64,000 bases of DNA. It comes from Cyclobacteriaceae bacterium. Lineage in GTDB: Bacteria; Bacteroidota; Bacteroidia; Cytophagales; Cyclobacteriaceae. The stretch's first letter is position 1; each line of letters begins with the position of its first letter. Both the position numbers and the translations under genes were made by a program. The notes under the pieces are model-generated. The model was not told the origin of the DNA, ran no database searches, and saw only the letters and a list, made by a program, of their open reading frames with translations. The stretch lies in the NCBI GenBank assembly GCA_028278585.1, contig JANQEC010000023.1, positions 23,947 to 87,946 on the forward strand. The letters are read 5' to 3'. Shown here one piece after another: positions 1 to 64,000 of this stretch.

Positions 1-77
1 AGGAAAGATGATAGGAAACTACTATCAGAAAAAACCGATGATAGATTGGCGGACACTAAGAAGAAACAGGGGAAACT

Positions 78-299
78 ATGAGAAACATTAATTGTATTCA
101 TGCCAAAGATGGCATCTATTGTGCACACAAGGAAAGAACCAAAAGAACATTATGGAATTTGTTCGGGCTGTTACCAACAATGTGTTTGAAGTTAGATGAT
201 ATGAATGCCAAATGTAGTTACCATAAGAAGTATACTATAAAGGTTCGGTTTCCGGTAAAGGTTTCTGCCAATATTAGTGTGAGGAAAAAGATTTCATAA
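78..299 (+). CDS. hypothetical protein (Cys/His-containing)
   Basis: ORF with GGGGA RBS upstream. Confidence 0.6.
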   Translation: MRNINCIHAKDGIYCAHKERTKRTLWNLFGLLPTMCLKLDDMNAKCSYHKKYTIKVRFPVKVSANISVRKKIS

Positions 300-339
300 A
301 GGTGGCTAACCTACTAAATACTATTAGTAGGAGGCCACC

Positions 340-576
340 ATCAAACGGAAACATTTCATACAAGTATATAATTCACGACTAACGCTTGAAGGAATATACT
401 TCACCAAGATAGAAACCATCAACCACTTCGTAGGTGTAATGCCAGGGTCACATCGCAGGTATTGTGTCAACAACCTATCCTTCCACCCTTGGATATATAA
501 ATATTGGTTCCAGAGAATAGACAAGATATACTATAGTGGCATAAAAGGACTAAGTGATAGTTTAACATTAGAATGA
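340..576 (+). CDS. small paralogue-array protein with apparent ATC start
   Basis: 78 open codons 5 nt after AGGAGG (329-334); C-terminus YYSGIKGLSDSL matches array members (YHIRGIKGTDNAL, YYAGVLGLDNDL). Confidence 0.55.
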   Translation: MKRKHFIQVYNSRLTLEGIYFTKIETINHFVGVMPGSHRRYCVNNLSFHPWIYKYWFQRIDKIYYSGIKGLSDSLTLE

Positions 577-622
577 CACATTAACATTCCTTATGTTAGT
601 GTGCAGAAATTGAGTTAATGTT

Positions 623-883
623 TTGGAGAAGAAAATGTCAGGTAGTAGTTCATTAATGGCCAAGAAATCAATCTGGACCTCCATGCACGGCATAGACTGT
701 TTTCAGTTTGATGGAACAGATGCATACAGGTATCTATGGTTTTATTTATTTGATTCGATATTTCGCCCACAACCAGCACTTACTTTGTTCGATAGGTTAA
801 TACAATATGAATCTATCAAACAATATTGTATAGAGTACGAGTTGACGATTAAAGATTTTAACCAACTATGGGTTTGGAAATGA
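623..883 (+). CDS. small paralogue-array protein
   Basis: Tyr/Trp-rich small ORF, ATGA-coupled to the next gene. Confidence 0.6.
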   Translation: MEKKMSGSSSLMAKKSIWTSMHGIDCFQFDGTDAYRYLWFYLFDSIFRPQPALTLFDRLIQYESIKQYCIEYELTIKDFNQLWVWK

Positions 884-1146
884 TACAGAACTGGACAGAT
901 CATCAAATCTATGCTGACATCAATGCACATTTCGAACATCATGTAATCGGCTATTGGCATATTAAAGATAAACTGGATTGCGACTATTGTGATTATTGGT
1001 TAAGGAAGCCGGGTGATGGGCCAGTAATGTATACTTCTCATCGTCCTTGTGGCGCTTGGATATACAACAACAATGTAATCGGCTTTCGAAACTGTGAATG
1101 GTATGTATACTATAGGGTAGTTGATTTGATTGGTAGGTTGTTATGA
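880..1146 (+). CDS. small paralogue-array protein (CxxC)
   Basis: CDYC motif, C-terminal YYRVVDLIGRLL; ATGA overlaps at both ends. Confidence 0.7.
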   Translation: MIQNWTDHQIYADINAHFEHHVIGYWHIKDKLDCDYCDYWLRKPGDGPVMYTSHRPCGAWIYNNNVIGFRNCEWYVYYRVVDLIGRLL

Positions 1147-1385
1147 TGAATGCAAAAAGTATAGGTCGTTGGATAGAGATGAAAGAGAAGATGACTGTGA
1201 CTAACTACTATTTACTGGTATATACAATGTCATCGTTGGTTTTGAAAGATCCAAATGGCGCTGCAGGGAAGATGTGTAATGCAATGAAACTTGGGAAGGG
1301 AACTGCTGGGTGCAATTGTAATCATTGTATGGTGAGATTTTGGGAACATTCATACCATATCAATAAAGGAATGTATCTGCTATGA
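1143..1385 (+). CDS. small paralogue-array protein
   Basis: YY motif, CNCNHC, ATGA coupling. Confidence 0.7.
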   Translation: MMNAKSIGRWIEMKEKMTVTNYYLLVYTMSSLVLKDPNGAAGKMCNAMKLGKGTAGCNCNHCMVRFWEHSYHINKGMYLL

Positions 1386-1624
1386 CCCAATGGGAAATGA
1401 ATTGTTACTATGATTGGATAGAACGGATAAACCATAGATACAGCCATGGATATGGGTATGGATTTTTAGAAAAACCATATCGCCGCTCGGATTGTATGGA
1501 TTGCGGCGGTTGTCCCGATATTGAAGAAGGTGATGAAGATATAATAACCGTATCTTGTACGAATTTGATCCATCTATACCAGATAGAATGCATTAACGAT
1601 AACTTTTGGCAAGAGGGACAATGA
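1382..1624 (+). CDS. small paralogue-array protein (CxxC)
   Basis: CYYDWI...CMDCGGC; ATGA coupling. Confidence 0.7.
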   Translation: MTQWEMNCYYDWIERINHRYSHGYGYGFLEKPYRRSDCMDCGGCPDIEEGDEDIITVSCTNLIHLYQIECINDNFWQEGQ

Positions 1625-1836
1625 AATATTTTCTTGATGTATTAGTTAATTTCGATTGGGCATTTAATCCTGAACGGTCAAAGAAAGAATATAGGATGAC
1701 CAATTTGGATGCGGTTTCGTGTATGTATTATTGTATGCCATTTCAATTGGTTGGCAAATGTAAATTAACTCCTGTGGGTAGATGTAACCAGATAGTATAT
1801 CCGCACGTGCTGAAATTGATCAATGAGGGATTCTAA
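1621..1836 (+). CDS. small paralogue-array protein
   Basis: CMYYC...CNQIVYPHVLKLIN; similar to 10780..11076. Confidence 0.7.
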   Translation: MKYFLDVLVNFDWAFNPERSKKEYRMTNLDAVSCMYYCMPFQLVGKCKLTPVGRCNQIVYPHVLKLINEGF

Positions 1837-1841
1837 ATAAC

Positions 1842-2066
1842 ATGACTACATCTTGGGTATCATATAACGTTAGAATGATCAATTGGTCGTTGGAAGAAAT
1901 CGGGGAACCTATACCACAACCTCCTAATCAGATCATGTCTTGCGGCGATTGTGAAGAGATGTGGGATCAAAAAGATCCATGTGAGATGTTTGATAGTATG
2001 GATTGTGACCGAGTTTATTTGGTCGGAGTTCTAAATACATTTTCTTATTCGTGTGTGTTAGTATGA
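1842..2066 (+). CDS. small paralogue-array protein (CxxC)
   Basis: MSCGDCEE...C...C pattern. Confidence 0.7.
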   Translation: MTTSWVSYNVRMINWSLEEIGEPIPQPPNQIMSCGDCEEMWDQKDPCEMFDSMDCDRVYLVGVLNTFSYSCVLV

Positions 2067-2344
2067 ATAAACAAAGAAAAAGAAAATCAAGACCATTACA
2101 CAAGAGTATCCCCACGCCGCTAACTTCATGTTACGCCGCAGTAAACGTATCATGGCACACGAAACAGAAATACTATAGGATAGTTGAGTATATTAACACA
2201 TCATTCAAACGGGTGCCCAAGTATTGGGCCCGGAAGGCAATCCCGTTATGGAAACTTGTGTATACAACAGCGCAACTTAATAAAATCCACATAGACCAAT
2301 TAGTATCTACAGAACTGTATATTGATTTAGAGGACATAGGGTGA
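2063..2344 (+). CDS. small paralogue-array protein
   Basis: YYRIVEYIN motif; ATGA coupling. Confidence 0.6.
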   Translation: MNKQRKRKSRPLHKSIPTPLTSCYAAVNVSWHTKQKYYRIVEYINTSFKRVPKYWARKAIPLWKLVYTTAQLNKIHIDQLVSTELYIDLEDIG

Positions 2345-2370
2345 AACTGGCATACATATGGTAGAGATAC

Positions 2371-2592
2371 ATGACACTTAAAGAATATTGGAAACAGGTC
2401 GATAAGCTAAGAGTTTTATCCGCGGACAATGGGAAGTGGGAGTATCTAAACATGCTTCAATTGTCTTACGTTATAAGTTGGCGACAATGTAAGCCAATAG
2501 AGTATATGAGATGGGGAGATGGAAGATCCGCAGAATATGTTGATTTGGTATACTGGATAGATGAAGACCTTGAACTAATTTCAGGATCCTGA
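2371..2592 (+). CDS. small paralogue-array protein (MTxxEY subfamily)
   Basis: aligns by eye with 7791..8033 and 10067..10285. Confidence 0.75.
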   Translation: MTLKEYWKQVDKLRVLSADNGKWEYLNMLQLSYVISWRQCKPIEYMRWGDGRSAEYVDLVYWIDEDLELISGS

Positions 2593-2630
2593 AAATAGTT
2601 ATTGACAGGTTTGCCTTCATAATCTATATT
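2579..2630 (+). promoter_or_regulatory. sigma70-like early promoter with upstream GGATCC-GAAAA element
   Basis: TTGACA (2602)-17 nt-TATATT (2625); palindrome TTTCAGGATCCTGAAA at 2579-2594. Confidence 0.8.
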
Positions 2631-2655
2631 AAATAAAAACAAAAAGGAAGATAGT

Positions 2656-2826
2656 ATGAGTTTTGGCAAAGTAATCGTAGAAGTAGTGAAATTGGCATGC
2701 ATGTTTTGTTTGGGTGTATGTCTGTATCATATAGTTACGGAGCCGGAAGTAACCACAAGAATGAAATTCGTTATTGTGGGTGGCATAAACCTTGTGGGGT
2801 TTTTGATATTGGATGGGAGAAAGTAA
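2656..2826 (+). CDS. small membrane protein
   Basis: 56-aa ORF after AAGGA RBS, two hydrophobic segments. Confidence 0.6.
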   Translation: MSFGKVIVEVVKLACMFCLGVCLYHIVTEPEVTTRMKFVIVGGINLVGFLILDGRK

Positions 2827-2827
2827 A

Positions 2828-3016
2828 ATGAAACTAAAGAAAGGCTTGCAGGTTTCATCTGATGATCCTTGGTATGATTTATCTGATGGTGGCTATTTGA
2901 ACCCAAGAGAGATGTGTGAATCTCCCGAAGATGCCCAAAGAGTGATTGATGCTATTGCTGTGGTTGAGGATTTCATTGAATCTTGTAGAATACAAATTGA
3001 AGATTTCATAAGGTAG
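2828..3016 (+). CDS. hypothetical protein
   Basis: ORF with GGAG RBS. Confidence 0.65.
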   Translation: MKLKKGLQVSSDDPWYDLSDGGYLNPREMCESPEDAQRVIDAIAVVEDFIESCRIQIEDFIR

Positions 3017-3034
3017 GAGAGGGGAAATAACTAT

Positions 3035-3277
3035 ATGATCACCATTAAAGAAACAACTGGCACCAATTCAGATGGCGCAGGTACATACGAAATCGAAGTG
3101 TCAAAGGATGGAAAGAAAGTTGCTGGGTTCTCCGCATGGCCTTTATACGAATGTCCCGAAGATGCTACACTTGAACGTGACATGGGATTTGCTTATGATG
3201 CTATCGAATTTTTCAAGCTTGGATATGAAGCAGGAAAGAACGGAGAGGAAATAGTTTTTAAGGAAGTGGAAGAATGA
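3035..3277 (+). CDS. hypothetical protein
   Basis: ORF with strong RBS. Confidence 0.7.
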   Translation: MITIKETTGTNSDGAGTYEIEVSKDGKKVAGFSAWPLYECPEDATLERDMGFAYDAIEFFKLGYEAGKNGEEIVFKEVEE

Positions 3278-3528
3278 AAACAATGGAATCATCTTTAAAA
3301 GTATACATAGTTAAACATGGCACACATTGGTTGTTGGATGGTAACAAAGCAAAATGTCCTGAATGCAATAGAACAGATTGGGTTCATTGTATAAGTGACG
3401 GAGCCCACGAAAACCCGGAAGAACAAGTATACAAAGCAACGTTCGAATGTAAAACATGTCTGTGCAAATTTATAGTGTGCAAACCCCTGAAAGAGATCCA
3501 GAAAAAATCAATTGACACATACGCATAA
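3274..3528 (+). CDS. zinc-ribbon-like hypothetical protein
   Basis: CPEC...CKTC. Confidence 0.65.
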   Translation: MKTMESSLKVYIVKHGTHWLLDGNKAKCPECNRTDWVHCISDGAHENPEEQVYKATFECKTCLCKFIVCKPLKEIQKKSIDTYA

Positions 3529-3540
3529 TAAACGTATATT
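3495..3540 (+). promoter_or_regulatory. sigma70-like early promoter
   Basis: GATCCAGAAAA, TTGACA (3512)-17 nt-TATATT (3535). Confidence 0.8.
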
Positions 3541-3809
3541 TAATAATAGACAACACAAAACATAAAGTGTTTGGAGGTGAGAAGTTTATGTGGCCGCAGT
3601 AATTTAAAGGGCCTATTAAAAACAGAATACAAAATATAAATAATAGTAATAAGATATATTAAAAAGATGAAGTACGGTGGGTTGCCGAATCGGCCCAAAA
3701 TTATAAGATAAGAAATTATAAGAAAGCCGAAGTGGGGGCAACGGATTGCCCTATCAACATCCAAGATGGATTAGACTATTTAAGATAATGTAGAAAGATT
3801 TGGGGAACC

Positions 3810-3843
3810 GGGAAGGACAATATTGTTCTTCCCTTTTCCTTTA
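3810..3843 (+). terminator. intrinsic terminator
   Basis: GGGAAGGACAA-TA-TTGTTCTTCCC hairpin followed by TTTTCCTTT. Confidence 0.65.
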
Positions 3844-3884
3844 TATGGGGCGCTACCCTGGCGCCATAGGGAGAGTTAAACCTA

Positions 3885-3948
3885 TTTAACCGTTTAACCA
3901 GATTCTTACCGATTTTTCTTGACACAGATCCGTGAATAATGATATATT
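3885..3948 (+). promoter_or_regulatory. early promoter module (copy 1 of an inverted pair)
   Basis: TTTAACCGTTTAACCAGA-13 nt-TTCTTGACACAGATCCGTGA; TATATT 18 nt after the -35; same blocks at 24923-24973 on the minus strand. Confidence 0.8.
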
Positions 3949-3989
3949 AGTAGTATAAGAAAAAAGAGAAAAATCGAAAGGATCGTCAA

Positions 3990-4673
3990 ATGTTGTCTTG
4001 TGTATCAAAAAACTCCAAAACCGAATACTCTGTTGATTTCACTTCCAACTGCCCCAAACGCAGAGAAGGAAAACCTTGTTCCTATTGTTACGTTGAATGT
4101 GCCCGGAATATGGGTTTCAACGCTAAGAAGGTTTTCGATTACGTTCCCTACAATAACGAAATTTCCCGTTTCACCCAAAAGAAAATTTCCATGTTGAATG
4201 CCGCCGGTGGTATTCGACTTTTTTCTTTTGGTGACTACATGCCCGAACATTACAATGACGTTCTTCAATTTTTGGATGATTGTGAAATCCAAGGTTTGAA
4301 GGTTAAGGTTATCACCAAGGTTATCGACTTTGTTGTGAAGTTCCATGATCACCCGGCAATTAAAGTGATCAACATTTCCATCGACAATGTTGGTGATGGT
4401 GTAGGTTGGTATGTCGCTGGTGCCTTCAAAAAGTATTCGAAGGTCCGTGTCCGTTGTGTTGTTCTCAAAGATGAAGATGTGGATGCCTTCACCGATTGCC
4501 GTGTTGGGAATCTGGTTGACGTTTTCACTTTCAATCATGGTCGTGGTTTGAAAAAACTTGGATACAAGATGTATTCCAAGAAAGACGTTAAGGAATGGAA
4601 CAAGAAACTGAATGGCAAAGTATGTTGTTCCACCGGGAAATGTGCCACCTGTAACCTCAAATGTGCTCAGTAA
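3990..4673 (+). CDS. Gp88-like / radical-SAM-related Fe-S protein
   Basis: C-x8-CxxCY, IRLFSFGD, C-terminal CCxxxxCxxCxxxC. Confidence 0.6.
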   Translation: MLSCVSKNSKTEYSVDFTSNCPKRREGKPCSYCYVECARNMGFNAKKVFDYVPYNNEISRFTQKKISMLNAAGGIRLFSFGDYMPEHYNDVLQFLDDCEIQGLKVKVITKVIDFVVKFHDHPAIKVINISIDNVGDGVGWYVAGAFKKYSKVRVRCVVLKDEDVDAFTDCRVGNLVDVFTFNHGRGLKKLGYKMYSKKDVKEWNKKLNGKVCCSTGKCATCNLKCAQ

Positions 4674-4696
4674 TTTAGGAAAAGGAAATGAATACA

Positions 4697-4831
4697 ATGT
4701 TTCAAAAAATAAAATGTTTTTTCGGTTTCCATACCAAAGACCCCAAACAGGGAAGCTGGTATTGTGCCTCTTATAGGGCCGGCTATTCCTACTGTAAATT
4801 CTGTAATGCCATCATTTGGGAAGATCGTTAG
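4697..4831 (+). CDS. small CxxGxH zinc-finger-like protein
   Basis: MFQKIKCFFGFH...CKFC; AAGGA..AATACAATG start context. Confidence 0.6.
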   Translation: MFQKIKCFFGFHTKDPKQGSWYCASYRAGYSYCKFCNAIIWEDR

Positions 4832-4846
4832 AAAGGAATCAATACA

Positions 4847-5074
4847 ATGTCACAAGCTAAAGTAGTCAATTCACAAAAGTTTTTCGAGTACATGGCAAAG
4901 AAAGCCAAGACAAGTACCATCAGTATCCGTGCCTTTACTGGTACTCATCCCAGCCGTGGAGAATACACCCAGTTGTTTTTTGAGAACGGCAGAGGAACGG
5001 ACATCGCCACTTGTGGTAATTACTCCGATGGAAAGACCCCTGACTATTACTTTGTTGGAAAACTTTGGTCCTAA
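4847..5074 (+). CDS. hypothetical protein
   Basis: AAAGGAATCAATACAATG start context. Confidence 0.7.
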   Translation: MSQAKVVNSQKFFEYMAKKAKTSTISIRAFTGTHPSRGEYTQLFFENGRGTDIATCGNYSDGKTPDYYFVGKLWS

Positions 5075-5090
5075 TAAGAAAGGCAATACA

Positions 5091-5381
5091 ATGAAACTCA
5101 ACTCCTTCGCAGAACTGAAATCCTTCGTGGAACTCGACAACCACATCAAACAGCTCAATGCTGATGCTGACCGGCAGATGGCCGAGCAGCCCGGGCTGTG
5201 GGTTTCACATCTCATGCCTGCGGAGAAGTGGGTTGAAAACTACGGTATTGATACCGTGGAAAAATTCGAACACCAAATGTTGTTCGAATCATATTCGAAT
5301 GTTTACAAGGATACCTTCGGTGTCCGCCCTCGTGGCAAGGTAACTGTCGCTGAGATGAAATCTTTTTTGGAAAGGGCATAA
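5091..5381 (+). CDS. conserved phage hypothetical protein
   Basis: YKDxxGxRPR motif; AAAGGCAATACAATG start. Confidence 0.7.
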   Translation: MKLNSFAELKSFVELDNHIKQLNADADRQMAEQPGLWVSHLMPAEKWVENYGIDTVEKFEHQMLFESYSNVYKDTFGVRPRGKVTVAEMKSFLERA

Positions 5382-5383
5382 CA

Positions 5384-5734
5384 ATGAAAATTCGTATCCG
5401 TGAAGATGCCAGAAAATACTACATTGCCAGCTCAATGGGAACTTTTATCAATTGGGATTGGGCGAATACAATGGAGCAGGTACAAGGAATGGTCCTTGAG
5501 GTAGAAACAGAATACCTGTTTAAGAATCAGTACAATACCGTCCCTGTGCCCGGAGTCTCCGACAATGGACTTCGTATCATGGACAATATGGTATCGGAAG
5601 TCATAGACGATGAAAGGGAAGGAAAAGCACGTTGTAACTGGTGTGGTAAAACCGTACCCGATGCCCCCATGTGTTTCAAGTGTGGTCGGCAAGGATACAT
5701 GGAATCATTCAGTAACCGTTATAGGAGAGCATAA
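5384..5734 (+). CDS. hypothetical protein with C-terminal Zn ribbon
   Basis: CNWC...CFKC. Confidence 0.7.
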   Translation: MKIRIREDARKYYIASSMGTFINWDWANTMEQVQGMVLEVETEYLFKNQYNTVPVPGVSDNGLRIMDNMVSEVIDDEREGKARCNWCGKTVPDAPMCFKCGRQGYMESFSNRYRRA

Positions 5735-5737
5735 AAC

Positions 5738-6166
5738 ATGGAACTTGCAATTGGAACAGTCCTATACAGGAAACCAAACCCCGAACGACTTTTTGAATCA
5801 AAGAAAGGCGGATACTGGAAGGTACTCGAAATCCGCCCTTCTATGTTCAACAAGTTTCAATCCACATATTACTCCATTCGCTGTACCAAAACAGGAAAGG
5901 AATACAAAGACACTAACGGATTTTATGTGGACTATGTAAACGCAGAACTTACCAAACCCGATGGCATGTGGACTATCGTTGGTGCTGGGCCTGTGAAGGT
6001 AGGAACCAAAGCAAACATCGACAAGGGAAACAAGATCGGGGCAAAGAAACGCCGGATTGCCTACCTTGAAGCAAGTATCAATTCAGACGTTAAGGAATAC
6101 AACCAGCTCATCGCCGAAGTGTATGGCAAGGGAACTGGTAGTGAACTCAAAGTGGTGGAGGCATAA
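5738..6166 (+). CDS. hypothetical protein
   Basis: ORF with AGGAG RBS. Confidence 0.7.
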   Translation: MELAIGTVLYRKPNPERLFESKKGGYWKVLEIRPSMFNKFQSTYYSIRCTKTGKEYKDTNGFYVDYVNAELTKPDGMWTIVGAGPVKVGTKANIDKGNKIGAKKRRIAYLEASINSDVKEYNQLIAEVYGKGTGSELKVVEA

Positions 6167-6170
6167 AACA

Positions 6171-6440
6171 ATGAATACAACAATCAACATCTTCAATCGT
6201 AATGCAACAGAGAAAGATCAAGATCACCTGTTGGCATCAAACTCCTATGACCAAAACATTCCTATTCCCCGTACTGGTGAATGGATTGTATTGCCTAAGA
6301 AAGATCAGAGGCCGAAGGATGCTAACATGTTTCAGGTCGATATGGTCGCATATGTCCACAAGGAAGGATACTATTCATCCACTCCTGAAAAGATATACTA
6401 TCCGCCTTCGATTGATGTCAATATTTACGTTACTCCATAA
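6171..6440 (+). CDS. hypothetical protein
   Basis: GGAGG RBS. Confidence 0.65.
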   Translation: MNTTINIFNRNATEKDQDHLLASNSYDQNIPIPRTGEWIVLPKKDQRPKDANMFQVDMVAYVHKEGYYSSTPEKIYYPPSIDVNIYVTP

Positions 6441-6643
6441 GGAAAACAAAAAATGATCACATACATACTGGTAACATTTGGTATTTTCACATTGGGTTAT
6501 ATCGCAGGATACTGGCAACGTGGTGTGAACGAAAAAAAGAAAGTGTAATATGGTAATGATAAAGAGTCTCGCAAAGAAGCTGAGAAGAGAAAGATCCAAA
6601 AAGAAACGAAAGAAATACAAATACAACTGGAAGGAAAGTAGCA

Positions 6644-6835
6644 ATGTCAAGTAAACTAATTCGTTACATAATCAGAAAGGACAATGTAAAGTATCTGAAT
6701 AACAGCGGTAACTGGACAAGAGATACCGCCAAAGCTCGTTGGTTTATTACACGGGCAGAAGCGCTGGACATTGCCAGAGAAGATGAACAGGTATTGAAAA
6801 TTGGTGTAGACATTACCGTGACTTGGGAGGATTAA
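6644..6835 (+). CDS. hypothetical protein
   Basis: AAGGA RBS. Confidence 0.6.
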   Translation: MSSKLIRYIIRKDNVKYLNNSGNWTRDTAKARWFITRAEALDIAREDEQVLKIGVDITVTWED

Positions 6836-7070
6836 TCATGCTATTTTTACTGTCTCTCATTGGAGCAACCATTGTTTTCGCAGCTGCCGATGTTGAATTT
6901 TTGAGTGCAAGGTGGTCTGTTATTTTAATTGGTATGGTGATATTCGGCATTGCCAATTCCCTGGGCGGGAGGGATTAAAACATATCACAGAAACGGCCGG
7001 ACTTGTTATGGGCTCAATAAAATCATTAATATCTGTACGGATAGGTGGGTTGGATTCTGCATTAAAGGGA

Positions 7071-7292
7071 ATGAAACATTACTCTAAATACATGCATAAA
7101 ATATTTGGTCATGGGTATGCAATTTCTCGCAACAGATTTCTTTTTCCAAGTAACCATAACACTATAGTAGATTGTAACTATTGCGATAATCTGCCAGGAA
7201 GGCCGAGATTTTCCGATGACTTTTGTAATGGTCATTGCTGTAACAATGCATATCCATACATAATAGGTTTGGTTGATAGGATATTAGAATGA
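7071..7292 (+). CDS. small paralogue-array protein (CxxC)
   Basis: CNYC...CC..AYPYIIGLVDRILE. Confidence 0.65.
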   Translation: MKHYSKYMHKIFGHGYAISRNRFLFPSNHNTIVDCNYCDNLPGRPRFSDDFCNGHCCNNAYPYIIGLVDRILE

Positions 7293-7546
7293 ACTCCAAT
7301 CAAAGCCCATGTATTACAGATTGCAATAAGACCTGTGAATATTATTGTAGAGTAAAGTACATGTACAATTTTCTGATTAGGTGTGAATTGGATGTTATAG
7401 ATTGCCTATTCTGCGAAGATTGCCAGAACATATTAGACGATGAGCCCTGTTTCTATGCTAGTTGGTGGGCCAGCCGAGGCTCTTGCTGGGAATATTATTA
7501 TCCACATTCAATACAGGTAATGCAGGATAAGGTGGACTTGTTATGA
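7289..7546 (+). CDS. small paralogue-array protein (YYCRV subfamily)
   Basis: EYYCRVKYMYNFLIRC...YYPHSIQVMQDKVDLL. Confidence 0.8.
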   Translation: MNSNQSPCITDCNKTCEYYCRVKYMYNFLIRCELDVIDCLFCEDCQNILDDEPCFYASWWASRGSCWEYYYPHSIQVMQDKVDLL

Positions 7547-7794
7547 GAAAATACCATAGCCCATGTGACACAAGTTGTAACAGGATTGGAACCGAATACT
7601 ATTGCAGGGTGAAATACATGTACACATTTTTAATTAGATGTGATGTTGGCCAGGCGGTGTATATGTTATGTCGTGTTTGTAAACAGATGACAAACTCCGC
7701 ATATGGCAGTTGTAAAGAAAACTTAGGTACGTGCCGTTCGTTTTATTATCCCCATTCAATACGGGCAATGCAAGATAGGTTGGAATTGATATGA
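7543..7794 (+). CDS. small paralogue-array protein (YYCRV subfamily)
   Basis: EYYCRVKYMYTFLIRC...YYPHSIRAMQDRLELI; tandem duplicate of the previous gene. Confidence 0.8.
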   Translation: MRKYHSPCDTSCNRIGTEYYCRVKYMYTFLIRCDVGQAVYMLCRVCKQMTNSAYGSCKENLGTCRSFYYPHSIRAMQDRLELI

Positions 7795-8033
7795 CCCGAA
7801 GAGAATACATCAAACAAGGTCGCCGGATTATATCTTGTGATGGCCCCATAAAATGGCATTACCTTGATATGTTGTTACTGAATTATTATTTAACTTGGCG
7901 CGGATGTAGAAAAGTTGAATACGGTACAAATATGCCAAAGGTGTCGGACAACTATTTCGCCTTGTTAGAATGGGTTGATCATTTTCTGGATCCAGAAAGC
8001 ATGCTGCCCCGATCAGCTCGTTTAACCGATTAA
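7791..8033 (+). CDS. small paralogue-array protein (MTxxEY subfamily)
   Basis: aligns with 2371..2592. Confidence 0.75.
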   Translation: MTRREYIKQGRRIISCDGPIKWHYLDMLLLNYYLTWRGCRKVEYGTNMPKVSDNYFALLEWVDHFLDPESMLPRSARLTD

Positions 8034-8163
8034 ATATTTAAGCGTTTCAAAAAGGGCTCCGTGGCCAGGCCATACAAACATACCGCCCCCATCCCTTGGA
8101 CCCGATTCTAAGCGCTAACCTTGTCCCTGGCGGTCTAATTTAGGGGTATGCTAATGGGGGGTA

Positions 8164-8427
8164 TTATCTGAGAATTTTGTCAATCTGAGCTACATGCCAA
8201 TAGAATCCTGCATCTTCACGCATGATTGGTGGGAATGGATTGTAAAGATTGCCTGGCAATATCGGGGGCCAGGCAGTTCCCCATCGCTCATCATTGTTAT
8301 ATTGGTTATTCAATAGATTACTAAATTGTATCGCTTGCATTGCAGTACATATATCAGCGATAGGATTGTAGTCCTTTCCCTTCAGCAATTCATTTATCAG
8401 CCATATCCATAACGTTTGTGGTATCAT
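8164..8427 (-). CDS. small paralogue-array protein
   Basis: shares P.I.E.A..G..W and xDKxL with 8424..8657. Confidence 0.7.
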   Translation of the reverse strand: MIPQTLWIWLINELLKGKDYNPIADICTAMQAIQFSNLLNNQYNNDERWGTAWPPILPGNLYNPFPPIMREDAGFYWHVAQIDKILR

Positions 8428-8657
8428 AATAATTTATCCATTTCTACATATGAGCTATACAATACACCGGGGGCATTAACCAATATAGAGAAATACATGT
8501 TCCATAGATAACCAGTTCGTGCCTCTTCGGATATTAACGGCCCCGGTTTCCCATCAAATGTCAATAAACTATCTATTTTATCCCAGCCATAGCAGCCAAG
8601 AATTTGATTCAGTACATGTGCCCATGCTTCGTTATTGTCCATATTTGTATTTATCAT
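8424..8657 (-). CDS. small paralogue-array protein
   Basis: ATGA-coupled; ends MDKLL. Confidence 0.7.
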   Translation of the reverse strand: MINTNMDNNEAWAHVLNQILGCYGWDKIDSLLTFDGKPGPLISEEARTGYLWNMYFSILVNAPGVLYSSYVEMDKLL

Positions 8658-8857
8658 ATCAGTTCTATTCGCTCATCAAAGTTACTTATAGAAGATGAAT
8701 AGTATAATTCCTTACGAATTGTAACTATATCATATACCTGTTTAACGTATTCCCATGGCATTTCAGAAAGGGAATCATATTGGATCTTATCGTTAATAAG
8801 CCAGACATAGTTGTAGTATCTTGCTTCATGCCCCAATAGGTATAACGAATTAATCAT
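8654..8857 (-). CDS. small paralogue-array protein
   Basis: YYNYVWLIND...YYSSSISNFDERIELI. Confidence 0.7.
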   Translation of the reverse strand: MINSLYLLGHEARYYNYVWLINDKIQYDSLSEMPWEYVKQVYDIVTIRKELYYSSSISNFDERIELI

Positions 8858-9141
8858 AACAAGTCCGCCCGCTCAGAAAACAATCTTATTACCTGTCTTT
8901 GATGGAAATCCCTGCATGATATTCTTGTATCCTCATTAAATACATCAGTACAAGGTAGCTGCATAACATTTGTGGTCCCTTTGCCATATACCAAGTCCTC
9001 ACAATCAGCACAATCCATCACCTCTTGCGAATCAATACAATTATCGAATTTTTCCTTAAAGCCAAAATTCATCCACTTGATCTTACAGTAGTAGCAACCT
9101 TCCTCCATACCATAATATTCATCACATCCGCCCATTATCAT
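8854..9141 (-). CDS. small paralogue-array protein (YYC subfamily)
   Basis: CYYCKIKWM...CADC...ERADLL. Confidence 0.75.
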   Translation of the reverse strand: MIMGGCDEYYGMEEGCYYCKIKWMNFGFKEKFDNCIDSQEVMDCADCEDLVYGKGTTNVMQLPCTDVFNEDTRISCRDFHQRQVIRLFSERADLL

Positions 9142-9419
9142 ACCAGTTTCCCCAGCCTATCCAATGCCAAAATAACGTTGCCATGTCCATTCACCATACA
9201 GTATTCTACGCCTTCCCTAATCATACACCCATCCGCTTGTGCAGAACCCATCGAACAAAAGTGTTTACATTGTTTCCAATTCTTCAACTTGCCAGGGTGA
9301 CAGAAATCACAATTGCCACGATGCATTACCAACTGATCAAAAATATCAACTTCGTGATAGTAGTAGAGATCATCATATAGCATGCTCCCTGTAAACTGTG
9401 CCAATAATGGTCTTCTCAT
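9138..9419 (-). CDS. small paralogue-array protein
   Basis: YYYH..D, CxxC twice; similar to 10282..10551. Confidence 0.7.
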   Translation of the reverse strand: MRRPLLAQFTGSMLYDDLYYYHEVDIFDQLVMHRGNCDFCHPGKLKNWKQCKHFCSMGSAQADGCMIREGVEYCMVNGHGNVILALDRLGKLV

Positions 9420-9643
9420 AGTAGCTCCAAAGAATTGCCGAATTCACGCAAGGACAAAACATAATAATTTTCTTCGCAATTGGTATAAGTAGTGCAATCC
9501 AAATTAATAGAATGCGCGTTCATATAATAACAGTCATGGCATGTTATTGCCTTTTGCCACCAAGATGGTTCTCGCTGTACCGGATTAGCCCAGCTATCCA
9601 GATAACGGTAGTGGGTTTCTTTCTTATTTAACAGTTTCATCAT
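9416..9643 (-). CDS. small paralogue-array protein (CxxC)
   Basis: CHDC...CEENYY...SLELL. Confidence 0.75.
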   Translation of the reverse strand: MMKLLNKKETHYRYLDSWANPVQREPSWWQKAITCHDCYYMNAHSINLDCTTYTNCEENYYVLSLREFGNSLELL

Positions 9644-9900
9644 AGTAGCTGCAACCTCTCCTGCATTGCCTTCACATTGTATGGATAGTATCGAAAATTA
9701 CAAGCTACCAATGGCTCATGGTCACAATTAACATTCAATTCAATACAAACATCACATTCCAATAGTGATGACGATGTGCCTGCATACTTCATACATTTCC
9801 GACCCCACAACTCATTTATTCCTGGCGGTTCACAATACATGTGAGCAACTCTACAGTAGTAACAATTCCTGCCCATTTCAATACAATTTACTTTATTCAT
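9640..9900 (-). CDS. small paralogue-array protein (YYCRV subfamily)
   Basis: CYYCRVAHMY...YYPYNVKAMQERLQLL. Confidence 0.8.
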   Translation of the reverse strand: MNKVNCIEMGRNCYYCRVAHMYCEPPGINELWGRKCMKYAGTSSSLLECDVCIELNVNCDHEPLVACNFRYYPYNVKAMQERLQLL

Positions 9901-10070
9901 TCTAATTCCTCATCTATACCTATAATTGCAGAATAGAAGCAATCCTGTGGGTCACCGCAATCTCTCAACGGCCCGCCTTTATTTTGAAACATACAACAAG
10001 TACATACATTAATACTGCCATATTGTTCATTAGTGTTTGTCACTAGCTTGCCTCGCTCTTTGTTTTTCAT
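9897..10070 (-). CDS. small paralogue-array protein (57 aa, not in ORF track)
   Basis: MKNKE...CTCC...CFYSAIIGIDEELE; ATGA overlaps at both ends. Confidence 0.7.
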   Translation of the reverse strand: MKNKERGKLVTNTNEQYGSINVCTCCMFQNKGGPLRDCGDPQDCFYSAIIGIDEELE

Positions 10071-10285
10071 ACCAAATCCAACCTCTCAGTAAACCTTTCC
10101 AATACTATCATATGCATTTCATGCGCTATTGATGGTATCACATGCCGATTAGTTCTACTATAGTTAAGCTTTCTACCTCCACGCCAAGCCAGGTAATAAC
10201 TACATTGAACTATTTTGATATAATCCCAGTTAATATAGTATCCGTCCTTGCCGCCAATTATATCCCAATATTCTTTGCTTGTCAT
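10067..10285 (-). CDS. small paralogue-array protein (MTxxEY subfamily)
   Basis: MTSKEYW...YYLAWRG...ERLDLV. Confidence 0.75.
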   Translation of the reverse strand: MTSKEYWDIIGGKDGYYINWDYIKIVQCSYYLAWRGGRKLNYSRTNRHVIPSIAHEMHMIVLERFTERLDLV

Positions 10286-10551
10286 ACTAAGTCCAATTCC
10301 TTATCCACAGACGAAACAACTATCGGGTGTAGAGTGGCAATACAATGTTCTGCGAAAGGTCGCAAATCACATTCATGTATCAAAGAGGAAGCCGTTAAAC
10401 AACGTGTTTTGCATTGTTCCCCGTTCGGTATAATCAACGGACAACTGCCATCATAGTTCAGTAGTAAATCCACATCAAAAACCATATAGTAGTAATAGTA
10501 GGCAACATGTTCTGCATCTGTAGCAATAATCATTCCACAAAGCTCCCGCAC
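10282..10551 (-). CDS. small paralogue-array protein
   Basis: YYYYY, Cys-rich, ends VDKELDLV. Confidence 0.7.
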   Translation of the reverse strand: MRELCGMIIATDAEHVAYYYYYMVFDVDLLLNYDGSCPLIIPNGEQCKTRCLTASSLIHECDLRPFAEHCIATLHPIVVSSVDKELDLV

Positions 10552-10775
10552 ATCTTGACCACATACATATGCACATACTCCTCACATACCAGTATATTCG
10601 GCGGATTAGTTTCGCCAAATAAACAGCCCAACAGCAAGTCCTCTGCATCACAATATTCACAATCCTTCCTATTGCTTCTCTGCACTCCGGTATACTCACA
10701 CTCAAAGTAGAAGTCACTAAGCCAAACCTGCCAGTAGTATTCATTGGCAGCCGTTTTAATAGGTCGAATACACAT
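10530..10775 (-). CDS. small paralogue-array protein (CxxC)
   Basis: EYYWQV...CEYC. Confidence 0.7.
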   Translation of the reverse strand: MCIRPIKTAANEYYWQVWLSDFYFECEYTGVQRSNRKDCEYCDAEDLLLGCLFGETNPPNILVCEEYVHMYVVKMCGSFVE

Positions 10776-10779
10776 CAGT

Positions 10780-11076
10780 TCACAACTTCCTATTGATCCA
10801 TTTTAACAAGCAAGGGTATATTATTTCATTACACACCGTACCATCAGTACACGGCATTCTTCGCGACCTGTTACAATGTAGATCAAACCCGAGGGGAATA
10901 CAGTAATACGAACAGGTATGCAGGTCTAACGCCTCGAAACGCTCAGTGCGATGTTTCCTCTTACGTCCCGGTCCCATGTCTCTATTAATAGCCTTGACGT
11001 AGACGCGGTATATCATTTCCCTTGTGCGCTCTGGAAAATCATTCAAATTCATCTCAAAATTCCCTATCCACGGCAT
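10780..11076 (-). CDS. small paralogue-array protein
   Basis: CSYYC...CNEIIYPCLLKWIN; similar to 1621..1836. Confidence 0.7.
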   Translation of the reverse strand: MPWIGNFEMNLNDFPERTREMIYRVYVKAINRDMGPGRKRKHRTERFEALDLHTCSYYCIPLGFDLHCNRSRRMPCTDGTVCNEIIYPCLLKWINRKL

Positions 11077-11290
11077 TCACAATACAGGGATATACTTTGT
11101 TCGGACACATCAATGTATCTTGTGTATCATTCACACAAAGTCTGCCCGTAACACTTCGGCAATAGTCACAGCCGAGGGTTTCAATAGGAGTTTTGAATAG
11201 CCATACACAAGACCCGCCATCCATAAATCTATTGGCAAGAGTAACACGAATACGATAGCCGATTGCTTCTATTTCGTTGAACTTTCTCAT
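11054..11290 (-). CDS. small paralogue-array protein (CxxC)
   Basis: CDYC...CPNKVYPCIVNAVD. Confidence 0.7.
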   Translation of the reverse strand: MRKFNEIEAIGYRIRVTLANRFMDGGSCVWLFKTPIETLGCDYCRSVTGRLCVNDTQDTLMCPNKVYPCIVNAVDREF

Positions 11291-11291
11291 C

Positions 11292-11558
11292 TCAGTCCAA
11301 GCCCTTGCCGATTTTATTTACAAGGTGCGGGTATAGAAACAGTTTGCATGCCATTGGATTTTTGTAGTCCACGCACATCCATGGCACCTTCGGTAGTTTC
11401 TCTTTCACGCAAAAACAACATCGAATTTCGGTTTCTACACACAATTTGGCACCGCGGTATCTCCTATATTGCACCCTTGCGGACACTTGGCGGACCCTTG
11501 CGTAATACTCAATGCCTATCAACCACGGTGTCTGGCTGCCAATCTCTCTCCCTCTCAC
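11292..11558 (-). CDS. small paralogue-array protein (CxxC)
   Basis: EYYARV...CCFC...CKLFLYPHLVNKI. Confidence 0.7.
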   Translation of the reverse strand: MRGREIGSQTPWLIGIEYYARVRQVSARVQYRRYRGAKLCVETEIRCCFCVKEKLPKVPWMCVDYKNPMACKLFLYPHLVNKIGKGLD

Positions 11559-11592
11559 TGCACACCACCGTCCATATTCTTTTCCTGGCTTT

Positions 11593-11799
11593 TCAGATAC
11601 TTAGACATCTTTCTATCCCTTTCATACCTATTATATGTAGTAAATTTTTGTCGTGATCCGTTAATGTTAGAGTTCTACAAAGCATTCCCATATCATTTGC
11701 ACATAGGTAACAACCCCTACAATATATTGGCTCTATTGGAATAGAATTGTTTGACCATTCCAACCATTTGTTTATATAGTAGGTTGCTTTATAGTGCAT
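11593..11799 (-). CDS. small paralogue-array protein (GIKG subfamily)
   Basis: YYINKW...CRGC...GMKGIE. Confidence 0.7.
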   Translation of the reverse strand: MHYKATYYINKWLEWSNNSIPIEPIYCRGCYLCANDMGMLCRTLTLTDHDKNLLHIIGMKGIERCLSI

Positions 11800-12016
11800 T
11801 GTCTGTTCCTTTTATACCTCTAATATGGTAACATATCGAGTTTGATTCATAAGTAGTATCCACAAGTAGGCTACAACGATCTAATAGTATGCATGTCTGG
11901 CATGTAATACCGTCTATTACCCAATACTTAGAATACATAGATTTAGCAGGACCACTATATGCCACTATCCCGTTGAAAATCTTATTCATTAGGTAATATG
12001 TGTTAAGCGAGGTCAT
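11789..12016 (-). CDS. small paralogue-array protein (GIKG subfamily)
   Basis: YYLMNK...CQTC...GIKGTDNAL. Confidence 0.7.
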   Translation of the reverse strand: MTSLNTYYLMNKIFNGIVAYSGPAKSMYSKYWVIDGITCQTCILLDRCSLLVDTTYESNSICYHIRGIKGTDNAL

Positions 12017-12278
12017 TATCCAATCCTAAGACACCTGCATAGTAGCAGTTGTAGTCAACGTAGCATATTGTATTGGTTGCTATACAGTTGCTACATATAT
12101 GTTCGAAAACCCCATTCATTTCCATTTTCTTCTTATTATGTTTTACCATCTGGTGCAATGATTGTTGGATTGTTATTCCTGTATCATCACCTATGGCACG
12201 GATATGTTTATAGTACCTTAGTTTGAGTAGTATGTTTTCTCTATCAAAATAGATGGGATAGCATTCATCGTAATTCAT
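12003..12278 (-). CDS. small paralogue-array protein
   Basis: YYKHI...CSNC...CYYAGVLGLDNDL. Confidence 0.7.
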   Translation of the reverse strand: MNYDECYPIYFDRENILLKLRYYKHIRAIGDDTGITIQQSLHQMVKHNKKKMEMNGVFEHICSNCIATNTICYVDYNCYYAGVLGLDNDLA

Positions 12279-12360
12279 TGTCTATTCCCTTTATTCCAAA
12301 CCAATCTCCATTGCAGGTGAATGATTGTATATGCGTATTGACCGGCGTTGACCGTGCCAT
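12265..12360 (-). pseudogene. truncated remnant of an array paralogue
   Basis: 31-codon ORF retaining only the C-terminus CNGDWFGIKGIDNELR. Confidence 0.45.
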
Positions 12361-12390
12361 TGTTTGGCGGCGTAGTGTATTTAATTGGTT

Positions 12391-12615
12391 TCATGTTAGA
12401 TATGTGTCTATTACCTTCAATACAGGATGATATACCGAATGACTACTACACATGAAATCCCCCGCACATGTGCCGAATACATTAATTTCTGCACAATACT
12501 CACATGACATTTCTTGTTCAGGATCGTCTATTACTCTTTGTATCTTCAGTCCCTTGAACATTGCATCTATCCATTTGAATGTGTAGTATTCATCTGGCAT
12601 TACTCTTAATCTCAT
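12391..12615 (-). CDS. small paralogue-array protein (CxxC)
   Basis: EYYTFKWID...CEYC...YHPVLKVIDTYL. Confidence 0.75.
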   Translation of the reverse strand: MRLRVMPDEYYTFKWIDAMFKGLKIQRVIDDPEQEMSCEYCAEINVFGTCAGDFMCSSHSVYHPVLKVIDTYLT

Positions 12616-12842
12616 ATCAGTTCCAATAGCTTATCTATATCGTTTAGTCCAGTATACATACAGAAAGTATACAACGCACCATCATTCAGATTCCACGGGC
12701 AATCGTTTGCTTCATACTCACAACCATTACAGGCATATAGACCGCTCGGCCAGTTAGTGAATCGACTATCTGGTTTCCCTGTAAAGGTATGGGCATGGTC
12801 TATATACCTTATGTTGAAGTATTGTCTGGTATTAGTCGGCAT
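12612..12842 (-). CDS. small paralogue-array protein (CxxC)
   Basis: CNGC...DCP...FCMYTGLNDIDKLLELI; paralogue of the next gene. Confidence 0.75.
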   Translation of the reverse strand: MPTNTRQYFNIRYIDHAHTFTGKPDSRFTNWPSGLYACNGCEYEANDCPWNLNDGALYTFCMYTGLNDIDKLLELI

Positions 12843-13060
12843 AGGTTATCTATATCTTGTAAGGCATTGTATATACAAAACTCTACTGTCATACTATGTG
12901 GATTGAATATGTTTGCACTTGGGCAGTCATCTTCATACACACAATGGAAACATGTTTCTGTTGTATCCCATATCAGAAACCGTGAATCCTTTTTCTTGGC
13001 GTCAAATACCATTAACCAATTAAGGTTACGGTATGGATGATATTCTAAATAATGGTACAT
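12809..13060 (-). CDS. small paralogue-array protein (CxxC)
   Basis: CFHC...DCP...FCIYNALQDIDNL. Confidence 0.75.
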   Translation of the reverse strand: MYHYLEYHPYRNLNWLMVFDAKKKDSRFLIWDTTETCFHCVYEDDCPSANIFNPHSMTVEFCIYNALQDIDNLCRLIPDNTST

Positions 13061-13263
13061 ATGTCCCTGTCTAAATCTTTGAATCTTCTATAGTATGATG
13101 GGGCATGTATTACCCATCCATGTTCTGTTGTACTCCACCGCATTATACTGATGTTGACGCCGTATTCCGGTTGGCACACATTGTTTATCATGCCGGGTTG
13201 CCGGCGTAGTGATATGGAATTATCTAACCACTTGATACGCGTGTAGTAGTTGTTATAGGACAT
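13045..13263 (-). CDS. small paralogue-array protein
   Basis: YYTRIKWLD...YYRRFKDLDRDI. Confidence 0.7.
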   Translation of the reverse strand: MSYNNYYTRIKWLDNSISLRRQPGMINNVCQPEYGVNISIMRWSTTEHGWVIHAPSYYRRFKDLDRDICTII

Positions 13264-13507
13264 AACTTACTTCTTCCAATCCAATTAGGTGGCAATGGTC
13301 TTCCATTGTCAGTTTAAACCCATGATATGTATTACAATCTACCTTCCTGGCTTTCTCACAATTCCAACATGGTATTCGTTTCTTTGTAGATATGAATGGT
13401 TTCTTGTTCGTATCTTCTTGCCATAGTATACACTTATCCATATGTATAATAGGTTCGAATAGTACATGTTTCCAGAATAGATCGCCGAACAACTCACTAC
13501 CGTACAT
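13253..13507 (-). CDS. small paralogue-array protein (CxxC)
   Basis: CWNC...HCHLIGLEEV. Confidence 0.7.
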   Translation of the reverse strand: MYGSELFGDLFWKHVLFEPIIHMDKCILWQEDTNKKPFISTKKRIPCWNCEKARKVDCNTYHGFKLTMEDHCHLIGLEEVSYVL

Positions 13508-13679
13508 CTTTATTCACTCCTACCAAGGAAGACCAGTAACACCAATGATCGAAATCTTCTGCAGTCATGTTCTGGCAACCCGGGCCACACTTGTTTTCAA
13601 AGTATGGACAACCATAACAGGAATGGTATGCATTATTCCGGTCTGCTGAGTAATCATGTAAGTTGTTCTGTTTCATCAT
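13497..13679 (-). CDS. small paralogue-array protein (CxxC)
   Basis: CYGC...CYWSSLVGVNKDV. Confidence 0.7.
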   Translation of the reverse strand: MMKQNNLHDYSADRNNAYHSCYGCPYFENKCGPGCQNMTAEDFDHWCYWSSLVGVNKDVR

Positions 13680-13944
13680 TTATACTTCTCACTTGGTAAT
13701 TGTAACAAACCTTTGATATTCTATCTTCCATTGGCCTAGCACCTTGTACGGCAGCGTGGCACGCGGAAGAGTTGTAACAGTCTGCACATTTGATGAGAAA
13801 CCAATCTCTTTGGAACACATCTTTTATATAGTTGTTCTCTCCATCGAAATGTAGATAGTCACTATCAATGGTGGAGTATATCGTGTATCTCCAATTACTT
13901 ACTGTAATTGTGAGTGGCTTAGTCTTAACAAAATAGCTCTTCAT
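13654..13944 (-). CDS. small paralogue-array protein (CxxC)
   Basis: CADC...CYNYQVRSIND. Confidence 0.7.
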   Translation of the reverse strand: MKSYFVKTKPLTITVSNWRYTIYSTIDSDYLHFDGENNYIKDVFQRDWFLIKCADCYNSSACHAAVQGARPMEDRISKVCYNYQVRSINDETEQLT

Positions 13945-14159
13945 GAATCCCATTTCCATTCCTTGTCTTGCATCTTTATCCAATCGTAATATTTCCACTC
14001 CCGGCCATCTCTCAATTCTCGTTGTGGATACTTCTTACAATTGTAACCGCATGTTCCTACCCAAAGGTCGAAGTCATAATAGTTTTGATATGCTACTCGT
14101 TTTATGAACTCTGCATATCGAAAGTCTAATTTATCTTCGTAGTTATAGTGTGTACTCAT
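13941..14159 (-). CDS. small paralogue-array protein
   Basis: Tyr-rich; YYDWIKMQDK. Confidence 0.7.
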   Translation of the reverse strand: MSTHYNYEDKLDFRYAEFIKRVAYQNYYDFDLWVGTCGYNCKKYPQRELRDGREWKYYDWIKMQDKEWKWDS

Positions 14160-14373
14160 CTATAAACCCAACGTTGTAACCGAACGATTCTCTTTTGTAT
14201 TGATTGAATACGGAATTCAAGTATTGATCTGAATAGAGTAGTTTCTGCCAACCACCAATAGGAGACACTTCTGGTTTAGATCGGTCTATAATATGCACAT
14301 ATCGTCTGTAGGGACTGTCATTTATGGCATCGTATATCCATCTGATCTGTTCATAGTATGTTAAGGGCTTCAT
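14143..14373 (-). CDS. small paralogue-array protein
   Basis: YYEQIRWI...VGFIDEY. Confidence 0.65.
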   Translation of the reverse strand: MKPLTYYEQIRWIYDAINDSPYRRYVHIIDRSKPEVSPIGGWQKLLYSDQYLNSVFNQYKRESFGYNVGFIDEYTL

Positions 14374-14605
14374 CAAATTTCTCATAGTCTGGTGATGGTA
14401 AACAGAAGGCAAACTCTGGTTTCCTTCCTACCAAAGACAACACCAATGTTTGTCTCGCCTCATAATACTTCTTGGGCACATATAAACGGTATCCTATTGT
14501 TTCTTTTATCAATGTCCATCCACCAGCAAAGGCAAGGTCAGCAACCAATAAGTGATTGAAATACACACCTTCCCAAATCCGTATTTTTTCTGTCTCTGAT
14601 TTCAT
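14351..14605 (-). CDS. small protein, first gene of the minus-strand array
   Basis: ends KFDEALNIL. Confidence 0.6.
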   Translation of the reverse strand: MKSETEKIRIWEGVYFNHLLVADLAFAGGWTLIKETIGYRLYVPKKYYEARQTLVLSLVGRKPEFAFCLPSPDYEKFDEALNIL

Positions 14606-14620
14606 ACTTCACACCAAAAC

Positions 14621-14653
14621 AAAAAGGCACCCACCGATTAGGAGAATGCCTTT
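14621..14653 (-). terminator. intrinsic terminator
   Basis: AAAGGCA...TGCCTTT stem with a T-run on the minus strand. Confidence 0.55.
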
Positions 14654-14681
14654 GTCCATTGTTTTCCTGTCCTACCTTACT

Positions 14682-15056
14682 CTATGCCGAACCCGAAAGC
14701 AGATCCCGGTTCATATCATCAATATCTTTCTGTTCCAACATGTTCTTATCTACTTCAATGGGTTTTGTTAGGTCATCAATTTCACTCTTCGTGGCTTCTT
14801 TGATCTTCTCTTTCTTGATAACAATAGAAGTGATATGAGCAATATTACTTACTGCTTGGTCAATACCTTGAATGTTTGCCATCACAACTGCCCGTTCCTC
14901 TTGGGCAAAGTTTTGGGTAGCGATAAATACATCTTCCAATTTGTCCAGAATGGTAAGAAGGGCTTCACTTAGTGGATCCTTCTTTCCATCACCACCTTTG
15001 TTATTGTGGTGAAGCGGGTTAGTAGGTTGTTGGGGGCTCATGTGACCATCCTTCAT
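14682..15056 (-). CDS. hypothetical protein (late promoter upstream)
   Basis: ORF; TATAAATA at 15084-15091. Confidence 0.7.
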   Translation of the reverse strand: MKDGHMSPQQPTNPLHHNNKGGDGKKDPLSEALLTILDKLEDVFIATQNFAQEERAVVMANIQGIDQAVSNIAHITSIVIKKEKIKEATKSEIDDLTKPIEVDKNMLEQKDIDDMNRDLLSGSA

Positions 15057-15507
15057 TTGAATTTTTCCTTTCTATTCTATCAGTATTTATATAAAATTGT
15101 TTGAGATCAAAGGTATTTGGATTTATGTTTTCCACCTTTATGGCGGGTATCGCGTCTTCTTCTAATGATCCTGTCTGGAACATTGACAAGAAACCAACGT
15201 ACAATTGTTTACGTTTTATAGACCATCGGACAAAATCACTAATGGTATCTGATTTGTTGTGTTTGTAAAGTATCGCCTTTCTTTTGTCGGATACTATTTT
15301 GAAAATGATTTCGGCCTCTTCTTGTTCTAATGGATTATCAAAAGATTGTCCGGCCGATTGAATCATATCTTCAAAAACAGATTTTGGTATCTTCAATCCA
15401 TGGCTGAATAAATGAACAACGTCTTGATTGTAGATAAGAATAAGCCTACCGGCCATGCTTAGGGGTCGGTAGGACTTAATCTTTTCTTTTATGATTGGGG
15501 TGCTCAT
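15019..15507 (-). CDS. hypothetical protein
   Basis: ORF, ATGA coupling. Confidence 0.7.
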   Translation of the reverse strand: MSTPIIKEKIKSYRPLSMAGRLILIYNQDVVHLFSHGLKIPKSVFEDMIQSAGQSFDNPLEQEEAEIIFKIVSDKRKAILYKHNKSDTISDFVRWSIKRKQLYVGFLSMFQTGSLEEDAIPAIKVENINPNTFDLKQFYINTDRIERKNSNEGWSHEPPTTY

Positions 15508-15863
15508 TTCTTATCGGTAAATGCTTCTACCAGATCGTCAATGGGCTTCAATTCCAATGCCACTTCAACCTTACCAATTTGAGGTTTGGTTTTGTGTTTC
15601 AGAATATTGAGGGCTGCCGTGTGAAGAGTAATATCCTTGTCCTTTACATACAGAACTGCCTTGGTGGGCTTGTCGATCATGGCGAGGATCTTCTTCATAC
15701 TTTCCTCAGAAGTCTCTACCAATTTCGAAAAGTGATTGGAGATCAATTGGTCAACCGGAATCTTCGGCACCAATTTCTTGCGATTCCTCTTAGAGAAATA
15801 CATGATGTAATAGTTGTTTTTGTAATTGATAGGGAACTTTTCAACAATGGGTACATTTTCCAT
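15504..15863 (-). CDS. hypothetical protein
   Basis: ORF after promoter and RBS. Confidence 0.7.
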   Translation of the reverse strand: MENVPIVEKFPINYKNNYYIMYFSKRNRKKLVPKIPVDQLISNHFSKLVETSEESMKKILAMIDKPTKAVLYVKDKDITLHTAALNILKHKTKPQIGKVEVALELKPIDDLVEAFTDKK

Positions 15864-15912
15864 TATGGCTCACCCCTTTTGATTAAGGTTAATAAACAAA
15901 ATCTTGACTATT

Positions 15913-15958
15913 AATATACGTTATTCAATTATACCCGTCAAGATATTTTTTTCGGATC
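15913..15958 (-). promoter_or_regulatory. sigma70-like early promoter
   Basis: GATCCGAAAA...TTGACG-17 nt-TATATT. Confidence 0.75.
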
Positions 15959-16375
15959 TATTTCTGCCTCTATGTTAATCTGTTTCACAATTGGCGAAAT
16001 GCCTAAGAGTCTGTAGGTCAACATTTGTTTTTCGCCATACAAAAGCCAAAAAACGTCATTCAGTCCGTGGAGTACAATTGGCGGATTCACAATTTTCTCA
16101 AAGATGTTCTTTAACATTAATGGTCTTTCTTGTGTCTTTAGTAGACTATAATACGTTTCAAAGTCAAAGAGAGACAATTCCGTATACTGTGAATTCAATA
16201 GGTTCTCTGGTTTGAAAAAGTTCTCTGGATATTCCGTTAGGATACCATTGATAATTCTTACTTCAAATTCACTTTTGTCTGTAAAGATTTCTGGAAACAT
16301 GTTGTTCGCTAAAGAGAAATATTTATTGAACGTATCCAGCTTACCATAATTGCCTTCTATGAGAGATGCTTTCAT
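15938..16375 (-). CDS. hypothetical protein
   Basis: GGAGG RBS. Confidence 0.7.
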   Translation of the reverse strand: MKASLIEGNYGKLDTFNKYFSLANNMFPEIFTDKSEFEVRIINGILTEYPENFFKPENLLNSQYTELSLFDFETYYSLLKTQERPLMLKNIFEKIVNPPIVLHGLNDVFWLLYGEKQMLTYRLLGISPIVKQINIEAEIDPKKIS

Positions 16376-16399
16376 GTGATTACCTCCGTATACAAATAC

Positions 16400-16713
16400 T
16401 TATAAAATTATCGGAGAATAATCCATCAATTTGGATCTATTCGGAAGGTACAACGGATGCTTCGGCTGTATGTGTTTGGTCACACCCAAACATTTCAGAT
16501 ATGGCAACATGTCTACAACTTCCATCCATCTATTTAAATGGGTGCCATGGTTTCCCCAAGACGCCACAATGACTCCGGCGTACTCAGCCAAACTTTGTAA
16601 CGTATAATCGTTTCTTGCACCCACCGGATCTTTTGCTTCCTTCATAACCTTAACAGGGAGTATCGGTACTTCTTACACGGCGAGAATTGTGCTGTTGATT
16701 CAAGTAGTTTCAT
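16400..16713 (-). pseudogene. DUF1643-family gene with internal deletion/frameshift
   Basis: N-terminus MKLLESTAQFSPCKKYRYSLLRL* joined out of frame to the C-terminal half (PVGARND...ASWG...PKHPLY); central NPSTAD region absent. Confidence 0.7.
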
Positions 16714-16790
16714 AATTTCATCTCATTGTATACGACTGCTGCAAGGCCGCCCAAAATCACGGCAACAATTAATACTTCCATGTCATTCTC

Positions 16791-17033
16791 CTATTTCCAA
16801 AAATCAGGATCTTCTACAAACCCCTTTGGATAACGGTATTTGTTTCGTTTGTCTAAACATTTTGCATGGCTAACAGTAATTCCCAAACAAATAGACCCCT
16901 TAGGCATTACTTCCCACTTTTTAAGGTCCCAGTCCCAAAACTCAACACCCGGCTCAACGATGTCTGTATCAAACAATTTACCAAGTTTCGGCTTCTTTCT
17001 TGGCTTGTACATCTTCCAAGGTAATGTTGACAT
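16791..17033 (-). CDS. hypothetical protein
   Basis: ORF coupled to upstream gene. Confidence 0.6.
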   Translation of the reverse strand: MSTLPWKMYKPRKKPKLGKLFDTDIVEPGVEFWDWDLKKWEVMPKGSICLGITVSHAKCLDKRNKYRYPKGFVEDPDFWK

Positions 17034-17383
17034 CAGATTTTCTCCCGAAGGTACTTCTTCACATCTTCAATGTTGTCAAAGATTGTGTCGGTGTATCCCT
17101 TTTGTTTCTCTTTTGTGGCAATACAGTTGTCCGTTGTCAGGTCTTTACAAATCTGGAACCTCTCATCATAGGCAATACACTTCCCATTAGAAAGAAACCT
17201 ACAAGGAGTTTCGATTACCAAATTCCAATCGTGTTGAATGTCCTTACCAATAGCAACGGAAATGTTTGCGTGTGCAAGTGCCCATGCCAAGGTATCCATA
17301 TCCTTGGGCGAAAAGATAGGGGTTTCAATTGGTACACAAACAAGTCTGCAACATTTTCCATCACAACGTCTACATGATTTCAT
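17033..17383 (-). CDS. YkgJ-family cysteine-cluster protein
   Basis: CRRCDGKCC...PCRFL...CIAYDERFQIC. Confidence 0.8.
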   Translation of the reverse strand: MKSCRRCDGKCCRLVCVPIETPIFSPKDMDTLAWALAHANISVAIGKDIQHDWNLVIETPCRFLSNGKCIAYDERFQICKDLTTDNCIATKEKQKGYTDTIFDNIEDVKKYLREKI

Positions 17384-18666
17384 TATACGGTTCTCCCATT
17401 TTCATAGATGTAACTAACCGTGGGGAATCTCAAACTGACTGTTCCCTGTTTGTTAGTTGTTTCCTCAAAGTAGTTGACCTTGATAGTCTTGCCGATAATC
17501 TTATTGGGGTTCTTGTAGAACGTTTCCCTTTGTTCTCGGGACCATCCACTACCAACACCAACGGCATATCCTTTGTGTTCGATGATTGCTCGGGTCATAG
17601 TCTCAACTGTTACCTGTCCCTTCCCGGCTTCGGTGTATGTCATTTCACCTTTCTCAATACCGACTACTTTGTATTCATCGTCAAAGAACTTCTTGACCTT
17701 CAACAAGTCTTTGCTTCGTTTCCCTTTGTATCCAACATTCTTTCGGAGGATCAAACCTTCCCAACCATTCTTTGCCACATCTTCCTGTAGATTGGCGAAT
17801 GATTCTTCCGTTACGATGTGTTGGGAAAGTAGCTCAATGTACTTCAACTTTTTGTGATAGTAAAACACATCGTACATGACCTTCAACCTATGATTGAGAA
17901 TCTGTTTACTTTCCTTGTTACGAAAGTCTTCCAAGGGAATCATATCAAAGACGTAATACTTGGGATTCTCAATCGTATGGTTCTTCTTGGTGATTTCTTT
18001 CATCACAGATGAGAAGTTCTCCACGCCGTCTTTGACGATACAGATTTCACCGTCCAGTACGGCAGTCTTCTTGTCTGCCAATACCTTCTTCAATTCCTCT
18101 TTCAGAACGTCCAACGTCAAGAACTCTTTTCCATTTCGGGAATAGAATTTGATGTCTCGGTTTTCCTTGATGGCGATACAACGACAACCATCCAGTTTTC
18201 TACTCACTCTCCAATTGCCGTCAAAGATGTCAATCTTTCCTTTGTACTTATCGGCGAGGGCAACGTCAAACGTGGGGATCAATCCCTTCCATACCTTGTT
18301 GGTAGTTCCGGCAGACATACCGATTTTCAAATCACGTTTGAGAATTTTGGTAATGATGTCTTGACTTGTCTTGTTGAATGTTCCCAAGAAATCCTGCACC
18401 ATATCAAGTGCCCGTTTTCCGGTCACAGTACGAGAGGCAAGGACAGTCAGTATCTTTTCTACAGAATCAAATGACTTGTCAATGGTGTTCTTTCCTGCCT
18501 TCAACGGTGTAGGAATTTTCTTCATGTAGAAATTCACATAGGTATTATATGTGTATCTCAACACACTTTTCAACACTTCGTTCTTCTTGTTTGCCGTGAG
18601 AATTTTGATCTTCTCATTTGAGGCACTTGTGTTCTCAAGTTTTTTCAGTATGGTACTAATTGTCAT
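17383..18666 (-). CDS. ATP-dependent DNA ligase (T4 gp30-like)
   Basis: KLDG, LDGE, VFD, EGLILR, LLKVK motifs and OB-fold end SLRFP. Confidence 0.95.
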   Translation of the reverse strand: MTISTILKKLENTSASNEKIKILTANKKNEVLKSVLRYTYNTYVNFYMKKIPTPLKAGKNTIDKSFDSVEKILTVLASRTVTGKRALDMVQDFLGTFNKTSQDIITKILKRDLKIGMSAGTTNKVWKGLIPTFDVALADKYKGKIDIFDGNWRVSRKLDGCRCIAIKENRDIKFYSRNGKEFLTLDVLKEELKKVLADKKTAVLDGEICIVKDGVENFSSVMKEITKKNHTIENPKYYVFDMIPLEDFRNKESKQILNHRLKVMYDVFYYHKKLKYIELLSQHIVTEESFANLQEDVAKNGWEGLILRKNVGYKGKRSKDLLKVKKFFDDEYKVVGIEKGEMTYTEAGKGQVTVETMTRAIIEHKGYAVGVGSGWSREQRETFYKNPNKIIGKTIKVNYFEETTNKQGTVSLRFPTVSYIYENGRTV

Positions 18667-18841
18667 TTTGTTCCTCCGGTAATTCTATGTCTTCCATTAA
18701 TAGAGATTCATCAAACTTCTCCATCATTTCGTATTTCCATTCATCCAATCGTTCTAACGCCGTTTGTGCTGAAATGAGATTGAGATCGTAACAACCGGCA
18801 GACGCTTCTATTGAATGTGTAAATAAATCATCCTGTTGCAT
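18656..18841 (-). CDS. hypothetical protein
   Basis: ORF within operon. Confidence 0.5.
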   Translation of the reverse strand: MQQDDLFTHSIEASAGCYDLNLISAQTALERLDEWKYEMMEKFDESLLMEDIELPEEQNDN

Positions 18842-19016
18842 CTTGGTCCTCTGTTGGCTCGCCACTAAAAAACAACATACTACTTATTTCCTTTATCTTG
18901 TACTTTTGCCAATTTTCCTGTTGAAGAATTGCTATCTTTTCCAGATAGTCTATTTCGGTTTCGGACATTGAATATGATGTCTTCAATACATCCCGAGCAG
19001 ACTTACTAATTGTCAT
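18828..19016 (-). CDS. hypothetical protein
   Basis: ORF within operon. Confidence 0.5.
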   Translation of the reverse strand: MTISKSARDVLKTSYSMSETEIDYLEKIAILQQENWQKYKIKEISSMLFFSGEPTEDQDATG

Positions 19017-19471
19017 ACCAAACTCTTTAGGGCAATGTGTAACCACAACATCACAAAGTCAAATGTTTCTTTGTTGGCATTTCCTGCCACATTTAACGTT
19101 TCGATTTTGTTATTGACAATCCAGCCGATCAAATCACTAACTGGCGGAGGACTATCAATGTCAACGTCAAAGTATGGTTTGTCGTACTGTTTGATTGCCT
19201 TCAAGGTACACAATTCGCCACGACTGTTGAAGTTGTTGGCAAACCGGATTGTACCGTCACTCATTTTGGCATTCTCATATGTCCGTGGTGGATACTTGGG
19301 ACTCTTGTGTTCGTATACACCAAACATATCGACATACTCTGGCCGAGGACCAGACTTAGTGAGAAACCCATTGGGCATGCAACCACCTGTTTCCAATCCA
19401 AACTCTTTACCAACAATCAGACCGGCAATATCTGCACCAATTTGTCCGCCACTAATGATTTTCTTCAACAT
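19013..19471 (-). CDS. YpsA-like SLOG family (putative molybdenum-carrier) protein
   Basis: KIISGGQIGAD...RTYEN...SDGT...LNVAG. Confidence 0.85.
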   Translation of the reverse strand: MLKKIISGGQIGADIAGLIVGKEFGLETGGCMPNGFLTKSGPRPEYVDMFGVYEHKSPKYPPRTYENAKMSDGTIRFANNFNSRGELCTLKAIKQYDKPYFDVDIDSPPPVSDLIGWIVNNKIETLNVAGNANKETFDFVMLWLHIALKSLV

Positions 19472-19680
19472 ACTTCTGTAGTCCTTTCTTCAATCTTCCG
19501 TTCTATTTTCAGAATCTTTACATTTTCGCCCAAGTCTATGTACGTCTTGGATAACATTCTTGCTCGTTTCTCTGTTTTGAATTCTGATGTCCCACCATCG
19601 GATTCTGGCATCCACGTTGTTCCATCTCTCCGTGTAATTTGAACAGAATAAACTATTTGTGTGTATTGTTTTGTTTCCAT
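19465..19680 (-). CDS. hypothetical protein
   Basis: ORF within operon. Confidence 0.55.
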   Translation of the reverse strand: METKQYTQIVYSVQITRRDGTTWMPESDGGTSEFKTEKRARMLSKTYIDLGENVKILKIERKIEERTTEVC

Positions 19681-19681
19681 G

Positions 19682-20947
19682 TTATCCCTTCACAACGGCT
19701 AAAGGTTTCAATTCAGTCTGTATGGATACCAAGTCCTTTTGGTTTTCCATAACAGTATCTATATTCTTGTAGGCACCGGATGCCTCATCCAAATCTTTCA
19801 CAGTACGGATACCATGAATGATTCCTTGATCGTCCAGTTTCTTGATTTCTTCTTTCAAGTCCAAAGTTCTCTGGGCATGTTTCCTTCCCATAGTCCTTCC
19901 GGCACCGTGAGAACAAGATTCAAAACTTTCGGGGTTTCCCAATCCCTGTACAATGTAACTCGCCGTACCTTGGGAACCGGGGATGATACCAATAGTATCT
20001 TTTCTTGCCAACGTTGCACCCTTACGATGTACTATGACATTTTGACCGAAATGGTTTTCCAAACGGGCATAGTTGTGAGCAATATTGATCTGTTCATCGT
20101 AATCAAATGCATCGCCAATGGCATCGGACATAGATTCCAATACACGATTCATCATTAGTTGTCTACTCGCCAGAGCGAAGTCAACACAATACTGCATCTC
20201 TCTCATATACTGCCAGGCCATAGGATGATCGGTAGTAAGGAATGCCAACTGTTGTTCTTTAGGGACAACGGAATACCACATTTTATTTAGGTCAATGGCT
20301 GTTTTGTTGTAATGGTCTGCAACTTGTTTTCCAAGGTTACGGGAACCGGAATGAATCATAACCCAAACATATCCATCAGAACCTTTTTGGATTTCGATGA
20401 AATGATTTCCGCCACCCAACGTACCGATTTGGGTACGAGCATTTTCATACTCACGAGCAACGATAGGCATTTCCGAATAACTGATATTGTACAATATTCC
20501 TTTTGCCGGTTCTGAATATTCTTCTTGTCCCAATTCAACTTCCCCACAAACAACTTTTGCCGGAGTACCATCAGAAATTTTTTGATAACGAGGCATTACA
20601 CCTTCACTCTGTTTCACTCTATGGTGACGGAACCCAACCGGGATTCTTTGACGGATAAAATGCATAACCTTCTTCAAAGTATCAGAATCAATCTCGGTCA
20701 ACTCGGTTTTACATGCACACATACCACAACCAATATCAACTCCCACGGCATTAGGGATCACAACACCTTTGGTAGCGATCACACCACCAATAGGCATTCC
20801 GTATCCTTGGTGACTGTCGGGCATAAGGGCAACATGTTTGAAAAGGAACGGAAGATTGGCAAGGTTCTTCGCCTGAGCGAGTGCCCCATCTTCGATGTCT
20901 TCCAACCACATTTTGATAGGTTTGTTTTCGGTACTAATTACTTTCAT
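19682..20947 (-). CDS. rtcB: RNA-splicing/repair ligase RtcB
   Basis: MPDSHQG, GVDIGCG, GTLGGGNHF, HSGSR, HNY, HRKGA, SCSHGAGR. Confidence 0.95.
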   Translation of the reverse strand: MKVISTENKPIKMWLEDIEDGALAQAKNLANLPFLFKHVALMPDSHQGYGMPIGGVIATKGVVIPNAVGVDIGCGMCACKTELTEIDSDTLKKVMHFIRQRIPVGFRHHRVKQSEGVMPRYQKISDGTPAKVVCGEVELGQEEYSEPAKGILYNISYSEMPIVAREYENARTQIGTLGGGNHFIEIQKGSDGYVWVMIHSGSRNLGKQVADHYNKTAIDLNKMWYSVVPKEQQLAFLTTDHPMAWQYMREMQYCVDFALASRQLMMNRVLESMSDAIGDAFDYDEQINIAHNYARLENHFGQNVIVHRKGATLARKDTIGIIPGSQGTASYIVQGLGNPESFESCSHGAGRTMGRKHAQRTLDLKEEIKKLDDQGIIHGIRTVKDLDEASGAYKNIDTVMENQKDLVSIQTELKPLAVVKG

Positions 20948-21165
20948 TATTCCTTCCACTCCAAATCAAATTTAAAAATCTTTTCTGCAACATCTCCCAT
21001 GAAATCTGGCAATTCTTCGTATGCAAAATCGGATTGTACCAAAACTTCTCCACAAAAACTTTCGTGTTTGGTGAACCATTTTAGTATTGTTTGAAACAAC
21101 ACTTCTTTGGTTTCTTGATCGTCTTGGTATTGTACCACAGCATTTTTTGTTTCAATTTTTGCCAT
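20947..21165 (-). CDS. hypothetical protein
   Basis: GAGGAG RBS. Confidence 0.6.
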   Translation of the reverse strand: MAKIETKNAVVQYQDDQETKEVLFQTILKWFTKHESFCGEVLVQSDFAYEELPDFMGDVAEKIFKFDLEWKE

Positions 21166-22081
21166 TGAAAAACTCCTCATAAATTTCAATTGCCAAATCG
21201 TTGATCTTTTTCCTGTCCGAAGAACGGGGCAGAGTAGATGTCTTGTATAGTTCCTCTAACTCTATATCCACTCGTTTCACTTCCTCAATGATGTCTTTCC
21301 AATCCACGTTTCCCTGTCGAATGTCCAACAGATAATCAGCATCAATTCCTGTCCGGTCAACAATCACCTTTCCTTCCGACAAGATTTCTTTTCCCATTCT
21401 CATCAACCGGATAAGATGTGAGGCATGTTTTGAATCATACCCACACTTTGCTTCCAACTTGGCACGTTTCGGGTTTCTGTTCTTTTTCCAGTTATCATAT
21501 GAGTGCCACTCTTTTCGAGCGGTGGCATATTTCATTTCCTGCATTGCTTCTTCCCGAACTTCACTTTCGATGAATCGGGGTTCGATAGCAATGATTGCCT
21601 TCATCTGTTCTTTGGGGATGTTTTTGGAGTTCTCCGGCAGACCAAAGGCTTTTCGTTTTGGTTCCTCTACTGGATTGAACAACCAACCCCTATGACTTTT
21701 GATTCTTCTCAACTGGGCAACAGCATAACCGGAATAGGTGAACTTTGCTTTCTTGGAAAGAAACAAGTCTCTATTTGCTACTACCTTTTCCCATACGGGT
21801 GTAGTGTGTAACCAATTCTTTCGTGACGTATACAGAAAATCAATCATGTTTGGATTATTGTTTGCCATGAGGTTGAAGGCAAATCGTAATTCATACCAAA
21901 CTTTATCATCACCTTTGAAACCATCGAACTGATCGAATCGTTCCATGCCAAAAACATGGGTCTTGGGCGACAATACAATTCCTCTTGTATCAAGATCACT
22001 CTCTGCGGTGGCGGTTCCATATGAGTTGGAGCCTGTCACCGTTTCGAAGATCAAATTGGGTCTTAGCTGTTTTTCGTTCAT
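21152..22081 (-). CDS. Pol-beta-superfamily nucleotidyltransferase (RlaP/YcgL-like)
   Basis: GSNSYG...SDLDTRG, NPN, YDSKHASHLIRL. Confidence 0.85.
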   Translation of the reverse strand: MNEKQLRPNLIFETVTGSNSYGTATAESDLDTRGIVLSPKTHVFGMERFDQFDGFKGDDKVWYELRFAFNLMANNNPNMIDFLYTSRKNWLHTTPVWEKVVANRDLFLSKKAKFTYSGYAVAQLRRIKSHRGWLFNPVEEPKRKAFGLPENSKNIPKEQMKAIIAIEPRFIESEVREEAMQEMKYATARKEWHSYDNWKKNRNPKRAKLEAKCGYDSKHASHLIRLMRMGKEILSEGKVIVDRTGIDADYLLDIRQGNVDWKDIIEEVKRVDIELEELYKTSTLPRSSDRKKINDLAIEIYEEFFNGKN

Positions 22082-22617
22082 TTATTTCTCCATACCAGAA
22101 TATAATCAAATCCATTGTTGAAGTCAATTATTTTTTCTGGATCACAAATTTCCATCCATTGTTCTTTGGTCATCAATCGTTCATCACCGAAACTTCCGGC
22201 ACCGTATTTGTAGGACGGCACATAATGAATCATTGTCTTTGATTTCTGTTTCTGGTTCTCCACTATCTGTTTTAGTTCATCGTCTTGGAAGTGTTCCAAA
22301 ACTCCATGACTGTAAATCACATCGTATGTTTCGCCAAGTCTTTCACGAATGTCGAATTGGCTTCTCTTGATTTTCTTTTGTAGGTTGATCTCCGATAGTC
22401 TCAACATTCCCGGGCTGTAATCGAAACAAGAAATGTTGGCATCAATGTTCAACTGTTTTGTTACCAAACCAGTTCCACAGCCACTTTCCAATACATTCAT
22501 TCCCGGTTTTACTGTTCCTTCCACCAATGAGAGAAAAGGAAAATACCTCTGACGAAATTTTGTTTCGTACAGAGGATTGTTAATTCTATTCTGGTAGTAG
22601 TCTGTCCAGGCGTCCAT
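22078..22617 (-). CDS. class I SAM-dependent methyltransferase
   Basis: LESGCGTG, HGVLEHF. Confidence 0.85.
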   Translation of the reverse strand: MDAWTDYYQNRINNPLYETKFRQRYFPFLSLVEGTVKPGMNVLESGCGTGLVTKQLNIDANISCFDYSPGMLRLSEINLQKKIKRSQFDIRERLGETYDVIYSHGVLEHFQDDELKQIVENQKQKSKTMIHYVPSYKYGAGSFGDERLMTKEQWMEICDPEKIIDFNNGFDYILVWRNK

Positions 22618-22624
22618 TGTTTCC

Positions 22625-22828
22625 TCAATTCACACAAACTGCAATTACGCCACGATCTTCACTATCTTCTTCACCACTAAATTCACCATTGGAATATGTA
22701 CCGGCGGTTGGAGTGTAAATTACAGGTTTGAAAACGTTTCCTTCCTCATCTATTGAATAGACAACTTCTGCGTCTGGATGTTTCTTTACAAGTTCATTGA
22801 TTGATTTTGCGTATTCCGATAATTTCAT
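22625..22828 (-). CDS. hypothetical protein
   Basis: ORF, DEEGN motif. Confidence 0.6.
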   Translation of the reverse strand: MKLSEYAKSINELVKKHPDAEVVYSIDEEGNVFKPVIYTPTAGTYSNGEFSGEEDSEDRGVIAVCVN

Positions 22829-24039
22829 TAGTCCACCTTACAATTTTTGATGAGGGTACTTTTCTTTCCCTTGTAGTCATTGAACTTCTTGACGGTGCCG
22901 GAGATAGTAACTTTCTCCCATTGTTTCAAACCATGATTGGTAGAAGTAAACCATGTCAGGGCATATCCATCTTTGGTGACAAGGTTCACAACATCGTATG
23001 AACTCGGACCATAATAGGAAAACGATCTTCCTTCACAACCAGAAATCCGAATCACCGTTGCTTCTTTGGTAATCTTCGAACCAACTTCACCAAGATACTT
23101 GTTGTTGAATTTCACCTTATCATTACCAAACAGGTTCTTGACGTTTTTCAGGTATTCATAGACACCGTAACAAATCATCCCTTTCTTGGGTTGCAACTGA
23201 CGGAAGGAACCATAGACGTTCATGGTAAAATCCGATTTGTCTTTCTTGACTTTCTTCTCCCAATAGGAAACGATGTCTTTGTAGTTAAAATCCTTTGACA
23301 GTTTGTTAATCTCTGCCATCTTCTCTTTTCGTCCCTGTACTGTAAGACGATTCTCAAACAATACATCAACACTTTCCCTTGTGGAATGTGTAGTCTGCCC
23401 CAAACCATAACCCATGTAATCGGTCTGTTGTTGGGAAACAAATTTTCCATCACGGCGAACAATACCGTATGCGATCTTGGCATAACCTTTCGTATTGAAG
23501 GCAGCACGGTTCTTCAATGTACCGGAAAGATACGTTTCCTTTGATGTATCAATGAACTGCATAAAGGCTTCAAATGCCCGGGTCAATGTACGGATTTGAG
23601 AAACTGCGAATTCTCCAAAGTATTCCTTCCCACAGGAAGTTGCCACCATGAGTTCTTTCTTGGGGTTCTTCTTGTGACGGAAGATATGTACCTTCAAACG
23701 GAAACGGTTCGTGTTACAATGATCACAACGAAAAGATTTCTTGAAATACTTTGCGAGTGATTGAGATTTGTCCACCGAAAAGATGAGATTTTCTTTATCG
23801 GTATCGGAAGATTTTTTCAATGTTCCGATATACTTGTAGGACTTGTAATGAATGGCAAATTCACGGAAATTGAATTCACATTGAACGGCATCCAGTTCTC
23901 TGCCCTTGTGGTTATAGGTGGATGGTTTCTTTTTGAGTGTAACAATGACACCTTTCTTGACCATACGCTTTTGGAATTTCTTCCAAGCGGAATCAAAGTA
24001 AAATTCAGATTCTTTCAATATGGTAACGATGGTTTTCAA
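22828..24039 (-). CDS. conserved phage protein with CDHC motif and C-terminal OB-fold-like domain
   Basis: CDHCNTNRFR...C; C-terminal YLGEVG...LTWFTS...ISGTVK. Confidence 0.7.
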   Translation of the reverse strand: MKTIVTILKESEFYFDSAWKKFQKRMVKKGVIVTLKKKPSTYNHKGRELDAVQCEFNFREFAIHYKSYKYIGTLKKSSDTDKENLIFSVDKSQSLAKYFKKSFRCDHCNTNRFRLKVHIFRHKKNPKKELMVATSCGKEYFGEFAVSQIRTLTRAFEAFMQFIDTSKETYLSGTLKNRAAFNTKGYAKIAYGIVRRDGKFVSQQQTDYMGYGLGQTTHSTRESVDVLFENRLTVQGRKEKMAEINKLSKDFNYKDIVSYWEKKVKKDKSDFTMNVYGSFRQLQPKKGMICYGVYEYLKNVKNLFGNDKVKFNNKYLGEVGSKITKEATVIRISGCEGRSFSYYGPSSYDVVNLVTKDGYALTWFTSTNHGLKQWEKVTISGTVKKFNDYKGKKSTLIKNCKVD

Positions 24040-24041
24040 TG

Positions 24042-24209
24042 TTATGCCCTTTCTTCAAATTTACCAAAAAGTACCACGCTGCCCGGCGTGCTGATGAAAT
24101 TAGGGTTAATGTCAACGTCAGATTTCCAACCAATCCGCGGGTCAAAGATTTTCACCTTTGACTTGGGATTTTCTTTCCTCAACATTTCAATCAAATCTTT
24201 GACAGTCAT
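24042..24209 (-). CDS. hypothetical protein
   Basis: MTVKDLIEML-type small phage protein. Confidence 0.55.
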   Translation of the reverse strand: MTVKDLIEMLRKENPKSKVKIFDPRIGWKSDVDINPNFISTPGSVVLFGKFEERA

Positions 24210-24211
24210 TG

Positions 24212-24583
24212 TTATGCCTTCCTCATTGCGGCGTTCCATCCGGCCGTGAATGCATCTTCTTCATTTCCGTATCCGCCAAATTCCCTTGACCAATCAAGAA
24301 ATTCACTTCGGACATTTGGTTGAACCAAAACGGTGATGCGATTGTCAAATTCCATGAAGGCAACCTCAAAAGGAACCCACATGGTTTTTCCATCGGCAAC
24401 CGGAACAGATTTTCCACCGATAACATCGGTATCAACCTTAACCTCATAAGAATGGGCTTCGGTATCATTTTTTCGGATACCAATAATGGTCCCGGTGATA
24501 TATGAATCGGGCCGGCCTTCCATCGGCTGAAAGTGAAAAGCTTTGATTTTTGTACCGATTTTAATTCCTTCAAATTTCAACAT
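24212..24583 (-). CDS. hypothetical protein
   Basis: AAAGGA RBS. Confidence 0.65.
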   Translation of the reverse strand: MLKFEGIKIGTKIKAFHFQPMEGRPDSYITGTIIGIRKNDTEAHSYEVKVDTDVIGGKSVPVADGKTMWVPFEVAFMEFDNRITVLVQPNVRSEFLDWSREFGGYGNEEDAFTAGWNAAMRKA

Positions 24584-24596
24584 GTTGAAATCCTTT

Positions 24597-24881
24597 CTAT
24601 TCAGAAATGTTGTTGACGCGTTTGTATTCGTTGTAAAGTATTTCGGTTTCTTCTTTTGTGATGGGCACACGAGACTTTACCCAATCCGAAAACGGAATAT
24701 TGTAGAAGGGCAAATTCAAAAGTTGCCAATGTACAATTTTGTCGGCATCTCCACCACGAATGGCAGAATTCAAACCAGAACTTAACCTCTGGGCTCGGCG
24801 GATCGCCTTCCGTTCTTCAATTTTGGCTGGGGAATTGTTCCGGCGTTCCTGTTCAATTTTCATTTCTTCGATAGTAGCCAT
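24597..24881 (-). CDS. hypothetical protein
   Basis: first ORF after promoter, GAGGA RBS. Confidence 0.65.
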   Translation of the reverse strand: MATIEEMKIEQERRNNSPAKIEERKAIRRAQRLSSGLNSAIRGGDADKIVHWQLLNLPFYNIPFSDWVKSRVPITKEETEILYNEYKRVNNISE

Positions 24882-24909
24882 TGAGAAATCCTCTCTTTTC
24901 TATACTATC

Positions 24910-24973
24910 AAAATAGTTAATGTCACGGATCTGTGTCAAGAACTTTCTACAACTTTCTGGTTAAACGGTTAAA
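24910..24973 (-). promoter_or_regulatory. early promoter module (copy 2 of an inverted pair)
   Basis: identical 18-nt and 20-nt blocks and 13-nt gap as at 3885-3935. Confidence 0.75.
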
Positions 24974-25002
24974 ACTGTCGATTTTGGGGCAATTTTGAGG
25001 GT

Positions 25003-25617
25003 TTACTCTTTGAAACCATGTAGAATTTTGACCGAATTATTGGATGCAGTGATGCCCCATTTTAACCGACATTTTTTCTTTACCTGTCGAGGCCATTTCT
25101 TCCATATGCTGACAAACTTTCTGGCGGAACATTCTGTCGGAGAAACAAAAAAGGTTGCCAAAAATTCATACCGTTCTTTGGATATGTGTTTCAATAGATA
25201 CGGATTGGTTATGTATAGATACATAACTTCCGCCAATTCTTCTAATAGGTTTTCCTTGGAATAGATGTTCAGATGTAGATTGGTGTCAAATGTTTTTTCG
25301 TACCTTTGACTAATCTTCAACTTGTTATCAAGGAAATGGCAGAATTCGTGCACGATTGCGGCTACTAATGAATCATCTTCGGAGTATCCGGTCAAGATTG
25401 TTTTCATGCAACAGTCTGGATTCACAAAAAGTTTGATTTTCTTCTTGAGATTTTTTCTATCCAGATTTGAAAACAGATAATAACCGGCTTCATCAAGGCT
25501 GTAATCTAAAACTAATTCTAAGTTGTCGATGAATGAGAAATCGTTATACTCTTTTACCTTCTCTATGAACTTGAATGCCTGATCTATTTCCCAATACTTT
25601 CTAACGTGAATAACCAT
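25003..25617 (-). CDS. zincin-like metallopeptidase
   Basis: HEFCH...EELAE. Confidence 0.65.
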   Translation of the reverse strand: MVIHVRKYWEIDQAFKFIEKVKEYNDFSFIDNLELVLDYSLDEAGYYLFSNLDRKNLKKKIKLFVNPDCCMKTILTGYSEDDSLVAAIVHEFCHFLDNKLKISQRYEKTFDTNLHLNIYSKENLLEELAEVMYLYITNPYLLKHISKERYEFLATFFVSPTECSARKFVSIWKKWPRQVKKKCRLKWGITASNNSVKILHGFKE

Positions 25618-25620
25618 AGG

Positions 25621-25851
25621 CTATTCTCCCTTGGGTTCTTCCTTGACATCGGTAATTTCAATAATCCTGTTTTGATAGAATCCCGGTAGAATGATTGTTG
25701 CATTTTCTTCAGTTTCTGCACAGACACCAATAAGAGGTTGGTTCTCTTTTATTGCTTCTACTACCATATCTAATGCTTGATCATCATTTTCTGCTGTTGT
25801 AATTATTTCTGCGAATACCTGTCCATCGGTTGCCTTAATTTTGTACTTCAT
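25621..25851 (-). CDS. hypothetical protein
   Basis: ORF within operon. Confidence 0.55.
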   Translation of the reverse strand: MKYKIKATDGQVFAEIITTAENDDQALDMVVEAIKENQPLIGVCAETEENATIILPGFYQNRIIEITDVKEEPKGE

Positions 25852-26521
25852 TTTTTCTCTCTTTGTCAAATGATTTGAAAATCTTCCTAAACTTTGCTGC
25901 AGATTTGTATAACTCTTCTGATCCTCCCTTTATTCTTTTAGTCAAAAATAATTCTGAATAGTTTTTCTTGTTGTTGGTTGCCAGATATGCTTGAATCTCA
26001 TCTGATATTACTTCTTGTGAGTATTCCATATTTAACAATTCTTTTTGCAGGAATGTGTAGTGTTTGTAATTGGTCATTAAATTGATCATGTCTAACTTGT
26101 ACTTTTTGTATATGTAAAAATAGGCATGGGACAATTCATGTGTCATATCTTCTTTGTCGGCATCGGCACTTGTGCCAATAATGTAGTATTTGTTATTCTG
26201 GTAAATGTACTTGTGTATTGCCGAGAAGAACTTCTTTTCCTTTTCTAACAGATGGTTTTCAAAGGTATCGTAAAAGAATTGAATGCTGTAATCCGGTATA
26301 TTGAATCCAGACCAATCATCGAAATAGGTAAATGTCTTTTCTGGCGATCTCCCAGCATAAAGATCCATTGCATATTCAAGTGAAAACAGTTTACTTCGTA
26401 TTTCTGCGTATGGAGATTCATAGAATTCTTGTAATCTAAAAAGAGTGGCTCCCATTAGGTACTGATTTGGGAACTCAACATGTAGAACATGTTTTCTAAC
26501 TTCATTTACTTTTAGATTCAT
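25835..26521 (-). CDS. conserved hypothetical protein with HExxH
   Basis: FRLQEFYESP, WSGFNIP, HELSHA, DEIQAY. Confidence 0.7.
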   Translation of the reverse strand: MNLKVNEVRKHVLHVEFPNQYLMGATLFRLQEFYESPYAEIRSKLFSLEYAMDLYAGRSPEKTFTYFDDWSGFNIPDYSIQFFYDTFENHLLEKEKKFFSAIHKYIYQNNKYYIIGTSADADKEDMTHELSHAYFYIYKKYKLDMINLMTNYKHYTFLQKELLNMEYSQEVISDEIQAYLATNNKKNYSELFLTKRIKGGSEELYKSAAKFRKIFKSFDKERKNEVQN

Positions 26522-26705
26522 CTTCGATTCTCGCCTTTACACAACTCTCACAAATCTTTTCTAATTTACCATCTCTCTTTCGATAGTATTTCAATTCATC
26601 CGCCGGAATATATGTGGCACAAACCGGACATTTTCTCATTCTGGTTGCCTGTCTTGGCCAGAAAATTCGATTGATATTAAGAATCCTTCTTATCATTTTT
26701 GGCAC
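26502..26705 (-). CDS. zinc-ribbon hypothetical protein
   Basis: CPVC...CESC. Confidence 0.6.
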   Translation of the reverse strand: MPKMIRRILNINRIFWPRQATRMRKCPVCATYIPADELKYYRKRDGKLEKICESCVKARIEDESKSK

Positions 26706-26877
26706 GTTCCTTTTTGATTCGTTCCCGAGCAGTCATCTCTTTTGTAAGATGCCACTTGTTGGTTCCGAAACATCCTCTGTTAAAACCTTTTTTGTGGAAA
26801 TTGGTGATTTGTGTGGGACCCACTTCTGGATTGAAATCACCCGTTCGTTTCTTGATTTGTTTCTGTTTCTCTGGCAT
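26677..26877 (-). CDS. small basic hypothetical protein
   Basis: AAGGAG RBS. Confidence 0.55.
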   Translation of the reverse strand: MPEKQKQIKKRTGDFNPEVGPTQITNFHKKGFNRGCFGTNKWHLTKEMTARERIKKERAKNDKKDS

Positions 26878-26892
26878 AAACACTCCTTCAAA

Positions 26893-26968
26893 TGGCAGGC
26901 ACAGTAGGATTCGAACCCACACCAATAGTTTTGGAGACTATCATGCTAACACATTACACCATGCACCT
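26893..26968 (-). tRNA. tRNA-Trp(CCA)
   Basis: cloverleaf, loop CTCCAAA, encoded CCA. Confidence 0.92.
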
Positions 26969-26974
26969 ATATGA

Positions 26975-27235
26975 TTATTTATTATCTTTTACTTTCACCC
27001 AAAGAGTATCACCTACACTAAAAATTCCGGCATAGGTCATAAACGAGTACGGTTCGCCGTCACAGTCAATTGTTACTTGTGCCGTTCCATTGTTGAATTC
27101 AAACACCATCTTAATGATACATTCCATACTACTTTCTGGCAATCTGGAAACTCTCATTCGACTTGGTGCCGGAATTGTTGGGCTGCAGGATAGTAGAAAT
27201 AATCCAAGTAGTAGACTATAGATTAGTTTTCTCAT
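26975..27235 (-). CDS. putative lipoprotein
   Basis: signal peptide with LLSC lipobox. Confidence 0.65.
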   Translation of the reverse strand: MRKLIYSLLLGLFLLSCSPTIPAPSRMRVSRLPESSMECIIKMVFEFNNGTAQVTIDCDGEPYSFMTYAGIFSVGDTLWVKVKDNK

Positions 27236-27353
27236 ATCAATTCTCTCCTAATTAAATTTGGGGCCGGTGAGGTATCAAAGTTCTTCAAGCAATCAACAAC
27301 TACTATAACTTATCCCATTCTCCGTTTACTGGTCTTACCCCACATCGAATTTA

Positions 27354-27429
27354 TGGCACGCCCGGGAGGAGTCGAACCCCCATAACACTGCTTAGAAGGC
27401 AGTTGCCTCATCCATTAGGCTACGGGCGC
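27354..27429 (-). tRNA. tRNA-Arg(TCT)
   Basis: cloverleaf, loop CTTCTAA. Confidence 0.95.
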
Positions 27430-27431
27430 AT

Positions 27432-27974
27432 TTATCTTTTTTGCCAGTAGAAGAAATCTTTCCAGTTTTCGTCTACGTTCTTTATCTCCTTCAATCTCTC
27501 TATGTTATATTCCTCAATACTATTTGCGATCTTCGGAGCAAATGGTTTGTTCAACAATTTCAACCCTGCCTGTGCGACAGACTTATCTGCCTTACGGTTG
27601 TTACATTCATGGCAGGAACAAACCACGTTTGTCCATGTACTTAGTCCACCTTGGCTTTTTGGTGTAACGTGATCAACCGTGTATTTGTTGTATGACACTT
27701 CTTTGCCACAATACTGACATACACCTTCATCCCTTGCCCAAATGTTCTTTCGGGTAAACGGTCTGTATATGGTGATGTTTCTTTTGGGTCTAACGTAGTA
27801 CAATAAACGTATTACGGAAGGCGCCTTCATTTTCAAATTCACGGATCGGATAGGTATATCTTCATAGGAAGACAATACTTCTACCTTTTCCTTATACCAT
27901 AGGACTATGGCTTCTTTCCAGTTCACAACAGCAACTGGCATATATGAACGATTCAATACCAGTACGTCACGCAT
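27432..27974 (-). CDS. HNH endonuclease (McrA-like)
   Basis: VLVLN, RDxxxCQYCG, TVDHVTPKSQGG, CHECNNRK. Confidence 0.92.
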   Translation of the reverse strand: MRDVLVLNRSYMPVAVVNWKEAIVLWYKEKVEVLSSYEDIPIRSVNLKMKAPSVIRLLYYVRPKRNITIYRPFTRKNIWARDEGVCQYCGKEVSYNKYTVDHVTPKSQGGLSTWTNVVCSCHECNNRKADKSVAQAGLKLLNKPFAPKIANSIEEYNIERLKEIKNVDENWKDFFYWQKR

Positions 27975-28138
27975 AAATGCCTTCCTTAAATGTCTTCTAT
28001 GAGTTGTCTCTTTTTCTTCTTGAAAATTCTCTTTGCTTCGGCTTTCTCTGTGAGAAATCTTTTTCCCTTCTTTGTCTTTAAACGGATCCTGTCTTTTCTG
28101 TTCTTCGGATGCATTTGATTTATCACTCCTTTCTTTTA

Positions 28139-28181
28139 AATATACGTTATTCCACTTCTCATTTCAAGAGAATTTTTCTGG
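28139..28181 (-). promoter_or_regulatory. sigma70-like early promoter
   Basis: CCAGAAAA...TTGAAA-17 nt-TATATT. Confidence 0.7.
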
Positions 28182-28187
28182 CATGTT

Positions 28188-28263
28188 TGGTGGAGGTAGC
28201 CGGCTACGATCCGGCGGCCTCTGGTTTGCAGGACCAGCGCTCTACCAACTGAGCTATACCCCC
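28188..28263 (-). tRNA. tRNA-Ala(TGC), non-canonical (C33, T-loop ATCGTAG)
   Basis: G3:U70 pair, loop CCTGCAA. Confidence 0.9.
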
Positions 28264-28265
28264 AT

Positions 28266-28505
28266 TTATATTTCTGTCTTTATTCTTGTTGCCAAATCAT
28301 TGGTATAATTGACAACTTGTTTTCCACGTTCTTCTTGTTCTCGCCATCCTGCTGCCGTAACTAGCATTTTGTATTTTGAAGACCAGACAAGACTATTGGA
28401 ATATTGCGGAATGTAACTTGGCAACTTGGAAATTTCTGCTCGCAAGTCATACCTAATATTTCGTCTTTTCCATGCCGATCTAATATGGTTAAGAAGTTGT
28501 TTCAT
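28266..28505 (-). CDS. hypothetical protein
   Basis: ORF between tRNAs. Confidence 0.5.
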   Translation of the reverse strand: MKQLLNHIRSAWKRRNIRYDLRAEISKLPSYIPQYSNSLVWSSKYKMLVTAAGWREQEERGKQVVNYTNDLATRIKTEI

Positions 28506-28513
28506 TTTCCGTT

Positions 28514-28591
28514 TGGTAGCCACACAAGGATTCGAACCTTGGATCTCCTGTTTGTAAGACAGGCGCTTTTAACCTACTAAGCTATGCGGCC
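28514..28591 (-). tRNA. tRNA-Val(TAC)
   Basis: loop CTTACAA. Confidence 0.93.
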
Positions 28592-28599
28592 ATTTATTC

Positions 28600-28674
28600 T
28601 GGTACGGACGGGCGGTATTGCACCGCCGTTTCCGGCTTATCAGACCGGCGCACTCACTATTGTACTACGTCCGT
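28600..28674 (-). tRNA. tRNA-Ile(GAT), T-loop TGCAATA
   Basis: loop CTGATAA. Confidence 0.88.
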
Positions 28675-28686
28675 ATAATCTCTCTC

Positions 28687-28902
28687 CTAATCTGGTTTAT
28701 TGATAGGTCCCCACCATTCCCCAACATCGAAATCGTTATGTTCTACAACTCTCCATTCCATGCCGTATGAATCAATAGGTTCCGAATCTACAATTATTCC
28801 GTTTATTACTTCGAATACTTTGTACTCAAATTTCGGCCAATCTGGATTTAGTCTCCACCAATACCAACCATCTGACAAAGCACTTTCAGTTTTTATCCAC
28901 AT
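28687..28902 (-). CDS. Trp-rich hypothetical protein
   Basis: GWYWWR...EWWGPI. Confidence 0.6.
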   Translation of the reverse strand: MWIKTESALSDGWYWWRLNPDWPKFEYKVFEVINGIIVDSEPIDSYGMEWRVVEHNDFDVGEWWGPINKPD

Positions 28903-29427
28903 CTATTGTACTTTCTTCCTAATCTCTTTGATAATCTTTTTCTGCACCGGAGTCAACTTTCTTTTTAGGTTGTCCAGTATGAAATTCGTTTCCTTTGTAT
29001 ACTTATCTTTGAATTTTGCAGAACCAGTATCCAAATCCTTTACGTTATCCAACCTATCACACAATTTGACAGTCAAGGCACCCTCACTCATTTTGGACAT
29101 CTTATCCAAAAGGAACTTTGCCTTTCCTAATCGTTTTATCCCTTCATCCGAGCTGGTTAATTCTTTTACCAGATCCGTAATCGTTTTACCAAAGTTCTCC
29201 CTCAATTCCTTCTCTGTTGCATTGGTATCTTCCAACGTATCGTGAAGGTATGCCGCGGCCACAAGGTCTTTGTCTTTGGTGAACTTGTTGACCAACTTTG
29301 CCACACTTGACGGATGTACAAAGTATTCCTTACCAGAGAACTTCCTGACTTGCCCCTTGTGCTTCTCTTGGGCGAATCGGATTATGTCTCTGATGGATTC
29401 AGTTATGTAGAATTCTTTGAAAGACAT
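28903..29427 (-). CDS. HD-domain (p)ppGpp-hydrolase-like protein (Mesh1/SAH type)
   Basis: HKGQVRK, YFVHP, AAYLHDTLEDT, VKLCDRLDN. Confidence 0.9.
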   Translation of the reverse strand: MSFKEFYITESIRDIIRFAQEKHKGQVRKFSGKEYFVHPSSVAKLVNKFTKDKDLVAAAYLHDTLEDTNATEKELRENFGKTITDLVKELTSSDEGIKRLGKAKFLLDKMSKMSEGALTVKLCDRLDNVKDLDTGSAKFKDKYTKETNFILDNLKRKLTPVQKKIIKEIRKKVQ

Positions 29428-29441
29428 TTCGTTTCCTTAAT

Positions 29442-29520
29442 TGGAGCACCAAGGGGGATTCGAACCCCCACGACCAGTTTGGAAGACTGGCATGCTAAAT
29501 CCGTTAAACATCATTGGTGC
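29442..29520 (-). tRNA. tRNA-Gly(TCC)
   Basis: loop CTTCCAA, U73. Confidence 0.93.
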
Positions 29521-29529
29521 ATTTATTTA

Positions 29530-29605
29530 TGGTGCCGGCTCTCCGAGTCGAACGGAGTTCTGAGGTTCTTCAAACCCCCGCAATGACCGCACTTGCTCAA
29601 CCGGC
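29530..29605 (-). tRNA. tRNA-Phe(GAA)
   Basis: loop TTGAAGA. Confidence 0.88.
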
Positions 29606-29612
29606 ATATTTT

Positions 29613-29885
29613 CTAAAGTCGTGACAACCTCTCCAATTCCATTTTTAGATTTTCGATTGCATTAGAATAATCGCCAAAAGCATCTTTGATTTCTTGGTCA
29701 AGTTTTCTAACTCTCATGTTCACTTTCTTTACTGGGGTCACTGCATTTAGTACATCTCCATGTGCACCATGAACTTTGTCAAAAACCTTTCCATCTAAGA
29801 GTTTCAAAGCTTTCGTGGCCATTGCACCTTCTTTTCCTTCTTCTAATACCCTGTCGATTTTTTTCTTTACGTCTGGCATTTTCAT
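29613..29885 (-). CDS. hypothetical protein (possible head-internal protein)
   Basis: AGGAG RBS; N-terminus KIDRVLEE. Confidence 0.65.
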   Translation of the reverse strand: MKMPDVKKKIDRVLEEGKEGAMATKALKLLDGKVFDKVHGAHGDVLNAVTPVKKVNMRVRKLDQEIKDAFGDYSNAIENLKMELERLSRL

Positions 29886-29891
29886 TTTCTC

Positions 29892-30101
29892 CTATATGAG
29901 CTTCTTGTCCATTATATGCTTGAATTGTTTGAAGTCGATATTCTTATTATGAATCCATTGCCAAAGTATCTTCAACTGTTCATCTCTTGGCTTCGTTTTG
30001 ATTTTCTTTACCTTATCTTCTAAACGCCCAGCCTCAAAATCTCTCAACGATTTTCCTCTGCCCAAAAACTCATTGATTTTTTCTGCTGCTTCCGACATCA
30101 T
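29892..30101 (-). CDS. hypothetical protein
   Basis: GGAG RBS. Confidence 0.6.
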   Translation of the reverse strand: MMSEAAEKINEFLGRGKSLRDFEAGRLEDKVKKIKTKPRDEQLKILWQWIHNKNIDFKQFKHIMDKKLI

Positions 30102-30120
30102 AAATGTCTCCGTTGTTAAA

Positions 30121-30195
30121 TGGCGGTCTGTACGGGAATCGAACCCGTGGCAATGGATCGACAGTCCACTATGTTACGCACTACACCAACAGACC
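30121..30195 (-). tRNA. tRNA-Asp(GTC)
   Basis: loop CTGTCGA, G73. Confidence 0.92.
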
Positions 30196-30201
30196 TATAT
30201 T

Positions 30202-30278
30202 TGGTCGGGGAGGTGGGATTCGAACCCACGGTCCCTGGTTCCCAAAACCAGTGCGTTAAACCACTACGCTACTCCCCG
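30202..30278 (-). tRNA. tRNA-Pro(TGG)
   Basis: loop TTTGGGA. Confidence 0.95.
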
Positions 30279-30286
30279 TTATTTTC

Positions 30287-30364
30287 TGGTCGCGGTGGGG
30301 AGATTCGAACTCCCAACCCCTCGGATCCAAACCGAGTGCGCTAAAGCCGTTGCGCTACACCACG
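30287..30364 (-). tRNA. tRNA-Pro(TGG) second copy, A37
   Basis: loop TTTGGAT. Confidence 0.9.
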
Positions 30365-30398
30365 AAATTTCCATGTAAGTATTTATTATTCTATTCCA

Positions 30399-31184
30399 TC
30401 AGATTTCATTTGTTTCGATTGTTTGTCCCTGTATAGCGAATCCAACGAAACCAGAATCTATAGCTTTTGTTTGCCATTCCTCCAAATTATCACATACATT
30501 ATCTTGATAATGAACCAGATACATCTTCTTTTTTGTTTCCTCATCCAAGGTACACAATTCATCAAAGTGGGCATGTACACCCGATTTGTAAGGTGCCGTT
30601 TCACAATCTTGAATAATGGTGTCTGCTTGATTGTAAAAATCCTGTATTTGATTTGGGCAGTGCTGTGTATCTCCTGTGATGTAAATGTTTTTCCCGTTGC
30701 AACGAATCATCAAACCATATGTCCGAACAATCGAATACCCATTCATAATATGAACAGATTGAACAATCTTGAACCTTGAAGTATGCCCAAACATGAACGA
30801 TTCATTTTCTTCGATTTCCTTGACATCAAAATAGTCTCGTAAATTGACTACCTTTCCTTGGATGGAACCCAACCCCAATGACAGGGCATTGTTCCAAACA
30901 TCATCCAGCAATCCTTTGTTGCCGTATAGTATTGGTTTCTTACAGGTGGGATCGAAGTAGGTACAAAAACCCAAATACTCCATTCCACCAATATGATCGG
31001 CGTGACCATGTGTAATGTAGATGGCATCAATATCCTTATATGTCAATTTTTGATCTTGTAATGCCCAGCGAATGTCACCACCGGCATCTACCAATAGTTT
31101 CTTTTCTTCGTTCTCAATCAAAAGGTTTGTCTGGTAGTTCTTCATGCAAAATGCTGAACCTGTGCCAAGAAATGTGATTTTCAT
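30399..31184 (-). CDS. MBL-fold metallo-hydrolase (RNase Z/BN-like)
   Basis: FLGTGS, THGHADHIGG, TGDT, HAH, VHY. Confidence 0.88.
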   Translation of the reverse strand: MKITFLGTGSAFCMKNYQTNLLIENEEKKLLVDAGGDIRWALQDQKLTYKDIDAIYITHGHADHIGGMEYLGFCTYFDPTCKKPILYGNKGLLDDVWNNALSLGLGSIQGKVVNLRDYFDVKEIEENESFMFGHTSRFKIVQSVHIMNGYSIVRTYGLMIRCNGKNIYITGDTQHCPNQIQDFYNQADTIIQDCETAPYKSGVHAHFDELCTLDEETKKKMYLVHYQDNVCDNLEEWQTKAIDSGFVGFAIQGQTIETNEI

Positions 31185-31888
31185 CTATACTCCCATTTGT
31201 CTATGTAGAACCCTAATCGGTTCTCAATGTATTTGATTTGTTCCGGTTTCAATTCCTTTTTGTAACTACATGCCTCACCCCTTCTGAATATGCCTGGCTT
31301 CTGTATCTTCGATTTCCCGAAGTTCTCTGTTATCATCTTGTTTGTGTGTCCGGGATCAAGACCGATTATCTCACACAAATTCTCAATGATGAAATTTGGA
31401 TCATACAACAATTCTTCATACTTCAACGTGTACACATTTTTGTGATCTACAAACGGCAAAAATGGTTTCATGTGATCTTCGTATTGTTTTATCGAATCAT
31501 CCACGTTCACACTACTGTAAAACTCTGTCGCCAACATTGAATTGATAACTGCCCGGGGATCCCTTACAATGTGAAGTACCATGACTTCCGGCATTGCCTT
31601 CAGAATCTTTCCCATTACAATCATGTGTGTCGGGGATTTTTCCACCAGAAACTTGCCCGGGTTTCTCATACTCACTTGGGTTAGTCGATGTTCCGCAAAC
31701 TCTATGGAGTCTGTAACGAAACAACCCGTTTCACAACGGACAAGGTTTCCCTTTATGTTTCTTGAGGAAATGTCTGGATGGATATGTTCGATGGTGATCC
31801 CAACCGTTTCGGGATGTGAGTCTAACAATGACCAAAGCCAAGTCGTTCCCGATCTTGGCACACCTACAATCAATACAAGATTTTTCAT
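31181..31888 (-). CDS. sulfotransferase
   Basis: GVPRSGTT, EKSP, RDPRAVINS, YEEL. Confidence 0.88.
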   Translation of the reverse strand: MKNLVLIVGVPRSGTTWLWSLLDSHPETVGITIEHIHPDISSRNIKGNLVRCETGCFVTDSIEFAEHRLTQVSMRNPGKFLVEKSPTHMIVMGKILKAMPEVMVLHIVRDPRAVINSMLATEFYSSVNVDDSIKQYEDHMKPFLPFVDHKNVYTLKYEELLYDPNFIIENLCEIIGLDPGHTNKMITENFGKSKIQKPGIFRRGEACSYKKELKPEQIKYIENRLGFYIDKWEYR

Positions 31889-31895
31889 GGTAAGA

Positions 31896-32100
31896 AAAGG
31901 GGGATAGTCATTCTAAAGACTTATGACGGAGGACATACGACAGAAAACCGAAAGACTTAGGACTAAAAAGCGTTAGGACTTTATCTTTATCGGCTCATAA
32001 CCATGAGTAGTTTCGGTCTACATGAAGTAGTTATATTCACGATTCATGAATCACGAATGACCCAATCCTCAATGAACGTTTTGAACAACTATCCGCCCCT
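31896..32100 (-). ncRNA. putative structured ncRNA with GUC heptad repeats
   Basis: terminal stem GGATAGTTGTTC/GAATGACTATCC plus AGGG/CCCT, internal hairpins, 7-nt periodic GTC track. Confidence 0.6.
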
Positions 32101-32107
32101 GTTATTT

Positions 32108-32542
32108 TTAGATTTCGGTTGTTGCGTTGAACTCGTCCAGTTCATCCACAATAGCTTCAATCCTTTCTTCCAAACTCTTGACTTGTGTTCTCTTGTCGGC
32201 AAGTGTCAATTGGGATTTGTATTCCAATGTTCCTTCGCCGTAAGAACGTGCCTGAACACCGTTAGTAACGGAAATGTTCTTGACCGTTGACAAGTAATCC
32301 TTCAATTCGCCAAGGGTAAGAATCTGTTTGTACTTTCCACCGTTGACGTTTGCCACCATGATCTTGTTTTTGAGGTCAACCAATTCTTCTTTCTTGGCAT
32401 CCATTTCATCAATTAGATCGTTATATTTTTCTTCAAACTCGTTATCCTTCAATGTAGTGCTGCTGGATTGAAGTCTGGAATTGAGTTCTGAAATTTCCCC
32501 TTTCAACTTGGTTACTTTCTTGAGGGCTTTGGCAATTTTCAT
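32108..32542 (-). CDS. DIP1984/DUF6847-like coiled-coil protein
   Basis: MKIAKALK...LKNKIMVAN...IEAIVDELDEFNATTEI pattern. Confidence 0.7.
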   Translation of the reverse strand: MKIAKALKKVTKLKGEISELNSRLQSSSTTLKDNEFEEKYNDLIDEMDAKKEELVDLKNKIMVANVNGGKYKQILTLGELKDYLSTVKNISVTNGVQARSYGEGTLEYKSQLTLADKRTQVKSLEERIEAIVDELDEFNATTEI

Positions 32543-32587
32543 ATCACATACTCCTTGTGGTTTTTGTTTACTTTTTCGTAATCGAAG

Positions 32588-32642
32588 TATTTATAATATA
32601 TATTCTGAAAAATAGGGGGGTCAAGAATTATTTTCTGGATCC
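32588..32642 (-). promoter_or_regulatory. overlapping early (sigma70-like) and late (TATAAATA) promoters
   Basis: GGATCCAGAAAA...TTGACC-18 nt-TATATT; TATAAATA at 32588-32595. Confidence 0.7.
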
Positions 32643-32648
32643 TAAAAT

Positions 32649-32725
32649 TGGTAGGAGAGGTGGGAATTGAACCCACTATCATCCGCTTATAAGACGGAGG
32701 CATTTACCGATTGTGCTACTCTCCC
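32649..32725 (-). tRNA. tRNA-Ile(TAT)
   Basis: cloverleaf, loop CTTATAA, A73. Confidence 0.88.
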
Positions 32726-32732
32726 ATGTAAT

Positions 32733-32857
32733 TGGCGGGAAGTGCGCCCTATACAAGTAAGGGACATGTTCGCATTTTCACTCTCCGCTCCGTTTCTGTA
32801 GCCTTTGTTTGCAACCAAAGACAACGTTGTTGATCTACGGTTCCCTTGTAACTTCCC
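32733..32857 (-). ncRNA. 125-nt tRNA-like RNA (acceptor stem + NCCA, no canonical D/T loops)
   Basis: GGGAAGT/ACTTCCC-G-CCA, located between two tRNAs. Confidence 0.65.
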
Positions 32858-32864
32858 ATATATT

Positions 32865-32941
32865 TGGTAGCCGAGGCAGGATTCGAACCTGCAACTTCCA
32901 CGTTCAAAGCGTGGCGCTCTAAACCATTGAACTACTCGGCT
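32865..32941 (-). tRNA. tRNA-Gln(TTG)
   Basis: loop CTTTGAA. Confidence 0.92.
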
Positions 32942-33407
32942 ATTTCTTCGGTCTTGATTTCAACCTTTCTTTGATCTTCTTGAAACGTTCTTCTCGTATG
33001 GTTTCCCATTTATTTTGGCATCCATCACAAAAACACTTCACCCACACACTATCTTTGGATACCCGTCTTACTCCCTTCTTATGAGGCTTTCCACAAATCT
33101 CACAAACTCTTTCAGAATAGTTTTCGTACTTACCAGTAATTGCCCATGACTTTTGCAGTAAATCTACATCGGATTTTTTACTACTATCATAATCTTCTAT
33201 GCCAACGTATGTTCTTAACAGTCCGAATTTTTCTTTTACCTGTTTAAGTCTCATTCGTTTTTCAGGATCGGCTTTCTCTAATTCGTTGCACATATCATCA
33301 ATTAGTGTATACCAACCGGATTCACATTCAATGCCGTAGATTCCAACAAGACTATTCTTTTCGCTGAAAAGACTTTTATGGTTTTGTTTCAACTTACTTT
33401 CGTTCAT
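32940..33407 (-). CDS. conserved phage hypothetical protein
   Basis: GWYTLI...QVKEKFGLLRTY...CEICG. Confidence 0.8.
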   Translation of the reverse strand: MNESKLKQNHKSLFSEKNSLVGIYGIECESGWYTLIDDMCNELEKADPEKRMRLKQVKEKFGLLRTYVGIEDYDSSKKSDVDLLQKSWAITGKYENYSERVCEICGKPHKKGVRRVSKDSVWVKCFCDGCQNKWETIREERFKKIKERLKSRPKK

Positions 33408-33588
33408 TCTTCCGGTCTTCCTCTATTTTCTTTCCAAGTGCTCCGGCAGCAATAACCAAAACTCTAAATGTGCTGACTCCCAGCTCCTTGGCTTTAGTTA
33501 TACTTTTGTCTGCCAATTCTCTGGAGTCTATTCCATTTCTTAGACCTTCCAACATCATTTGTTCTAACTTCTTTTCATTGTCAGTCAT
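33394..33588 (-). CDS. hypothetical protein
   Basis: GAGGA RBS. Confidence 0.55.
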   Translation of the reverse strand: MTDNEKKLEQMMLEGLRNGIDSRELADKSITKAKELGVSTFRVLVIAAGALGKKIEEDRKNERK

Positions 33589-33607
33589 TTTTCTTTCCTC
33601 TCAAGTA

Positions 33608-33681
33608 TGGTGGGCCCAGGCAGAATCGAACTGCCGTCTACGGATTAAAGGTCCGCAGCTTTACCCCTAAGCTATAGGCCC
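33608..33681 (-). tRNA. tRNA-Lys(TTT), C33
   Basis: loop CCTTTAA. Confidence 0.9.
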
Positions 33682-33689
33682 ATAATTTA

Positions 33690-33784
33690 TGGTGGGCAGG
33701 GAGGGAATTGCACCCACAACGTTTTCCACAAGGGACTGGTTTTACAGACCAGCGCGGCACGATCTAATAGCCGACCTCCTACCC
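33690..33784 (-). tRNA. tRNA-Tyr(GTA), atypical D- and T-loops
   Basis: loop CTGTAAA, long variable region, T-loop TGCAATT. Confidence 0.8.
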
Positions 33785-33791
33785 ATAATTT

Positions 33792-34025
33792 CTAATGCCA
33801 GTAAACCTTTGTCTTTACGATTTCGTTTTCCTTGTTTCGTTTTGACAATAGTTTCTTTTCTTTTTCTTCCTTTGGCTTGTTCTTCTTTTCTTCTCGTCTT
33901 TTTGCGAACTTTTCCAAACGTTTCAAATGTCTTTCTTGCTTCTTTCTTTTGTTCTCTTGTCTACGTGCTTCTGTGTACTTGCCTTTCTTCTTTCCTGCTG
34001 ATCTTGGTGCTGTTCCTTTTCCCAT
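33792..34025 (-). CDS. very basic hypothetical protein
   Basis: K/R-rich ORF with GGAG RBS. Confidence 0.55.
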   Translation of the reverse strand: MGKGTAPRSAGKKKGKYTEARRQENKRKKQERHLKRLEKFAKRREEKKNKPKEEKEKKLLSKRNKENEIVKTKVYWH

Positions 34026-34027
34026 TT

Positions 34028-34300
34028 TCAAAATCTCCCCATAATTCTATCGGCCTGGACCTTTTTTGCTTTTTCATTGCGTATCTTATACCATACTATC
34101 AATTCATATCGAGCAATACTGTTTTCAACCTTTTTACATCTTAGGCAAACTCTATTATAATAGCGAAAACAACTATTTCCTACTACCCGAACACGCCGTC
34201 TGCCTTCACTTTTTGCTCTTACGTTTTCCTCTATTTGTTCGGGATAAAGTACATCATATACATACCAATCATGGATTCCAATTTTACAACGTAAACTCAT
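34028..34300 (-). CDS. CxxGxHxW zinc-finger-like protein
   Basis: CKIGIHDW...RVCLRC. Confidence 0.6.
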   Translation of the reverse strand: MSLRCKIGIHDWYVYDVLYPEQIEENVRAKSEGRRRVRVVGNSCFRYYNRVCLRCKKVENSIARYELIVWYKIRNEKAKKVQADRIMGRF

Positions 34301-34320
34301 TATTTCCCCTACAAAAAAAA

Positions 34321-34397
34321 TGGAGCCAGCGGCAGGATTTGAACCCGCAACACCCACATTACAAGTGTGGTGTTCTACCAGATTGAACTACGCTGGC
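34321..34397 (-). tRNA. tRNA-Thr(TGT)
   Basis: loop CTTGTAA. Confidence 0.95.
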
Positions 34398-34403
34398 ATA
34401 TCT

Positions 34404-34478
34404 TGGAGATCGTGGTGGGATTCGAACCCACGATTAACAGTTTTGCAGGCTGTCGCCTTACCACTTGGCTACACGATC
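34404..34478 (-). tRNA. tRNA-Cys(GCA)
   Basis: loop CTGCAAA, U73. Confidence 0.93.
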
Positions 34479-34567
34479 ACATAATTCCACGTTCCGCAGT
34501 GCGGGCAAATTCCGTCTTTAGAATAATACACACAACCACAAACACATACTACCATTTCATTTCTCCT

Positions 34568-34652
34568 TGGTGGCCCCGGAGAGATTTGAACTCTCACACC
34601 CATTCGGGCACCAGATTCTAAGTCTGGCGTGTCTGCATTCCACCACGGGGCC
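34568..34652 (-). tRNA. tRNA-Leu(TAG)
   Basis: loop CTTAGAA, variable arm. Confidence 0.95.
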
Positions 34653-34663
34653 ATACTTTATTT

Positions 34664-34743
34664 TGGTAGCTCTGGTGGGAGTCGAACCCACAAATTTTCA
34701 CGGATTTTGAATCCGCAGCATACGCCAATTCTGCTACAGAGCC
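34664..34743 (-). tRNA. tRNA-Leu(CAA), no long variable arm
   Basis: loop TTCAAAA. Confidence 0.88.
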
Positions 34744-34970
34744 GTTTTCATTCGGCCAAATTACTTTATCCTTTTCCTTTCTAATTGGTTTTCTTCCGTA
34801 CTTCATTTTATTTTCTCTTTGGATAAAAGTACCTAATATGTAATCTCCAAAAAAATAGGCATATCAGTAATTCCTCAACATATTCTCCATTGTAAATATC
34901 GGGAATAAAATCCCAACCAACATGGAAAAAATTATTTGGTCTTTCAAGAAATATATCCATATTTTCCTTT

Positions 34971-35062
34971 TGGCGGAGAGCAAGGGAATTGAACCCTCAG
35001 CCCGGATAACCGGACAACTGCTTAGCAGGCAGCCCCAACGAACCAGTATTTGGCTACTCTCC
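34971..35062 (-). tRNA. tRNA-Ser(GCT)
   Basis: loop CTGCTAA, variable arm, G73. Confidence 0.92.
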
Positions 35063-35068
35063 ATAACT

Positions 35069-35154
35069 TGGCGGAAGATAGACGAATCGAACGCCCGTCC
35101 GTTAAGACGCCCTGGTTTTCAAGACCAGTTGCCGACCATTCAGCGGTATCTTCC
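35069..35154 (-). tRNA. tRNA-Ser(TGA)
   Basis: loop CTTGAAA, variable arm, G73. Confidence 0.92.
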
Positions 35155-35156
35155 AT

Positions 35157-35651
35157 TTATGTCCACAAATAATTCCTTATCTTAATCAGTCTAATCAACA
35201 TCAATTCTTCTTCAAGGTTTAGTTTTCGTTCCATATCATGCAACTTCAAATGTAGTTGTCGTTCCTTTTCAGAATGATTGAATTTTACTTCTGTAAATTT
35301 CTTATCCTTACACTCCACATACTTCGGGCTTGCTTCGTTGTGCCAATCAGTTAGTGCCTTGTCTATGTCCTCTTGTCTAACATCATAGTTAATCCACCAT
35401 CCATAGATAGCTTCGATTTCTTTTTTCACATGTTGGTGTCTTTCCTCTGAATCCCAATCAATGTGCTTGAATGGTTCTTCATTTTCAATGTAGTCCACCA
35501 AAAGATTCATCATTCCATACAACATTCTGGAATCCGTATCCCACCAAGTTCCCGGTGCCAATCTTGTATCAATCAAATGCATCCTTGTAAACAATCGGTG
35601 ATACAAAGTATTAAACCATTTCAATTTTCTTAGCAATCTAACTATCCACAT
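35157..35651 (-). CDS. conserved phage hypothetical protein
   Basis: IYGWW...MLIRLIKIRNYLWT end. Confidence 0.75.
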   Translation of the reverse strand: MWIVRLLRKLKWFNTLYHRLFTRMHLIDTRLAPGTWWDTDSRMLYGMMNLLVDYIENEEPFKHIDWDSEERHQHVKKEIEAIYGWWINYDVRQEDIDKALTDWHNEASPKYVECKDKKFTEVKFNHSEKERQLHLKLHDMERKLNLEEELMLIRLIKIRNYLWT

Positions 35652-35670
35652 TTTTCTTCCTCACTTTTTA

Positions 35671-35746
35671 TGGTGTGGCCGGTGGGATTTGAACCCACTC
35701 CGCCGCAGTCACAGTGCGATATGCTACCACTTACACCACAGCCACC
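35671..35746 (-). tRNA. tRNA-His(GTG)
   Basis: loop CTGTGAC, G-1 present, A73. Confidence 0.9.
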
Positions 35747-35752
35747 ATACTT

Positions 35753-36310
35753 CTAAAACAAAGGTCTTCCTTTGTGGTAATTATCCATCCTTTCTATTTC
35801 TCTCTTCCACCATTCAATATAACCATCGGCAATGCCGGATTCTTTATTCAGTATTTCAAGTACATACTGATTTGGCATAATGGTCTTATTGTTTTCATGG
35901 AATTCTCTTCCATTCAACTTTAAGTATTTAGTAGCGAACAATCCTACTGCTCCCGACCTACTTACACCAGCGGCACAATGGACGATTAGTGTAGGAATGT
36001 TTTCTTTGTTTACCTCATCCAAAAAGTTAATAGTCCAAATCGCATCTTGCTTATTGAACAGTTTGATTTGTTTTTGTGTTTCCTCTCCTACAGTTTTGTA
36101 CTGATCTAACGTAATGTCATCGAAACACAAAGACAAACATTTTTGGCAACCAAGTTTTCTTGACAATTCTACATTTTTAAAATTCATCAACTCATGGTCT
36201 TTGTGAATAGAAATCAATGCCCAGTTATCGAATGGACAAACCAATTCCTTTAACCATTTTTCTATCGCCATTCTTGGCATTGCTAATACTTTGTTAATCA
36301 TCTTGCTCAC
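35753..36310 (-). CDS. protein-tyrosine/dual-specificity phosphatase-like protein
   Basis: VHCAAGVSRS (CX5R), FDD, PN. Confidence 0.88.
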   Translation of the reverse strand: MSKMINKVLAMPRMAIEKWLKELVCPFDNWALISIHKDHELMNFKNVELSRKLGCQKCLSLCFDDITLDQYKTVGEETQKQIKLFNKQDAIWTINFLDEVNKENIPTLIVHCAAGVSRSGAVGLFATKYLKLNGREFHENNKTIMPNQYVLEILNKESGIADGYIEWWKREIERMDNYHKGRPLF

Positions 36311-36476
36311 ACACCGCCACGATCCTCATGGGATCGGAATCTGCTATTTGGGAAACATCTACGATGTCTCCAATTCTTTTTTGACTTCCTTTTGTTAATG
36401 CATCCACCATATTTTCTGCTTGAATGTCCTTTTCAAGATAGACATTTACTCTGTAAGAAATCGTATACGTTTTCAT
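36294..36476 (-). CDS. hypothetical protein
   Basis: GGAG RBS. Confidence 0.55.
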   Translation of the reverse strand: MKTYTISYRVNVYLEKDIQAENMVDALTKGSQKRIGDIVDVSQIADSDPMRIVAVCEQDD

Positions 36477-36492
36477 TTCAATTCTCTCCCTT

Positions 36493-36568
36493 TGGTAGCC
36501 CCGGTGGGATTCGAACCCACACTCCACAGGGTTTAAGCCTGCCGACTCTTCCGTTGGCCTACGGGGCC
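36493..36568 (-). tRNA. tRNA-Leu(TAA), no long variable arm
   Basis: loop CTTAAAC. Confidence 0.88.
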
Positions 36569-36579
36569 ATATTAAACTT

Positions 36580-36655
36580 TGGCTGTACCGGCAGGGTTCG
36601 AACCTGCGACTCGCTGATTAACAATCAGCCACTCTACCAACTGAGTTACGGTACA
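36580..36655 (-). tRNA. tRNA-Asn(GTT)
   Basis: loop TTGTTAA, G73. Confidence 0.95.
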
Positions 36656-36661
36656 ATAATT

Positions 36662-36740
36662 TGGCTGGCGAGGTGGGATTCGCACCCACATCCTTCTGGT
36701 TAACAGCCAGACGCCTATCTGCTAAGTGAGCTACTCGCCA
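36662..36740 (-). tRNA. tRNA-Asn(GTT) second copy, T-loop TGCGAAT
   Basis: loop CTGTTAA, G73. Confidence 0.85.
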
Positions 36741-36745
36741 ATAAT

Positions 36746-36979
36746 CTATTTCTTTACTTTCATGTATGGTTTCTTCTCACTACCATACACAACGTTCGTT
36801 CCTACTCCCATTTTACCTGACGATTGTGCTTTCACAAACGACATTGATTGTTTTCTCTTTTCCTCTTTCACTCCCTTATGTAAATGACAGGGAGTTAGTT
36901 TTCCATCCGGTGTTTTCAGTATGACATAACTATCCGGCTTCTCTTGATCAATTTCTTTCTTACAAAAAAAACAGTTCAT
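36746..36979 (-). CDS. hypothetical protein
   Basis: CFFC...CH; GGAG RBS. Confidence 0.6.
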   Translation of the reverse strand: MNCFFCKKEIDQEKPDSYVILKTPDGKLTPCHLHKGVKEEKRKQSMSFVKAQSSGKMGVGTNVVYGSEKKPYMKVKK

Positions 36980-37155
36980 TTCAATTTTCTCCCAAATTAG
37001 AAATTAATACGGTCTTGTAATCTTTGTCTTCATCTATTGACACATGATCTTTGACGGGCCCATCGCTGTATGCATCCCAAACTTCTACATCAAAATTTTT
37101 GTCACATAGTTGTAGTCGTTTTATCAATTCTTTGACTTTCATTTGTTCCTTTTGT

Positions 37156-37232
37156 TGGCACCCCCGGCAGGAATCGAACCCGCATCTTTGCCTTCGTAGG
37201 GCAGTGTTCTTGTTCCGTTAAACTACAGGGGC
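37156..37232 (-). tRNA. tRNA-Arg(ACG)
   Basis: loop CTACGAA. Confidence 0.92.
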
Positions 37233-37236
37233 ATAC

Positions 37237-37272
37237 AAAAAAGGGCTACCTTTTTTTTGTGGTAGCCCTTTT
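37237..37272. terminator. bidirectional intrinsic terminator
   Basis: AAAAAAGGGCTACC-loop-GGTAGCCCTTTT. Confidence 0.8.
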
Positions 37273-37358
37273 ATAACATTCTATGCAAAAACCACCACGT
37301 TCAAAATCCAGTATTTCGGAGATTGGATATTGTCAAATAACATTTATGCGTAGTGCTT

Positions 37359-37556
37359 CTACTCATCTTCTTTCTTTTCTTCCTCTTCTTTTTCTTCTTC
37401 CTTCTCTTCCTCTTTTTCCTCTTCCTTTTCCTCTTCCTTTTCCTCAGCCTCTTTCTTTGCCTTCTCAGCCTCTTCTTTTTCCTTTGCTGAAACAAACGGT
37501 TCATTGTCCATCTTGCCCAACAATTTGTTTGCCAACTCTACTTCTTTTTCGCTCAT
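37359..37556 (-). CDS. Glu/Lys-rich low-complexity protein
   Basis: AAGGAG RBS; (EEEK)n tract. Confidence 0.55.
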   Translation of the reverse strand: MSEKEVELANKLLGKMDNEPFVSAKEKEEAEKAKKEAEEKEEEKEEEKEEEKEEEKEEEEKKEDE

Positions 37557-37557
37557 A

Positions 37558-37764
37558 TCAAGTTTCTCCTTTATTGGTACTTATATTCTTAACAAGTTCT
37601 GGATGACGTTCTGAAAAGGTGTTCATCCAATCTGCCAACAATTTTCTGGATGTGTCTCTATCGTACCCAAAGGTCATCACAATGAGAGGCGTGGCACCGA
37701 ACATATTTACGGCGCCACTCTCTCGTAATTCATCCAGAAACTCAAAGACTAATTTCTTGTCCAT
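37558..37764 (-). CDS. conserved phage hypothetical protein
   Basis: FLDELRESGAVNMFGA motif. Confidence 0.75.
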   Translation of the reverse strand: MDKKLVFEFLDELRESGAVNMFGATPLIVMTFGYDRDTSRKLLADWMNTFSERHPELVKNISTNKGET

Positions 37765-37767
37765 ACC

Positions 37768-38061
37768 TTACTCGAAAAGATTCTTGATTTCAGAGAATGT
37801 AGCATCAATTGGCTTTTCGCCCTTAACAGAAGTCTTTGTATCGGGAACTTCTTCATAAGGTTTTGTATCCGGCACTTCTTCGTATGGTTTTGTTTCTTCT
37901 TTTGGTTCTGTTTTTACTTCTTCATACGGTTTTGTTTCTTCAACGGTAACTTCCGGTTTTGTTCTCTCTGTCGGATCTACCTTCGGTTCCTCTTTAACAC
38001 CACCAGCAAAAATCATTGAAATAAATAGTGCCATTGCGGTAAGGATTTTTGTGATTTTCAT
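37768..38061 (-). CDS. exported protein with TKPYEEV repeats
   Basis: signal peptide; TKPYEEV x3. Confidence 0.65.
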   Translation of the reverse strand: MKITKILTAMALFISMIFAGGVKEEPKVDPTERTKPEVTVEETKPYEEVKTEPKEETKPYEEVPDTKPYEEVPDTKTSVKGEKPIDATFSEIKNLFE

Positions 38062-38095
38062 TTGTGTGACTCCTATTATTTGATTGTTTCCTATT

Positions 38096-38170
38096 TGGTG
38101 ACGGTGCGGGGAATTGAACCCCGGTAGCCAGAGTGAAGGTCTGGTAGACTAACCACTATCCTACACCGCC
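38096..38170 (-). tRNA. tRNA-Glu(TTC), C33
   Basis: loop CCTTCAC. Confidence 0.9.
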
Positions 38171-38182
38171 ATTATTTTCTTT

Positions 38183-38258
38183 TGGTAGCGGGGGCCAGAA
38201 TCGAACTGGCGTAGTCACAGCTTATGAGACTGGACAGGTAGCCAACAACCTCCCCGCT
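38183..38258 (-). tRNA. tRNA-Met/Ile2(CAT)
   Basis: loop CTCATAA; atypical D-arm. Confidence 0.82.
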
Positions 38259-38269
38259 ATGTCCTTATC

Positions 38270-38314
38270 AATATACCTTATTCGACAATTGGTGTCAAAT
38301 TTATTTTTTGGATC
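38270..38314 (-). promoter_or_regulatory. sigma70-like promoter heading the tRNA cluster
   Basis: GATCCAAAA...TTGACA-17 nt-TATATT. Confidence 0.8.
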
Positions 38315-38325
38315 TTCTTTTCCCT

Positions 38326-38523
38326 CTATAGAAACACATCTACAACAACAAGAATTGCTTCATAGAGCTTGTCGAAAAATTCCTTCTCTTGTTCTTCGTC
38401 CATTTTTGGCAAGTCAACTTTTTCATTGACTACCTTGATAATAGCTTCCTTCTCGGTTGCCAATTTTTTGGCAAGTCTTCGTCTTACGATAGGAAGAAGT
38501 AATTTTTTCAGAAAAAAGTTCAT
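38326..38523 (-). CDS. hypothetical protein (late promoter upstream)
   Basis: GGAGG RBS; TATAAATA at 38552-38559. Confidence 0.6.
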   Translation of the reverse strand: MNFFLKKLLLPIVRRRLAKKLATEKEAIIKVVNEKVDLPKMDEEQEKEFFDKLYEAILVVVDVFL

Positions 38524-38550
38524 AACGCCTCCTCAAAATTAGTGTCACAA

Positions 38551-38961
38551 TTATTTATATTCTTTAGTTGGCCATACATATTCCATGCCTGGTTTTTCTT
38601 TCCACCCATATTGAGAATAAAATACAGAATCCTTTCTCAACAAATTGCTCCTGTGTGATGCATGGAATTTTTCTTTGCCAATCCATTTTGGGTATTTTAC
38701 CTTTTCAGTAATCTGGCACAACTTCATTGTGTTGTTGTACCCTCTGCGTTTCCATTCTATTATACATTTGTTCATGTATAGTGACAGGGCACTTTCATAT
38801 CCTTTCCACATAAGAACTGCTGGGTGATTTTTCCAACCAGACTTTTTGTTCCGCAGGGTCCGCAGAATTTGGTAGGCTTCTACTCTCTGTTTGCCCAATC
38901 GGCGATAATCCAGACAGGCAACAGATTCATCAAAATCAGAATATGGCAGAAAAGTTTGCAT
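38551..38961 (-). CDS. MSMEG_6728-family / pyrimidine-dimer DNA glycosylase-like protein
   Basis: MQTFLPY...RLGKQRVEA...HPAVLMW...SHRSNLLRKD. Confidence 0.88.
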   Translation of the reverse strand: MQTFLPYSDFDESVACLDYRRLGKQRVEAYQILRTLRNKKSGWKNHPAVLMWKGYESALSLYMNKCIIEWKRRGYNNTMKLCQITEKVKYPKWIGKEKFHASHRSNLLRKDSVFYSQYGWKEKPGMEYVWPTKEYK

Positions 38962-38983
38962 ATGATTTCTCCTCTCTACCATA

Positions 38984-39028
38984 AATATAAATTATGACCA
39001 CCCAACAGTCAAAAATATTTTCTGGACC
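38984..39028 (-). promoter_or_regulatory. sigma70-like early promoter
   Basis: GGTCCAGAAAA...TTGACT-17 nt-TATATT. Confidence 0.75.
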
Positions 39029-39148
39029 AACGGTGGGAGTTGAACCCACAAGGTTAGACGACCCACCATTTCTGGCTTGTGCCGCCCATTGCCTGTACCG
39101 ATGTTTTATTCATCAACACATGCGTCTACCAGTTCCGCCACGTTGATC
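39023..39148 (-). ncRNA. expanded tRNA-Leu-like RNA
   Basis: Leu-type D-arm and canonical T-arm, 10-bp anticodon stem, 42-nt variable arm. Confidence 0.7.
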
Positions 39149-39155
39149 CAGAAAA

Positions 39156-39656
39156 TTAATTTGGCAACTTGCAAGAATAACCACCGTAATCCATTCCAAT
39201 CATTCTCAAATGATCTATGATATACGGATCATACATATCACCATAATCTGCTCGGGCAATCAATTTGTAATCAGTTGAATGACCATCCAATTTGATTTCT
39301 GTTTGTCCTTCCCTTGGATATACTACATGTACTAAGTTGACACTATGTACGGGTATTTCATCTGGCCCTTCTCTGAAAAATGTTTCCTTGACACTTAACA
39401 TGGAGCCTACCATACAATCAAGATTTGTTTCCTCTTTTACAATTCTTCTTGATGCCTCTTTAATTGTTTCCCCTTTGTGCATCCTACCACCGGGAAACCA
39501 CCATTTTCCTTTTGCCGGTTCGTCCTTTCGTTTTACCAATAAAACTTTTCCATCTATAACAACAATGTTGTCAACACATAACAACATCATGTTTCTAAGA
39601 AATTCGTTATACAACTCTTGTGGGATCCATTTTTTCTTATGTATCATTTTCACCAT
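39156..39656 (-). CDS. Nudix hydrolase (GDP-mannose mannosyl hydrolase-like)
   Basis: EPAKGKWWFPGGR...GET...EETNL. Confidence 0.85.
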   Translation of the reverse strand: MVKMIHKKKWIPQELYNEFLRNMMLLCVDNIVVIDGKVLLVKRKDEPAKGKWWFPGGRMHKGETIKEASRRIVKEETNLDCMVGSMLSVKETFFREGPDEIPVHSVNLVHVVYPREGQTEIKLDGHSTDYKLIARADYGDMYDPYIIDHLRMIGMDYGGYSCKLPN

Positions 39657-40332
39657 ACCTCTTCAAATATTTGTTATAAATGTTTGGGAACCTTTTTATT
39701 AGATGGTCATCTATTTTCAGTTTAGTTTCTTTTGTTAATTTCTTTGAATGAAACAACAGTTCATTTCTTGTTCCGTTAGTTCTTGGCTTATCTATTTTCT
39801 TTCCATATAATTCCAATGAAGTTTTTCTGTGTTGCTCATATTGTTTCATAAAGGAAGTTATATTTCCTTTATTGCCTCCGAACTGTTCCAAAAATTTTAC
39901 CAACCTTGACAATTCTTGGTAAGGGTTTTGCACCAAATCCTCATAGTATATAAGGTGTTTCTTTTCCTTTGTGTATTCAAACAATTTTAGTATTGATATA
40001 TAATCTGTTTTCTCAATGCCAGTTTTTAGAGGCAGGCCGCCCTGTAGATCGGAAAATACCTTGGCTAAATCTCCATCACAATTTCTAACTACACATTCCT
40101 TGTAATTTCTAACCATGAGTATTAGTGAATCTTTGCATAGTATGAAATCTTTCCACCAAGATTTTGTGTTTCCATGTGACTTGGTTATTTTGTTTCCAAT
40201 AGATAAAAATCCTGTTAAAGATCCTCCTATTTGCATTTCTGACAAACATTCAATACAGTATGATAACCAATTACTGCCACTTCTTGGGTAACTCAACAAA
40301 GACAGTTTGTATTCTACCCCACCACAAATCAC
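39637..40332 (-). CDS. sulfotransferase-like protein
   Basis: SYPRSGSNWL, RNYKE, YYEDL. Confidence 0.75.
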   Translation of the reverse strand: MICGGVEYKLSLLSYPRSGSNWLSYCIECLSEMQIGGSLTGFLSIGNKITKSHGNTKSWWKDFILCKDSLILMVRNYKECVVRNCDGDLAKVFSDLQGGLPLKTGIEKTDYISILKLFEYTKEKKHLIYYEDLVQNPYQELSRLVKFLEQFGGNKGNITSFMKQYEQHRKTSLELYGKKIDKPRTNGTRNELLFHSKKLTKETKLKIDDHLIKRFPNIYNKYLKRYGENDT

Positions 40333-41513
40333 GGTCTAATAACTCCATTGACAATTGTACAAATTCTTTCTACATCTTCTCTTTTTAGTTTATCATGGTT
40401 TGGCAAATAAAACCCATGTTCATCCACCACTTCATTTGCGAATTCGGCATACTCAATCATTCCTTTTTGGTGTCGGATCATTTCTTGATTTTTGATATAT
40501 GGTTGTTTCAACATTGACCCACATATCAATGGTCTTGTCTCTACATCACTTTCCCGTAATGCCTCTACTATCTTTCTGGAAGCAGGATGGATAACCGGAT
40601 ATGCAAAATTGGAAATGAAATCGTTAGGATCTACATTTGGTTTCCAGTAGTCATTCTGAATTAACTCTTGATATGACTTGAAGTTTTCGGATCGAATATG
40701 GCAAGAGATAGTTATCTTCTTCATCTGTTCCAACCCTATAAATGCCTGTAGGTCTGTTCCCCGTAGATTGAAACCGGGATGATAGAATGTATACAAGGCA
40801 CGAAATTCATCAACATTATTTTTGGCTCTTAGTTGTTCTTGAAATGATTTATCTAAACCTCTATCCCAACCATGATTTCGCATCATTCTCAGGGCATTGT
40901 ACAATTCATAGTCATTAGTACAAACCATACCACCTTCGATTGTTGACATATGATGACCAAAGAAGAAAGAGAAGGAACTCATTTTTCCCAACGTTCCTAC
41001 CTTTTGTCCACGGTACATAGTTCCTAATGCCTCACAACAATCTTCCAAAACAGTAACATCATATTCTCTGCATAGTTCCAAAATATTTTCCATGTCACAA
41101 GGCAAACCAAGGACATGTACTAATACCAATGCCGATGGATGATACGTTTCAAACAATCTTTTCAAATGTTCAACATCTACACCAAGATTGTTTTTGTCGG
41201 CATCACAAAATACTGGCTGGTGTTCCATTTGAATTACAGGTGCCACCGTTGTTGCCCAAGAAATTGCTGGTACAACGATTCTCTTGTTTTTGAGTTTTCC
41301 CAAGGCTTTTAGGGTGTAGATCATTAAGAGGTTTGCTGAGGAGCCAGAGTTGACAAACACGGAATAGTTGACATTTTGCCAACGTGAAAATGCCTTTTCA
41401 AATTCTTCTACCTTGTCACTTTGGGTTAGTCGAGGAAGGGGATCTTGACTTAACCAACCCACAAGATTTTGAACATCACTCTTATCAATTGTTTCTTCAA
41501 CTAAACGAATCAT
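40329..41513 (-). CDS. colD: GDP-4-keto-6-deoxy-mannose 3-dehydratase (ColD-type, DegT family)
   Basis: SFFFGHHMSTIEGGM with His at the usual Lys position; NSGSSANL. Confidence 0.8.
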   Translation of the reverse strand: MIRLVEETIDKSDVQNLVGWLSQDPLPRLTQSDKVEEFEKAFSRWQNVNYSVFVNSGSSANLLMIYTLKALGKLKNKRIVVPAISWATTVAPVIQMEHQPVFCDADKNNLGVDVEHLKRLFETYHPSALVLVHVLGLPCDMENILELCREYDVTVLEDCCEALGTMYRGQKVGTLGKMSSFSFFFGHHMSTIEGGMVCTNDYELYNALRMMRNHGWDRGLDKSFQEQLRAKNNVDEFRALYTFYHPGFNLRGTDLQAFIGLEQMKKITISCHIRSENFKSYQELIQNDYWKPNVDPNDFISNFAYPVIHPASRKIVEALRESDVETRPLICGSMLKQPYIKNQEMIRHQKGMIEYAEFANEVVDEHGFYLPNHDKLKREDVERICTIVNGVIRP

Positions 41514-42442
41514 TTGTATGTCTCCCGATAATATTCAATTGTGTTTTTCAAACCATCAATAAATGGGGTCTTTGCTTCCCACCCCAAAGTATTTATCTTT
41601 TGTACATCTAACCGTTTGACTAACATACCATCTGGTTTTGAAATATCATGTACAAATCTTGGATGATAGTCAACCAAATCACAAACCATTTTTGTTAATT
41701 CCAAAACAGAAATATCTTCTCCGGTTCCAACATTCAAAAAGGAATCGGCGGTCAAACAATCCATTGACCAAATCATACAATCTATCAAATCATCTATATA
41801 CAAAAATTCTCGCCTTGGTTTTCCACTTCCCCATATATCAATTGGTGTGTTATTCTTTTTTGCTTCGATCACCTTTCTAACGGTAGCAGAAAGTACATGA
41901 GATTTTTGTGGATGAAAGTCATCTCCCGGACCATATAGATTGCATGGCATCAGAGAAATGAATTTGTTTCCGAACTGTTTATTTGCATACTCACACATTT
42001 TTAGACCTGCAATCTTGGCGATTGCATACCCTTCGTTTGTTGGTTCAACTGGTGCTTGTAGTAAGTATTCTTCTCTCAATGGTTGGTTTGGATAGTCTTT
42101 AGGATAGATACAAGATGATCCTAAGAACAGAGCCTTCTTTACCCAATCACGTTTACAGCATGCCTCTATCACGTTGTTCTGGATCTGTAAATTATCATAT
42201 AAGAACTTGTATGGATTCTGAATGTTTGCCTGTATTCCACCGACAACCGCGGCACAATGGAAAACATATTCGGGCCTACTTTGTTCCATAAAATTCCACA
42301 CTTCTTCTTGAAGCAAAAGATTTACATCCATTCTATGAGTAGTTACAACATCTGTATAACCAGAGTTTTGTAATCTCTTCAATAGTGTATGACCAACAAA
42401 GCCGTGGTGGCCGGTGATGTAAATTCTGGAATCTTTATTCAC
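41510..42442 (-). CDS. fcl: GDP-L-fucose/colitose synthase (epimerase-reductase)
   Basis: AAVVGGI, GSSCIYP, EPTNEGYAIAK, NLYGP, REFLY. Confidence 0.92.
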   Translation of the reverse strand: MNKDSRIYITGHHGFVGHTLLKRLQNSGYTDVVTTHRMDVNLLLQEEVWNFMEQSRPEYVFHCAAVVGGIQANIQNPYKFLYDNLQIQNNVIEACCKRDWVKKALFLGSSCIYPKDYPNQPLREEYLLQAPVEPTNEGYAIAKIAGLKMCEYANKQFGNKFISLMPCNLYGPGDDFHPQKSHVLSATVRKVIEAKKNNTPIDIWGSGKPRREFLYIDDLIDCMIWSMDCLTADSFLNVGTGEDISVLELTKMVCDLVDYHPRFVHDISKPDGMLVKRLDVQKINTLGWEAKTPFIDGLKNTIEYYRETYK

Positions 42443-43097
42443 AATACCTCCTCAAATATTTATCAAACAAAATTGGGTATTTATTCTCAAACTCTTTATC
42501 TATAGATTGTAAAATTTTTGTATCTATGTCTTTGGAATGGTGTATCAATTCTCCATTTGATTTTGCTCCACCCGGACCCCGGTATAGTTGCAATGATCTC
42601 ATTTTATGTTCGTGAAAATTACAAAAGAACTCTTCAAAAAATTCATTGTCACAATTTAGAAACGTACATATCTTTTTCAGTTCTTCTTTTGGTAAAGTCA
42701 TCAAATCTTCATAATACACCACAATCTTTTTTCGAGGAAAGGAATCAAACAGCTTCAATATTCGTACATAATTAACATCTCTTTCTTCTGTAAGAAGTAA
42801 GTTAAATGTATTTTCAAAATTGTAAACACATTCTTTGTAATTTCGAAGTATGAAAATCAGTTTGTCGTAATTTACATTCTCCCATGTGGATTTTCCCACA
42901 TCTAAACAATGAAATTTTTCTATCACAACATCTTTTCGATACGGAACATCTGGAAGTCTTGCTTTGCTCCACACAGTATGAATGCCAAATTTGCCCGAAT
43001 CTCTTCCAACAACTTCAATATCTGTTAGGTATTCTATACAGTAAGATAACCAATTGCTACCACTTTTGGGATATGACAACAATCCTATTCGATTCAT
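42435..43097 (-). CDS. sulfotransferase-like protein (paralogue of 39637..40332)
   Basis: SYPKSGSNWLSYCIE, RNYKEC, YYEDL. Confidence 0.75.
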   Translation of the reverse strand: MNRIGLLSYPKSGSNWLSYCIEYLTDIEVVGRDSGKFGIHTVWSKARLPDVPYRKDVVIEKFHCLDVGKSTWENVNYDKLIFILRNYKECVYNFENTFNLLLTEERDVNYVRILKLFDSFPRKKIVVYYEDLMTLPKEELKKICTFLNCDNEFFEEFFCNFHEHKMRSLQLYRGPGGAKSNGELIHHSKDIDTKILQSIDKEFENKYPILFDKYLRRYCE

Positions 43098-43672
43098 TTT
43101 TTCAATTCCCATGATTCCCAAACAAAGGGAAAGTTCCAAGATACTTTGTGCGTTTCCTTCAATTTGGTTATGATTTCTTCTCTCAATACCTTTGCATCTT
43201 TAAACCAATCATGAAATTGTACCTGTATGTTAGTTATTTTCTTAATTAGGTTTTCATTGTTTGTCAGAAATTTCATCAATTCATATTCTGATCCCTCTAT
43301 ATTGACTTTCATTAAATCTATTTTGTCAATACCAAGTTCCTCAAAAACAGTTTCGAAATTTCTAATTTTAATAAGTTTTTTGTTTTCTGTTTTTCTTGGA
43401 GAACTATCAAAAATAGAAGATGAATCCTTGGAAATAGAAATATCTGTTTCAAAATCTCTATCTAAAACACCATAATTAAAAACTCGTATTTCATTTTTTG
43501 CTTTGAACCTTTCTTTTATCTTATCATAGAATTCTTTTATGGGTTCAAAAACAAAAACCTTGCATTTGTATTTGTCAAAGATGGTGTTTGCAAATTTTCC
43601 CTCATAACCACCCAAATCAAATACAATACTTTCAGAATTTAAATCATACTCATATCTAAGAGATTCTTTCAT
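43094..43672 (-). CDS. FkbM-family methyltransferase
   Basis: DLGGYEG, FEP, KVNIEGSEY, QFH. Confidence 0.88.
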   Translation of the reverse strand: MKESLRYEYDLNSESIVFDLGGYEGKFANTIFDKYKCKVFVFEPIKEFYDKIKERFKAKNEIRVFNYGVLDRDFETDISISKDSSSIFDSSPRKTENKKLIKIRNFETVFEELGIDKIDLMKVNIEGSEYELMKFLTNNENLIKKITNIQVQFHDWFKDAKVLREEIITKLKETHKVSWNFPFVWESWELKK

Positions 43673-43683
43673 TCTATTCTGTC

Positions 43684-44505
43684 CTATGCACTTCTTAGTT
43701 TATCTCTAATTGGCTTTTCGTTTTCTAAACATTCAATCTTTCCATCGCCCCAAGACTTTTCATATGTTTCGATGTAGTCTTTAATTTTCAATACACCCGT
43801 TGGCTCAATAGATGCTGATTGATCACTACCATACATTGATCTATCCAATGTAATGTGATATTCTATCATCTCTGCACCAAGAACATATGACATTAAAATA
43901 AAGGATATGCCAGAAGAATGATTTGAAAACCCAACCTTATCGGCATATCTATTTCGTAATGTTTTTATTCTATTCATGTTCATGTCTTCAGGTTTTGTTG
44001 GGTATGTCGATGTGCAGGATAAAATATATGCCATTTGACTACCGAAAAATTTCGCGGCGCGGTCTACTTCAAATTCAGAACTCATTCCTGTGGCAATTAT
44101 TACGGGAATGTCAGTATTCTTAATTGCTTTTAACATTGGCTCATTTGTCAACATTGCCGATGCCACTTTGATAAATGGCATATCATACTGTGCGAGAAAA
44201 TCAACTGACTTTACATCCCACGGAGATGCAAACCATTGAATTCCCTTTTCCTTACAATACCTATCTATTTCATCATAATCTTCTTTGGTGAATTCCAAAC
44301 CATTCTTTTGTTCCCTGTTAGTTGTTCCCCAAGGCGATTCTCTATACTTGTCTAATTCTTCTTTTGTGTATACATCTTCTACTGTTCTCTTTTGGAATTT
44401 AACATACTGACAACCACCAAGTTTTGCAACGTCAATGAGTTGTTTTGCAATATTCAAATCTCCATTGTGATTGATTCCAATTTCTGCTACCAATTTTGTT
44501 TTCAT
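43684..44505 (-). CDS. neuB: nonulosonate synthase (NeuB family, no SAF domain)
   Basis: AEIGINHNG, VKFQKR, KVAS, STYP, EYHITLDR. Confidence 0.92.
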   Translation of the reverse strand: MKTKLVAEIGINHNGDLNIAKQLIDVAKLGGCQYVKFQKRTVEDVYTKEELDKYRESPWGTTNREQKNGLEFTKEDYDEIDRYCKEKGIQWFASPWDVKSVDFLAQYDMPFIKVASAMLTNEPMLKAIKNTDIPVIIATGMSSEFEVDRAAKFFGSQMAYILSCTSTYPTKPEDMNMNRIKTLRNRYADKVGFSNHSSGISFILMSYVLGAEMIEYHITLDRSMYGSDQSASIEPTGVLKIKDYIETYEKSWGDGKIECLENEKPIRDKLRSA

Positions 44506-44508
44506 TTT

Positions 44509-45156
44509 TCACTCTCCCTCTTTTCTGAATACTAAATTCACACTTCCTTTGTTATTGGCTGTTTTTCTATACATCAATTCTGTGCCTGCCGATTGGAATA
44601 GATCAATCCATTTTTCTTCATCAAAAACAGAAAGATGTAGATTTGATATTGTTTCAAATTTCTTATTCTCTTCTTTCATTTTGTTTAATAGTTCATTCGA
44701 TCCTTGTTCACGAATGGTAGCAATCTTAACAGCAATATACTTTTTGGAAACTCTGATCACTTCCGAAATTGCTAATTTTACTTCTGATTCTTCTATGTGT
44801 TCCAACACATCTGTTGAAACTACTAAATCAAAACTATTTTCTGGAAATGGTATGTCCAGAACAGAAGCAACCCTTGCATCAAATCCTCTGGCCAAAGACC
44901 TTTGTATTGCTTTGTTGGAAACATCTATTCCCTTTGTCTCTTTACCTATAGATGTTAAATAATTCATACCGTTTCCTGTTGAGCAACCAACATCTAAAAC
45001 AGTATGATATTCTATCTTTGTTTTGTCTATACTGTATATTAATTGTCCCTGTCCCATTGTCGGGCAATATAAATGGCTATGCAATTCTTCATTGAATGTA
45101 GGATCATATCCATTATCGTAAAGATGGTTGTATATTTCAAAATAATTGATGGACAT
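44509..45156 (-). CDS. class I SAM-dependent methyltransferase
   Basis: LDVGCSTG, DVLEHI. Confidence 0.85.
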   Translation of the reverse strand: MSINYFEIYNHLYDNGYDPTFNEELHSHLYCPTMGQGQLIYSIDKTKIEYHTVLDVGCSTGNGMNYLTSIGKETKGIDVSNKAIQRSLARGFDARVASVLDIPFPENSFDLVVSTDVLEHIEESEVKLAISEVIRVSKKYIAVKIATIREQGSNELLNKMKEENKKFETISNLHLSVFDEEKWIDLFQSAGTELMYRKTANNKGSVNLVFRKEGE

Positions 45157-45167
45157 TTCTATCTCCT

Positions 45168-45962
45168 TTATCCTCTTGGTATTCCCCAAAACTCACAGTT
45201 AGAACATAAGGGCACGTCTTTCCTATTGCCTCTTACATGTGATTCTATCCATTGTTTTCTCTTTTCAGAATTCCACAATTCCTCAAATGTATTATCGTTT
45301 AGATTTCCCAAAACACCGGAACCATTTGGATCAAACCGGACACAAATCGACAAATCACCATCTACGTTTATAGCGGGATGATTCAGCATCTCCAAACAAA
45401 TTCCTGTTTCTGGCTTAACCGTTTCCTTTTTGTATTCAAAACTTCCCATTGGTGAATGAAGTATTCGTTTCACCATAAGACAATTTAGACTTTCATATTT
45501 TTCTATTCGGTTCTTTTCCATATTTCCAAGTAACCGTATAATGACGTTTGGCCTTTTATCGCCTTTCCATTCCAAATACTTTTTCAAGATGTAGAATTGT
45601 TCTTCCCATTCTGGATCATTTTCAAATGTTGATACTGTCATGGTATCCAAGAATTTCACTTCATGAAATTTTTCGAGTAATAATTTTCCATTCGTATCAA
45701 AACACTTTATCTGCCGGCTAAACAGTCTCAAGGCATCGGCAAGTAATGGGTACAATGTTGGTTCCCCATTACTATGAAACTGAATAACAATCCCTGCAGG
45801 CAATTGTTTGGCAATTTTTTCCAGTAGTGTAAAACTGATATTCTTGTTATAGTGATCTGCTAATTTGGGATACTCTCGTTCCACTTTTCGCCGGCCACAC
45901 ATCCAACAATTTTTGTTGCATCTGTTTGTCAACTCTATGTTTATTGTCGATGGAAAATTCAT
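45168..45962 (-). CDS. radical SAM / SPASM-domain protein
   Basis: CNKNCWMC, GEP, C-terminal Cys cluster. Confidence 0.88.
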   Translation of the reverse strand: MNFPSTINIELTNRCNKNCWMCGRRKVEREYPKLADHYNKNISFTLLEKIAKQLPAGIVIQFHSNGEPTLYPLLADALRLFSRQIKCFDTNGKLLLEKFHEVKFLDTMTVSTFENDPEWEEQFYILKKYLEWKGDKRPNVIIRLLGNMEKNRIEKYESLNCLMVKRILHSPMGSFEYKKETVKPETGICLEMLNHPAINVDGDLSICVRFDPNGSGVLGNLNDNTFEELWNSEKRKQWIESHVRGNRKDVPLCSNCEFWGIPRG

Positions 45963-46609
45963 GGCTTCACTCCTGTACCCAGCACCATCAATTCAACTGA
46001 CCACCGAATGAATTTGTTTTTGATCTTGTAATTTGGCGATACGAATAGTTGTAACATCTTACTTACTAATTTCATTTTTGGAAATTGCCAGAGTATTGGC
46101 AATTGATAAAAATTTTCCGATGACACATTCTGAAAACCAAACATCTGTAGAAAATCTTCCATACTATTTTTTGTGTATGGTGTTCTATGGGTATAGTCAT
46201 CATAGAAAATTTTGTATTGTGTATTCCAATCGGGGACCATTAGAATAATTCTACCATTTGGTTTCAATACTCTATGACATTCTGTAATGAAGTTTTCTGG
46301 ATTTGCCAAATGTTCCAATAGTGATTTGGAAAACACTACATCAAAGAATTCATCTTCATGAAGAATAAAATCGTGTTCCAAATCGGCATAGTCGATGTTC
46401 AATCCTTCGTGGAACCTCGTTTCTTCTTTGTCGATAGAAAAAACGTCTAAGTTAAATGCCCGCGAAAAATCTCCACGGCCGCAGCCAACATCCAACAATT
46501 TCATATCGGGGGTTAAATGAAAACGATCACAAAGATACCGGCACAATTTCTGTGGGTAATCTGTTTGTTCTCTTTTTTGTGTGGAGTAAATAGTTTCAAT
46601 GTATGGCAC
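45959..46609 (-). CDS. class I SAM-dependent methyltransferase
   Basis: LDVGCGRG, KSLLEH, DYTH. Confidence 0.85.
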   Translation of the reverse strand: MPYIETIYSTQKREQTDYPQKLCRYLCDRFHLTPDMKLLDVGCGRGDFSRAFNLDVFSIDKEETRFHEGLNIDYADLEHDFILHEDEFFDVVFSKSLLEHLANPENFITECHRVLKPNGRIILMVPDWNTQYKIFYDDYTHRTPYTKNSMEDFLQMFGFQNVSSENFYQLPILWQFPKMKLVSKMLQLFVSPNYKIKNKFIRWSVELMVLGTGVKP

Positions 46610-46999
46610 TTACAATACCTCAACTAATTCAACTCGGTATCCATTTGGGTCCAAACAAAAACCAACCTTAACAGATTTGTCTGGCGACAATCTCGGCGAA
46701 ACCACAAAACCGATACCAATTTTTGTCAATTCTTTTTCTGTATGGTCTAAATCATCTACTGTAAAACATATATGACTCTCATACGAATATTTATACTTTC
46801 TGAAATGTTCGCGTTTCAATTCGATAAATTCCAAAATACTTCCATTTGGATCTTTCATTTTTGCAATTCTCATAGTGGGGTAATATTTGCCCCATTCCTC
46901 ATCTTGTCTATAAATCAATTGTAGTCCCAATTTTTCATAGAACTCCACAGATTTTTCAAGATTGATAACGTTCCACCCAAAATGTCTAATCAAGAACAT
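46610..46999 (-). CDS. VOC/glyoxalase family protein
   Basis: RHFG, HICFTV, DPNGYRVELVE. Confidence 0.85.
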   Translation of the reverse strand: MFLIRHFGWNVINLEKSVEFYEKLGLQLIYRQDEEWGKYYPTMRIAKMKDPNGSILEFIELKREHFRKYKYSYESHICFTVDDLDHTEKELTKIGIGFVVSPRLSPDKSVKVGFCLDPNGYRVELVEVL

Positions 47000-48158
47000 G
47001 ATTCAATACCTCACATAAAATATCCAAACCTTTATTCAAATTCTTTTTGGTGATGGTTATAGGGGGCCCCAACTTTATTGATTCTCTTCCAGTATGAACT
47101 AACAACAAACCTCTTTCCATACACCATTTACAAACAATGTCTGCGATTCTTTTATGTGGTAGTATGATTCCAGAAACACTACCATGTGTATTAATCTCAC
47201 ATTGTTTTGAAAATATTTTCAGCCTATCGTTAATAATATATTCATTTTCCATTGAAATATCAAAATAATTTTTTCGACAAAGCTCATCAAGAACCCCACA
47301 ACCAGCGGCACAACAAAGAGGATTTGCTGAGTGGGTACTGCTCATTTCTCCTTCTTTTGGTAAATCCATAATTCTTGCCCGGCCCACAACACCAGCCAAA
47401 GGCAAACCAGATCCCGCCGCTTTGCCGAAACAAACCAAATCCGGTCGAACATGATAATTATAAAATCCAAACATAGGACCAGTTCTGTAAAATCGTGCCT
47501 GGACCTCATCAAAACACACAACAATACTATTGTTTTTACAATAAGAAACCATTGACTTTACATATTCTGTTGGTAAAAATTTTGCTGACCATCCTTGATA
47601 TGTTTCTATCATTATTCCAGCGACTTCATCCAAATCTATATTAAGTCTATGTAAGTCTTGTACAAAATCCGAATTTATATTTGGAAATGGTAGTCTAACA
47701 AAATTCTTATGACTATAAATACCATTCCCTTTCATCAAGTCTGCGGCCATTGTTCTTCCATGCATCGCGCCATCAAAGGAAAGTATAATATCTTTCGACT
47801 TCATATATTTCTTGCCATTCATCAACATCAATTTTGTAGCTGCCTCAGTTGCTTCAGTTCCAGATGATAACAATAATGCCTTCTCACAATAATATGGTAT
47901 ACGGGCAATCAACCGAGAAACATATTCTTCACGAGCTTCATTCTTGTAAATATACGAATGTAAAAGATTCTTATTGACTTGTTTTTTGATTCGTTTCTTT
48001 ACTTGTTTATTTGAATGACCAAAATTCATCACAAAAATAGATGATGTGAAATCTATATATTTCTTTCTATCCATCCCTACAACAATATCATTCTTTGCTT
48101 TCTTCCATCTAATAGGAAGAAATGTTTTCATAGAACTTGGCTCAAGGTATTCAATCAT
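46986..48158 (-). CDS. class III PLP aminotransferase
   Basis: SGTEA, HGRT, DEVQ, PDLVCFGK, STH. Confidence 0.9.
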   Translation of the reverse strand: MIEYLEPSSMKTFLPIRWKKAKNDIVVGMDRKKYIDFTSSIFVMNFGHSNKQVKKRIKKQVNKNLLHSYIYKNEAREEYVSRLIARIPYYCEKALLLSSGTEATEAATKLMLMNGKKYMKSKDIILSFDGAMHGRTMAADLMKGNGIYSHKNFVRLPFPNINSDFVQDLHRLNIDLDEVAGIMIETYQGWSAKFLPTEYVKSMVSYCKNNSIVVCFDEVQARFYRTGPMFGFYNYHVRPDLVCFGKAAGSGLPLAGVVGRARIMDLPKEGEMSSTHSANPLCCAAGCGVLDELCRKNYFDISMENEYIINDRLKIFSKQCEINTHGSVSGIILPHKRIADIVCKWCMERGLLLVHTGRESIKLGPPITITKKNLNKGLDILCEVLNHVLD

Positions 48159-48159
48159 A

Positions 48160-48849
48160 TTAACTGTTCCTTTTTCTTAATGTGTATTCTAAATATTCAA
48201 AATCTTCTTCCGAATCTATTTCTATTGCTGGTTTTGTTCTAAAAGCCATTACAGATGAACCATAAGTTGTTTTTGTTTCTAACAATGTTTTAACTCTAAT
48301 CACATCAACATAACCATTTGGATGATAACAATCCCCAAAATTTTGTCTTGGTGCATCTGCTTCTTCATGTGAAATTTTCATATAGGGTGTGGCTTCATCT
48401 CTATATCCTATCCGGTACATCTTTTCTGGTGGTTCATTTATTTTGTGCATTGACCTTAAAGAATGATACCGTGTTTCACGAAAATTCAGAATTGCTCTGT
48501 CTACAGCATTGTGTGTTCTTATTGGAGTAGTTGGTCGTAACAATACTATCAAATCATCTAAACCAAACCCCAATGTGTAAGAAACATGTAACAAATAATC
48601 TACGTCTTTGCTATTGTCTGTTGATAAAAACCCCGGCCTCATAACAACTTGTACACTCTCTGAAAAATTTTTCGTTAAATTTGCATAGTGTTCACTATCA
48701 GTTGTTAAAATTGTTCTGTCGATACACTTTGATTTTTCAGATACCTTGATAGAATGAAATATTAAAGGAATCCCACCAACCAGCCGAATATTCTTATCTT
48801 TCACCCCCTTTGAACCACTTCTTGCAGGGATTGCTCCATATATTTTCAT
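48160..48849 (-). CDS. neuA: acylneuraminate cytidylyltransferase
   Basis: IPARSGSKGVKDKN, RPTTPIR, EIDS. Confidence 0.92.
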   Translation of the reverse strand: MKIYGAIPARSGSKGVKDKNIRLVGGIPLIFHSIKVSEKSKCIDRTILTTDSEHYANLTKNFSESVQVVMRPGFLSTDNSKDVDYLLHVSYTLGFGLDDLIVLLRPTTPIRTHNAVDRAILNFRETRYHSLRSMHKINEPPEKMYRIGYRDEATPYMKISHEEADAPRQNFGDCYHPNGYVDVIRVKTLLETKTTYGSSVMAFRTKPAIEIDSEEDFEYLEYTLRKRNS

Positions 48850-49565
48850 CTCAATTCTCCAATGGGAGCAACGTCAAATGTGGAATTCTTGTTTAAATTG
48901 ATTACATCAACTCCCACGTTTTTGGCAGAATCTACTATGATTTTCAAATCCTTGAGGATTCTTTCTCTAAATTGAGATTGTGATTTTGCGTTTGGTAATC
49001 TGATATTACCATTATGTTTGGCATACCCCAAACTATAATCCAAATCAATACCAACAAAATAAATTGGATTACACCCAAACAAAACCATAAAAGAAATCAT
49101 GTGGATAGCACATGTATCACCAGCACCATAATGCTGATCAAACTTACAATAGTGTTGTAATTCTTCTTGTATTGTTTTTCTACCGGGAACCAATTGGTGA
49201 CAACATTTCTTAGCATAACATGGTTTGTTGTCAAAATGTCTTTGATCATATCCAAGATATTCACACTTCAAATTATTTTCAATCCATTTTCTATCTGTTA
49301 GGTCTACGGTATCGGCATACAAAATGGGAATTCGATATTGATTCAGAACGTGGATTTGACTTGACATTGTTAATTGAGTATTTGCAAATAACCAATAATC
49401 TGGCTGAAACGAATGAAACAAATGCCATTCATTACATTCTATTACAATGTGGCCAGATTTTTGTTTGTTTTCTATTTCTTCTATGTGATCATTCAGGCTT
49501 GGTCCATGAGCAATTACTATTGCTGGTTTGCCTTTATGATTGTCTATAAGAGGTTCAATATTCAT
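48846..49565 (-). CDS. DUF115/Maf-like (GT29-fold-like) protein
   Basis: AIVIAHGPSL, GCNPIYFVGID. Confidence 0.75.
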   Translation of the reverse strand: MNIEPLIDNHKGKPAIVIAHGPSLNDHIEEIENKQKSGHIVIECNEWHLFHSFQPDYWLFANTQLTMSSQIHVLNQYRIPILYADTVDLTDRKWIENNLKCEYLGYDQRHFDNKPCYAKKCCHQLVPGRKTIQEELQHYCKFDQHYGAGDTCAIHMISFMVLFGCNPIYFVGIDLDYSLGYAKHNGNIRLPNAKSQSQFRERILKDLKIIVDSAKNVGVDVINLNKNSTFDVAPIGELR

Positions 49566-50542
49566 TTCAAACTTTGCCTTGTCTTATTATAAATCGTCCA
49601 ATTTTTATCCATCTGAATTAAATTGGTTCTCTTATGTTTCAAATGTACTGTCACTATTTCTCTTGTGTATATCACCTTATTTTGTTTACTAATTCTACAA
49701 TTGAATTCCGAATCTTCTGGCCCATATCCCACCATGTTTTCATTGAACCCGCCAATTTTTTGAAAACTTTTCTTGTGAACCAATCCATTGCCATGAGCAA
49801 AACCAACATGACATGGCAGTTGTATCAAAAAATCTAAATCATTAGAATACACGCCGGTTGTCATATTGTAGTTATGAAAAATTACTCTGATTTCTTGTTT
49901 GTATTTTATTTTCAAATTGTTCAATAGAGTTTTCATATTCTCTACATAGTTGTACGGATAAATCAAATCTATGTCCGACATAAAGAAGTATGGTGTCTTA
50001 ACATATTTATTGACTCCAATGTTAATCAACTTTCCTTTACATCCAAATTGTTTTTGATACTTATGTATGTATCGTATGTTTTTTGCTTTTGGGAGCTGGT
50101 CTTTTATTTTTTGTTTTGATCCATTAACAACAATTATTTTTACATTCTGATTTTTTATACTATCTATGGACAAACGAAACCGTTTTAGTGCGGGCAAAAA
50201 ATGTTCATTCTCATATTGAAACGTATAGAGAAAGTGTAGTGGTTTTTCCAGATAGCTATAAGCAAAGTTTTTTTGCAAATCCAAATTAAACTTGTTCTTT
50301 TTTTCTTTTTCTTTTACTCTTTTGTTGTTAAAGTATTCGGCGCCGGCTGGTCTTTTTTTCTCTTTCTTTTCATCCTGGGACCTTTCTTTCCTCCCCTCTT
50401 TGATGAACCTCAAAGTTGCGGAATGTTTCCCCCTCAATGAATCTGGAACTTCTTTTATTTCTCCCTTTAAGAACCTGTATTGTTCGCCACCCTCGACAAG
50501 TGCCACAGAATAAGGCATTATGTTTTGTACAAATATACTCAT
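49562..50542 (-). CDS. glycosyltransferase (GT2/GT7-like)
   Basis: DID, GGFNENMVGYGPED. Confidence 0.8.
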   Translation of the reverse strand: MSIFVQNIMPYSVALVEGGEQYRFLKGEIKEVPDSLRGKHSATLRFIKEGRKERSQDEKKEKKRPAGAEYFNNKRVKEKEKKNKFNLDLQKNFAYSYLEKPLHFLYTFQYENEHFLPALKRFRLSIDSIKNQNVKIIVVNGSKQKIKDQLPKAKNIRYIHKYQKQFGCKGKLINIGVNKYVKTPYFFMSDIDLIYPYNYVENMKTLLNNLKIKYKQEIRVIFHNYNMTTGVYSNDLDFLIQLPCHVGFAHGNGLVHKKSFQKIGGFNENMVGYGPEDSEFNCRISKQNKVIYTREIVTVHLKHKRTNLIQMDKNWTIYNKTRQSLK

Positions 50543-50546
50543 CTTT

Positions 50547-51257
50547 TTAGTAACTCACTATTCTTCGGGTTGTTACTGCAAGACTTGATTGTTTTCTTAC
50601 GTCTTTCTTATCTTCACTAATGGGATTTCCAGTATTGTATACATACGTTATATCATTGACACATCGGATATGTTCATTCCCAGCAAGTTCTATCAAAGAG
50701 AACATAATTGCATGGTCCCATGCAGCTGATTCTACAAACTTGCCGTTCTCCATGAGTTTTTCCGGCTTCATTTGTTTCCATACTTTGTATTTCACAGTTT
50801 TCAAATGTGACGTACACCAGCTGCCACTATTCCGGTATGTTTTGGCATCCATAGGCCGACAACAACCAACTTGACCATTGTGAGACAAAACATATTGTCC
50901 ATATGTTAGCCACACATCACCACTTGAATATACCCTATCCAAACAAGTTAATGAGGTTTCATCATACAACCAATCATCCCCATCCAATAGACAAATAATA
51001 TCATCGTCATCTTGGCATATATATGGAATGTATGTGAAAACATTGTATAGTGCTTGTTGGTTTTCTCTGTTTTCTATGTATAGGAATTTGGAATTTGCTG
51101 TGGAAATGATTTCTTCTTTTGTATTGTCCGTTGAGGCATCATTGATAATGATTGCCTCCCATTTGTTGTGTATCTGGCTCTTGCAAGAGTTAATACACTT
51201 TGCAACAAATTTTTCAGCATTGTAAACTGGTATGACAAATTTGAAAGAGTTCAACAT
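50547..51257 (-). CDS. glycosyltransferase family 2
   Basis: IPVYN, DASTD, LDGDD. Confidence 0.9.
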   Translation of the reverse strand: MLNSFKFVIPVYNAEKFVAKCINSCKSQIHNKWEAIIINDASTDNTKEEIISTANSKFLYIENRENQQALYNVFTYIPYICQDDDDIICLLDGDDWLYDETSLTCLDRVYSSGDVWLTYGQYVLSHNGQVGCCRPMDAKTYRNSGSWCTSHLKTVKYKVWKQMKPEKLMENGKFVESAAWDHAIMFSLIELAGNEHIRCVNDITYVYNTGNPISEDKKDVRKQSSLAVTTRRIVSY

Positions 51258-52084
51258 TATACTAACTCCCATATCAAGTTTTCCCACATGTAATCTTCGG
51301 GATACCAATATTTCTTTGATAGTTCAAAATTTTCTTTTATCGCTGGCAATCTATTGTTATAGAATGGTGCGTTTGCATAAGTATTTATTATCGAATGGAA
51401 TTCTGCCATATTACTGAATGTAAGTATGCCGGCAGAATTGAAAAACCGACCGATACTTGGTGCACCGAAATAGATAGGTATGCAACCTGTCGCGAATGCG
51501 TCTATAAGTTTTTCTGTAAACCAGAAATCCAGCTTACCGTTTTCCACAACAATATGGAAACGGTAATCTCTCAATCCAATTATTTTGTTATCAATTGGGT
51601 TGTAACCATGACCAAAAATCCCATCAATTCCAATTCCATAATCTCTAACTATATCATGTCGCATCTTGTGACCTTGAACATGTCTCTTAGAAGAGGCGAT
51701 GATAGAGGTTTCTTTTGTCTTAGGATGTACCTTACAATTTTCATCACTAATCCAATTCCCTCCCAGCGGAGTGAAGATAAATTTGTCACCAAGTTTCAAC
51801 AATTCTTTGTCATGTGTCAATACAAAATCGAAATGTTCTTTGAGGTATGTCACACTCCTATATATGTGTGGAGATACTACCCTTGGTTCTATTAACCAAG
51901 CAATTTTAACTTTCTCATGTGCCCTCTGCACTTCTTGCAAGCAACCATCTGTAAATACTCCAATACGTTTTGTTTCATTACCAGTATACCACTTTATTTT
52001 TGATGGTGCCTTTTTCGTTTGTCCGGTTCCAGCCGAGGGACCACAACCTATAAACGATTTGTCATACAATTTCACTTCATACAT
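51257..52084 (-). CDS. GT10-like (alpha-1,3/4-fucosyltransferase-type) glycosyltransferase
   Basis: YRFHIVVEN, TEKLIDAF, PIYFG. Confidence 0.8.
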   Translation of the reverse strand: MYEVKLYDKSFIGCGPSAGTGQTKKAPSKIKWYTGNETKRIGVFTDGCLQEVQRAHEKVKIAWLIEPRVVSPHIYRSVTYLKEHFDFVLTHDKELLKLGDKFIFTPLGGNWISDENCKVHPKTKETSIIASSKRHVQGHKMRHDIVRDYGIGIDGIFGHGYNPIDNKIIGLRDYRFHIVVENGKLDFWFTEKLIDAFATGCIPIYFGAPSIGRFFNSAGILTFSNMAEFHSIINTYANAPFYNNRLPAIKENFELSKKYWYPEDYMWENLIWELV

Positions 52085-52094
52085 ACACTATCCC

Positions 52095-52850
52095 CTATAT
52101 TTTTATCCATTCATCCGGGCACAAATCTCTGGAAGAGAAGTAATTCGGCCCGAACCATTTTTTCGGTGCTACAACTACTTTGTTTTTATTTTCGTTCAAC
52201 CATGCACCCCACCAAGAAAAGGAAGAGTTGGCAATGATGTTGTGTTGACAAAAAGATTGCAAAAACAAATCCTCCACTTCATCCCCATCAGAGAAAACGA
52301 TGTTCTTTCCCTTGAAATTATTTTTGCACCATTCCATGTCATTACTACAAATGATAAATGTTGCCCCATCAAAAATTTCCATTGCTTTGTTGTAGTAATT
52401 CATATCACAAACTGGATGTTTGTCAGGATAAAGTAAATAGTCGCCTCTTCTAACATGGATGGATACTGCATTATTCAATACATCGGCATACTTAGTTCTA
52501 ATTTTGTTGGCAATATCTATCCGTGGTTCATAGTGATGTCTAATGAGTTCGCCACAATCACGAAAGTATTTTTCAGATTGAAAGTACCCCGTTAAGTTGA
52601 TGTCCTTTTGATACGGAATTTCATCGTATGTAAAATTCGGTTCTTTCCATTCACACCTAACAGGTAATATGTTACTGGTTTTGATTGTGTTCTCAAATAC
52701 ATGTCCATACAACCATGTAGTATTTGAGTGTACTGGAAATACTGCCTCATCGCCATTTCGATGAGCAAGAGCAATAGTAGCAGCACCAAGGAAAAGCTTG
52801 TTGCAAAAAAGTCCAGACGATCTGGAATTGATCAACTTACAAGTTACCAT
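52095..52850 (-). CDS. GT11 alpha-1,2-fucosyl/colitosyl-transferase
   Basis: GYFQSEKYF, HVRRGDY, NSSFSWWGAWL. Confidence 0.92.
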   Translation of the reverse strand: MVTCKLINSRSSGLFCNKLFLGAATIALAHRNGDEAVFPVHSNTTWLYGHVFENTIKTSNILPVRCEWKEPNFTYDEIPYQKDINLTGYFQSEKYFRDCGELIRHHYEPRIDIANKIRTKYADVLNNAVSIHVRRGDYLLYPDKHPVCDMNYYNKAMEIFDGATFIICSNDMEWCKNNFKGKNIVFSDGDEVEDLFLQSFCQHNIIANSSFSWWGAWLNENKNKVVVAPKKWFGPNYFSSRDLCPDEWIKI

Positions 52851-53650
52851 TATTTATCCTTTGGTCTTTTCATGGCCAAGTATTTAAACACCGTTGATTT
52901 ATCTTCTACTGGAAGTTGTCCGGTACATCTACCATATTTTTGTGTGAAGTATCTGGCGCCGTGATCTCTTCCGGCATCCGCTCTTCGTTTGTCCTTTAGA
53001 ATGATTGAGTTTTCATCTTTGTATGTTTCGATCTCTCCAAGATATTCATAACTATCGGCAAGATCGGCAAAGTACCAAAAGGAAGGATGATAGCCGGCAA
53101 TGATTGCTCGGTATGTATGTTCAACATGTTCCATTGAGTTGTCAAACATCTCATCGAAATACCCAATGTCTTCGATTACTTTTCTATGATAGTAAGAAAA
53201 GGCACCTACACAATGATTGTTTAATGATAGGTTTACATCTTCACTATATCCATTGATTATATAGTTTGGTTTTGGCACCAGACCATCAATCATGTTATTC
53301 GGACCATGATAGGCGAAATTGAAATGCTGCAAGCCGGTTAGTTTTGCCAATTTTATGTATGCCGCAAACACTTCCTTTTTCTTGATAAGTATATCATCCT
53401 CAATCAAGAACAAGTGATCACAATCCTTTTTTATCAGATACCACAAGGCATCATTCTTGGACTTGCCTACACATGTATTTTTTTCGTGTTGAATTAGATG
53501 GACAAAATCGGGGTATAGTTTTTTGTCATAGGGTTCGCCGTCATTAACGACAACGATATGATCCAAAACAGAGGGATCAACAGTCTGTATCATTTTTTCA
53601 AAGTAATGCGAACGATTGCACGTAATTATTCCAAGTCCTACCATAAACAA
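52850..53650 (-). CDS. glycosyltransferase family 2
   Basis: ITCNR, VNDG, LIEDD, GYFDE. Confidence 0.85.
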   Translation of the reverse strand: MFMVGLGIITCNRSHYFEKMIQTVDPSVLDHIVVVNDGEPYDKKLYPDFVHLIQHEKNTCVGKSKNDALWYLIKKDCDHLFLIEDDILIKKKEVFAAYIKLAKLTGLQHFNFAYHGPNNMIDGLVPKPNYIINGYSEDVNLSLNNHCVGAFSYYHRKVIEDIGYFDEMFDNSMEHVEHTYRAIIAGYHPSFWYFADLADSYEYLGEIETYKDENSIILKDKRRADAGRDHGARYFTQKYGRCTGQLPVEDKSTVFKYLAMKRPKDK

Positions 53651-53682
53651 AAATTCTCCTCAAATCAAATGTTTCCTACTAT

Positions 53683-53690
53683 TATTTATA
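53683..53690 (-). promoter_or_regulatory. T4-type late promoter upstream of the glycan cluster
   Basis: TATAAATA 32 nt before the first GT gene. Confidence 0.65.
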
Positions 53691-53692
53691 CT

Positions 53693-54289
53693 CTATTTTA
53701 CTCCCATCTTTTTTCTTAATTCATTGAAGATTTTTTTGTCGTATCCTTTTGTCATCTTCATAAAGGTTTCGAAGTCATTATCCTTGAGGGCATTTCGTAC
53801 TTTGGTTGCCGAAATTCCTTCAATACGAACATTGATTGGGGCAAACTTTACATTGAGTTTCAACTCTTTCTGATCCAGTTTTTTGATCATTGCTGTGTAT
53901 GCGGCTTTTCTATCCGGGCCGCCATAGAATGCCGTTGGTTCTAATCCATCTTGTCGAGCCAACCCAATGATGTTTGGAATGAAACCGTCAGGGGCTATCT
54001 TAACTTGATCGACAAGACCCTTTGCAGACTTCATTATCAACATCTTTTGTGTCTTAGCATCGAATGGGTTCTTCTCTTTATCTGCTGAACTTTTGGCACC
54101 TTTGACGATATAGACAACTACTGGTAGCTTACTTTCCTTTTTCATCTTCTCGACAATTGCCCTGTGCCCTGCAGTGAACGGACTGAAACGACCATGAAGG
54201 ATAACCACCTTTTTCTTGGCTGGTTCCTTGGGTATTACGATCTCTACTGCTTCGTTGAGTAATGCTACTATCTTGTCTTGTAGTGCCAT
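53693..54289 (-). CDS. cytidyltransferase-like (HIGH-fold) protein
   Basis: GRFSPFTAGH, NPF, GPDR, ISATKVR. Confidence 0.85.
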   Translation of the reverse strand: MALQDKIVALLNEAVEIVIPKEPAKKKVVILHGRFSPFTAGHRAIVEKMKKESKLPVVVYIVKGAKSSADKEKNPFDAKTQKMLIMKSAKGLVDQVKIAPDGFIPNIIGLARQDGLEPTAFYGGPDRKAAYTAMIKKLDQKELKLNVKFAPINVRIEGISATKVRNALKDNDFETFMKMTKGYDKKIFNELRKKMGVK

Positions 54290-54295
54290 GGTTTT

Positions 54296-54529
54296 CTATT
54301 CCTCTTGGTAATTGTCTGGTCTAAATCCGGTTCTCTTTTTGAACTCTTTACTTACCATATTTTGTTGAGCACTTGTCAATTCCATTTTCCATTTCTTTTC
54401 AACAACACCAAATGCGTCTTCCCAATATGTACCTTTGTCAATTTCCTTTCTCAAATCCATTGCAAATTTCTTTGCATCAAACTTGGCTTCTTCCAATTCT
54501 TTTTCTCGGAGGTAATCTATGAATCCCAT
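54296..54529 (-). CDS. putative head-internal protein
   Basis: N-terminus MGFIDYLRE. Confidence 0.6.
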   Translation of the reverse strand: MGFIDYLREKELEEAKFDAKKFAMDLRKEIDKGTYWEDAFGVVEKKWKMELTSAQQNMVSKEFKKRTGFRPDNYQEE

Positions 54530-54541
54530 TTCTATTCTCTC

Positions 54542-55918
54542 CTATGCACTCAAACCAAACATCGTGTTGGCAAATGCGGATAATAGATCGACCCTGTTAC
54601 GGACCAATTTTAGTTTTTCTTTGAGTTCGTTTAACTTGAATGCGGCAAGTCTCAAGGCTTTCAGAATGTCATCCTTCTTGATGTTATTGCCTTTGGCGAT
54701 CCGGTTATATACCTTCTCCAATTTCTTCATTGTATTATCTATTTCTTTCTTAAAGATACTTACTTTGATTTTGCCTGTCAAGTTCTTTTTATCGGCATAG
54801 AATTTTGGGTTCCTCATCTTCAAGAAACCTTCAGAACTCTTTCCGGCTTTTTCCCAACTTTGCTTCTTGATAGATGCGATTGTTGGGATCATTAATCCTT
54901 TGCCGAGAAAGAATTGATTCATTTCCTTTAATGGTTTGTCCAATCCCACCTTCAATGGTTTCCACAAGTCTTGATTCATTTGGGCAAAGTCACCTGTAAC
55001 CTTGATAAGATTGTCTTTGAATCTTACTACCAAACCTTCGATCTTTGGATGATTTGCAGGACCCTTTCTAACGCCCTTGAATAATTCGGACGATAGAGAG
55101 ATGAGAATTTCGGCACCAATCTTTGCCGTCAAACTTTTCATGGTGTCAAACAATTCTTCTTGGCTTAGTTTCTCCCAATTCTTGATCTTCTTGACCTCTG
55201 GAAATTTCTTGAAGTCTTTGGCCACTCTTCTCAAATCGTTTCTGATTCGATCTGTAGGAACGTCAATCTGTCCGGTAAAAATCCAATTGGAAGGTTTTGT
55301 TTCTACTACCTTTTTGACCTTTCCCAATTCTCCGAAGTATGATACAACTTTTGATTTGACCTTTACACTCTTGATCTTCTTTGCGAGTTGTGTGAGAACT
55401 TTTGGTAGGTTTCCTTTTTGTGCATATCCTTCATCGTCATTGCCAACAAAACCGTGGAACACAATGAAATTATCTGTATCGGAATACTGAATGATGTTTG
55501 GAATTTCCCCGTACATGATTTCGAGGTTGATGAAATTCTTTTTGGTTCCATCTTCGTTTTGCAGTTGAAACTTCACCTTATCTGCTGGTGAAAGACCTTC
55601 TAAGGCTTTCTGTAGTGCAGCAAACCCTGCACGAAATGTGTCTCCTGCCGGATGGGCTTCTGGAAACTTGGATGCAATATTCGTGGATGGTTTTTCTGTT
55701 GCATTTCTTGCGAAGGTTAGTTTGCCATCGTTGTTGAACCCAACAAACAAATTCACACCATCGACCTTCTCTGTTGCTGCCAAATTTCCAGACAAAAGAT
55801 TGTCATAGAAGTTGAGAAAATCTTCAGGAGACAATACATCATAAGGGTGTGTCATGTGACCGCCAAGGCCGCCTTCCGATAACAATCTTTCCATATAGAA
55901 TCGTTTGAATCTCATCAT
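54542..55918 (-). CDS. conserved large-phage protein with ligase-like KxDG motif (DUF6267-like)
   Basis: EGGxxGHMxHP, TEKVDGVNL, EGLVVR, KVTG. Confidence 0.7.
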   Translation of the reverse strand: MMRFKRFYMERLLSEGGLGGHMTHPYDVLSPEDFLNFYDNLLSGNLAATEKVDGVNLFVGFNNDGKLTFARNATEKPSTNIASKFPEAHPAGDTFRAGFAALQKALEGLSPADKVKFQLQNEDGTKKNFINLEIMYGEIPNIIQYSDTDNFIVFHGFVGNDDEGYAQKGNLPKVLTQLAKKIKSVKVKSKVVSYFGELGKVKKVVETKPSNWIFTGQIDVPTDRIRNDLRRVAKDFKKFPEVKKIKNWEKLSQEELFDTMKSLTAKIGAEILISLSSELFKGVRKGPANHPKIEGLVVRFKDNLIKVTGDFAQMNQDLWKPLKVGLDKPLKEMNQFFLGKGLMIPTIASIKKQSWEKAGKSSEGFLKMRNPKFYADKKNLTGKIKVSIFKKEIDNTMKKLEKVYNRIAKGNNIKKDDILKALRLAAFKLNELKEKLKLVRNRVDLLSAFANTMFGLSA

Positions 55919-55940
55919 TTTTGTTTTCCTGTTTCTTTAG

Positions 55941-56321
55941 TTATGAAACCCATTTTAATACTTCAGATTCTTTTACGCCGGCTTTCTTAGCAGTTGTAAA
56001 GATAAAAGCATTTAACGTTTGCATTCCCATTATGTGTTTGTTGATTAGCTTATTCAATTTCATAAATCCTTCACTACCAAGAATTTGTCCAGATTTTTTG
56101 ATTGGTTTTAGTGTCTTTGACTTAACAGGCATTACCGTTGGTTTTTCATCTTTGAGATTCTCAATCTTAACCTTGTATGTTAGTCTAAATCCACCATGAT
56201 CTATCGTAATAGTTTCGCCTTTAGTTAATTCTGCAAACCTATCAATGACGTTCTTTTTGAATTCAGGAGTTTTTACAAACTCAGGCATTTTGCCTTCTGT
56301 GATAAAATCTTTGAAACCCAT
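55941..56321 (-). CDS. putative head-internal protein
   Basis: N-terminus MGFKDFITE. Confidence 0.6.
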   Translation of the reverse strand: MGFKDFITEGKMPEFVKTPEFKKNVIDRFAELTKGETITIDHGGFRLTYKVKIENLKDEKPTVMPVKSKTLKPIKKSGQILGSEGFMKLNKLINKHIMGMQTLNAFIFTTAKKAGVKESEVLKWVS

Positions 56322-56322
56322 A

Positions 56323-56871
56323 TTACTTTTCTCCCCTTGCTTTGATTCTCTGTACTTTTTGTTGGATTGATTTTCCTTTGGATTTCATCAGCCTTTTCAT
56401 CTTCTTTCCCTGCTTCTTTAACTTCTTGAAAACTTCAGCTGGGTTCAAAGGTTTTTTTCTCTTTACGAATTTTCCTCTTGTTGGTCCCAAAGGCTTGTAT
56501 TCGAATTTTGCACGGAACTGGGCACGTTTTCTCAAATCCCATTTTGCCCATTGACCTTCCGTTGCTTTATTGAGAGCAGCTTTCATTGCTCTGGTTTTCT
56601 TTCTTTCTAAACGTGTCTTTTCTTTTTCCTCTAACTCTTCTTCGTCTTCTTCATCGTCCATTTCTTCTTCATCTTCATCGTCCATTTCTTCATCTTCTTT
56701 CATCTTTTTCTTGCCGTGTTTCTTTCCACAAGACGACTCATCAATCAATTCTTCATCAGTAAAAGAAAAATCCATTGCGATGTCTTCGGATTCTGACTCG
56801 ACCGTTATTTCTTCTTGTGTTAGAAGTGTATCAAATGACTCTTTGTCCTTGTAATACTCTAAGAAACTCAT
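56323..56871 (-). CDS. acidic/basic bipartite protein (prohead core-like)
   Basis: MSFLEYY..E, D/E tract then K/R-rich half. Confidence 0.6.
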   Translation of the reverse strand: MSFLEYYKDKESFDTLLTQEEITVESESEDIAMDFSFTDEELIDESSCGKKHGKKKMKEDEEMDDEDEEEMDDEEDEEELEEKEKTRLERKKTRAMKAALNKATEGQWAKWDLRKRAQFRAKFEYKPLGPTRGKFVKRKKPLNPAEVFKKLKKQGKKMKRLMKSKGKSIQQKVQRIKARGEK

Positions 56872-57269
56872 GTTGGTTCCCCTTCTTCCTCTTGTTGACG
56901 TAATCTATTTATGTTGTATTTGTGCTCTATCGACCAATCACTTTTCTTAGCGTGAGATAAGACAAAGATGAACTTGTTGTGTGGTTCGATTGTTGATTCA
57001 TCCACATCTATCAGATTCCATTGTTTCAAACAATAGATGATAGCATTTCTTCTCAAAATATCTTCTTCACAAATGTTGTCGTATGCGTTTTCTTTCTCTA
57101 ACAAAAACAGTCTCTTAAAATGAACGATGTAATTCTTATCATCTTTTTCATATAGGTAACAACTCGGATACAAAACCTTTTCTTTCTTGTTGGCAATACC
57201 AACCCTTGATAGGGTTTCGATTACGATTTTCTTATCTACCTTTAGTTTTACCTCAATCAAATTTTCCAT
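56868..57269 (-). CDS. regA: translational repressor RegA
   Basis: ETLSRVGIAN...LYPSC...YIVHFK...RRNAI...KYNI. Confidence 0.88.
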   Translation of the reverse strand: MENLIEVKLKVDKKIVIETLSRVGIANKKEKVLYPSCYLYEKDDKNYIVHFKRLFLLEKENAYDNICEEDILRRNAIIYCLKQWNLIDVDESTIEPHNKFIFVLSHAKKSDWSIEHKYNINRLRQQEEEGEPT

Positions 57270-57297
57270 GCCTTCTATCTCCTATTCATATCATAAG

Positions 57298-57305
57298 TAT
57301 TTATA
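57298..57305 (-). promoter_or_regulatory. T4-type late promoter
   Basis: TATAAATA upstream of regA. Confidence 0.6.
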
Positions 57306-57825
57306 CGCTCGATACATCTAAATCAAAATTTACTACCTTGTAAGAGAAGTTACAAGTAAACTCTATTTCCTCTGCAGTACCCATATTCAAGGACAAAGAA
57401 CTAAGACTCAAAAGAAAACAATCTTTGAATCCAAGAATTCCTTTCTTTCGTTTCTCATTATCCAATAGAATTATTTGTATCTTCTTTATGTTTTCGTCAC
57501 GAACCTTTTCAGTTGTAATGTTGTCACCGAATCGTACAGACATGATCCAAGTAAACATATTATAATAGTTTTTCAGGTTCTCATCTGCCTTGAATGTTAC
57601 CTGTAATTGGGACAAGTCTTCGTTTGATCTGGTAACAGGTTGTCGAACAACTTCATTTTGGAAATTCGAAAATGTCTCTGTGAGATTTATGTCAGGCAAT
57701 ACAACCGATTTAACGTACAGGTCATAAAGTGGAATATCTGCAAGATCGCTCACCGTTGGAATGTTACTGAAACTGATTTGCCACTTATCTTGATGAAATA
57801 AATTGACGGTATTTGGCATTGCCAT
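57301..57825 (-). CDS. tail tube terminator/completion protein (T4 gp3-like)
   Basis: VVLPDINL...LQVTF.ADENL.NY...W...F.Y pattern. Confidence 0.7.
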   Translation of the reverse strand: MAMPNTVNLFHQDKWQISFSNIPTVSDLADIPLYDLYVKSVVLPDINLTETFSNFQNEVVRQPVTRSNEDLSQLQVTFKADENLKNYYNMFTWIMSVRFGDNITTEKVRDENIKKIQIILLDNEKRKKGILGFKDCFLLSLSSLSLNMGTAEEIEFTCNFSYKVVNFDLDVSSV

Positions 57826-57852
57826 AGAACATTTCTCTCCTATCTATACAAG

Positions 57853-57860
57853 TATTTATA
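57853..57860 (-). promoter_or_regulatory. T4-type late promoter
   Basis: TATAAATA upstream of the gp3-like gene. Confidence 0.65.
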
Positions 57861-57892
57861 AAAATAAAAGCCACAAATGTTGGTTTGTGGCT
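57861..57892 (-). terminator. intrinsic terminator
   Basis: AGCCACAAA-loop-TTTGTGGCT followed by TTTATTTT. Confidence 0.75.
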
Positions 57893-57919
57893 CTCTATTT
57901 TTACTTCATCCTGTCGGGT

Positions 57920-58255
57920 CTATTCTTCTTCGATTTGGTCGAGTGGATTTTGAATACTCTTAATATCTTCAACAAAAAAGTAACCAAAACCATCTACACC
58001 ATATGATTGCCAATCCATTGACTTCAAGGCATTCATAAACATATCGTAATCAGCATCTTCGATTGCGACATACTTCTTACTGGTAAGAATGGCGTCATCA
58101 CATGCTTGGAGAATTTTTGAACCATTTAGTACATTCAATCCTTGATTAAATATCTTACCTTTAGTAACAACAGTTTTCATCAAATGTGTTGTTTTCCATT
58201 CTTCACCATTAACATGTGGGTATTTCACCTTTTCAACAATCTTAACATACTTCAT
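57920..58255 (-). CDS. hypothetical protein (possible fibre chaperone)
   Basis: AGGAGG RBS, follows the fibre gene. Confidence 0.65.
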   Translation of the reverse strand: MKYVKIVEKVKYPHVNGEEWKTTHLMKTVVTKGKIFNQGLNVLNGSKILQACDDAILTSKKYVAIEDADYDMFMNALKSMDWQSYGVDGFGYFFVEDIKSIQNPLDQIEEE

Positions 58256-58279
58256 ATCAAGTACCTCCTTTAAATAGTA

Positions 58280-60703
58280 TTATGTATCCAAAACCGCCCA
58301 GGCATTACCCAAACAAATAAGGGTTTTGCCACCAAATTCATTTGTACTACCACCAATTGCAATGTCGGTGTTGCCAGGAGTATAGATAATTTCTGTTGCA
58401 CCGCCATTGGCATCTTCTATAACCAAGTAATTTGCATCACCTGTACTTTTGTGGATATACAATCTTTGTCCCAATACTCCATTAGCGAAACCACCAGCTG
58501 TTACGTTTCCACTTGATGTGTCTATTTGTAGAATAGAAGTATTCGAAACGTCCAAATTGGTGAATGCTCCCGGTGTATTATAGGTAGTAGTTTCGAATAT
58601 TGTTCCACCTGTAATAGAAACTGTTCCAGCTTTAATTTCAACACCGTCACTGCCAGCATCCATTGTCATAGTTCCACCAGCGGCTGAAATTGTAATGTCT
58701 CCACTTGATGTCTGTTTATTTGCAATTAATAGTTCCGAAGAACCACCATCACCAAAAATTATAAAGGCACTATCGGTGCTGACAGAACTTCCAAAGTAAA
58801 ACTCTGTATCAATAGGAATCTCTACAAGAGTTGCGTCCAACTTCATATTTCCACCAGCTGCGGAAATTGTGATGTGCCCGGCTGATGCTTGTTGGTTTGC
58901 AATGATAAGTTCAGATGATCCGCCCTCTCCAAAGATCAAGAAAGCGTTGTCTACGCCAGTAGGTGTTCCACCAATATATACCTTAGTATCAATTGGAATA
59001 GCAATTTGATCGGCATCTAATGACATGTTTCCACCAGCGGCTGAAATTGTGATATGACCACTTGATGTCTGTTGATTCGCAATGATGAGTTCGGAAGAAC
59101 CTCCTTCACCAAAGATCAAGAAAGCGTTATCCGATCCAGTAGGTGTTCCACCAATATATACCTTAGTATCAATTGGAATAGCAATTTGATCAGCATCCAA
59201 CGTCATGTTACCGCCGGCAGCTGAGATTGTGATATGTCCAGAAGATGTTTGTTGGTTTGCAATAATTAATTCTGAAGAACCACCCTCTCCAAAGATCAAG
59301 AAAGCATTATCCGATCCGGTAGGGGTTCCACCGATGTATACCTTAGTATCAATAGGGATGGCTATCTGATCTGCATCCAATGTCATATTTCCACCAGCGG
59401 CAGAAATTGTAATGTGTCCAGAAGATGTTTGTTGGTTTGCAATAATGAGTTCGGATGATCCACCTTCACCGAAAATCATAAAGGCATTATCCACACCAGC
59501 AGTATTACCCAAATATACTCTTGTGTCTATTGGTATATCTATCTGGGATCCATCTACTGTTATGGTACTTAATGCACTCAAAGTTATTGTAGAATCTGCT
59601 TCAAGGTTTATGGAATATCCCGAATCAAGTGTGATGTCTGCATAGTACCCATCTGCTTCTAATTCTATATGGCCGGCTTGTAGTTTGTAATCAATATCAC
59701 CACCTGCTGAAACTGTTAGTTTACCAGCACTATCAACATTGTAAATCCAATCTCCAGTTGCTATATCATCATACGACAACATCAAATTATTTTTATCACT
59801 ACCAACAAGTCGTAGTTTTGCACCACTTGGATCAAATCCTACACCAGAAGATGCAATAGAAACGTCACCATCGAAGTAAAGTTTTTGATTTGTTCCAGAT
59901 GTTCCTGCAACTGTTACCCAATAATCATTACCAACAAAAAGGTTAGATATTGTGTTATCTGCATAGAATCTCAACTCTACATCAATTTCTACATCTACTG
60001 AATTGTAATTTGTAGTATCTTTTCTGACGGGAGTATCAAGCCCAGCAATAGCAAACAATACAGGGGCATCAGATGTTTCGTTTCCATCCGAATCTGTTTT
60101 TTGTATGTAAAAGGCAACCTTATTGAATTTGAAGTTACCAATTCCCTTACCCAATCTTGCTTTGTACAATCCAGCAACCTCTCCACCTGTTGCAACAATT
60201 GGAGAATATGCGGCAATTGGAAACATGTTTGCACCGGCACTTAACAATCCATCCGGTGTTAGTGCAGTTCCACCAGAAAGAATATAATCGGATACCGACC
60301 ATTCATCGCCAGAGAGTGAAAATGCAGAACCAGATATTGTATCTGATAATGTTTCGCCATTGTACAAGTTTACATTGTCTGTATCGTTTTGAGTAGTTCC
60401 ACTAATTATAGCATCTGTACCACCAGCAGATACAGTTTCCCCACCGGCAGAAACAAGAATTTCATCCGAAGTTAGTGTATATGCTCCACCAATAGCATCA
60501 ACATTGTATATAATTTCTCCATCTGGAACAGAATCCGCAGAAGTTACTGTGTCGGAAAATGCTGATGTGCTTGCAGTATCGTGAATTGTTGGGTCTGTTC
60601 TTTGATCATAAATAGGAACGAAGTATTTTATTGGAAAATACTGACCCAGTACGCCGGCATTTGCGGCAGCTTCTAAACCACCAGTTACTATAATTGTTTC
60701 CAT
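58280..60703 (-). CDS. tail fibre/baseplate-associated structural protein
   Basis: G/S/T/D-rich, internal 60-aa repeats, structural gene context. Confidence 0.75.
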   Translation of the reverse strand: METIIVTGGLEAAANAGVLGQYFPIKYFVPIYDQRTDPTIHDTASTSAFSDTVTSADSVPDGEIIYNVDAIGGAYTLTSDEILVSAGGETVSAGGTDAIISGTTQNDTDNVNLYNGETLSDTISGSAFSLSGDEWSVSDYILSGGTALTPDGLLSAGANMFPIAAYSPIVATGGEVAGLYKARLGKGIGNFKFNKVAFYIQKTDSDGNETSDAPVLFAIAGLDTPVRKDTTNYNSVDVEIDVELRFYADNTISNLFVGNDYWVTVAGTSGTNQKLYFDGDVSIASSGVGFDPSGAKLRLVGSDKNNLMLSYDDIATGDWIYNVDSAGKLTVSAGGDIDYKLQAGHIELEADGYYADITLDSGYSINLEADSTITLSALSTITVDGSQIDIPIDTRVYLGNTAGVDNAFMIFGEGGSSELIIANQQTSSGHITISAAGGNMTLDADQIAIPIDTKVYIGGTPTGSDNAFLIFGEGGSSELIIANQQTSSGHITISAAGGNMTLDADQIAIPIDTKVYIGGTPTGSDNAFLIFGEGGSSELIIANQQTSSGHITISAAGGNMSLDADQIAIPIDTKVYIGGTPTGVDNAFLIFGEGGSSELIIANQQASAGHITISAAGGNMKLDATLVEIPIDTEFYFGSSVSTDSAFIIFGDGGSSELLIANKQTSSGDITISAAGGTMTMDAGSDGVEIKAGTVSITGGTIFETTTYNTPGAFTNLDVSNTSILQIDTSSGNVTAGGFANGVLGQRLYIHKSTGDANYLVIEDANGGATEIIYTPGNTDIAIGGSTNEFGGKTLICLGNAWAVLDT
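58650..59560 (-). repeat. five ~180-bp coding tandem repeats
   Basis: IPIDT...IFG(E/D)GGSSELxIAN(Q/K)Q...ITISAAGG x5. Confidence 0.9.
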
Positions 60704-60742
60704 TTTTATTTACTCCTTACACATAATTCTATACTATATTAG

Positions 60743-60750
60743 TATTTATA
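60743..60750 (-). promoter_or_regulatory. T4-type late promoter
   Basis: TATAAATA upstream of the fibre gene. Confidence 0.65.
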
Positions 60751-60754
60751 TTAT

Positions 60755-62671
60755 CTACACGGCATCTAAGTCCATATCATCCGTTCCACTATTTGTTCCC
60801 TCTGTATTCATACCATAGTTTAATTGATGATTTCTATAAATTTCGAGGTTAGATAGGGCTCTATTATATACAGAAAACCATCTCAAACAACCAGTAAATG
60901 TCCATCCGGGCAATGATCGTGCACCGATTTCCATATCATCTTGATTGTATGTTTGAGAACCCAAAGCATATGTTGCTGAAACTTGAAAACGACCATCGAC
61001 AAATATTGCCAATTCACTTCCGTTTTTTCTCCAATGAATAGTGTGTTCCGTATCTGCCGATACCACACCAGTTGGCGTATTAAAATCTATATCCCAAGGG
61101 AATGATGTTTCTGTTATCAACCATTCCACACTCCAGCCAGAGGGGGTTGCAGATTTTACTATTTGTCCTATCGAAAAATGCGTATCATCCTTTGGAACAT
61201 AAAAGATGGATTCTGATTCTGCCTCATCTGTTGCACCAGTTCTCAATTTTACTTCAATGGTATAATCTGTATTGTTATCTTGTGCAGACAATCCACCAAA
61301 ATAAGTTTGAATTGCTTTTGCATCATCTACACTTGTTCCCCATCTTACACAACCGGCCGAGACAACATATCCCTCGCCTGGGTCAAAACCAGATAAATCA
61401 GCACTTATTGTTGCTGGGTATGTTGGATGAAAACCAGAAACCTGATCTGTTGATCCATCACCTTGGCCCCAAGCCCAAGGAGCAAGAGCAAATTCTTGTC
61501 CTTCTGTATCTGCTGGTGTCCATGCAAAGAAATCATTATTGCCGATGCCACCAATCCCATCGTCATTATATATGTAGTGTCTCATAGAAATATCTGCACG
61601 TGACTTCAAAAGAGTTTCATCAGCCGCACCAAACACTGCTGAGAATCCTTCAAATACTGTATTGATTGGACGTATAGAATCTATGGCATCAATAATCTTT
61701 GATAGATTTAAAAAGTCTGTAGAATCAGGATCATAAATCTCCGAATCCGATGCCTCTACATCAATTTTAATTGTAAAGTGTGGTGTCAAAAAATAGTTTC
61801 TTGGCAAATCGTTCGCAGCATCTGTGGGATCGTTTTCATTTCTTGCAATGTATTTGTCAAAATCCTCATAACCAGTTCGATATGTTGCTTCATCCGCGGA
61901 AGTAATTGGTCCCTTTGTTGAAGGACCTTCTGTCCAATATCTATACAAGTCAGCAACCAAACCAAAAGAGTACAACATTACTTTGATAGCATTATCGGTT
62001 GTTTTTATTCTATACCAATTCGGTAGATTCTTTATTGCAAATCTAAGATACTTGTTTACTTCTTCATCCGAATTAACTGCCGCTAATTGAGTTCTGTTAA
62101 TGTTTACATCGTATCCCAAATTTCTCGCGAAGAATTCGACATACTCTGTATCAATCAAATCTGGATCATGCAATTCCGTTAGACGTTTTATTTTTTCCAA
62201 TATCGAAATGGTCTTGGTAACAATACCAAATGTTGTTGCGGTTACTTCTGTTACCCCACCATATGCTGAAACATCATAACCATGTGTTAGGGTTGCTGTA
62301 GATCCGTCATCACTAATGGACTCAATCGTATACCAAACTTGTTCGGAAGTTTTTCTGATCAAATCTCCGGCAGAAACTACATCAAATGCACCTGTCCAAC
62401 CGGAAAGGGTTGTGGAATCTGCTGTCCACAATACACTTGCTATAGAACCCGTAGATGAGATATTGAAATCGTATTCTAATGTGGCACTATTACCACCTGT
62501 TGCTGTTTCTGTTGTTTGGATGCCATCGAAACCAACATACAAGTCATTCAAAAAATCTTCGAAGAATTGTAAAAACGTTTCTACTTCCCCACCTGCATAG
62601 TGAGAAGGCAAACAAGAAACAAGGTCTATTTCCTTATTGGAATCGAAATTCGCTTTGTCAATTTCGGCCAT
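60755..62671 (-). CDS. baseplate wedge protein (gp7-like) with C-terminal LamG/ConA-like domain
   Basis: FLQFFE, DPDLID, NWYRIK, IRPINT; C-terminal IFVDG...IG...YNRALS. Confidence 0.7.
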   Translation of the reverse strand: MAEIDKANFDSNKEIDLVSCLPSHYAGGEVETFLQFFEDFLNDLYVGFDGIQTTETATGGNSATLEYDFNISSTGSIASVLWTADSTTLSGWTGAFDVVSAGDLIRKTSEQVWYTIESISDDGSTATLTHGYDVSAYGGVTEVTATTFGIVTKTISILEKIKRLTELHDPDLIDTEYVEFFARNLGYDVNINRTQLAAVNSDEEVNKYLRFAIKNLPNWYRIKTTDNAIKVMLYSFGLVADLYRYWTEGPSTKGPITSADEATYRTGYEDFDKYIARNENDPTDAANDLPRNYFLTPHFTIKIDVEASDSEIYDPDSTDFLNLSKIIDAIDSIRPINTVFEGFSAVFGAADETLLKSRADISMRHYIYNDDGIGGIGNNDFFAWTPADTEGQEFALAPWAWGQGDGSTDQVSGFHPTYPATISADLSGFDPGEGYVVSAGCVRWGTSVDDAKAIQTYFGGLSAQDNNTDYTIEVKLRTGATDEAESESIFYVPKDDTHFSIGQIVKSATPSGWSVEWLITETSFPWDIDFNTPTGVVSADTEHTIHWRKNGSELAIFVDGRFQVSATYALGSQTYNQDDMEIGARSLPGWTFTGCLRWFSVYNRALSNLEIYRNHQLNYGMNTEGTNSGTDDMDLDAV

Positions 62672-62681
62672 TGTATTCTAC

Positions 62682-64000
62682 CTATGTGTTGATTATTGTT
62701 GTTGCTGTAAAACTAAATTTCGGTACTTCATTTCTAATTGAAAACGATGTTATGTTTCCATCCGAATCTATCATATTATTTCTTATTTGAGTTAAAAGAG
62801 AGTTTCTCATTTTCGCCATAATAGAATCGAAATATGTTGAGTTGGCAAATGAGCTTGGCCAATCTGATTCATTTGGTACAAGATCCAAGAGATTGTCATA
62901 CACTCTTTTCATTAATTGAACATTGAAAGAATATTCTGTTACATTTGAATCATCTACTGCTGTTATTCCTGTCCAACCACCAGCAAAACCGTAACCACCA
63001 AGACCATAACCCAAATCTGTGTTCCACCAATCAGTTGCACCCTGTACATATGCTGCGGAAACAGCAGCTGCTGTTTCATTTCCAACAGGAGTTCCAGAAG
63101 TTGCCCATGCGTTGAAATCCGAATCATTATACAAAGCATCAACGTCAACTGTTGTTTGTCCTTCCACCAAGGCAGCTGGAGAGAATGCAATGTTTGTATA
63201 TTGTACTTCTCTGAATTTTTCTATTACTTCTGTAATATTGGATAGGTACACCGCTTTGTTGAAATCAGCATTCTCATCCAAAAATTCGTAAACAGCATTG
63301 GCAATTCTTACAGACACAGAAGTTGCATCAGCAAATCTTCCAACATACACATTTCCTGTTATATCAAAATCTCTGATGAATGGAGAAACGTATACATTTC
63401 TTGCTGTAATTTGTGATCTGGTATTTAGTTTTGCATTGACCGTGTTTACATTTGCTACTGTAGATGTTCCCAAATCATTTGGCGAATTCGCCTTTACGAA
63501 AGTCTTAAAGAAACTATCTGCTGGTTCATCATATATGGTAACAACGTCTTCATCATTCACATCCAAAACTGCAGTAGATAGATTGTTTGCTGGTTCCGTA
63601 GCACTTACTGTTTTTGGTACTATGATAGCGGCATCGGTGTTGTACAAACTACCGATAGCACTCCATAATGCTACGTTGAATAGTTTGAAGATAGGATTGC
63701 CGCCTCTCATTTCTTCTTGTTCGCCCCATGCGATTGCGTTCTTGAAATTGACCGGAGAAGTTAGAGATTTTAGATATGCGGCATAGTCGCCCTTTGTTAC
63801 AAGTCTATCAAGTGCGTAGTACAATGCTGGTGAATTCAATTTGATAGAATCTATTGATTCGGCATCTGCACCATTCTTAATAGAAGTGTTGAGAGCAAAT
63901 TCCAAATTTGCAGTAATGTCATTTGCAGGAATAGGATTGTTGTTTACATACACCGAATTTTGATAGATCAATTTCTTTCCAATAACACCTACTGCATTTG
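62682..64000 (-). CDS. baseplate wedge protein (gp6-like), 5' part outside window
   Basis: GADAESIDSIKLNSP...DRLVTKGDY...AWGE; frame open to the window edge. Confidence 0.85.
   Translation of the reverse strand, partial: NAVGVIGKKLIYQNSVYVNNNPIPANDITANLEFALNTSIKNGADAESIDSIKLNSPALYYALDRLVTKGDYAAYLKSLTSPVNFKNAIAWGEQEEMRGGNPIFKLFNVALWSAIGSLYNTDAAIIVPKTVSATEPANNLSTAVLDVNDEDVVTIYDEPADSFFKTFVKANSPNDLGTSTVANVNTVNAKLNTRSQITARNVYVSPFIRDFDITGNVYVGRFADATSVSVRIANAVYEFLDENADFNKAVYLSNITEVIEKFREVQYTNIAFSPAALVEGQTTVDVDALYNDSDFNAWATSGTPVGNETAAAVSAAYVQGATDWWNTDLGYGLGGYGFAGGWTGITAVDDSNVTEYSFNVQLMKRVYDNLLDLVPNESDWPSSFANSTYFDSIMAKMRNSLLTQIRNNMIDSDGNITSFSIRNEVPKFSFTATTIINT

What the first reader, a model, noticed from the sequence alone, without database searches (positions are those of the whole stretch)
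340..14605. Array of ~41 hyperdiverse small Tyr/Cys-rich paralogues sharing one scaffold
Seen: about 41 ORFs, mostly 57-98 aa, lie in three blocks (340-2592 +, 7071-8033 +, 8164-14605 -). They recurrently show an N-terminal YY..(I/V)..(I/L)(D/N) segment, a central CxxC with further Cys, and a C-terminal (C)..Y(Y/P)..hh..h(D/N)..L.L helix, while the middles are unalignable. Subfamilies occur on both strands: YYCRVKYMY...YYPHSI..MQD (7289, 7543, 9640, 8854), MTxxEY...WR (2371, 7791, 10067), CxYYC...IxYP (1621, 10780), GIKG (340, 11593, 11789) and DCP...FC.Y (12612, 12809). Inference: this is a massively expanded family with constant termini and a variable metal-binding core, resembling a repertoire of interchangeable binding modules (anti-defence, host takeover or partners of one hub protein). 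I do not recognise the family.
Basis: partly seen in the sequence, partly recalled or inferred. Interest (0 to 1): 0.85.

Follow-up and report, generated by a model that had tools for sequence, protein, structure and literature searches.

The report
Phage array of zinc-loop microproteins
An uncultured large phage carries about 49 back-to-back genes, most of them very old, diverged copies of one small protein found nowhere else, in which two predicted short helices flank a variable, likely zinc-holding middle, and they likely serve as a panel of binders against host proteins, though no target is known.

Summary
The window is part of a 110-kb T4-like phage contig binned with a bacterium. It has 40 overlapping 57-98-aa ORFs in the three stated blocks, and 9 more lie just upstream of the window. 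They are rich in Tyr, Cys and Trp. A held-out-subfamily profile test links 40 of 49 members against shuffles, versus 3 of 44 control ORFs. A stricter test against real phage ORFs links 35 of 49. The scaffold is a Tyr-led helix, a variable CxxC...C...C core and a Tyr-led helix. Paralogues are old (synonymous sites saturated) yet intact. No outside homologue was found in any search.

Corrections: a third of members lack the Cys core, the MTxxEY group is only weakly tied in, GIKG is not a subfamily, and cores are alignable within subfamilies.

The kind of thing is known: phage G has about 35 zinc-ribbon copies, and phages G and 121Q have arrays of more than 30 genes. A related phage holds an unrelated 39-member array beside the same ligase gene. 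Best reading (0.4): a cytoplasmic binder panel for host takeover or counter-defence. Fold, metal binding, expression and targets are unproven.

The parts
301..339 (+). Hairpin that buries the AGGAGG ribosome site (329-334) of the first gene of the block
   Evidence: -23.5 kcal/mol, z -6.5, 0 of 200 shuffles
340..576 (+). Member, 78 aa from an ATC start, 1 Cys
   Evidence: held-out 0/100 shuffles; start
656..883 (+). Array ORF, 75 aa, membership not shown
   Evidence: 15/100
880..1146 (+). Member, 88 aa, 4 Cys
   Evidence: 0/100
1143..1385 (+). Array ORF, 80 aa, 4 Cys, membership not shown
   Evidence: 90/100
1382..1624 (+). Member, 80 aa, 6 Cys
   Evidence: 2/100
1621..1836 (+). Member, 71 aa, pair of 10780-11076
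   Evidence: Z 15.9; 0/100
1842..2066 (+). Member, 74 aa, 5 Cys
   Evidence: 0/100
2063..2344 (+). Weak member, 93 aa
   Evidence: 4/100; misses the stricter test
2371..2592 (+). MTxxEY group, 73 aa, weak tie to scaffold
   Evidence: Z 21.8 to 7791; 2/100; misses the stricter test
7071..7292 (+). Member, 73 aa, pair of 11054-11290
   Evidence: Z 9.7; 0/100
7289..7546 (+). YYCRV group, 85 aa, 10 Cys
   Evidence: Z 25.7 to 7543; 0/100
7543..7794 (+). YYCRV group, 83 aa, 8 Cys
   Evidence: 0/100; low-confidence model
7791..8033 (+). MTxxEY group, 80 aa
   Evidence: 3/100; misses the stricter test
8164..8427 (-). Member, 87 aa, 1 Cys; last gene of the minus block
   Evidence: 1/100
8424..8657 (-). 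Weak member, 77 aa, 1 Cys
   Evidence: 4/100; misses the stricter test
8654..8857 (-). Member, 67 aa, no Cys, both end motifs kept
   Evidence: 0/100; top 1%
8854..9141 (-). YYCRV group, 95 aa, 8 Cys
   Evidence: Z 10.4 to 7289
9138..9419 (-). Member, 93 aa, pair of 10282-10551
   Evidence: Z 13.5; 4/100
9416..9643 (-). Member, 75 aa, best held-out score
   Evidence: 30.4 bits, 0/100
9640..9900 (-). YYCRV group, 86 aa, 9 Cys
   Evidence: Z 10.0 to 7543
9897..10070 (-). Array ORF, 57 aa, lacks the N-terminal helix motif; pair of 12003-12278
   Evidence: Z 7.5; held-out 42/100
10067..10285 (-). MTxxEY group, 72 aa
   Evidence: Z 11.5 to 2371; 1/100
10282..10551 (-). Member, 89 aa, 6 Cys
   Evidence: 0/100
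10530..10775 (-). Member, 81 aa, 7 Cys
   Evidence: 1/100
10780..11076 (-). Member, 98 aa, pair of 1621
   Evidence: 3/100
11054..11290 (-). Member, 78 aa, 6 Cys
   Evidence: 0/100
11292..11558 (-). Member, 88 aa, 6 Cys
   Evidence: 0/100
11555..11608 (-). 17-codon ORF bridging two members (stop overlaps the next start)
   Evidence: read from sequence
11593..11799 (-). Member, 68 aa, 5 Cys
   Evidence: 3/100
11789..12016 (-). Member, 75 aa, 4 Cys
   Evidence: 0/100
12003..12278 (-). Probable member, 91 aa, 5 Cys
   Evidence: 6/100; Z 7.5 to 9897
12275..12394 (-). 39-codon bridging ORF; another frame here carries a family-like C-terminal motif, likely a decayed member
   Evidence: six-frame read
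12391..12615 (-). Member, 74 aa, 4 Cys
   Evidence: 0/100; model with helices 10-21 and 62-73
12612..12842 (-). Member, 76 aa, pair of 12809
   Evidence: Z 14.0; 0/100
12809..13060 (-). Member, 83 aa, 5 Cys
   Evidence: 5/100
13045..13263 (-). Member, 72 aa, 2 Cys
   Evidence: 3/100
13253..13507 (-). Member, 84 aa, 5 Cys
   Evidence: 0/100
13497..13679 (-). Member, 60 aa, 5 Cys
   Evidence: 1/100
13654..13944 (-). Member, 96 aa, 4 Cys
   Evidence: 0/100
13941..14159 (-). Array ORF, 72 aa, Tyr/Trp-rich, membership not shown
   Evidence: 41/100
14143..14385 (-). Member, 80 aa, no Cys
   Evidence: 0/100
14351..14605 (-). First ORF of the minus block, 84 aa, membership not shown
   Evidence: 72/100
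14609..14659 (-). 16-codon leader ORF running through a terminator-like hairpin (about 14624-14654) with a U-rich tail, ending 3 nt before the block
   Evidence: sequence; fold z -2.0, 9 of 200 shuffles; weak
15084..15091 (-). T4-type late promoter match TATAAATA about 0.5 kb upstream of the minus block
   Evidence: consensus match only
15913..15941 (-). Sigma-70-type early promoter of the phage's repeated type, upstream of the minus block
3919..3948 (+). Nearest early-type promoter upstream of the 7071-8033 block

Best explanation
The phage carries about 49 small, mostly overlapping genes, most of them old and diverged copies of one scaffold, whose products are predicted to be cytoplasmic proteins with two short helices around a variable, likely zinc-bound core, and which likely act as a panel of binders against host defence or housekeeping proteins during infection. 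Shown: the array, its overlaps, the shared scaffold in 35-40 of 49 ORFs, saturated synonymous divergence with intact frames, higher conservation at the ends than in the core, and no homologue elsewhere. Inferred: the family grew by tandem duplication plus moves to the other strand; overlapping stop and start codons let each block be translated as a chain; four Cys bind zinc and stiffen the variable loops; the Tyr-rich end helices hold the fold or dock on a common surface while the core sets specificity. Untested: expression, timing, metal, fold and targets.
For: Held-out profile tests. End motifs exceed shuffles: N 26 of 49 against a mean of 6.6, C 14 of 49 against 3.4 (motif defined after seeing alignments). 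In 9 related pairs identity is 42% at each end, 26% in the core and 76% at core Cys; the closest pair has 13/14, 3/32 and 10/16. Four Cys columns are kept in 14-15 of 15 aligned members. In 8 pairs pS is 0.69-0.89 and pN 0.31-0.48, so the copies are old and still coding. Neighbours are more alike than random pairs (Z 1.69 against 0.64, p 0.0026), and 10 of 16 pairs with Z above 6 join opposite strands. No hydrophobic segment (best 19-mer 1.2), pI 4.1-10, and none of the 9 contig proteins with a capsid-targeting-like start is in the array (that motif is recalled from T4). Both models put helices at the two end motifs. The related complete phage G001 has an unrelated 39-member small-protein family in two blocks beside the same ligase gene and tRNA cluster, so this region can hold replaceable repertoires. 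T4 amplifies a counter-defence gene by recombination (PMC9391042, abstract).
Against: No target, partner or functional homologue was found. Both models are low confidence (mean pLDDT 57.6 and 50.7, pTM 0.24 and 0.30), so packing of the helices is not shown. Thirteen of 40 window members have two Cys or fewer. Nine of 49 fail the shuffle test and 14 of 49 the stricter one, and the MTxxEY group does not match the YYCRV group by profile. In two of the pairs the core is as conserved as the ends. The C-terminal helix is no more amphipathic than in controls (0.51 against 0.49). Saturation prevents any test of positive selection, and the pairs were picked on protein similarity, which lowers pN. Three of 4 relatives examined showed no comparable array, by low-sensitivity methods.
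Confidence: 0.4

Rival explanations
1. Accordion relics or headful filler: repeated duplication left many copies that are kept only loosely and mostly no longer do anything specific.
For: Tandem duplication signal; remnant ORFs at 12275-12394 and 11555-11608 show decay. Hua et al. read such arrays as a route of genome growth (PMC5646251, passage). The family is absent from the relatives searched.
Against: Synonymous sites are saturated while about 49 frames stay open, overlapped and motif-bearing; neutral filler would have broken up.
Confidence: 0.17
2. Adaptor panel: the constant helices dock on one hub (a host protease or polymerase, or a phage protein) and the variable cores bring different targets to it.
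For: Two short conserved helices with cores of about 13-63 residues, some without Cys, suit a docking role. Four orphan genes head the minus block.
Against: No hub was identified. The conserved positions are mostly hydrophobic and could be only a fold core. Part of the C-terminal motif overlaps the next gene's start signals, although 0 of 44 controls end this way against 17 of 49 members.
Confidence: 0.13
3. Zinc-binding nucleic-acid regulators or DNA-structuring proteins, as proposed for the phage G zinc-ribbon expansion.
For: CxxC...C...C core; Iyer et al. propose this role for phage G's roughly 35 copies (PMC7824862, passage).
Against: pI runs from 4.1 to 10, with 20 of 49 below 6; Lys is lower than in controls (5.7 against 10.0%); no similarity to the phage G proteins tested.
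Confidence: 0.12
4. Late, virion-associated proteins (T4 internal-protein-like cargo or surface decoration).
For: A late-promoter match at 15091; a ribosome-site-burying hairpin at 301-339 like those that silence T4 late genes on early transcripts (PMC3014915, passages); Ile ATA use of 138 of 250 against 571 of 2138, matched by a phage tRNA-Ile(TAT).
Against: No member has the capsid-targeting-like start seen in 9 other contig proteins. The late-like octamer inside the hairpin has 2 mismatches and missed the score cut. The blocks also lie downstream of early promoters, far from the structural genes.
Confidence: 0.1
5. Several unrelated small families that only share composition and gene-overlap signals.
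For: No profile match between the MTxxEY and YYCRV groups; 9-14 ORFs fail held-out tests; control pairs also reach Z above 4 (14 of 946).
Against: Held-out members without any Cys still score at 0 of 100 shuffles (8654, 14143), and 20 of 49 beat 99% of real phage ORFs. This rival can hold for a minority of ORFs only.
Confidence: 0.08

Closest known systems
Bacillus phage G gp32-type zinc-ribbon expansion (about 35 copies; YP_009015343.1; Iyer et al. 2021, PMC7824862, passage read)
   Same: Lineage-specific family of many small Cys-core proteins in a large phage. The copies seen (gp32, 34, 35, 37, 46) keep a constant C-terminal motif. gp32 matched only phage G among the phage records. Function untested.
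   Different: No detectable homology: best 5.0 bits for our profiles on 21 phage G proteins. Phage G copies are 92-118 aa with a CPIC-type first pair. Ours have a second conserved helix at the N-terminus and sit in dense overlapping blocks on both strands.
[quoted passage not shown] 2017, PMC5646251, passage read)
   Same: Large tandem arrays of paralogues in a big phage, explained by tandem duplication.
   Different: Described as very similar genes; ours are mostly 11-25% identical (closest pair 46%) with saturated synonymous sites. The 121Q genes were not fetched, but members had no PHROG hit below E 0.008 and one member had no hit in GenBank phages.
T4 tifA segmental amplification (Srikant et al. 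2022, PMC9391042, abstract and outline seen) and viral gene accordions (PMC13359090, passages)
   Same: Duplication of small counter-defence genes as the likely source of such arrays.
   Different: There the copies are recent, identical and raise dose; here they are ancient and diverged, and no counter-defence activity is shown.
FLxG-motif family of related phage G001 (IMGVR_UViG_3300017971_000002; found here, undescribed)
   Same: 39 small diverged paralogues in two opposed blocks next to the DNA ligase gene and tRNA cluster; no PHROG match in 32 scanned, and one weak Pfam match in one member.
   Different: Unrelated sequence (profile probability 0.2%), Cys-poor (1.8%), one central motif, no ATA bias.

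Membership tests
Lineage-specific small-gene expansions of jumbo phages (phage G / 121Q kind) | More than 30 paralogous small genes in tandem | tested here: met
   35-40 of 49 linked by held-out profiles; neighbours more alike than chance
Lineage-specific small-gene expansions of jumbo phages (phage G / 121Q kind) | Confined to one phage lineage | tested here: met
   Only self hits (13 of 13 self); 0 of 10 related viral records
Lineage-specific small-gene expansions of jumbo phages (phage G / 121Q kind) | Genome above 200 kb | tested here: inconclusive
   Contig is a 110,153-base fragment that ends at the capsid gene; relatives by terminase reach 202 and 224 kb
Phage G gp32 zinc-ribbon family | Sequence homology to gp32-type proteins | tested here: not met
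   Best 5.0 bits on 21 phage G proteins
Phage G gp32 zinc-ribbon family | Zinc bound by conserved Cys | not testable with these tools
   Four Cys columns conserved; binding not measured
T4 internal proteins | N-terminal capsid-targeting sequence (motif recalled) | tested here: not met
   9 other contig proteins match the pattern, no array member does
Any Pfam, PHROG, NCBIfam, PADLOC or PDB family | Significant profile match | tested here: not met
   Pfam best E 0.003 and PHROG best E 0.009 over 40 members; NCBIfam 0 of 2 members; PADLOC 0 of 29; PDB best E 0.017, a TAF3 domain, not accepted
Anti-defence proteins | Blocks a host defence system | not testable with these tools
   No assay; host unknown

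The most novel reading that the evidence does not exclude
The array is a genetically hard-wired adaptor library: about 45 proteins whose constant helices plug into one hub while zinc-braced variable cores each pick a different host target. Related phages fill the same genomic slot with an unrelated scaffold, so whole binder repertoires are swapped between lineages.
Probability: 0.13. Interest if true: 0.85.

Novelty: new variant of a known kind. Interest (0 to 1): 0.52.

Why it matters
Much of a large phage genome is small orphan genes. Here about 49 of them resolve, for the most part, into one old family kept under selection, and a relative has put an unrelated family of similar size in the same place. 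If these are binder panels, they are a ready list of candidate host-takeover and anti-defence proteins and a natural small scaffold with a variable loop. They would also give a testable reason why big phages keep such arrays. The phenomenon itself is known and recurs; what is new is this family and the replacement at one locus.

Tried and rejected
Homologue searches found only the phage's own proteins or nothing. Word-index search of 5.8 billion proteins with three alignments: all hits on the 110,153-base contig. Profile of 26 members against 1.84 billion representatives: 13 of 13 hits self. Viral contigs. Metagenome contigs. GenBank phages with one member. Ten related viral records. Six frames of the other 423 contigs: best E 0.12. 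ESM Atlas: best 0.89 to unnamed viral clusters for one member, a lead only, and no usable hit for another.

Structure: two AlphaFold2 models were low confidence, and a Foldseek search of the first gave nothing below E 3.5. A homodimer-with-zinc prediction returned no verdict. No member-with-hub complex was tested.

Expression: no RNA holder listed.

Other ideas: no Rfam match in 1-17000. No DNA repeat cassettes between genes; the longest repeats are paralogue pairs. A whole-block inverted duplication between the 340-2592 and minus blocks was not supported (2 of 7 positions). The convergent gap 8033-8164 folds no better than shuffles (z +1.2). The C-terminal motif as a mere by-product of start signals was rejected: 0 of 44 controls against 17 of 49. 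A survey of 80 ligase-flanking viral loci found no family of 3 or more, but the similar clustering grouped only 9 of our own members, so this shows little. Host assignment by RtcB was undecided (Bacteroidales and Desulfobacterota genomes at 57-63%).

Literature searches showed no paper on this family. Supplement S1.4 of PMC7824862, which lists the phage G family, was not viewed.

Full report
Setting. The window is G000:C220:23947-87946. C220 is 110,153 bases, the longest of 424 contigs. It encodes T4-like capsid, terminase, sheath, tube and baseplate proteins (read from translations; the capsid protein is 35-37% identical to cyanophage gp23), 26 tRNAs in the window, DNA ligase, RtcB and a sugar-modification cluster. 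Shine-Dalgarno motifs precede 37 of 52 long genes on this contig but 88 of 1945 on the other contigs, so the binned bacterium is probably not the host. One DNA run, labelled coral metagenome, holds the stretch and may be its source; its contig matches 1-16000 without differences.

The observation. Forty ORFs of 57-98 aa fill the three stated blocks, and nine more lie on the contig just upstream of the window. I left one 68-aa ORF inside that upstream run (contig 21533) and the 73-aa ORF at 78-299 in the control set. Of 45 same-strand neighbours 36 overlap, 21 by four bases. Tyr, Cys and Trp are about twice as frequent as in 44 other small ORFs. Ten-gene windows reach 0.164 Y+C+W here and at most 0.109 in four related phages.

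One family? Pairwise similarity is low: 16 of 1176 pairs exceed Z 6, with a mean Z of 0.64 against 0.11 for controls, and controls gave 5 of 946 above Z 6 with fewer shuffles. The better test held out each subfamily and built a profile from the remaining members with four or more Cys. Forty of 49 then scored at or below 5 of 100 shuffles, against 3 of 44 controls. Against 419 real small ORFs from related phages, 35 of 49 passed the 95th percentile and 20 the 99th. Two Cys-free members pass, so the signal is not only CxxC. The MTxxEY trio is a true subfamily but ties weakly to the rest (2 of 3 miss the stricter test; no profile-profile match). GIKG is not a subfamily.

Anatomy. The alignments show a Tyr-led N-terminal motif, CxxC, two further Cys and a Tyr-led C-terminal motif ending near D-x-x-L. 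A motif search gave 369 bits for the C-terminal motif against 171-211 in 8 shuffles, and 307 against 236-270 for the N-terminal one. In 9 related, non-independent pairs identity is 42% at each end, 26% in the core and 76% at core Cys. Two AlphaFold2 models place helices on both end motifs but are low confidence overall. No member has a membrane segment, and pI spans 4.1-10. Zinc binding is inferred from the Cys pattern only; 13 of 40 window members have two Cys or fewer.

History. In the 8 close pairs tested, synonymous differences are saturated (pS 0.69-0.89) and non-synonymous ones lower (pN 0.31-0.48). The copies are therefore old and have stayed coding, although choosing pairs on protein similarity lowers pN. 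Neighbours are more alike than random pairs (p 0.0026), and 10 of 16 strong pairs join opposite strands: tandem duplication plus relocation. Two short bridging ORFs, one with a family-like motif in another frame, look like decayed members that keep the overlap chain.

Expression signals. The phage has a repeated early promoter type and TATAAATA late promoters before structural genes. The minus block lies below both an early match (15941) and a late match (15091), behind a weak terminator-like hairpin crossed by a 16-codon ORF. The block at 340 opens with a strong hairpin that buries its ribosome site (z -6.5), as in T4 genes e, soc, 49 and I-TevI (PMC3014915, passages), but the late-like octamer in it has two mismatches. 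The array uses ATA for 138 of 250 Ile codons against 571 of 2138 elsewhere, and the phage has tRNA-Ile(TAT). Timing is unresolved.

Relatives. No homologue was found outside this contig. The phage is isolated: ligase 38-47% and terminase at most 64% to viral contigs. Ten terminase-related records lack the family; only two are near complete. I read four of them through. G001 has a different family with an FLxG motif: a profile of 32 members found 39 proteins, all in G001, among the five genomes. It lies in two opposed blocks from about 177 to 200 kb, just past the ligase gene at 170 kb and before the tRNA cluster, with two copies among the tRNAs. That matches the position of our array beside the ligase at 17383-18666. 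The two families are unrelated by profile. G004 has a six-gene tandem family; G002 and the G003 fragment showed nothing comparable, by a method that grouped only 9 of our own members.

What is known. Iyer et al. report an expansion of about 35 zinc-ribbon copies in Bacillus phage G and suggest transcription-factor or DNA-binding roles (PMC7824862, passages). [quoted passage not shown] The phage G copies I fetched show the same logic of a Cys core and a constant C-terminal motif, but no homology to ours. T4 amplifies tifA to beat a toxin-antitoxin defence (PMC9391042, abstract), and a review treats accordions as general in large viruses (PMC13359090, passages). Earlier notes of this scan describe several similar arrays in other phages; they are unchecked leads that show recurrence, not support for function. 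Searches showed no paper on this family.

Mechanism and verdict. The best reading is a panel of small cytoplasmic binders, with conserved helices as scaffold or docking surface and a likely zinc-braced variable core, used in host takeover or counter-defence (0.4). Rivals are loosely kept accordion relics (0.17), adaptors on one hub (0.13), nucleic-acid binders (0.12), virion cargo (0.1) and several unrelated families (0.08). The array and most of the family relationship are shown; fold, metal, expression and targets are not. It is a new family of a known, unexplained kind of phage array, with the added point that a relative holds an unrelated array in the same slot. Interest 0.52.

Noticed in passing
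contig C220 21340-23575 (L001:16841-19076), upstream of the window: Nine further array ORFs on the plus strand; 6 of 9 pass the held-out shuffle test.
   Followed up: yes
G001 about 177-200 kb and 4.6-5.4 kb (L145, L146, L136): Undescribed 39-member small-protein family with an FLxG motif in two opposed blocks beside the ligase gene; no PHROG match; not searched in the large protein databases.
   Followed up: partly
G004 151703-153772 (L154:15203-17272): Six tandem paralogues that all begin with the same motif ending in GFVSNSSS.
   Followed up: no
G003 79341-87200 and 120600-123600 (L172, L174): Six or seven tandem 380-510-aa genes with capsid-targeting-like starts, related to two genes of C220 (contig 102824-105958); also a run of short ORFs with similar starts at the record's end.
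   Followed up: no
window 2602, 3512, 3919 (+); 15941, 22127, 32624, 38298, 39012 (-): Repeated early promoter type, TTGAC-N17/18-TATATT, usually preceded by GATCC and an A run; a TTTAACC motif clusters near several of them and at 8021.
   Followed up: partly
window 39156-53650 (-): Large sugar-modification cluster: aminotransferases, GDP-fucose synthase, NeuB-like synthase, cytidylyltransferase, a radical SAM-like protein and, by my reading, sulfotransferases and glycosyltransferases.
   Followed up: partly
window 26893-38258 (-): 26 tRNA genes including tRNA-Ile(TAT), whose codon the array over-uses.
   Followed up: partly
window 17383-22081 (-): ATP-dependent DNA ligase, RtcB RNA ligase and a nucleotidyltransferase-like gene just upstream of the array.
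   Followed up: partly
window 28903-29427 and 30399-31184 (-): Stand-alone RelA/SpoT-type hydrolase-like protein with a capsid-targeting-like start, and an MBL-fold hydrolase; both are candidate counter-defence enzymes.
   Followed up: no
window 58280-60703 (-): 807-aa structural protein with four or five internal repeats of about 50 aa.
   Followed up: no
contig C220 2035-4504 (+): AAA+ ATPase and vWA-like gene pair of the MoxR kind (my reading; shared with G001).
   Followed up: no
whole assembly: The phage contig uses Shine-Dalgarno motifs (37 of 52 long genes) while the other contigs hardly do (88 of 1945), so it is probably mis-binned.
   Followed up: partly
G001 9212-9763 and 16766-16841 (L136): A tmRNA gene and a tRNA with a CTA anticodon in the related phage.
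   Followed up: no

Follow-up and report, generated by a model that had tools for sequence, protein, structure and literature searches.

What might a short gene in the tRNA cluster of a phage-like contig, and the non-coding element directly behind it, do together? The window that we analyzed is a stretch of 64,000 nucleotides of contig C220 (110,153 bases), which belongs to a bacterial bin of 4.19 Mb and 424 contigs. This phage-like contig of 110 kb is the longest of the bin. From its sequence we infer that it comes from a large, jumbo-phage-like phage that was binned with the bacterium, given its dense short ORFs, its 26 tRNAs, its genes for DNA ligase, RtcB and RlaP, an Apyc1 anti-Pycsar gene and an excess of the site TATAAATA; the contig was probably mis-binned or belongs to an infecting phage. 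The tRNA genes called by ARAGORN, 26 in total, flank the gene and the RNA element on both sides, and the gene thus lies within a tRNA cluster, as the original prediction had stated. Also among the tRNAs, all on the minus strand, are genes for an HD-domain protein (HD_4, 28903-29427), an HNH endonuclease (27432-27974) and a dual-specificity-phosphatase-like protein (35753-36310). The Apyc1 anti-Pycsar-type MBL hydrolase (30399-31184, minus strand; 92.6 bits against a Pfam cut-off of 50) is encoded two genes downstream of the RNA element, within the cluster. A sulfotransferase gene (31181-31888, minus strand) starts a few bases past the U-run of the RNA with no Shine-Dalgarno sequence visible, and more sulfotransferase-like and surface-sugar genes lie at ~39600-53600. 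The features of the locus are the following.

32595..32624, minus strand: sigma-70-like (early-type) promoter, TTGACC-18-TATATT (10 of 12 consensus letters)
32588..32595, minus strand: TATAAATA, likely phage late promoter (16 copies in the contig)
32108..32542, minus strand: divergent DIP1984/DUF6847-like ORF, 144 aa (ORF call, profiles, fold)
31898..32100, minus strand: stem-closed non-coding RNA element, 203 nt (folding, homologues)
32083..32100, minus strand: 5' arm of the closing stem P1 (folding, covariation)
31994..32058, minus strand: variable 5' domain with at most three weak hairpins, sequence unconserved (homologues, pair probabilities)
31982..31991, minus strand: conserved GAY-NNN-GAY segment, GAUAAAGAUA in the window (homologues, modest pairing support)
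31973..31979, minus strand: extra GUCCU copy in the linker, 16 nt ahead of the heptads (sequence)
31914..31963, minus strand: seven GUYNU heptads, spacing 7, 8, 7, 7, 7, 7 (pattern scan, hand alignment)
31892..31913, minus strand: 3' arm of P1 and U-run, the likely 3' end (sequence, folding)

Upstream of the gene stand a tRNA-Ile gene and the promoter region, in which the sigma-70-like site overlaps TATAAATA. The latter occurs 16 times in the contig against 6.6 copies expected from the remainder of the bin, mostly ahead of gene starts as judged by eye, and presumably resembles the T4-type late promoter consensus. Both sites of the early and late promoter pair that had been proposed here are present and overlap, but sigma-70-like sites are no more frequent than in shuffles (2 found, 2.6 expected), which makes the early site weak evidence taken alone. 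Among ten close homologues neither site was conserved, the late site being found in one.

The window protein matched the DIP1984 family (NF038048; E 2e-8, 34.5 bits, below the curated cut-off of 70) and DUF6847 (PF20935; E 2e-4, 21.9 bits, below the curated cut-off of 27) over its full length, and 15 of 31 close homologues matched PF20935 at E<=0.001. Deinococcus radiodurans has a native member that exceeds the NF038048 cut-off. A HMMER library search returned 720 relatives, and a profile built from 146 relatives matched the solved structure 3kdq with an E value of 1.1e-6. The AlphaFold model (pLDDT 97.7) is a helical hairpin with a beta-hairpin, for which Foldseek placed 3kdq at rank 1; fold comparison by VIA gave 3kdq a Z score of 14.1 with an rmsd of 2.2 over 142 aligned residues, the next match reaching a Z of 9.5, and 3kdq was the sole whole-chain fold match. 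These profile matches, although below the cut-offs, together with the 3kdq fold over the whole chain uphold the family kinship first suggested for the gene. The window protein is a separate, mostly viral branch of the DIP1984/DUF6847 family. Look-alike clusters in the Atlas were 86-98% viral, a lead only because their recognition value is low. A search of the BFVD yielded nothing at E<=0.001, a first viral scan with the window protein came back empty, and a word-index search with the single window protein returned only itself. No nuclease or toxin family was matched in Pfam, NCBIfam or PHROGs, PADLOC assigned the window protein to 0 families, and no TROVE/vWA domain was matched.

The original prediction had the protein oligomerize on its RNA, and self-association is indeed predicted. 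Folding of four copies gave a self-association score of 0.77 against 0.45 for the best control, although the four-copy job is unlike the calibration set and the score may be a memory of 3kdq. In calibration, 20 of 30 solved pairs and 1 of 23 single chains scored at or above this mark. Across the runs contacts agreed at 93% or more with a pLDDT of at least 87. The predicted interface was that of a two-fold dimer only, the complex job giving neither ring nor filament, so that the window protein is predicted to be a homodimer. Conserved residues K5, K8, K12, K81, N65, D136 and N139 are not among the predicted interface residues; being conserved and off the dimer interface, they are candidate contacts for RNA.

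The non-coding element begins where the original prediction had placed it, a few nucleotides after the stop codon. Its stem starts seven bases past the stop, with 32100-32083 pairing with 31913-31898 (~17 bp) and UUUUCUU following, which closes an element of 203 nt with the expected U-run. Taken alone, the window gave modest support: the fold of the whole element had a z of -2.12 against shuffles, of which 5 in 200 were equally good, and the stem score was reached by 3 of 60 shuffles; the strict cut-off was missed in both stem tests. Since the window alone is borderline, we accept the closing stem on the support of its homologues. The three hairpins proposed for the 5' half can form, but their pair probabilities are low (~0.1, 0.36 and 0.07) and their sequences unconserved, and the first is impossible as it was written, with a 2-nt loop. 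Rfam had no match over the element or in 15 homologous loci, ARAGORN called no tRNA and hence no tRNA-like domain within the element, and a search with covariance model R1 found no second copy of the RNA in the bin.

Support from homologues came from 67 loci with at least 220 nt of downstream sequence, which reduced to 44 non-redundant loci including the window. Compensatory changes were found in 11 of 12 predicted stem pairs across 12 close sequences, and in 12 of 21 across 18 distant ones. G-U outnumbered A-C in the stem columns by 17:6 (close) and 21:3 (distant), an excess which indicates pairing as RNA of the gene's strand. The closing stem beat shuffles at 25 of the 44 loci, compared with 2 of the 43 control regions upstream; 19 of the 44, the window included, failed this strict test. 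Autocorrelation at a lag of 7 nt had a mean z of 1.84 downstream of the gene, while controls lay near or below zero (upstream -0.11, further downstream -0.23, coding -1.06). A profile of ten homologues built without the window found the 3' half of the window element (31992-31899) with an E value of 6.7e-8, and this half was also the best match of that profile across the bin (E 4.4e-6). We are almost certain that the element is a conserved structured RNA.

The GUC-type periodic track that had been described in the 3' half is present, with one additional fixed letter, as GUYNU repeated seven times. A chain of seven such heptads arose in 0 of 5000 shuffles, and the window track was the sole GUYNU chain of at least five when the 4.19-Mb bin was scanned on either strand, both counts using a pattern chosen after the sequence had been seen. 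In 11 close RNAs, with heptads anchored by hand, nine had seven heptads, one had eight and one had six. Their letters were nearly fixed at G1 (75/77), U2 (77/77) and Y3 (76/77), these three partly by selection, and at U5 (64/77). The 8-nt step after heptad 2 recurred in 7 of the 11, and 6 of them extrude a hairpin between the fifth and the sixth heptad. Nine of the 11 had GUY chains of at least four; the other 33 loci had none and mostly carry UYAA-type beats; the canonical DIP1984 loci have NNYAC-type beats and in some a T-loop arm (by eye). Distant clades thus keep the architecture of the element with other heptad letters, and the repeat type tracks the protein tree. In that tree a single branch (support 98/77, not starred) contains the GUY loci.

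How general, then, is the pairing of gene and element? Homologues of the close clade keep both heptads and stem, as the original prediction required of a true pair, with one exception: L014, which is among the best-scoring homologues and sits on the GUY branch, shows no RNA of this kind across the available 228 nt. Residues K10, N28 and Q132, invariant among the other 31 non-canonical proteins, are replaced on the GUY branch, which amounts to one event and is a lead only. Of its 12 training RNAs, covariance model R1 found 11 again, and beyond these a single near copy but none of the RNAs from other clades, a circular result among clades that differ in sequence. DNA-pattern scans of viral contigs met the gene at 1 of 5, 1 of 19, 1 of 29 and 0 of 9 loci, and were mostly chance hits; the single locus among the 29, reached by the RNA pattern alone, speaks for the pairing. 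Among 201 genomes from the phylum of the bin, two carried the gene, this bin being one of them; another phylum yielded 1 of 301 genomes and a third 9 of 201, with the centre genome counted each time. Among individual loci, L013 carries a tmRNA overlapped by a group I intron (2278-2895) ~1.1 kb downstream of the homologous RNA, whose 5' stem arm (~940-978) lies inside a C-terminal extension of the ORF. At L025 (~2376-2560) the heptad track is kept, the 3' arm of the closing stem is seemingly lost and rtcA is no longer next.

The strongest functional clue, absent from the original prediction, is the RNA-repair operon context under RtcR and sigma-54. Divergent rtcR was found at 9 of the 43 other loci and rtcA at 8, counts that are not independent since many RtcR loci are from related PVC-group genomes. 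Any RNA-repair or tRNA-processing gene (RtcA/B/R, Ro60, Rnl, PNKP, HAD_SAK_2, RlaP, Thg1 or Pth2) lay within ~2.5 kb at 17 of 43 loci, and none at 26. The neighbor scan covered 147 of 152 listed ORFs plus a further 36 picked by hand. Of 8 RtcR loci scanned for a sigma-54 site, 7 had one 74-321 nt upstream, and in held-out loci RtcR, RtcB or Ro60 was adjacent in 6 of 8. In an annotated Acinetobacter contig, rtcR stands opposite the series rbn-rtcB-X-DIP1984-gap-rtcA. Ro60 co-occurs at two loci (L052 and L141), and the pair does not therefore simply replace Ro60 and Y RNA. In the window, genes for an RtcB ligase and an RlaP-type nucleotidyltransferase lie side by side (19682-22081, minus strand), 10-12 kb off and not adjacent. 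Genes for tRNAs were present at 6 of 10 close loci and a tmRNA at one; at L005, a phage with a close homologue, positions 2599-2672 encode a tRNA with a CUA anticodon (amber-reading). The gene also appears in 369 plasmid records, 340 of them from Acinetobacter. In Acinetobacter plasmids L132 and L133 the 'septicolysin' of some records is the DIP1984 gene, with a stem-closed element downstream; we rejected this toxin annotation because no cytolysin domain was matched. In Salmonella an operon of this kind contains Ro60 along with Y RNAs, and damaged tRNA turns it on (PMC7790460); RNA-repair genes, and in some cases Ro, are also found in jumbo phages (PMC7824862).

Taken together, we consider it quite probable from the sequence comparisons that the RNA binds its own protein, and somewhat better than even that the pair acts in RNA-damage handling. 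A specific version of this idea, which we place just on the likely side of even, is that dimers coat the seven-repeat track to form an RNP in a response to nuclease-damaged tRNA beside RtcB, gene and element being a conserved pair. Such a mechanism would start from a gene and an element that neighbor each other on the same strand, downstream of promoter-like sites, and from an element whose ends covary as paired RNA. The element would be released as a discrete RNA, its 3' end set by the stem and U-run or, in bacteria, by a terminator hairpin. The protein, as a predicted two-fold dimer with conserved basic K5, K8, K12 and K81 off the interface, would then read the heptads, for the most part unpaired, in constant steps of 7 nt and give a particle of set stoichiometry. 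The originally proposed binding of one subunit per heptad finds no support here, as the predicted unit is a dimer and part of the track may be paired with the GAY-NNN-GAY segment. From the operon context, this particle may act on cleaved RNA or tRNA as platform or decoy, much as the Ro60-Y RNA particle does, and in a phage it could shield translation from host anticodon nucleases. A bolder reading, possible but somewhat short of even, is that a counted heptad ruler on a closed RNA templates a fixed number of coiled-coil dimers, the whole being a second, Ro60-independent RNA-repair RNP. If so, repeat letters and protein residues would change together by clade, and jumbo phages would use the pair to counter tRNA-cleaving defenses.

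The RtcR/sigma-54 operon context leads us to favor a repair-linked scaffold over an antitoxin or a TRAP-like attenuator. As an antitoxin or damage sensor, the RNA would sequester a harmful or active protein, which RNase cleavage of the single-stranded track would free. The pair is a stand-alone two-part module on phages and small plasmids (L131, L132), it has repeated sites as type III antitoxins do, and RtcR induction would suit a stress switch. We nevertheless hold this to be unlikely, as the protein matches no nuclease or toxin family and has 3kdq as its only whole-chain fold match, L014 has the gene without the RNA, and 7-nt repeats downstream of the gene are unlike ToxI-type arrays. Were the element instead a cis-acting 3'-UTR or TRAP-like attenuator, heptad binding by the protein would control the decay of its own mRNA or the read-through toward rtcA/rtcB. 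Its position always directly behind the gene would fit, as would the overlap of the 5' stem arm with the ORF end in L013 and the terminator-like hairpins between element and rtcA in several loci. Those hairpins, however, follow the 3' arm of P1 with no competition visible by eye, the next gene is convergent in L028, L058, L068, L022, L131 and L132 and freely variable in phages, and a closed 200-nt fold exceeds the needs of an attenuator; we regard a cis-acting role as unlikely too. A TRAP-like attenuator of a fixed gene was rejected, the downstream gene being variable or convergent in at least six loci.

It is distinctly unlikely, in our view, that the RNA acts alone, with heptads forming GAY:RUY three-pair helices in a compact fold and the protein serving as a chaperone or a loosely linked neighbor. 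By sequence, the GAY-NNN-GAY segment does likely pair with one or two heptads. Own segments and heptads paired better than swapped ones in 8 of 11 close and in 12 of 15 Kiritimatiellae-type RNAs, 66 of 78 cells were paired against 11-40 when slid, no single register being fixed, and the top of P1 is also RUY/GAY (by eye). Own pairing surpassed swapped pairing in just 3 of 5 RNAs of one group and 4 of 12 other RNAs, however, the segment can engage only about two heptads and leaves the last four or five with no conserved partner, and the repeat letters change along with the protein clade. That the track is a DNA-level protein-binding repeat array, or a chance low-complexity spacer with an ordinary terminator, is very improbable and was rejected: the window stem alone is borderline against shuffles, but the RNA-type compensatory changes, the bias of G-U over A-C, and a position, length and repeat count fixed across divergent loci all argue against it.

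In the RtcR-rtcBA operon, substrates and helpers are still open questions (PMC7790460), and the pair is a candidate for a missing RNA-protein component. It occurs in bacteria, in jumbo phages and on common plasmids of Acinetobacter, whose records often annotate the gene as 'septicolysin'. If a short RNA does set protein stoichiometry by a 7-nt ruler, this would be a new RNP design, and with a protein of 144 aa that has a solved relative and an RNA of 203 nt the idea is cheap to test.

Known systems offer partial parallels. Type III toxin-antitoxin systems (ToxIN, CptIN, TenpIN) likewise consist of a protein gene and a repeat RNA on plasmids and phages, their antitoxins being tandem arrays of long pseudoknot repeats that precede the toxin gene. 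The window repeats, in contrast, are 7 nt long and lie in one closed RNA downstream of the gene, and the protein had no match to the ToxN/CptN/TenpN endoribonucleases by family (Pfam, NCBIfam, PHROGs, PADLOC) or fold. In the TRAP-trp leader and CsrA-CsrB systems, short motif repeats with variable spacers are read by an oligomeric protein. Here the fold is different, the repeats are enclosed in a stem-closed RNA that follows the gene of the protein itself, and there is no sign that the DIP1984 pair controls a fixed downstream gene. By context the pair is like Ro60 (Rsr) and Y RNA (YrlA/YrlB), which in rsr-yrlBA-rtcBA operons also combine a protein gene with an adjacent non-coding RNA of paired ends, in Y RNAs a long stem, and a large internal loop (PMC7790460, PMC4201824), and the RtcR/sigma-54 repair operon and occurrence in phages are common to both. 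A paired-end RNA beside a protein gene in an RtcR-controlled rtcBA operon was found in bacterial homologues, whereas in the phage copy RtcB is ~11 kb away. Membership fails on both protein and RNA: the window protein is an unrelated helical hairpin of 144 aa and not a TROVE ring, and its element is ~200 nt long with periodic heptads, against 80-130 nt for Y RNAs, with no YrlA match in Rfam and no tRNA-like domain in the GUYNU clade.

In the literature searched, we found no function or RNA partner for the DIP1984 family, which appeared there only as a plasmid annotation, and no mention of DUF6847 or 3kdq. The RNA was likewise undescribed there; as far as Rfam and this literature go, the protein-RNA module is undescribed, as originally claimed. 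The closest known system is the DIP1984 family (NF038048)/DUF6847 (PF20935) with 3kdq, by the same fold and a full-length profile match. Canonical DIP1984 members, too, have a stem-closed element downstream with a ~7-nt beat (by eye), from which the window RNA differs in combining GAY-NNN-GAY with GUYNU heptads and in dispensing with the T-loop arm of some.
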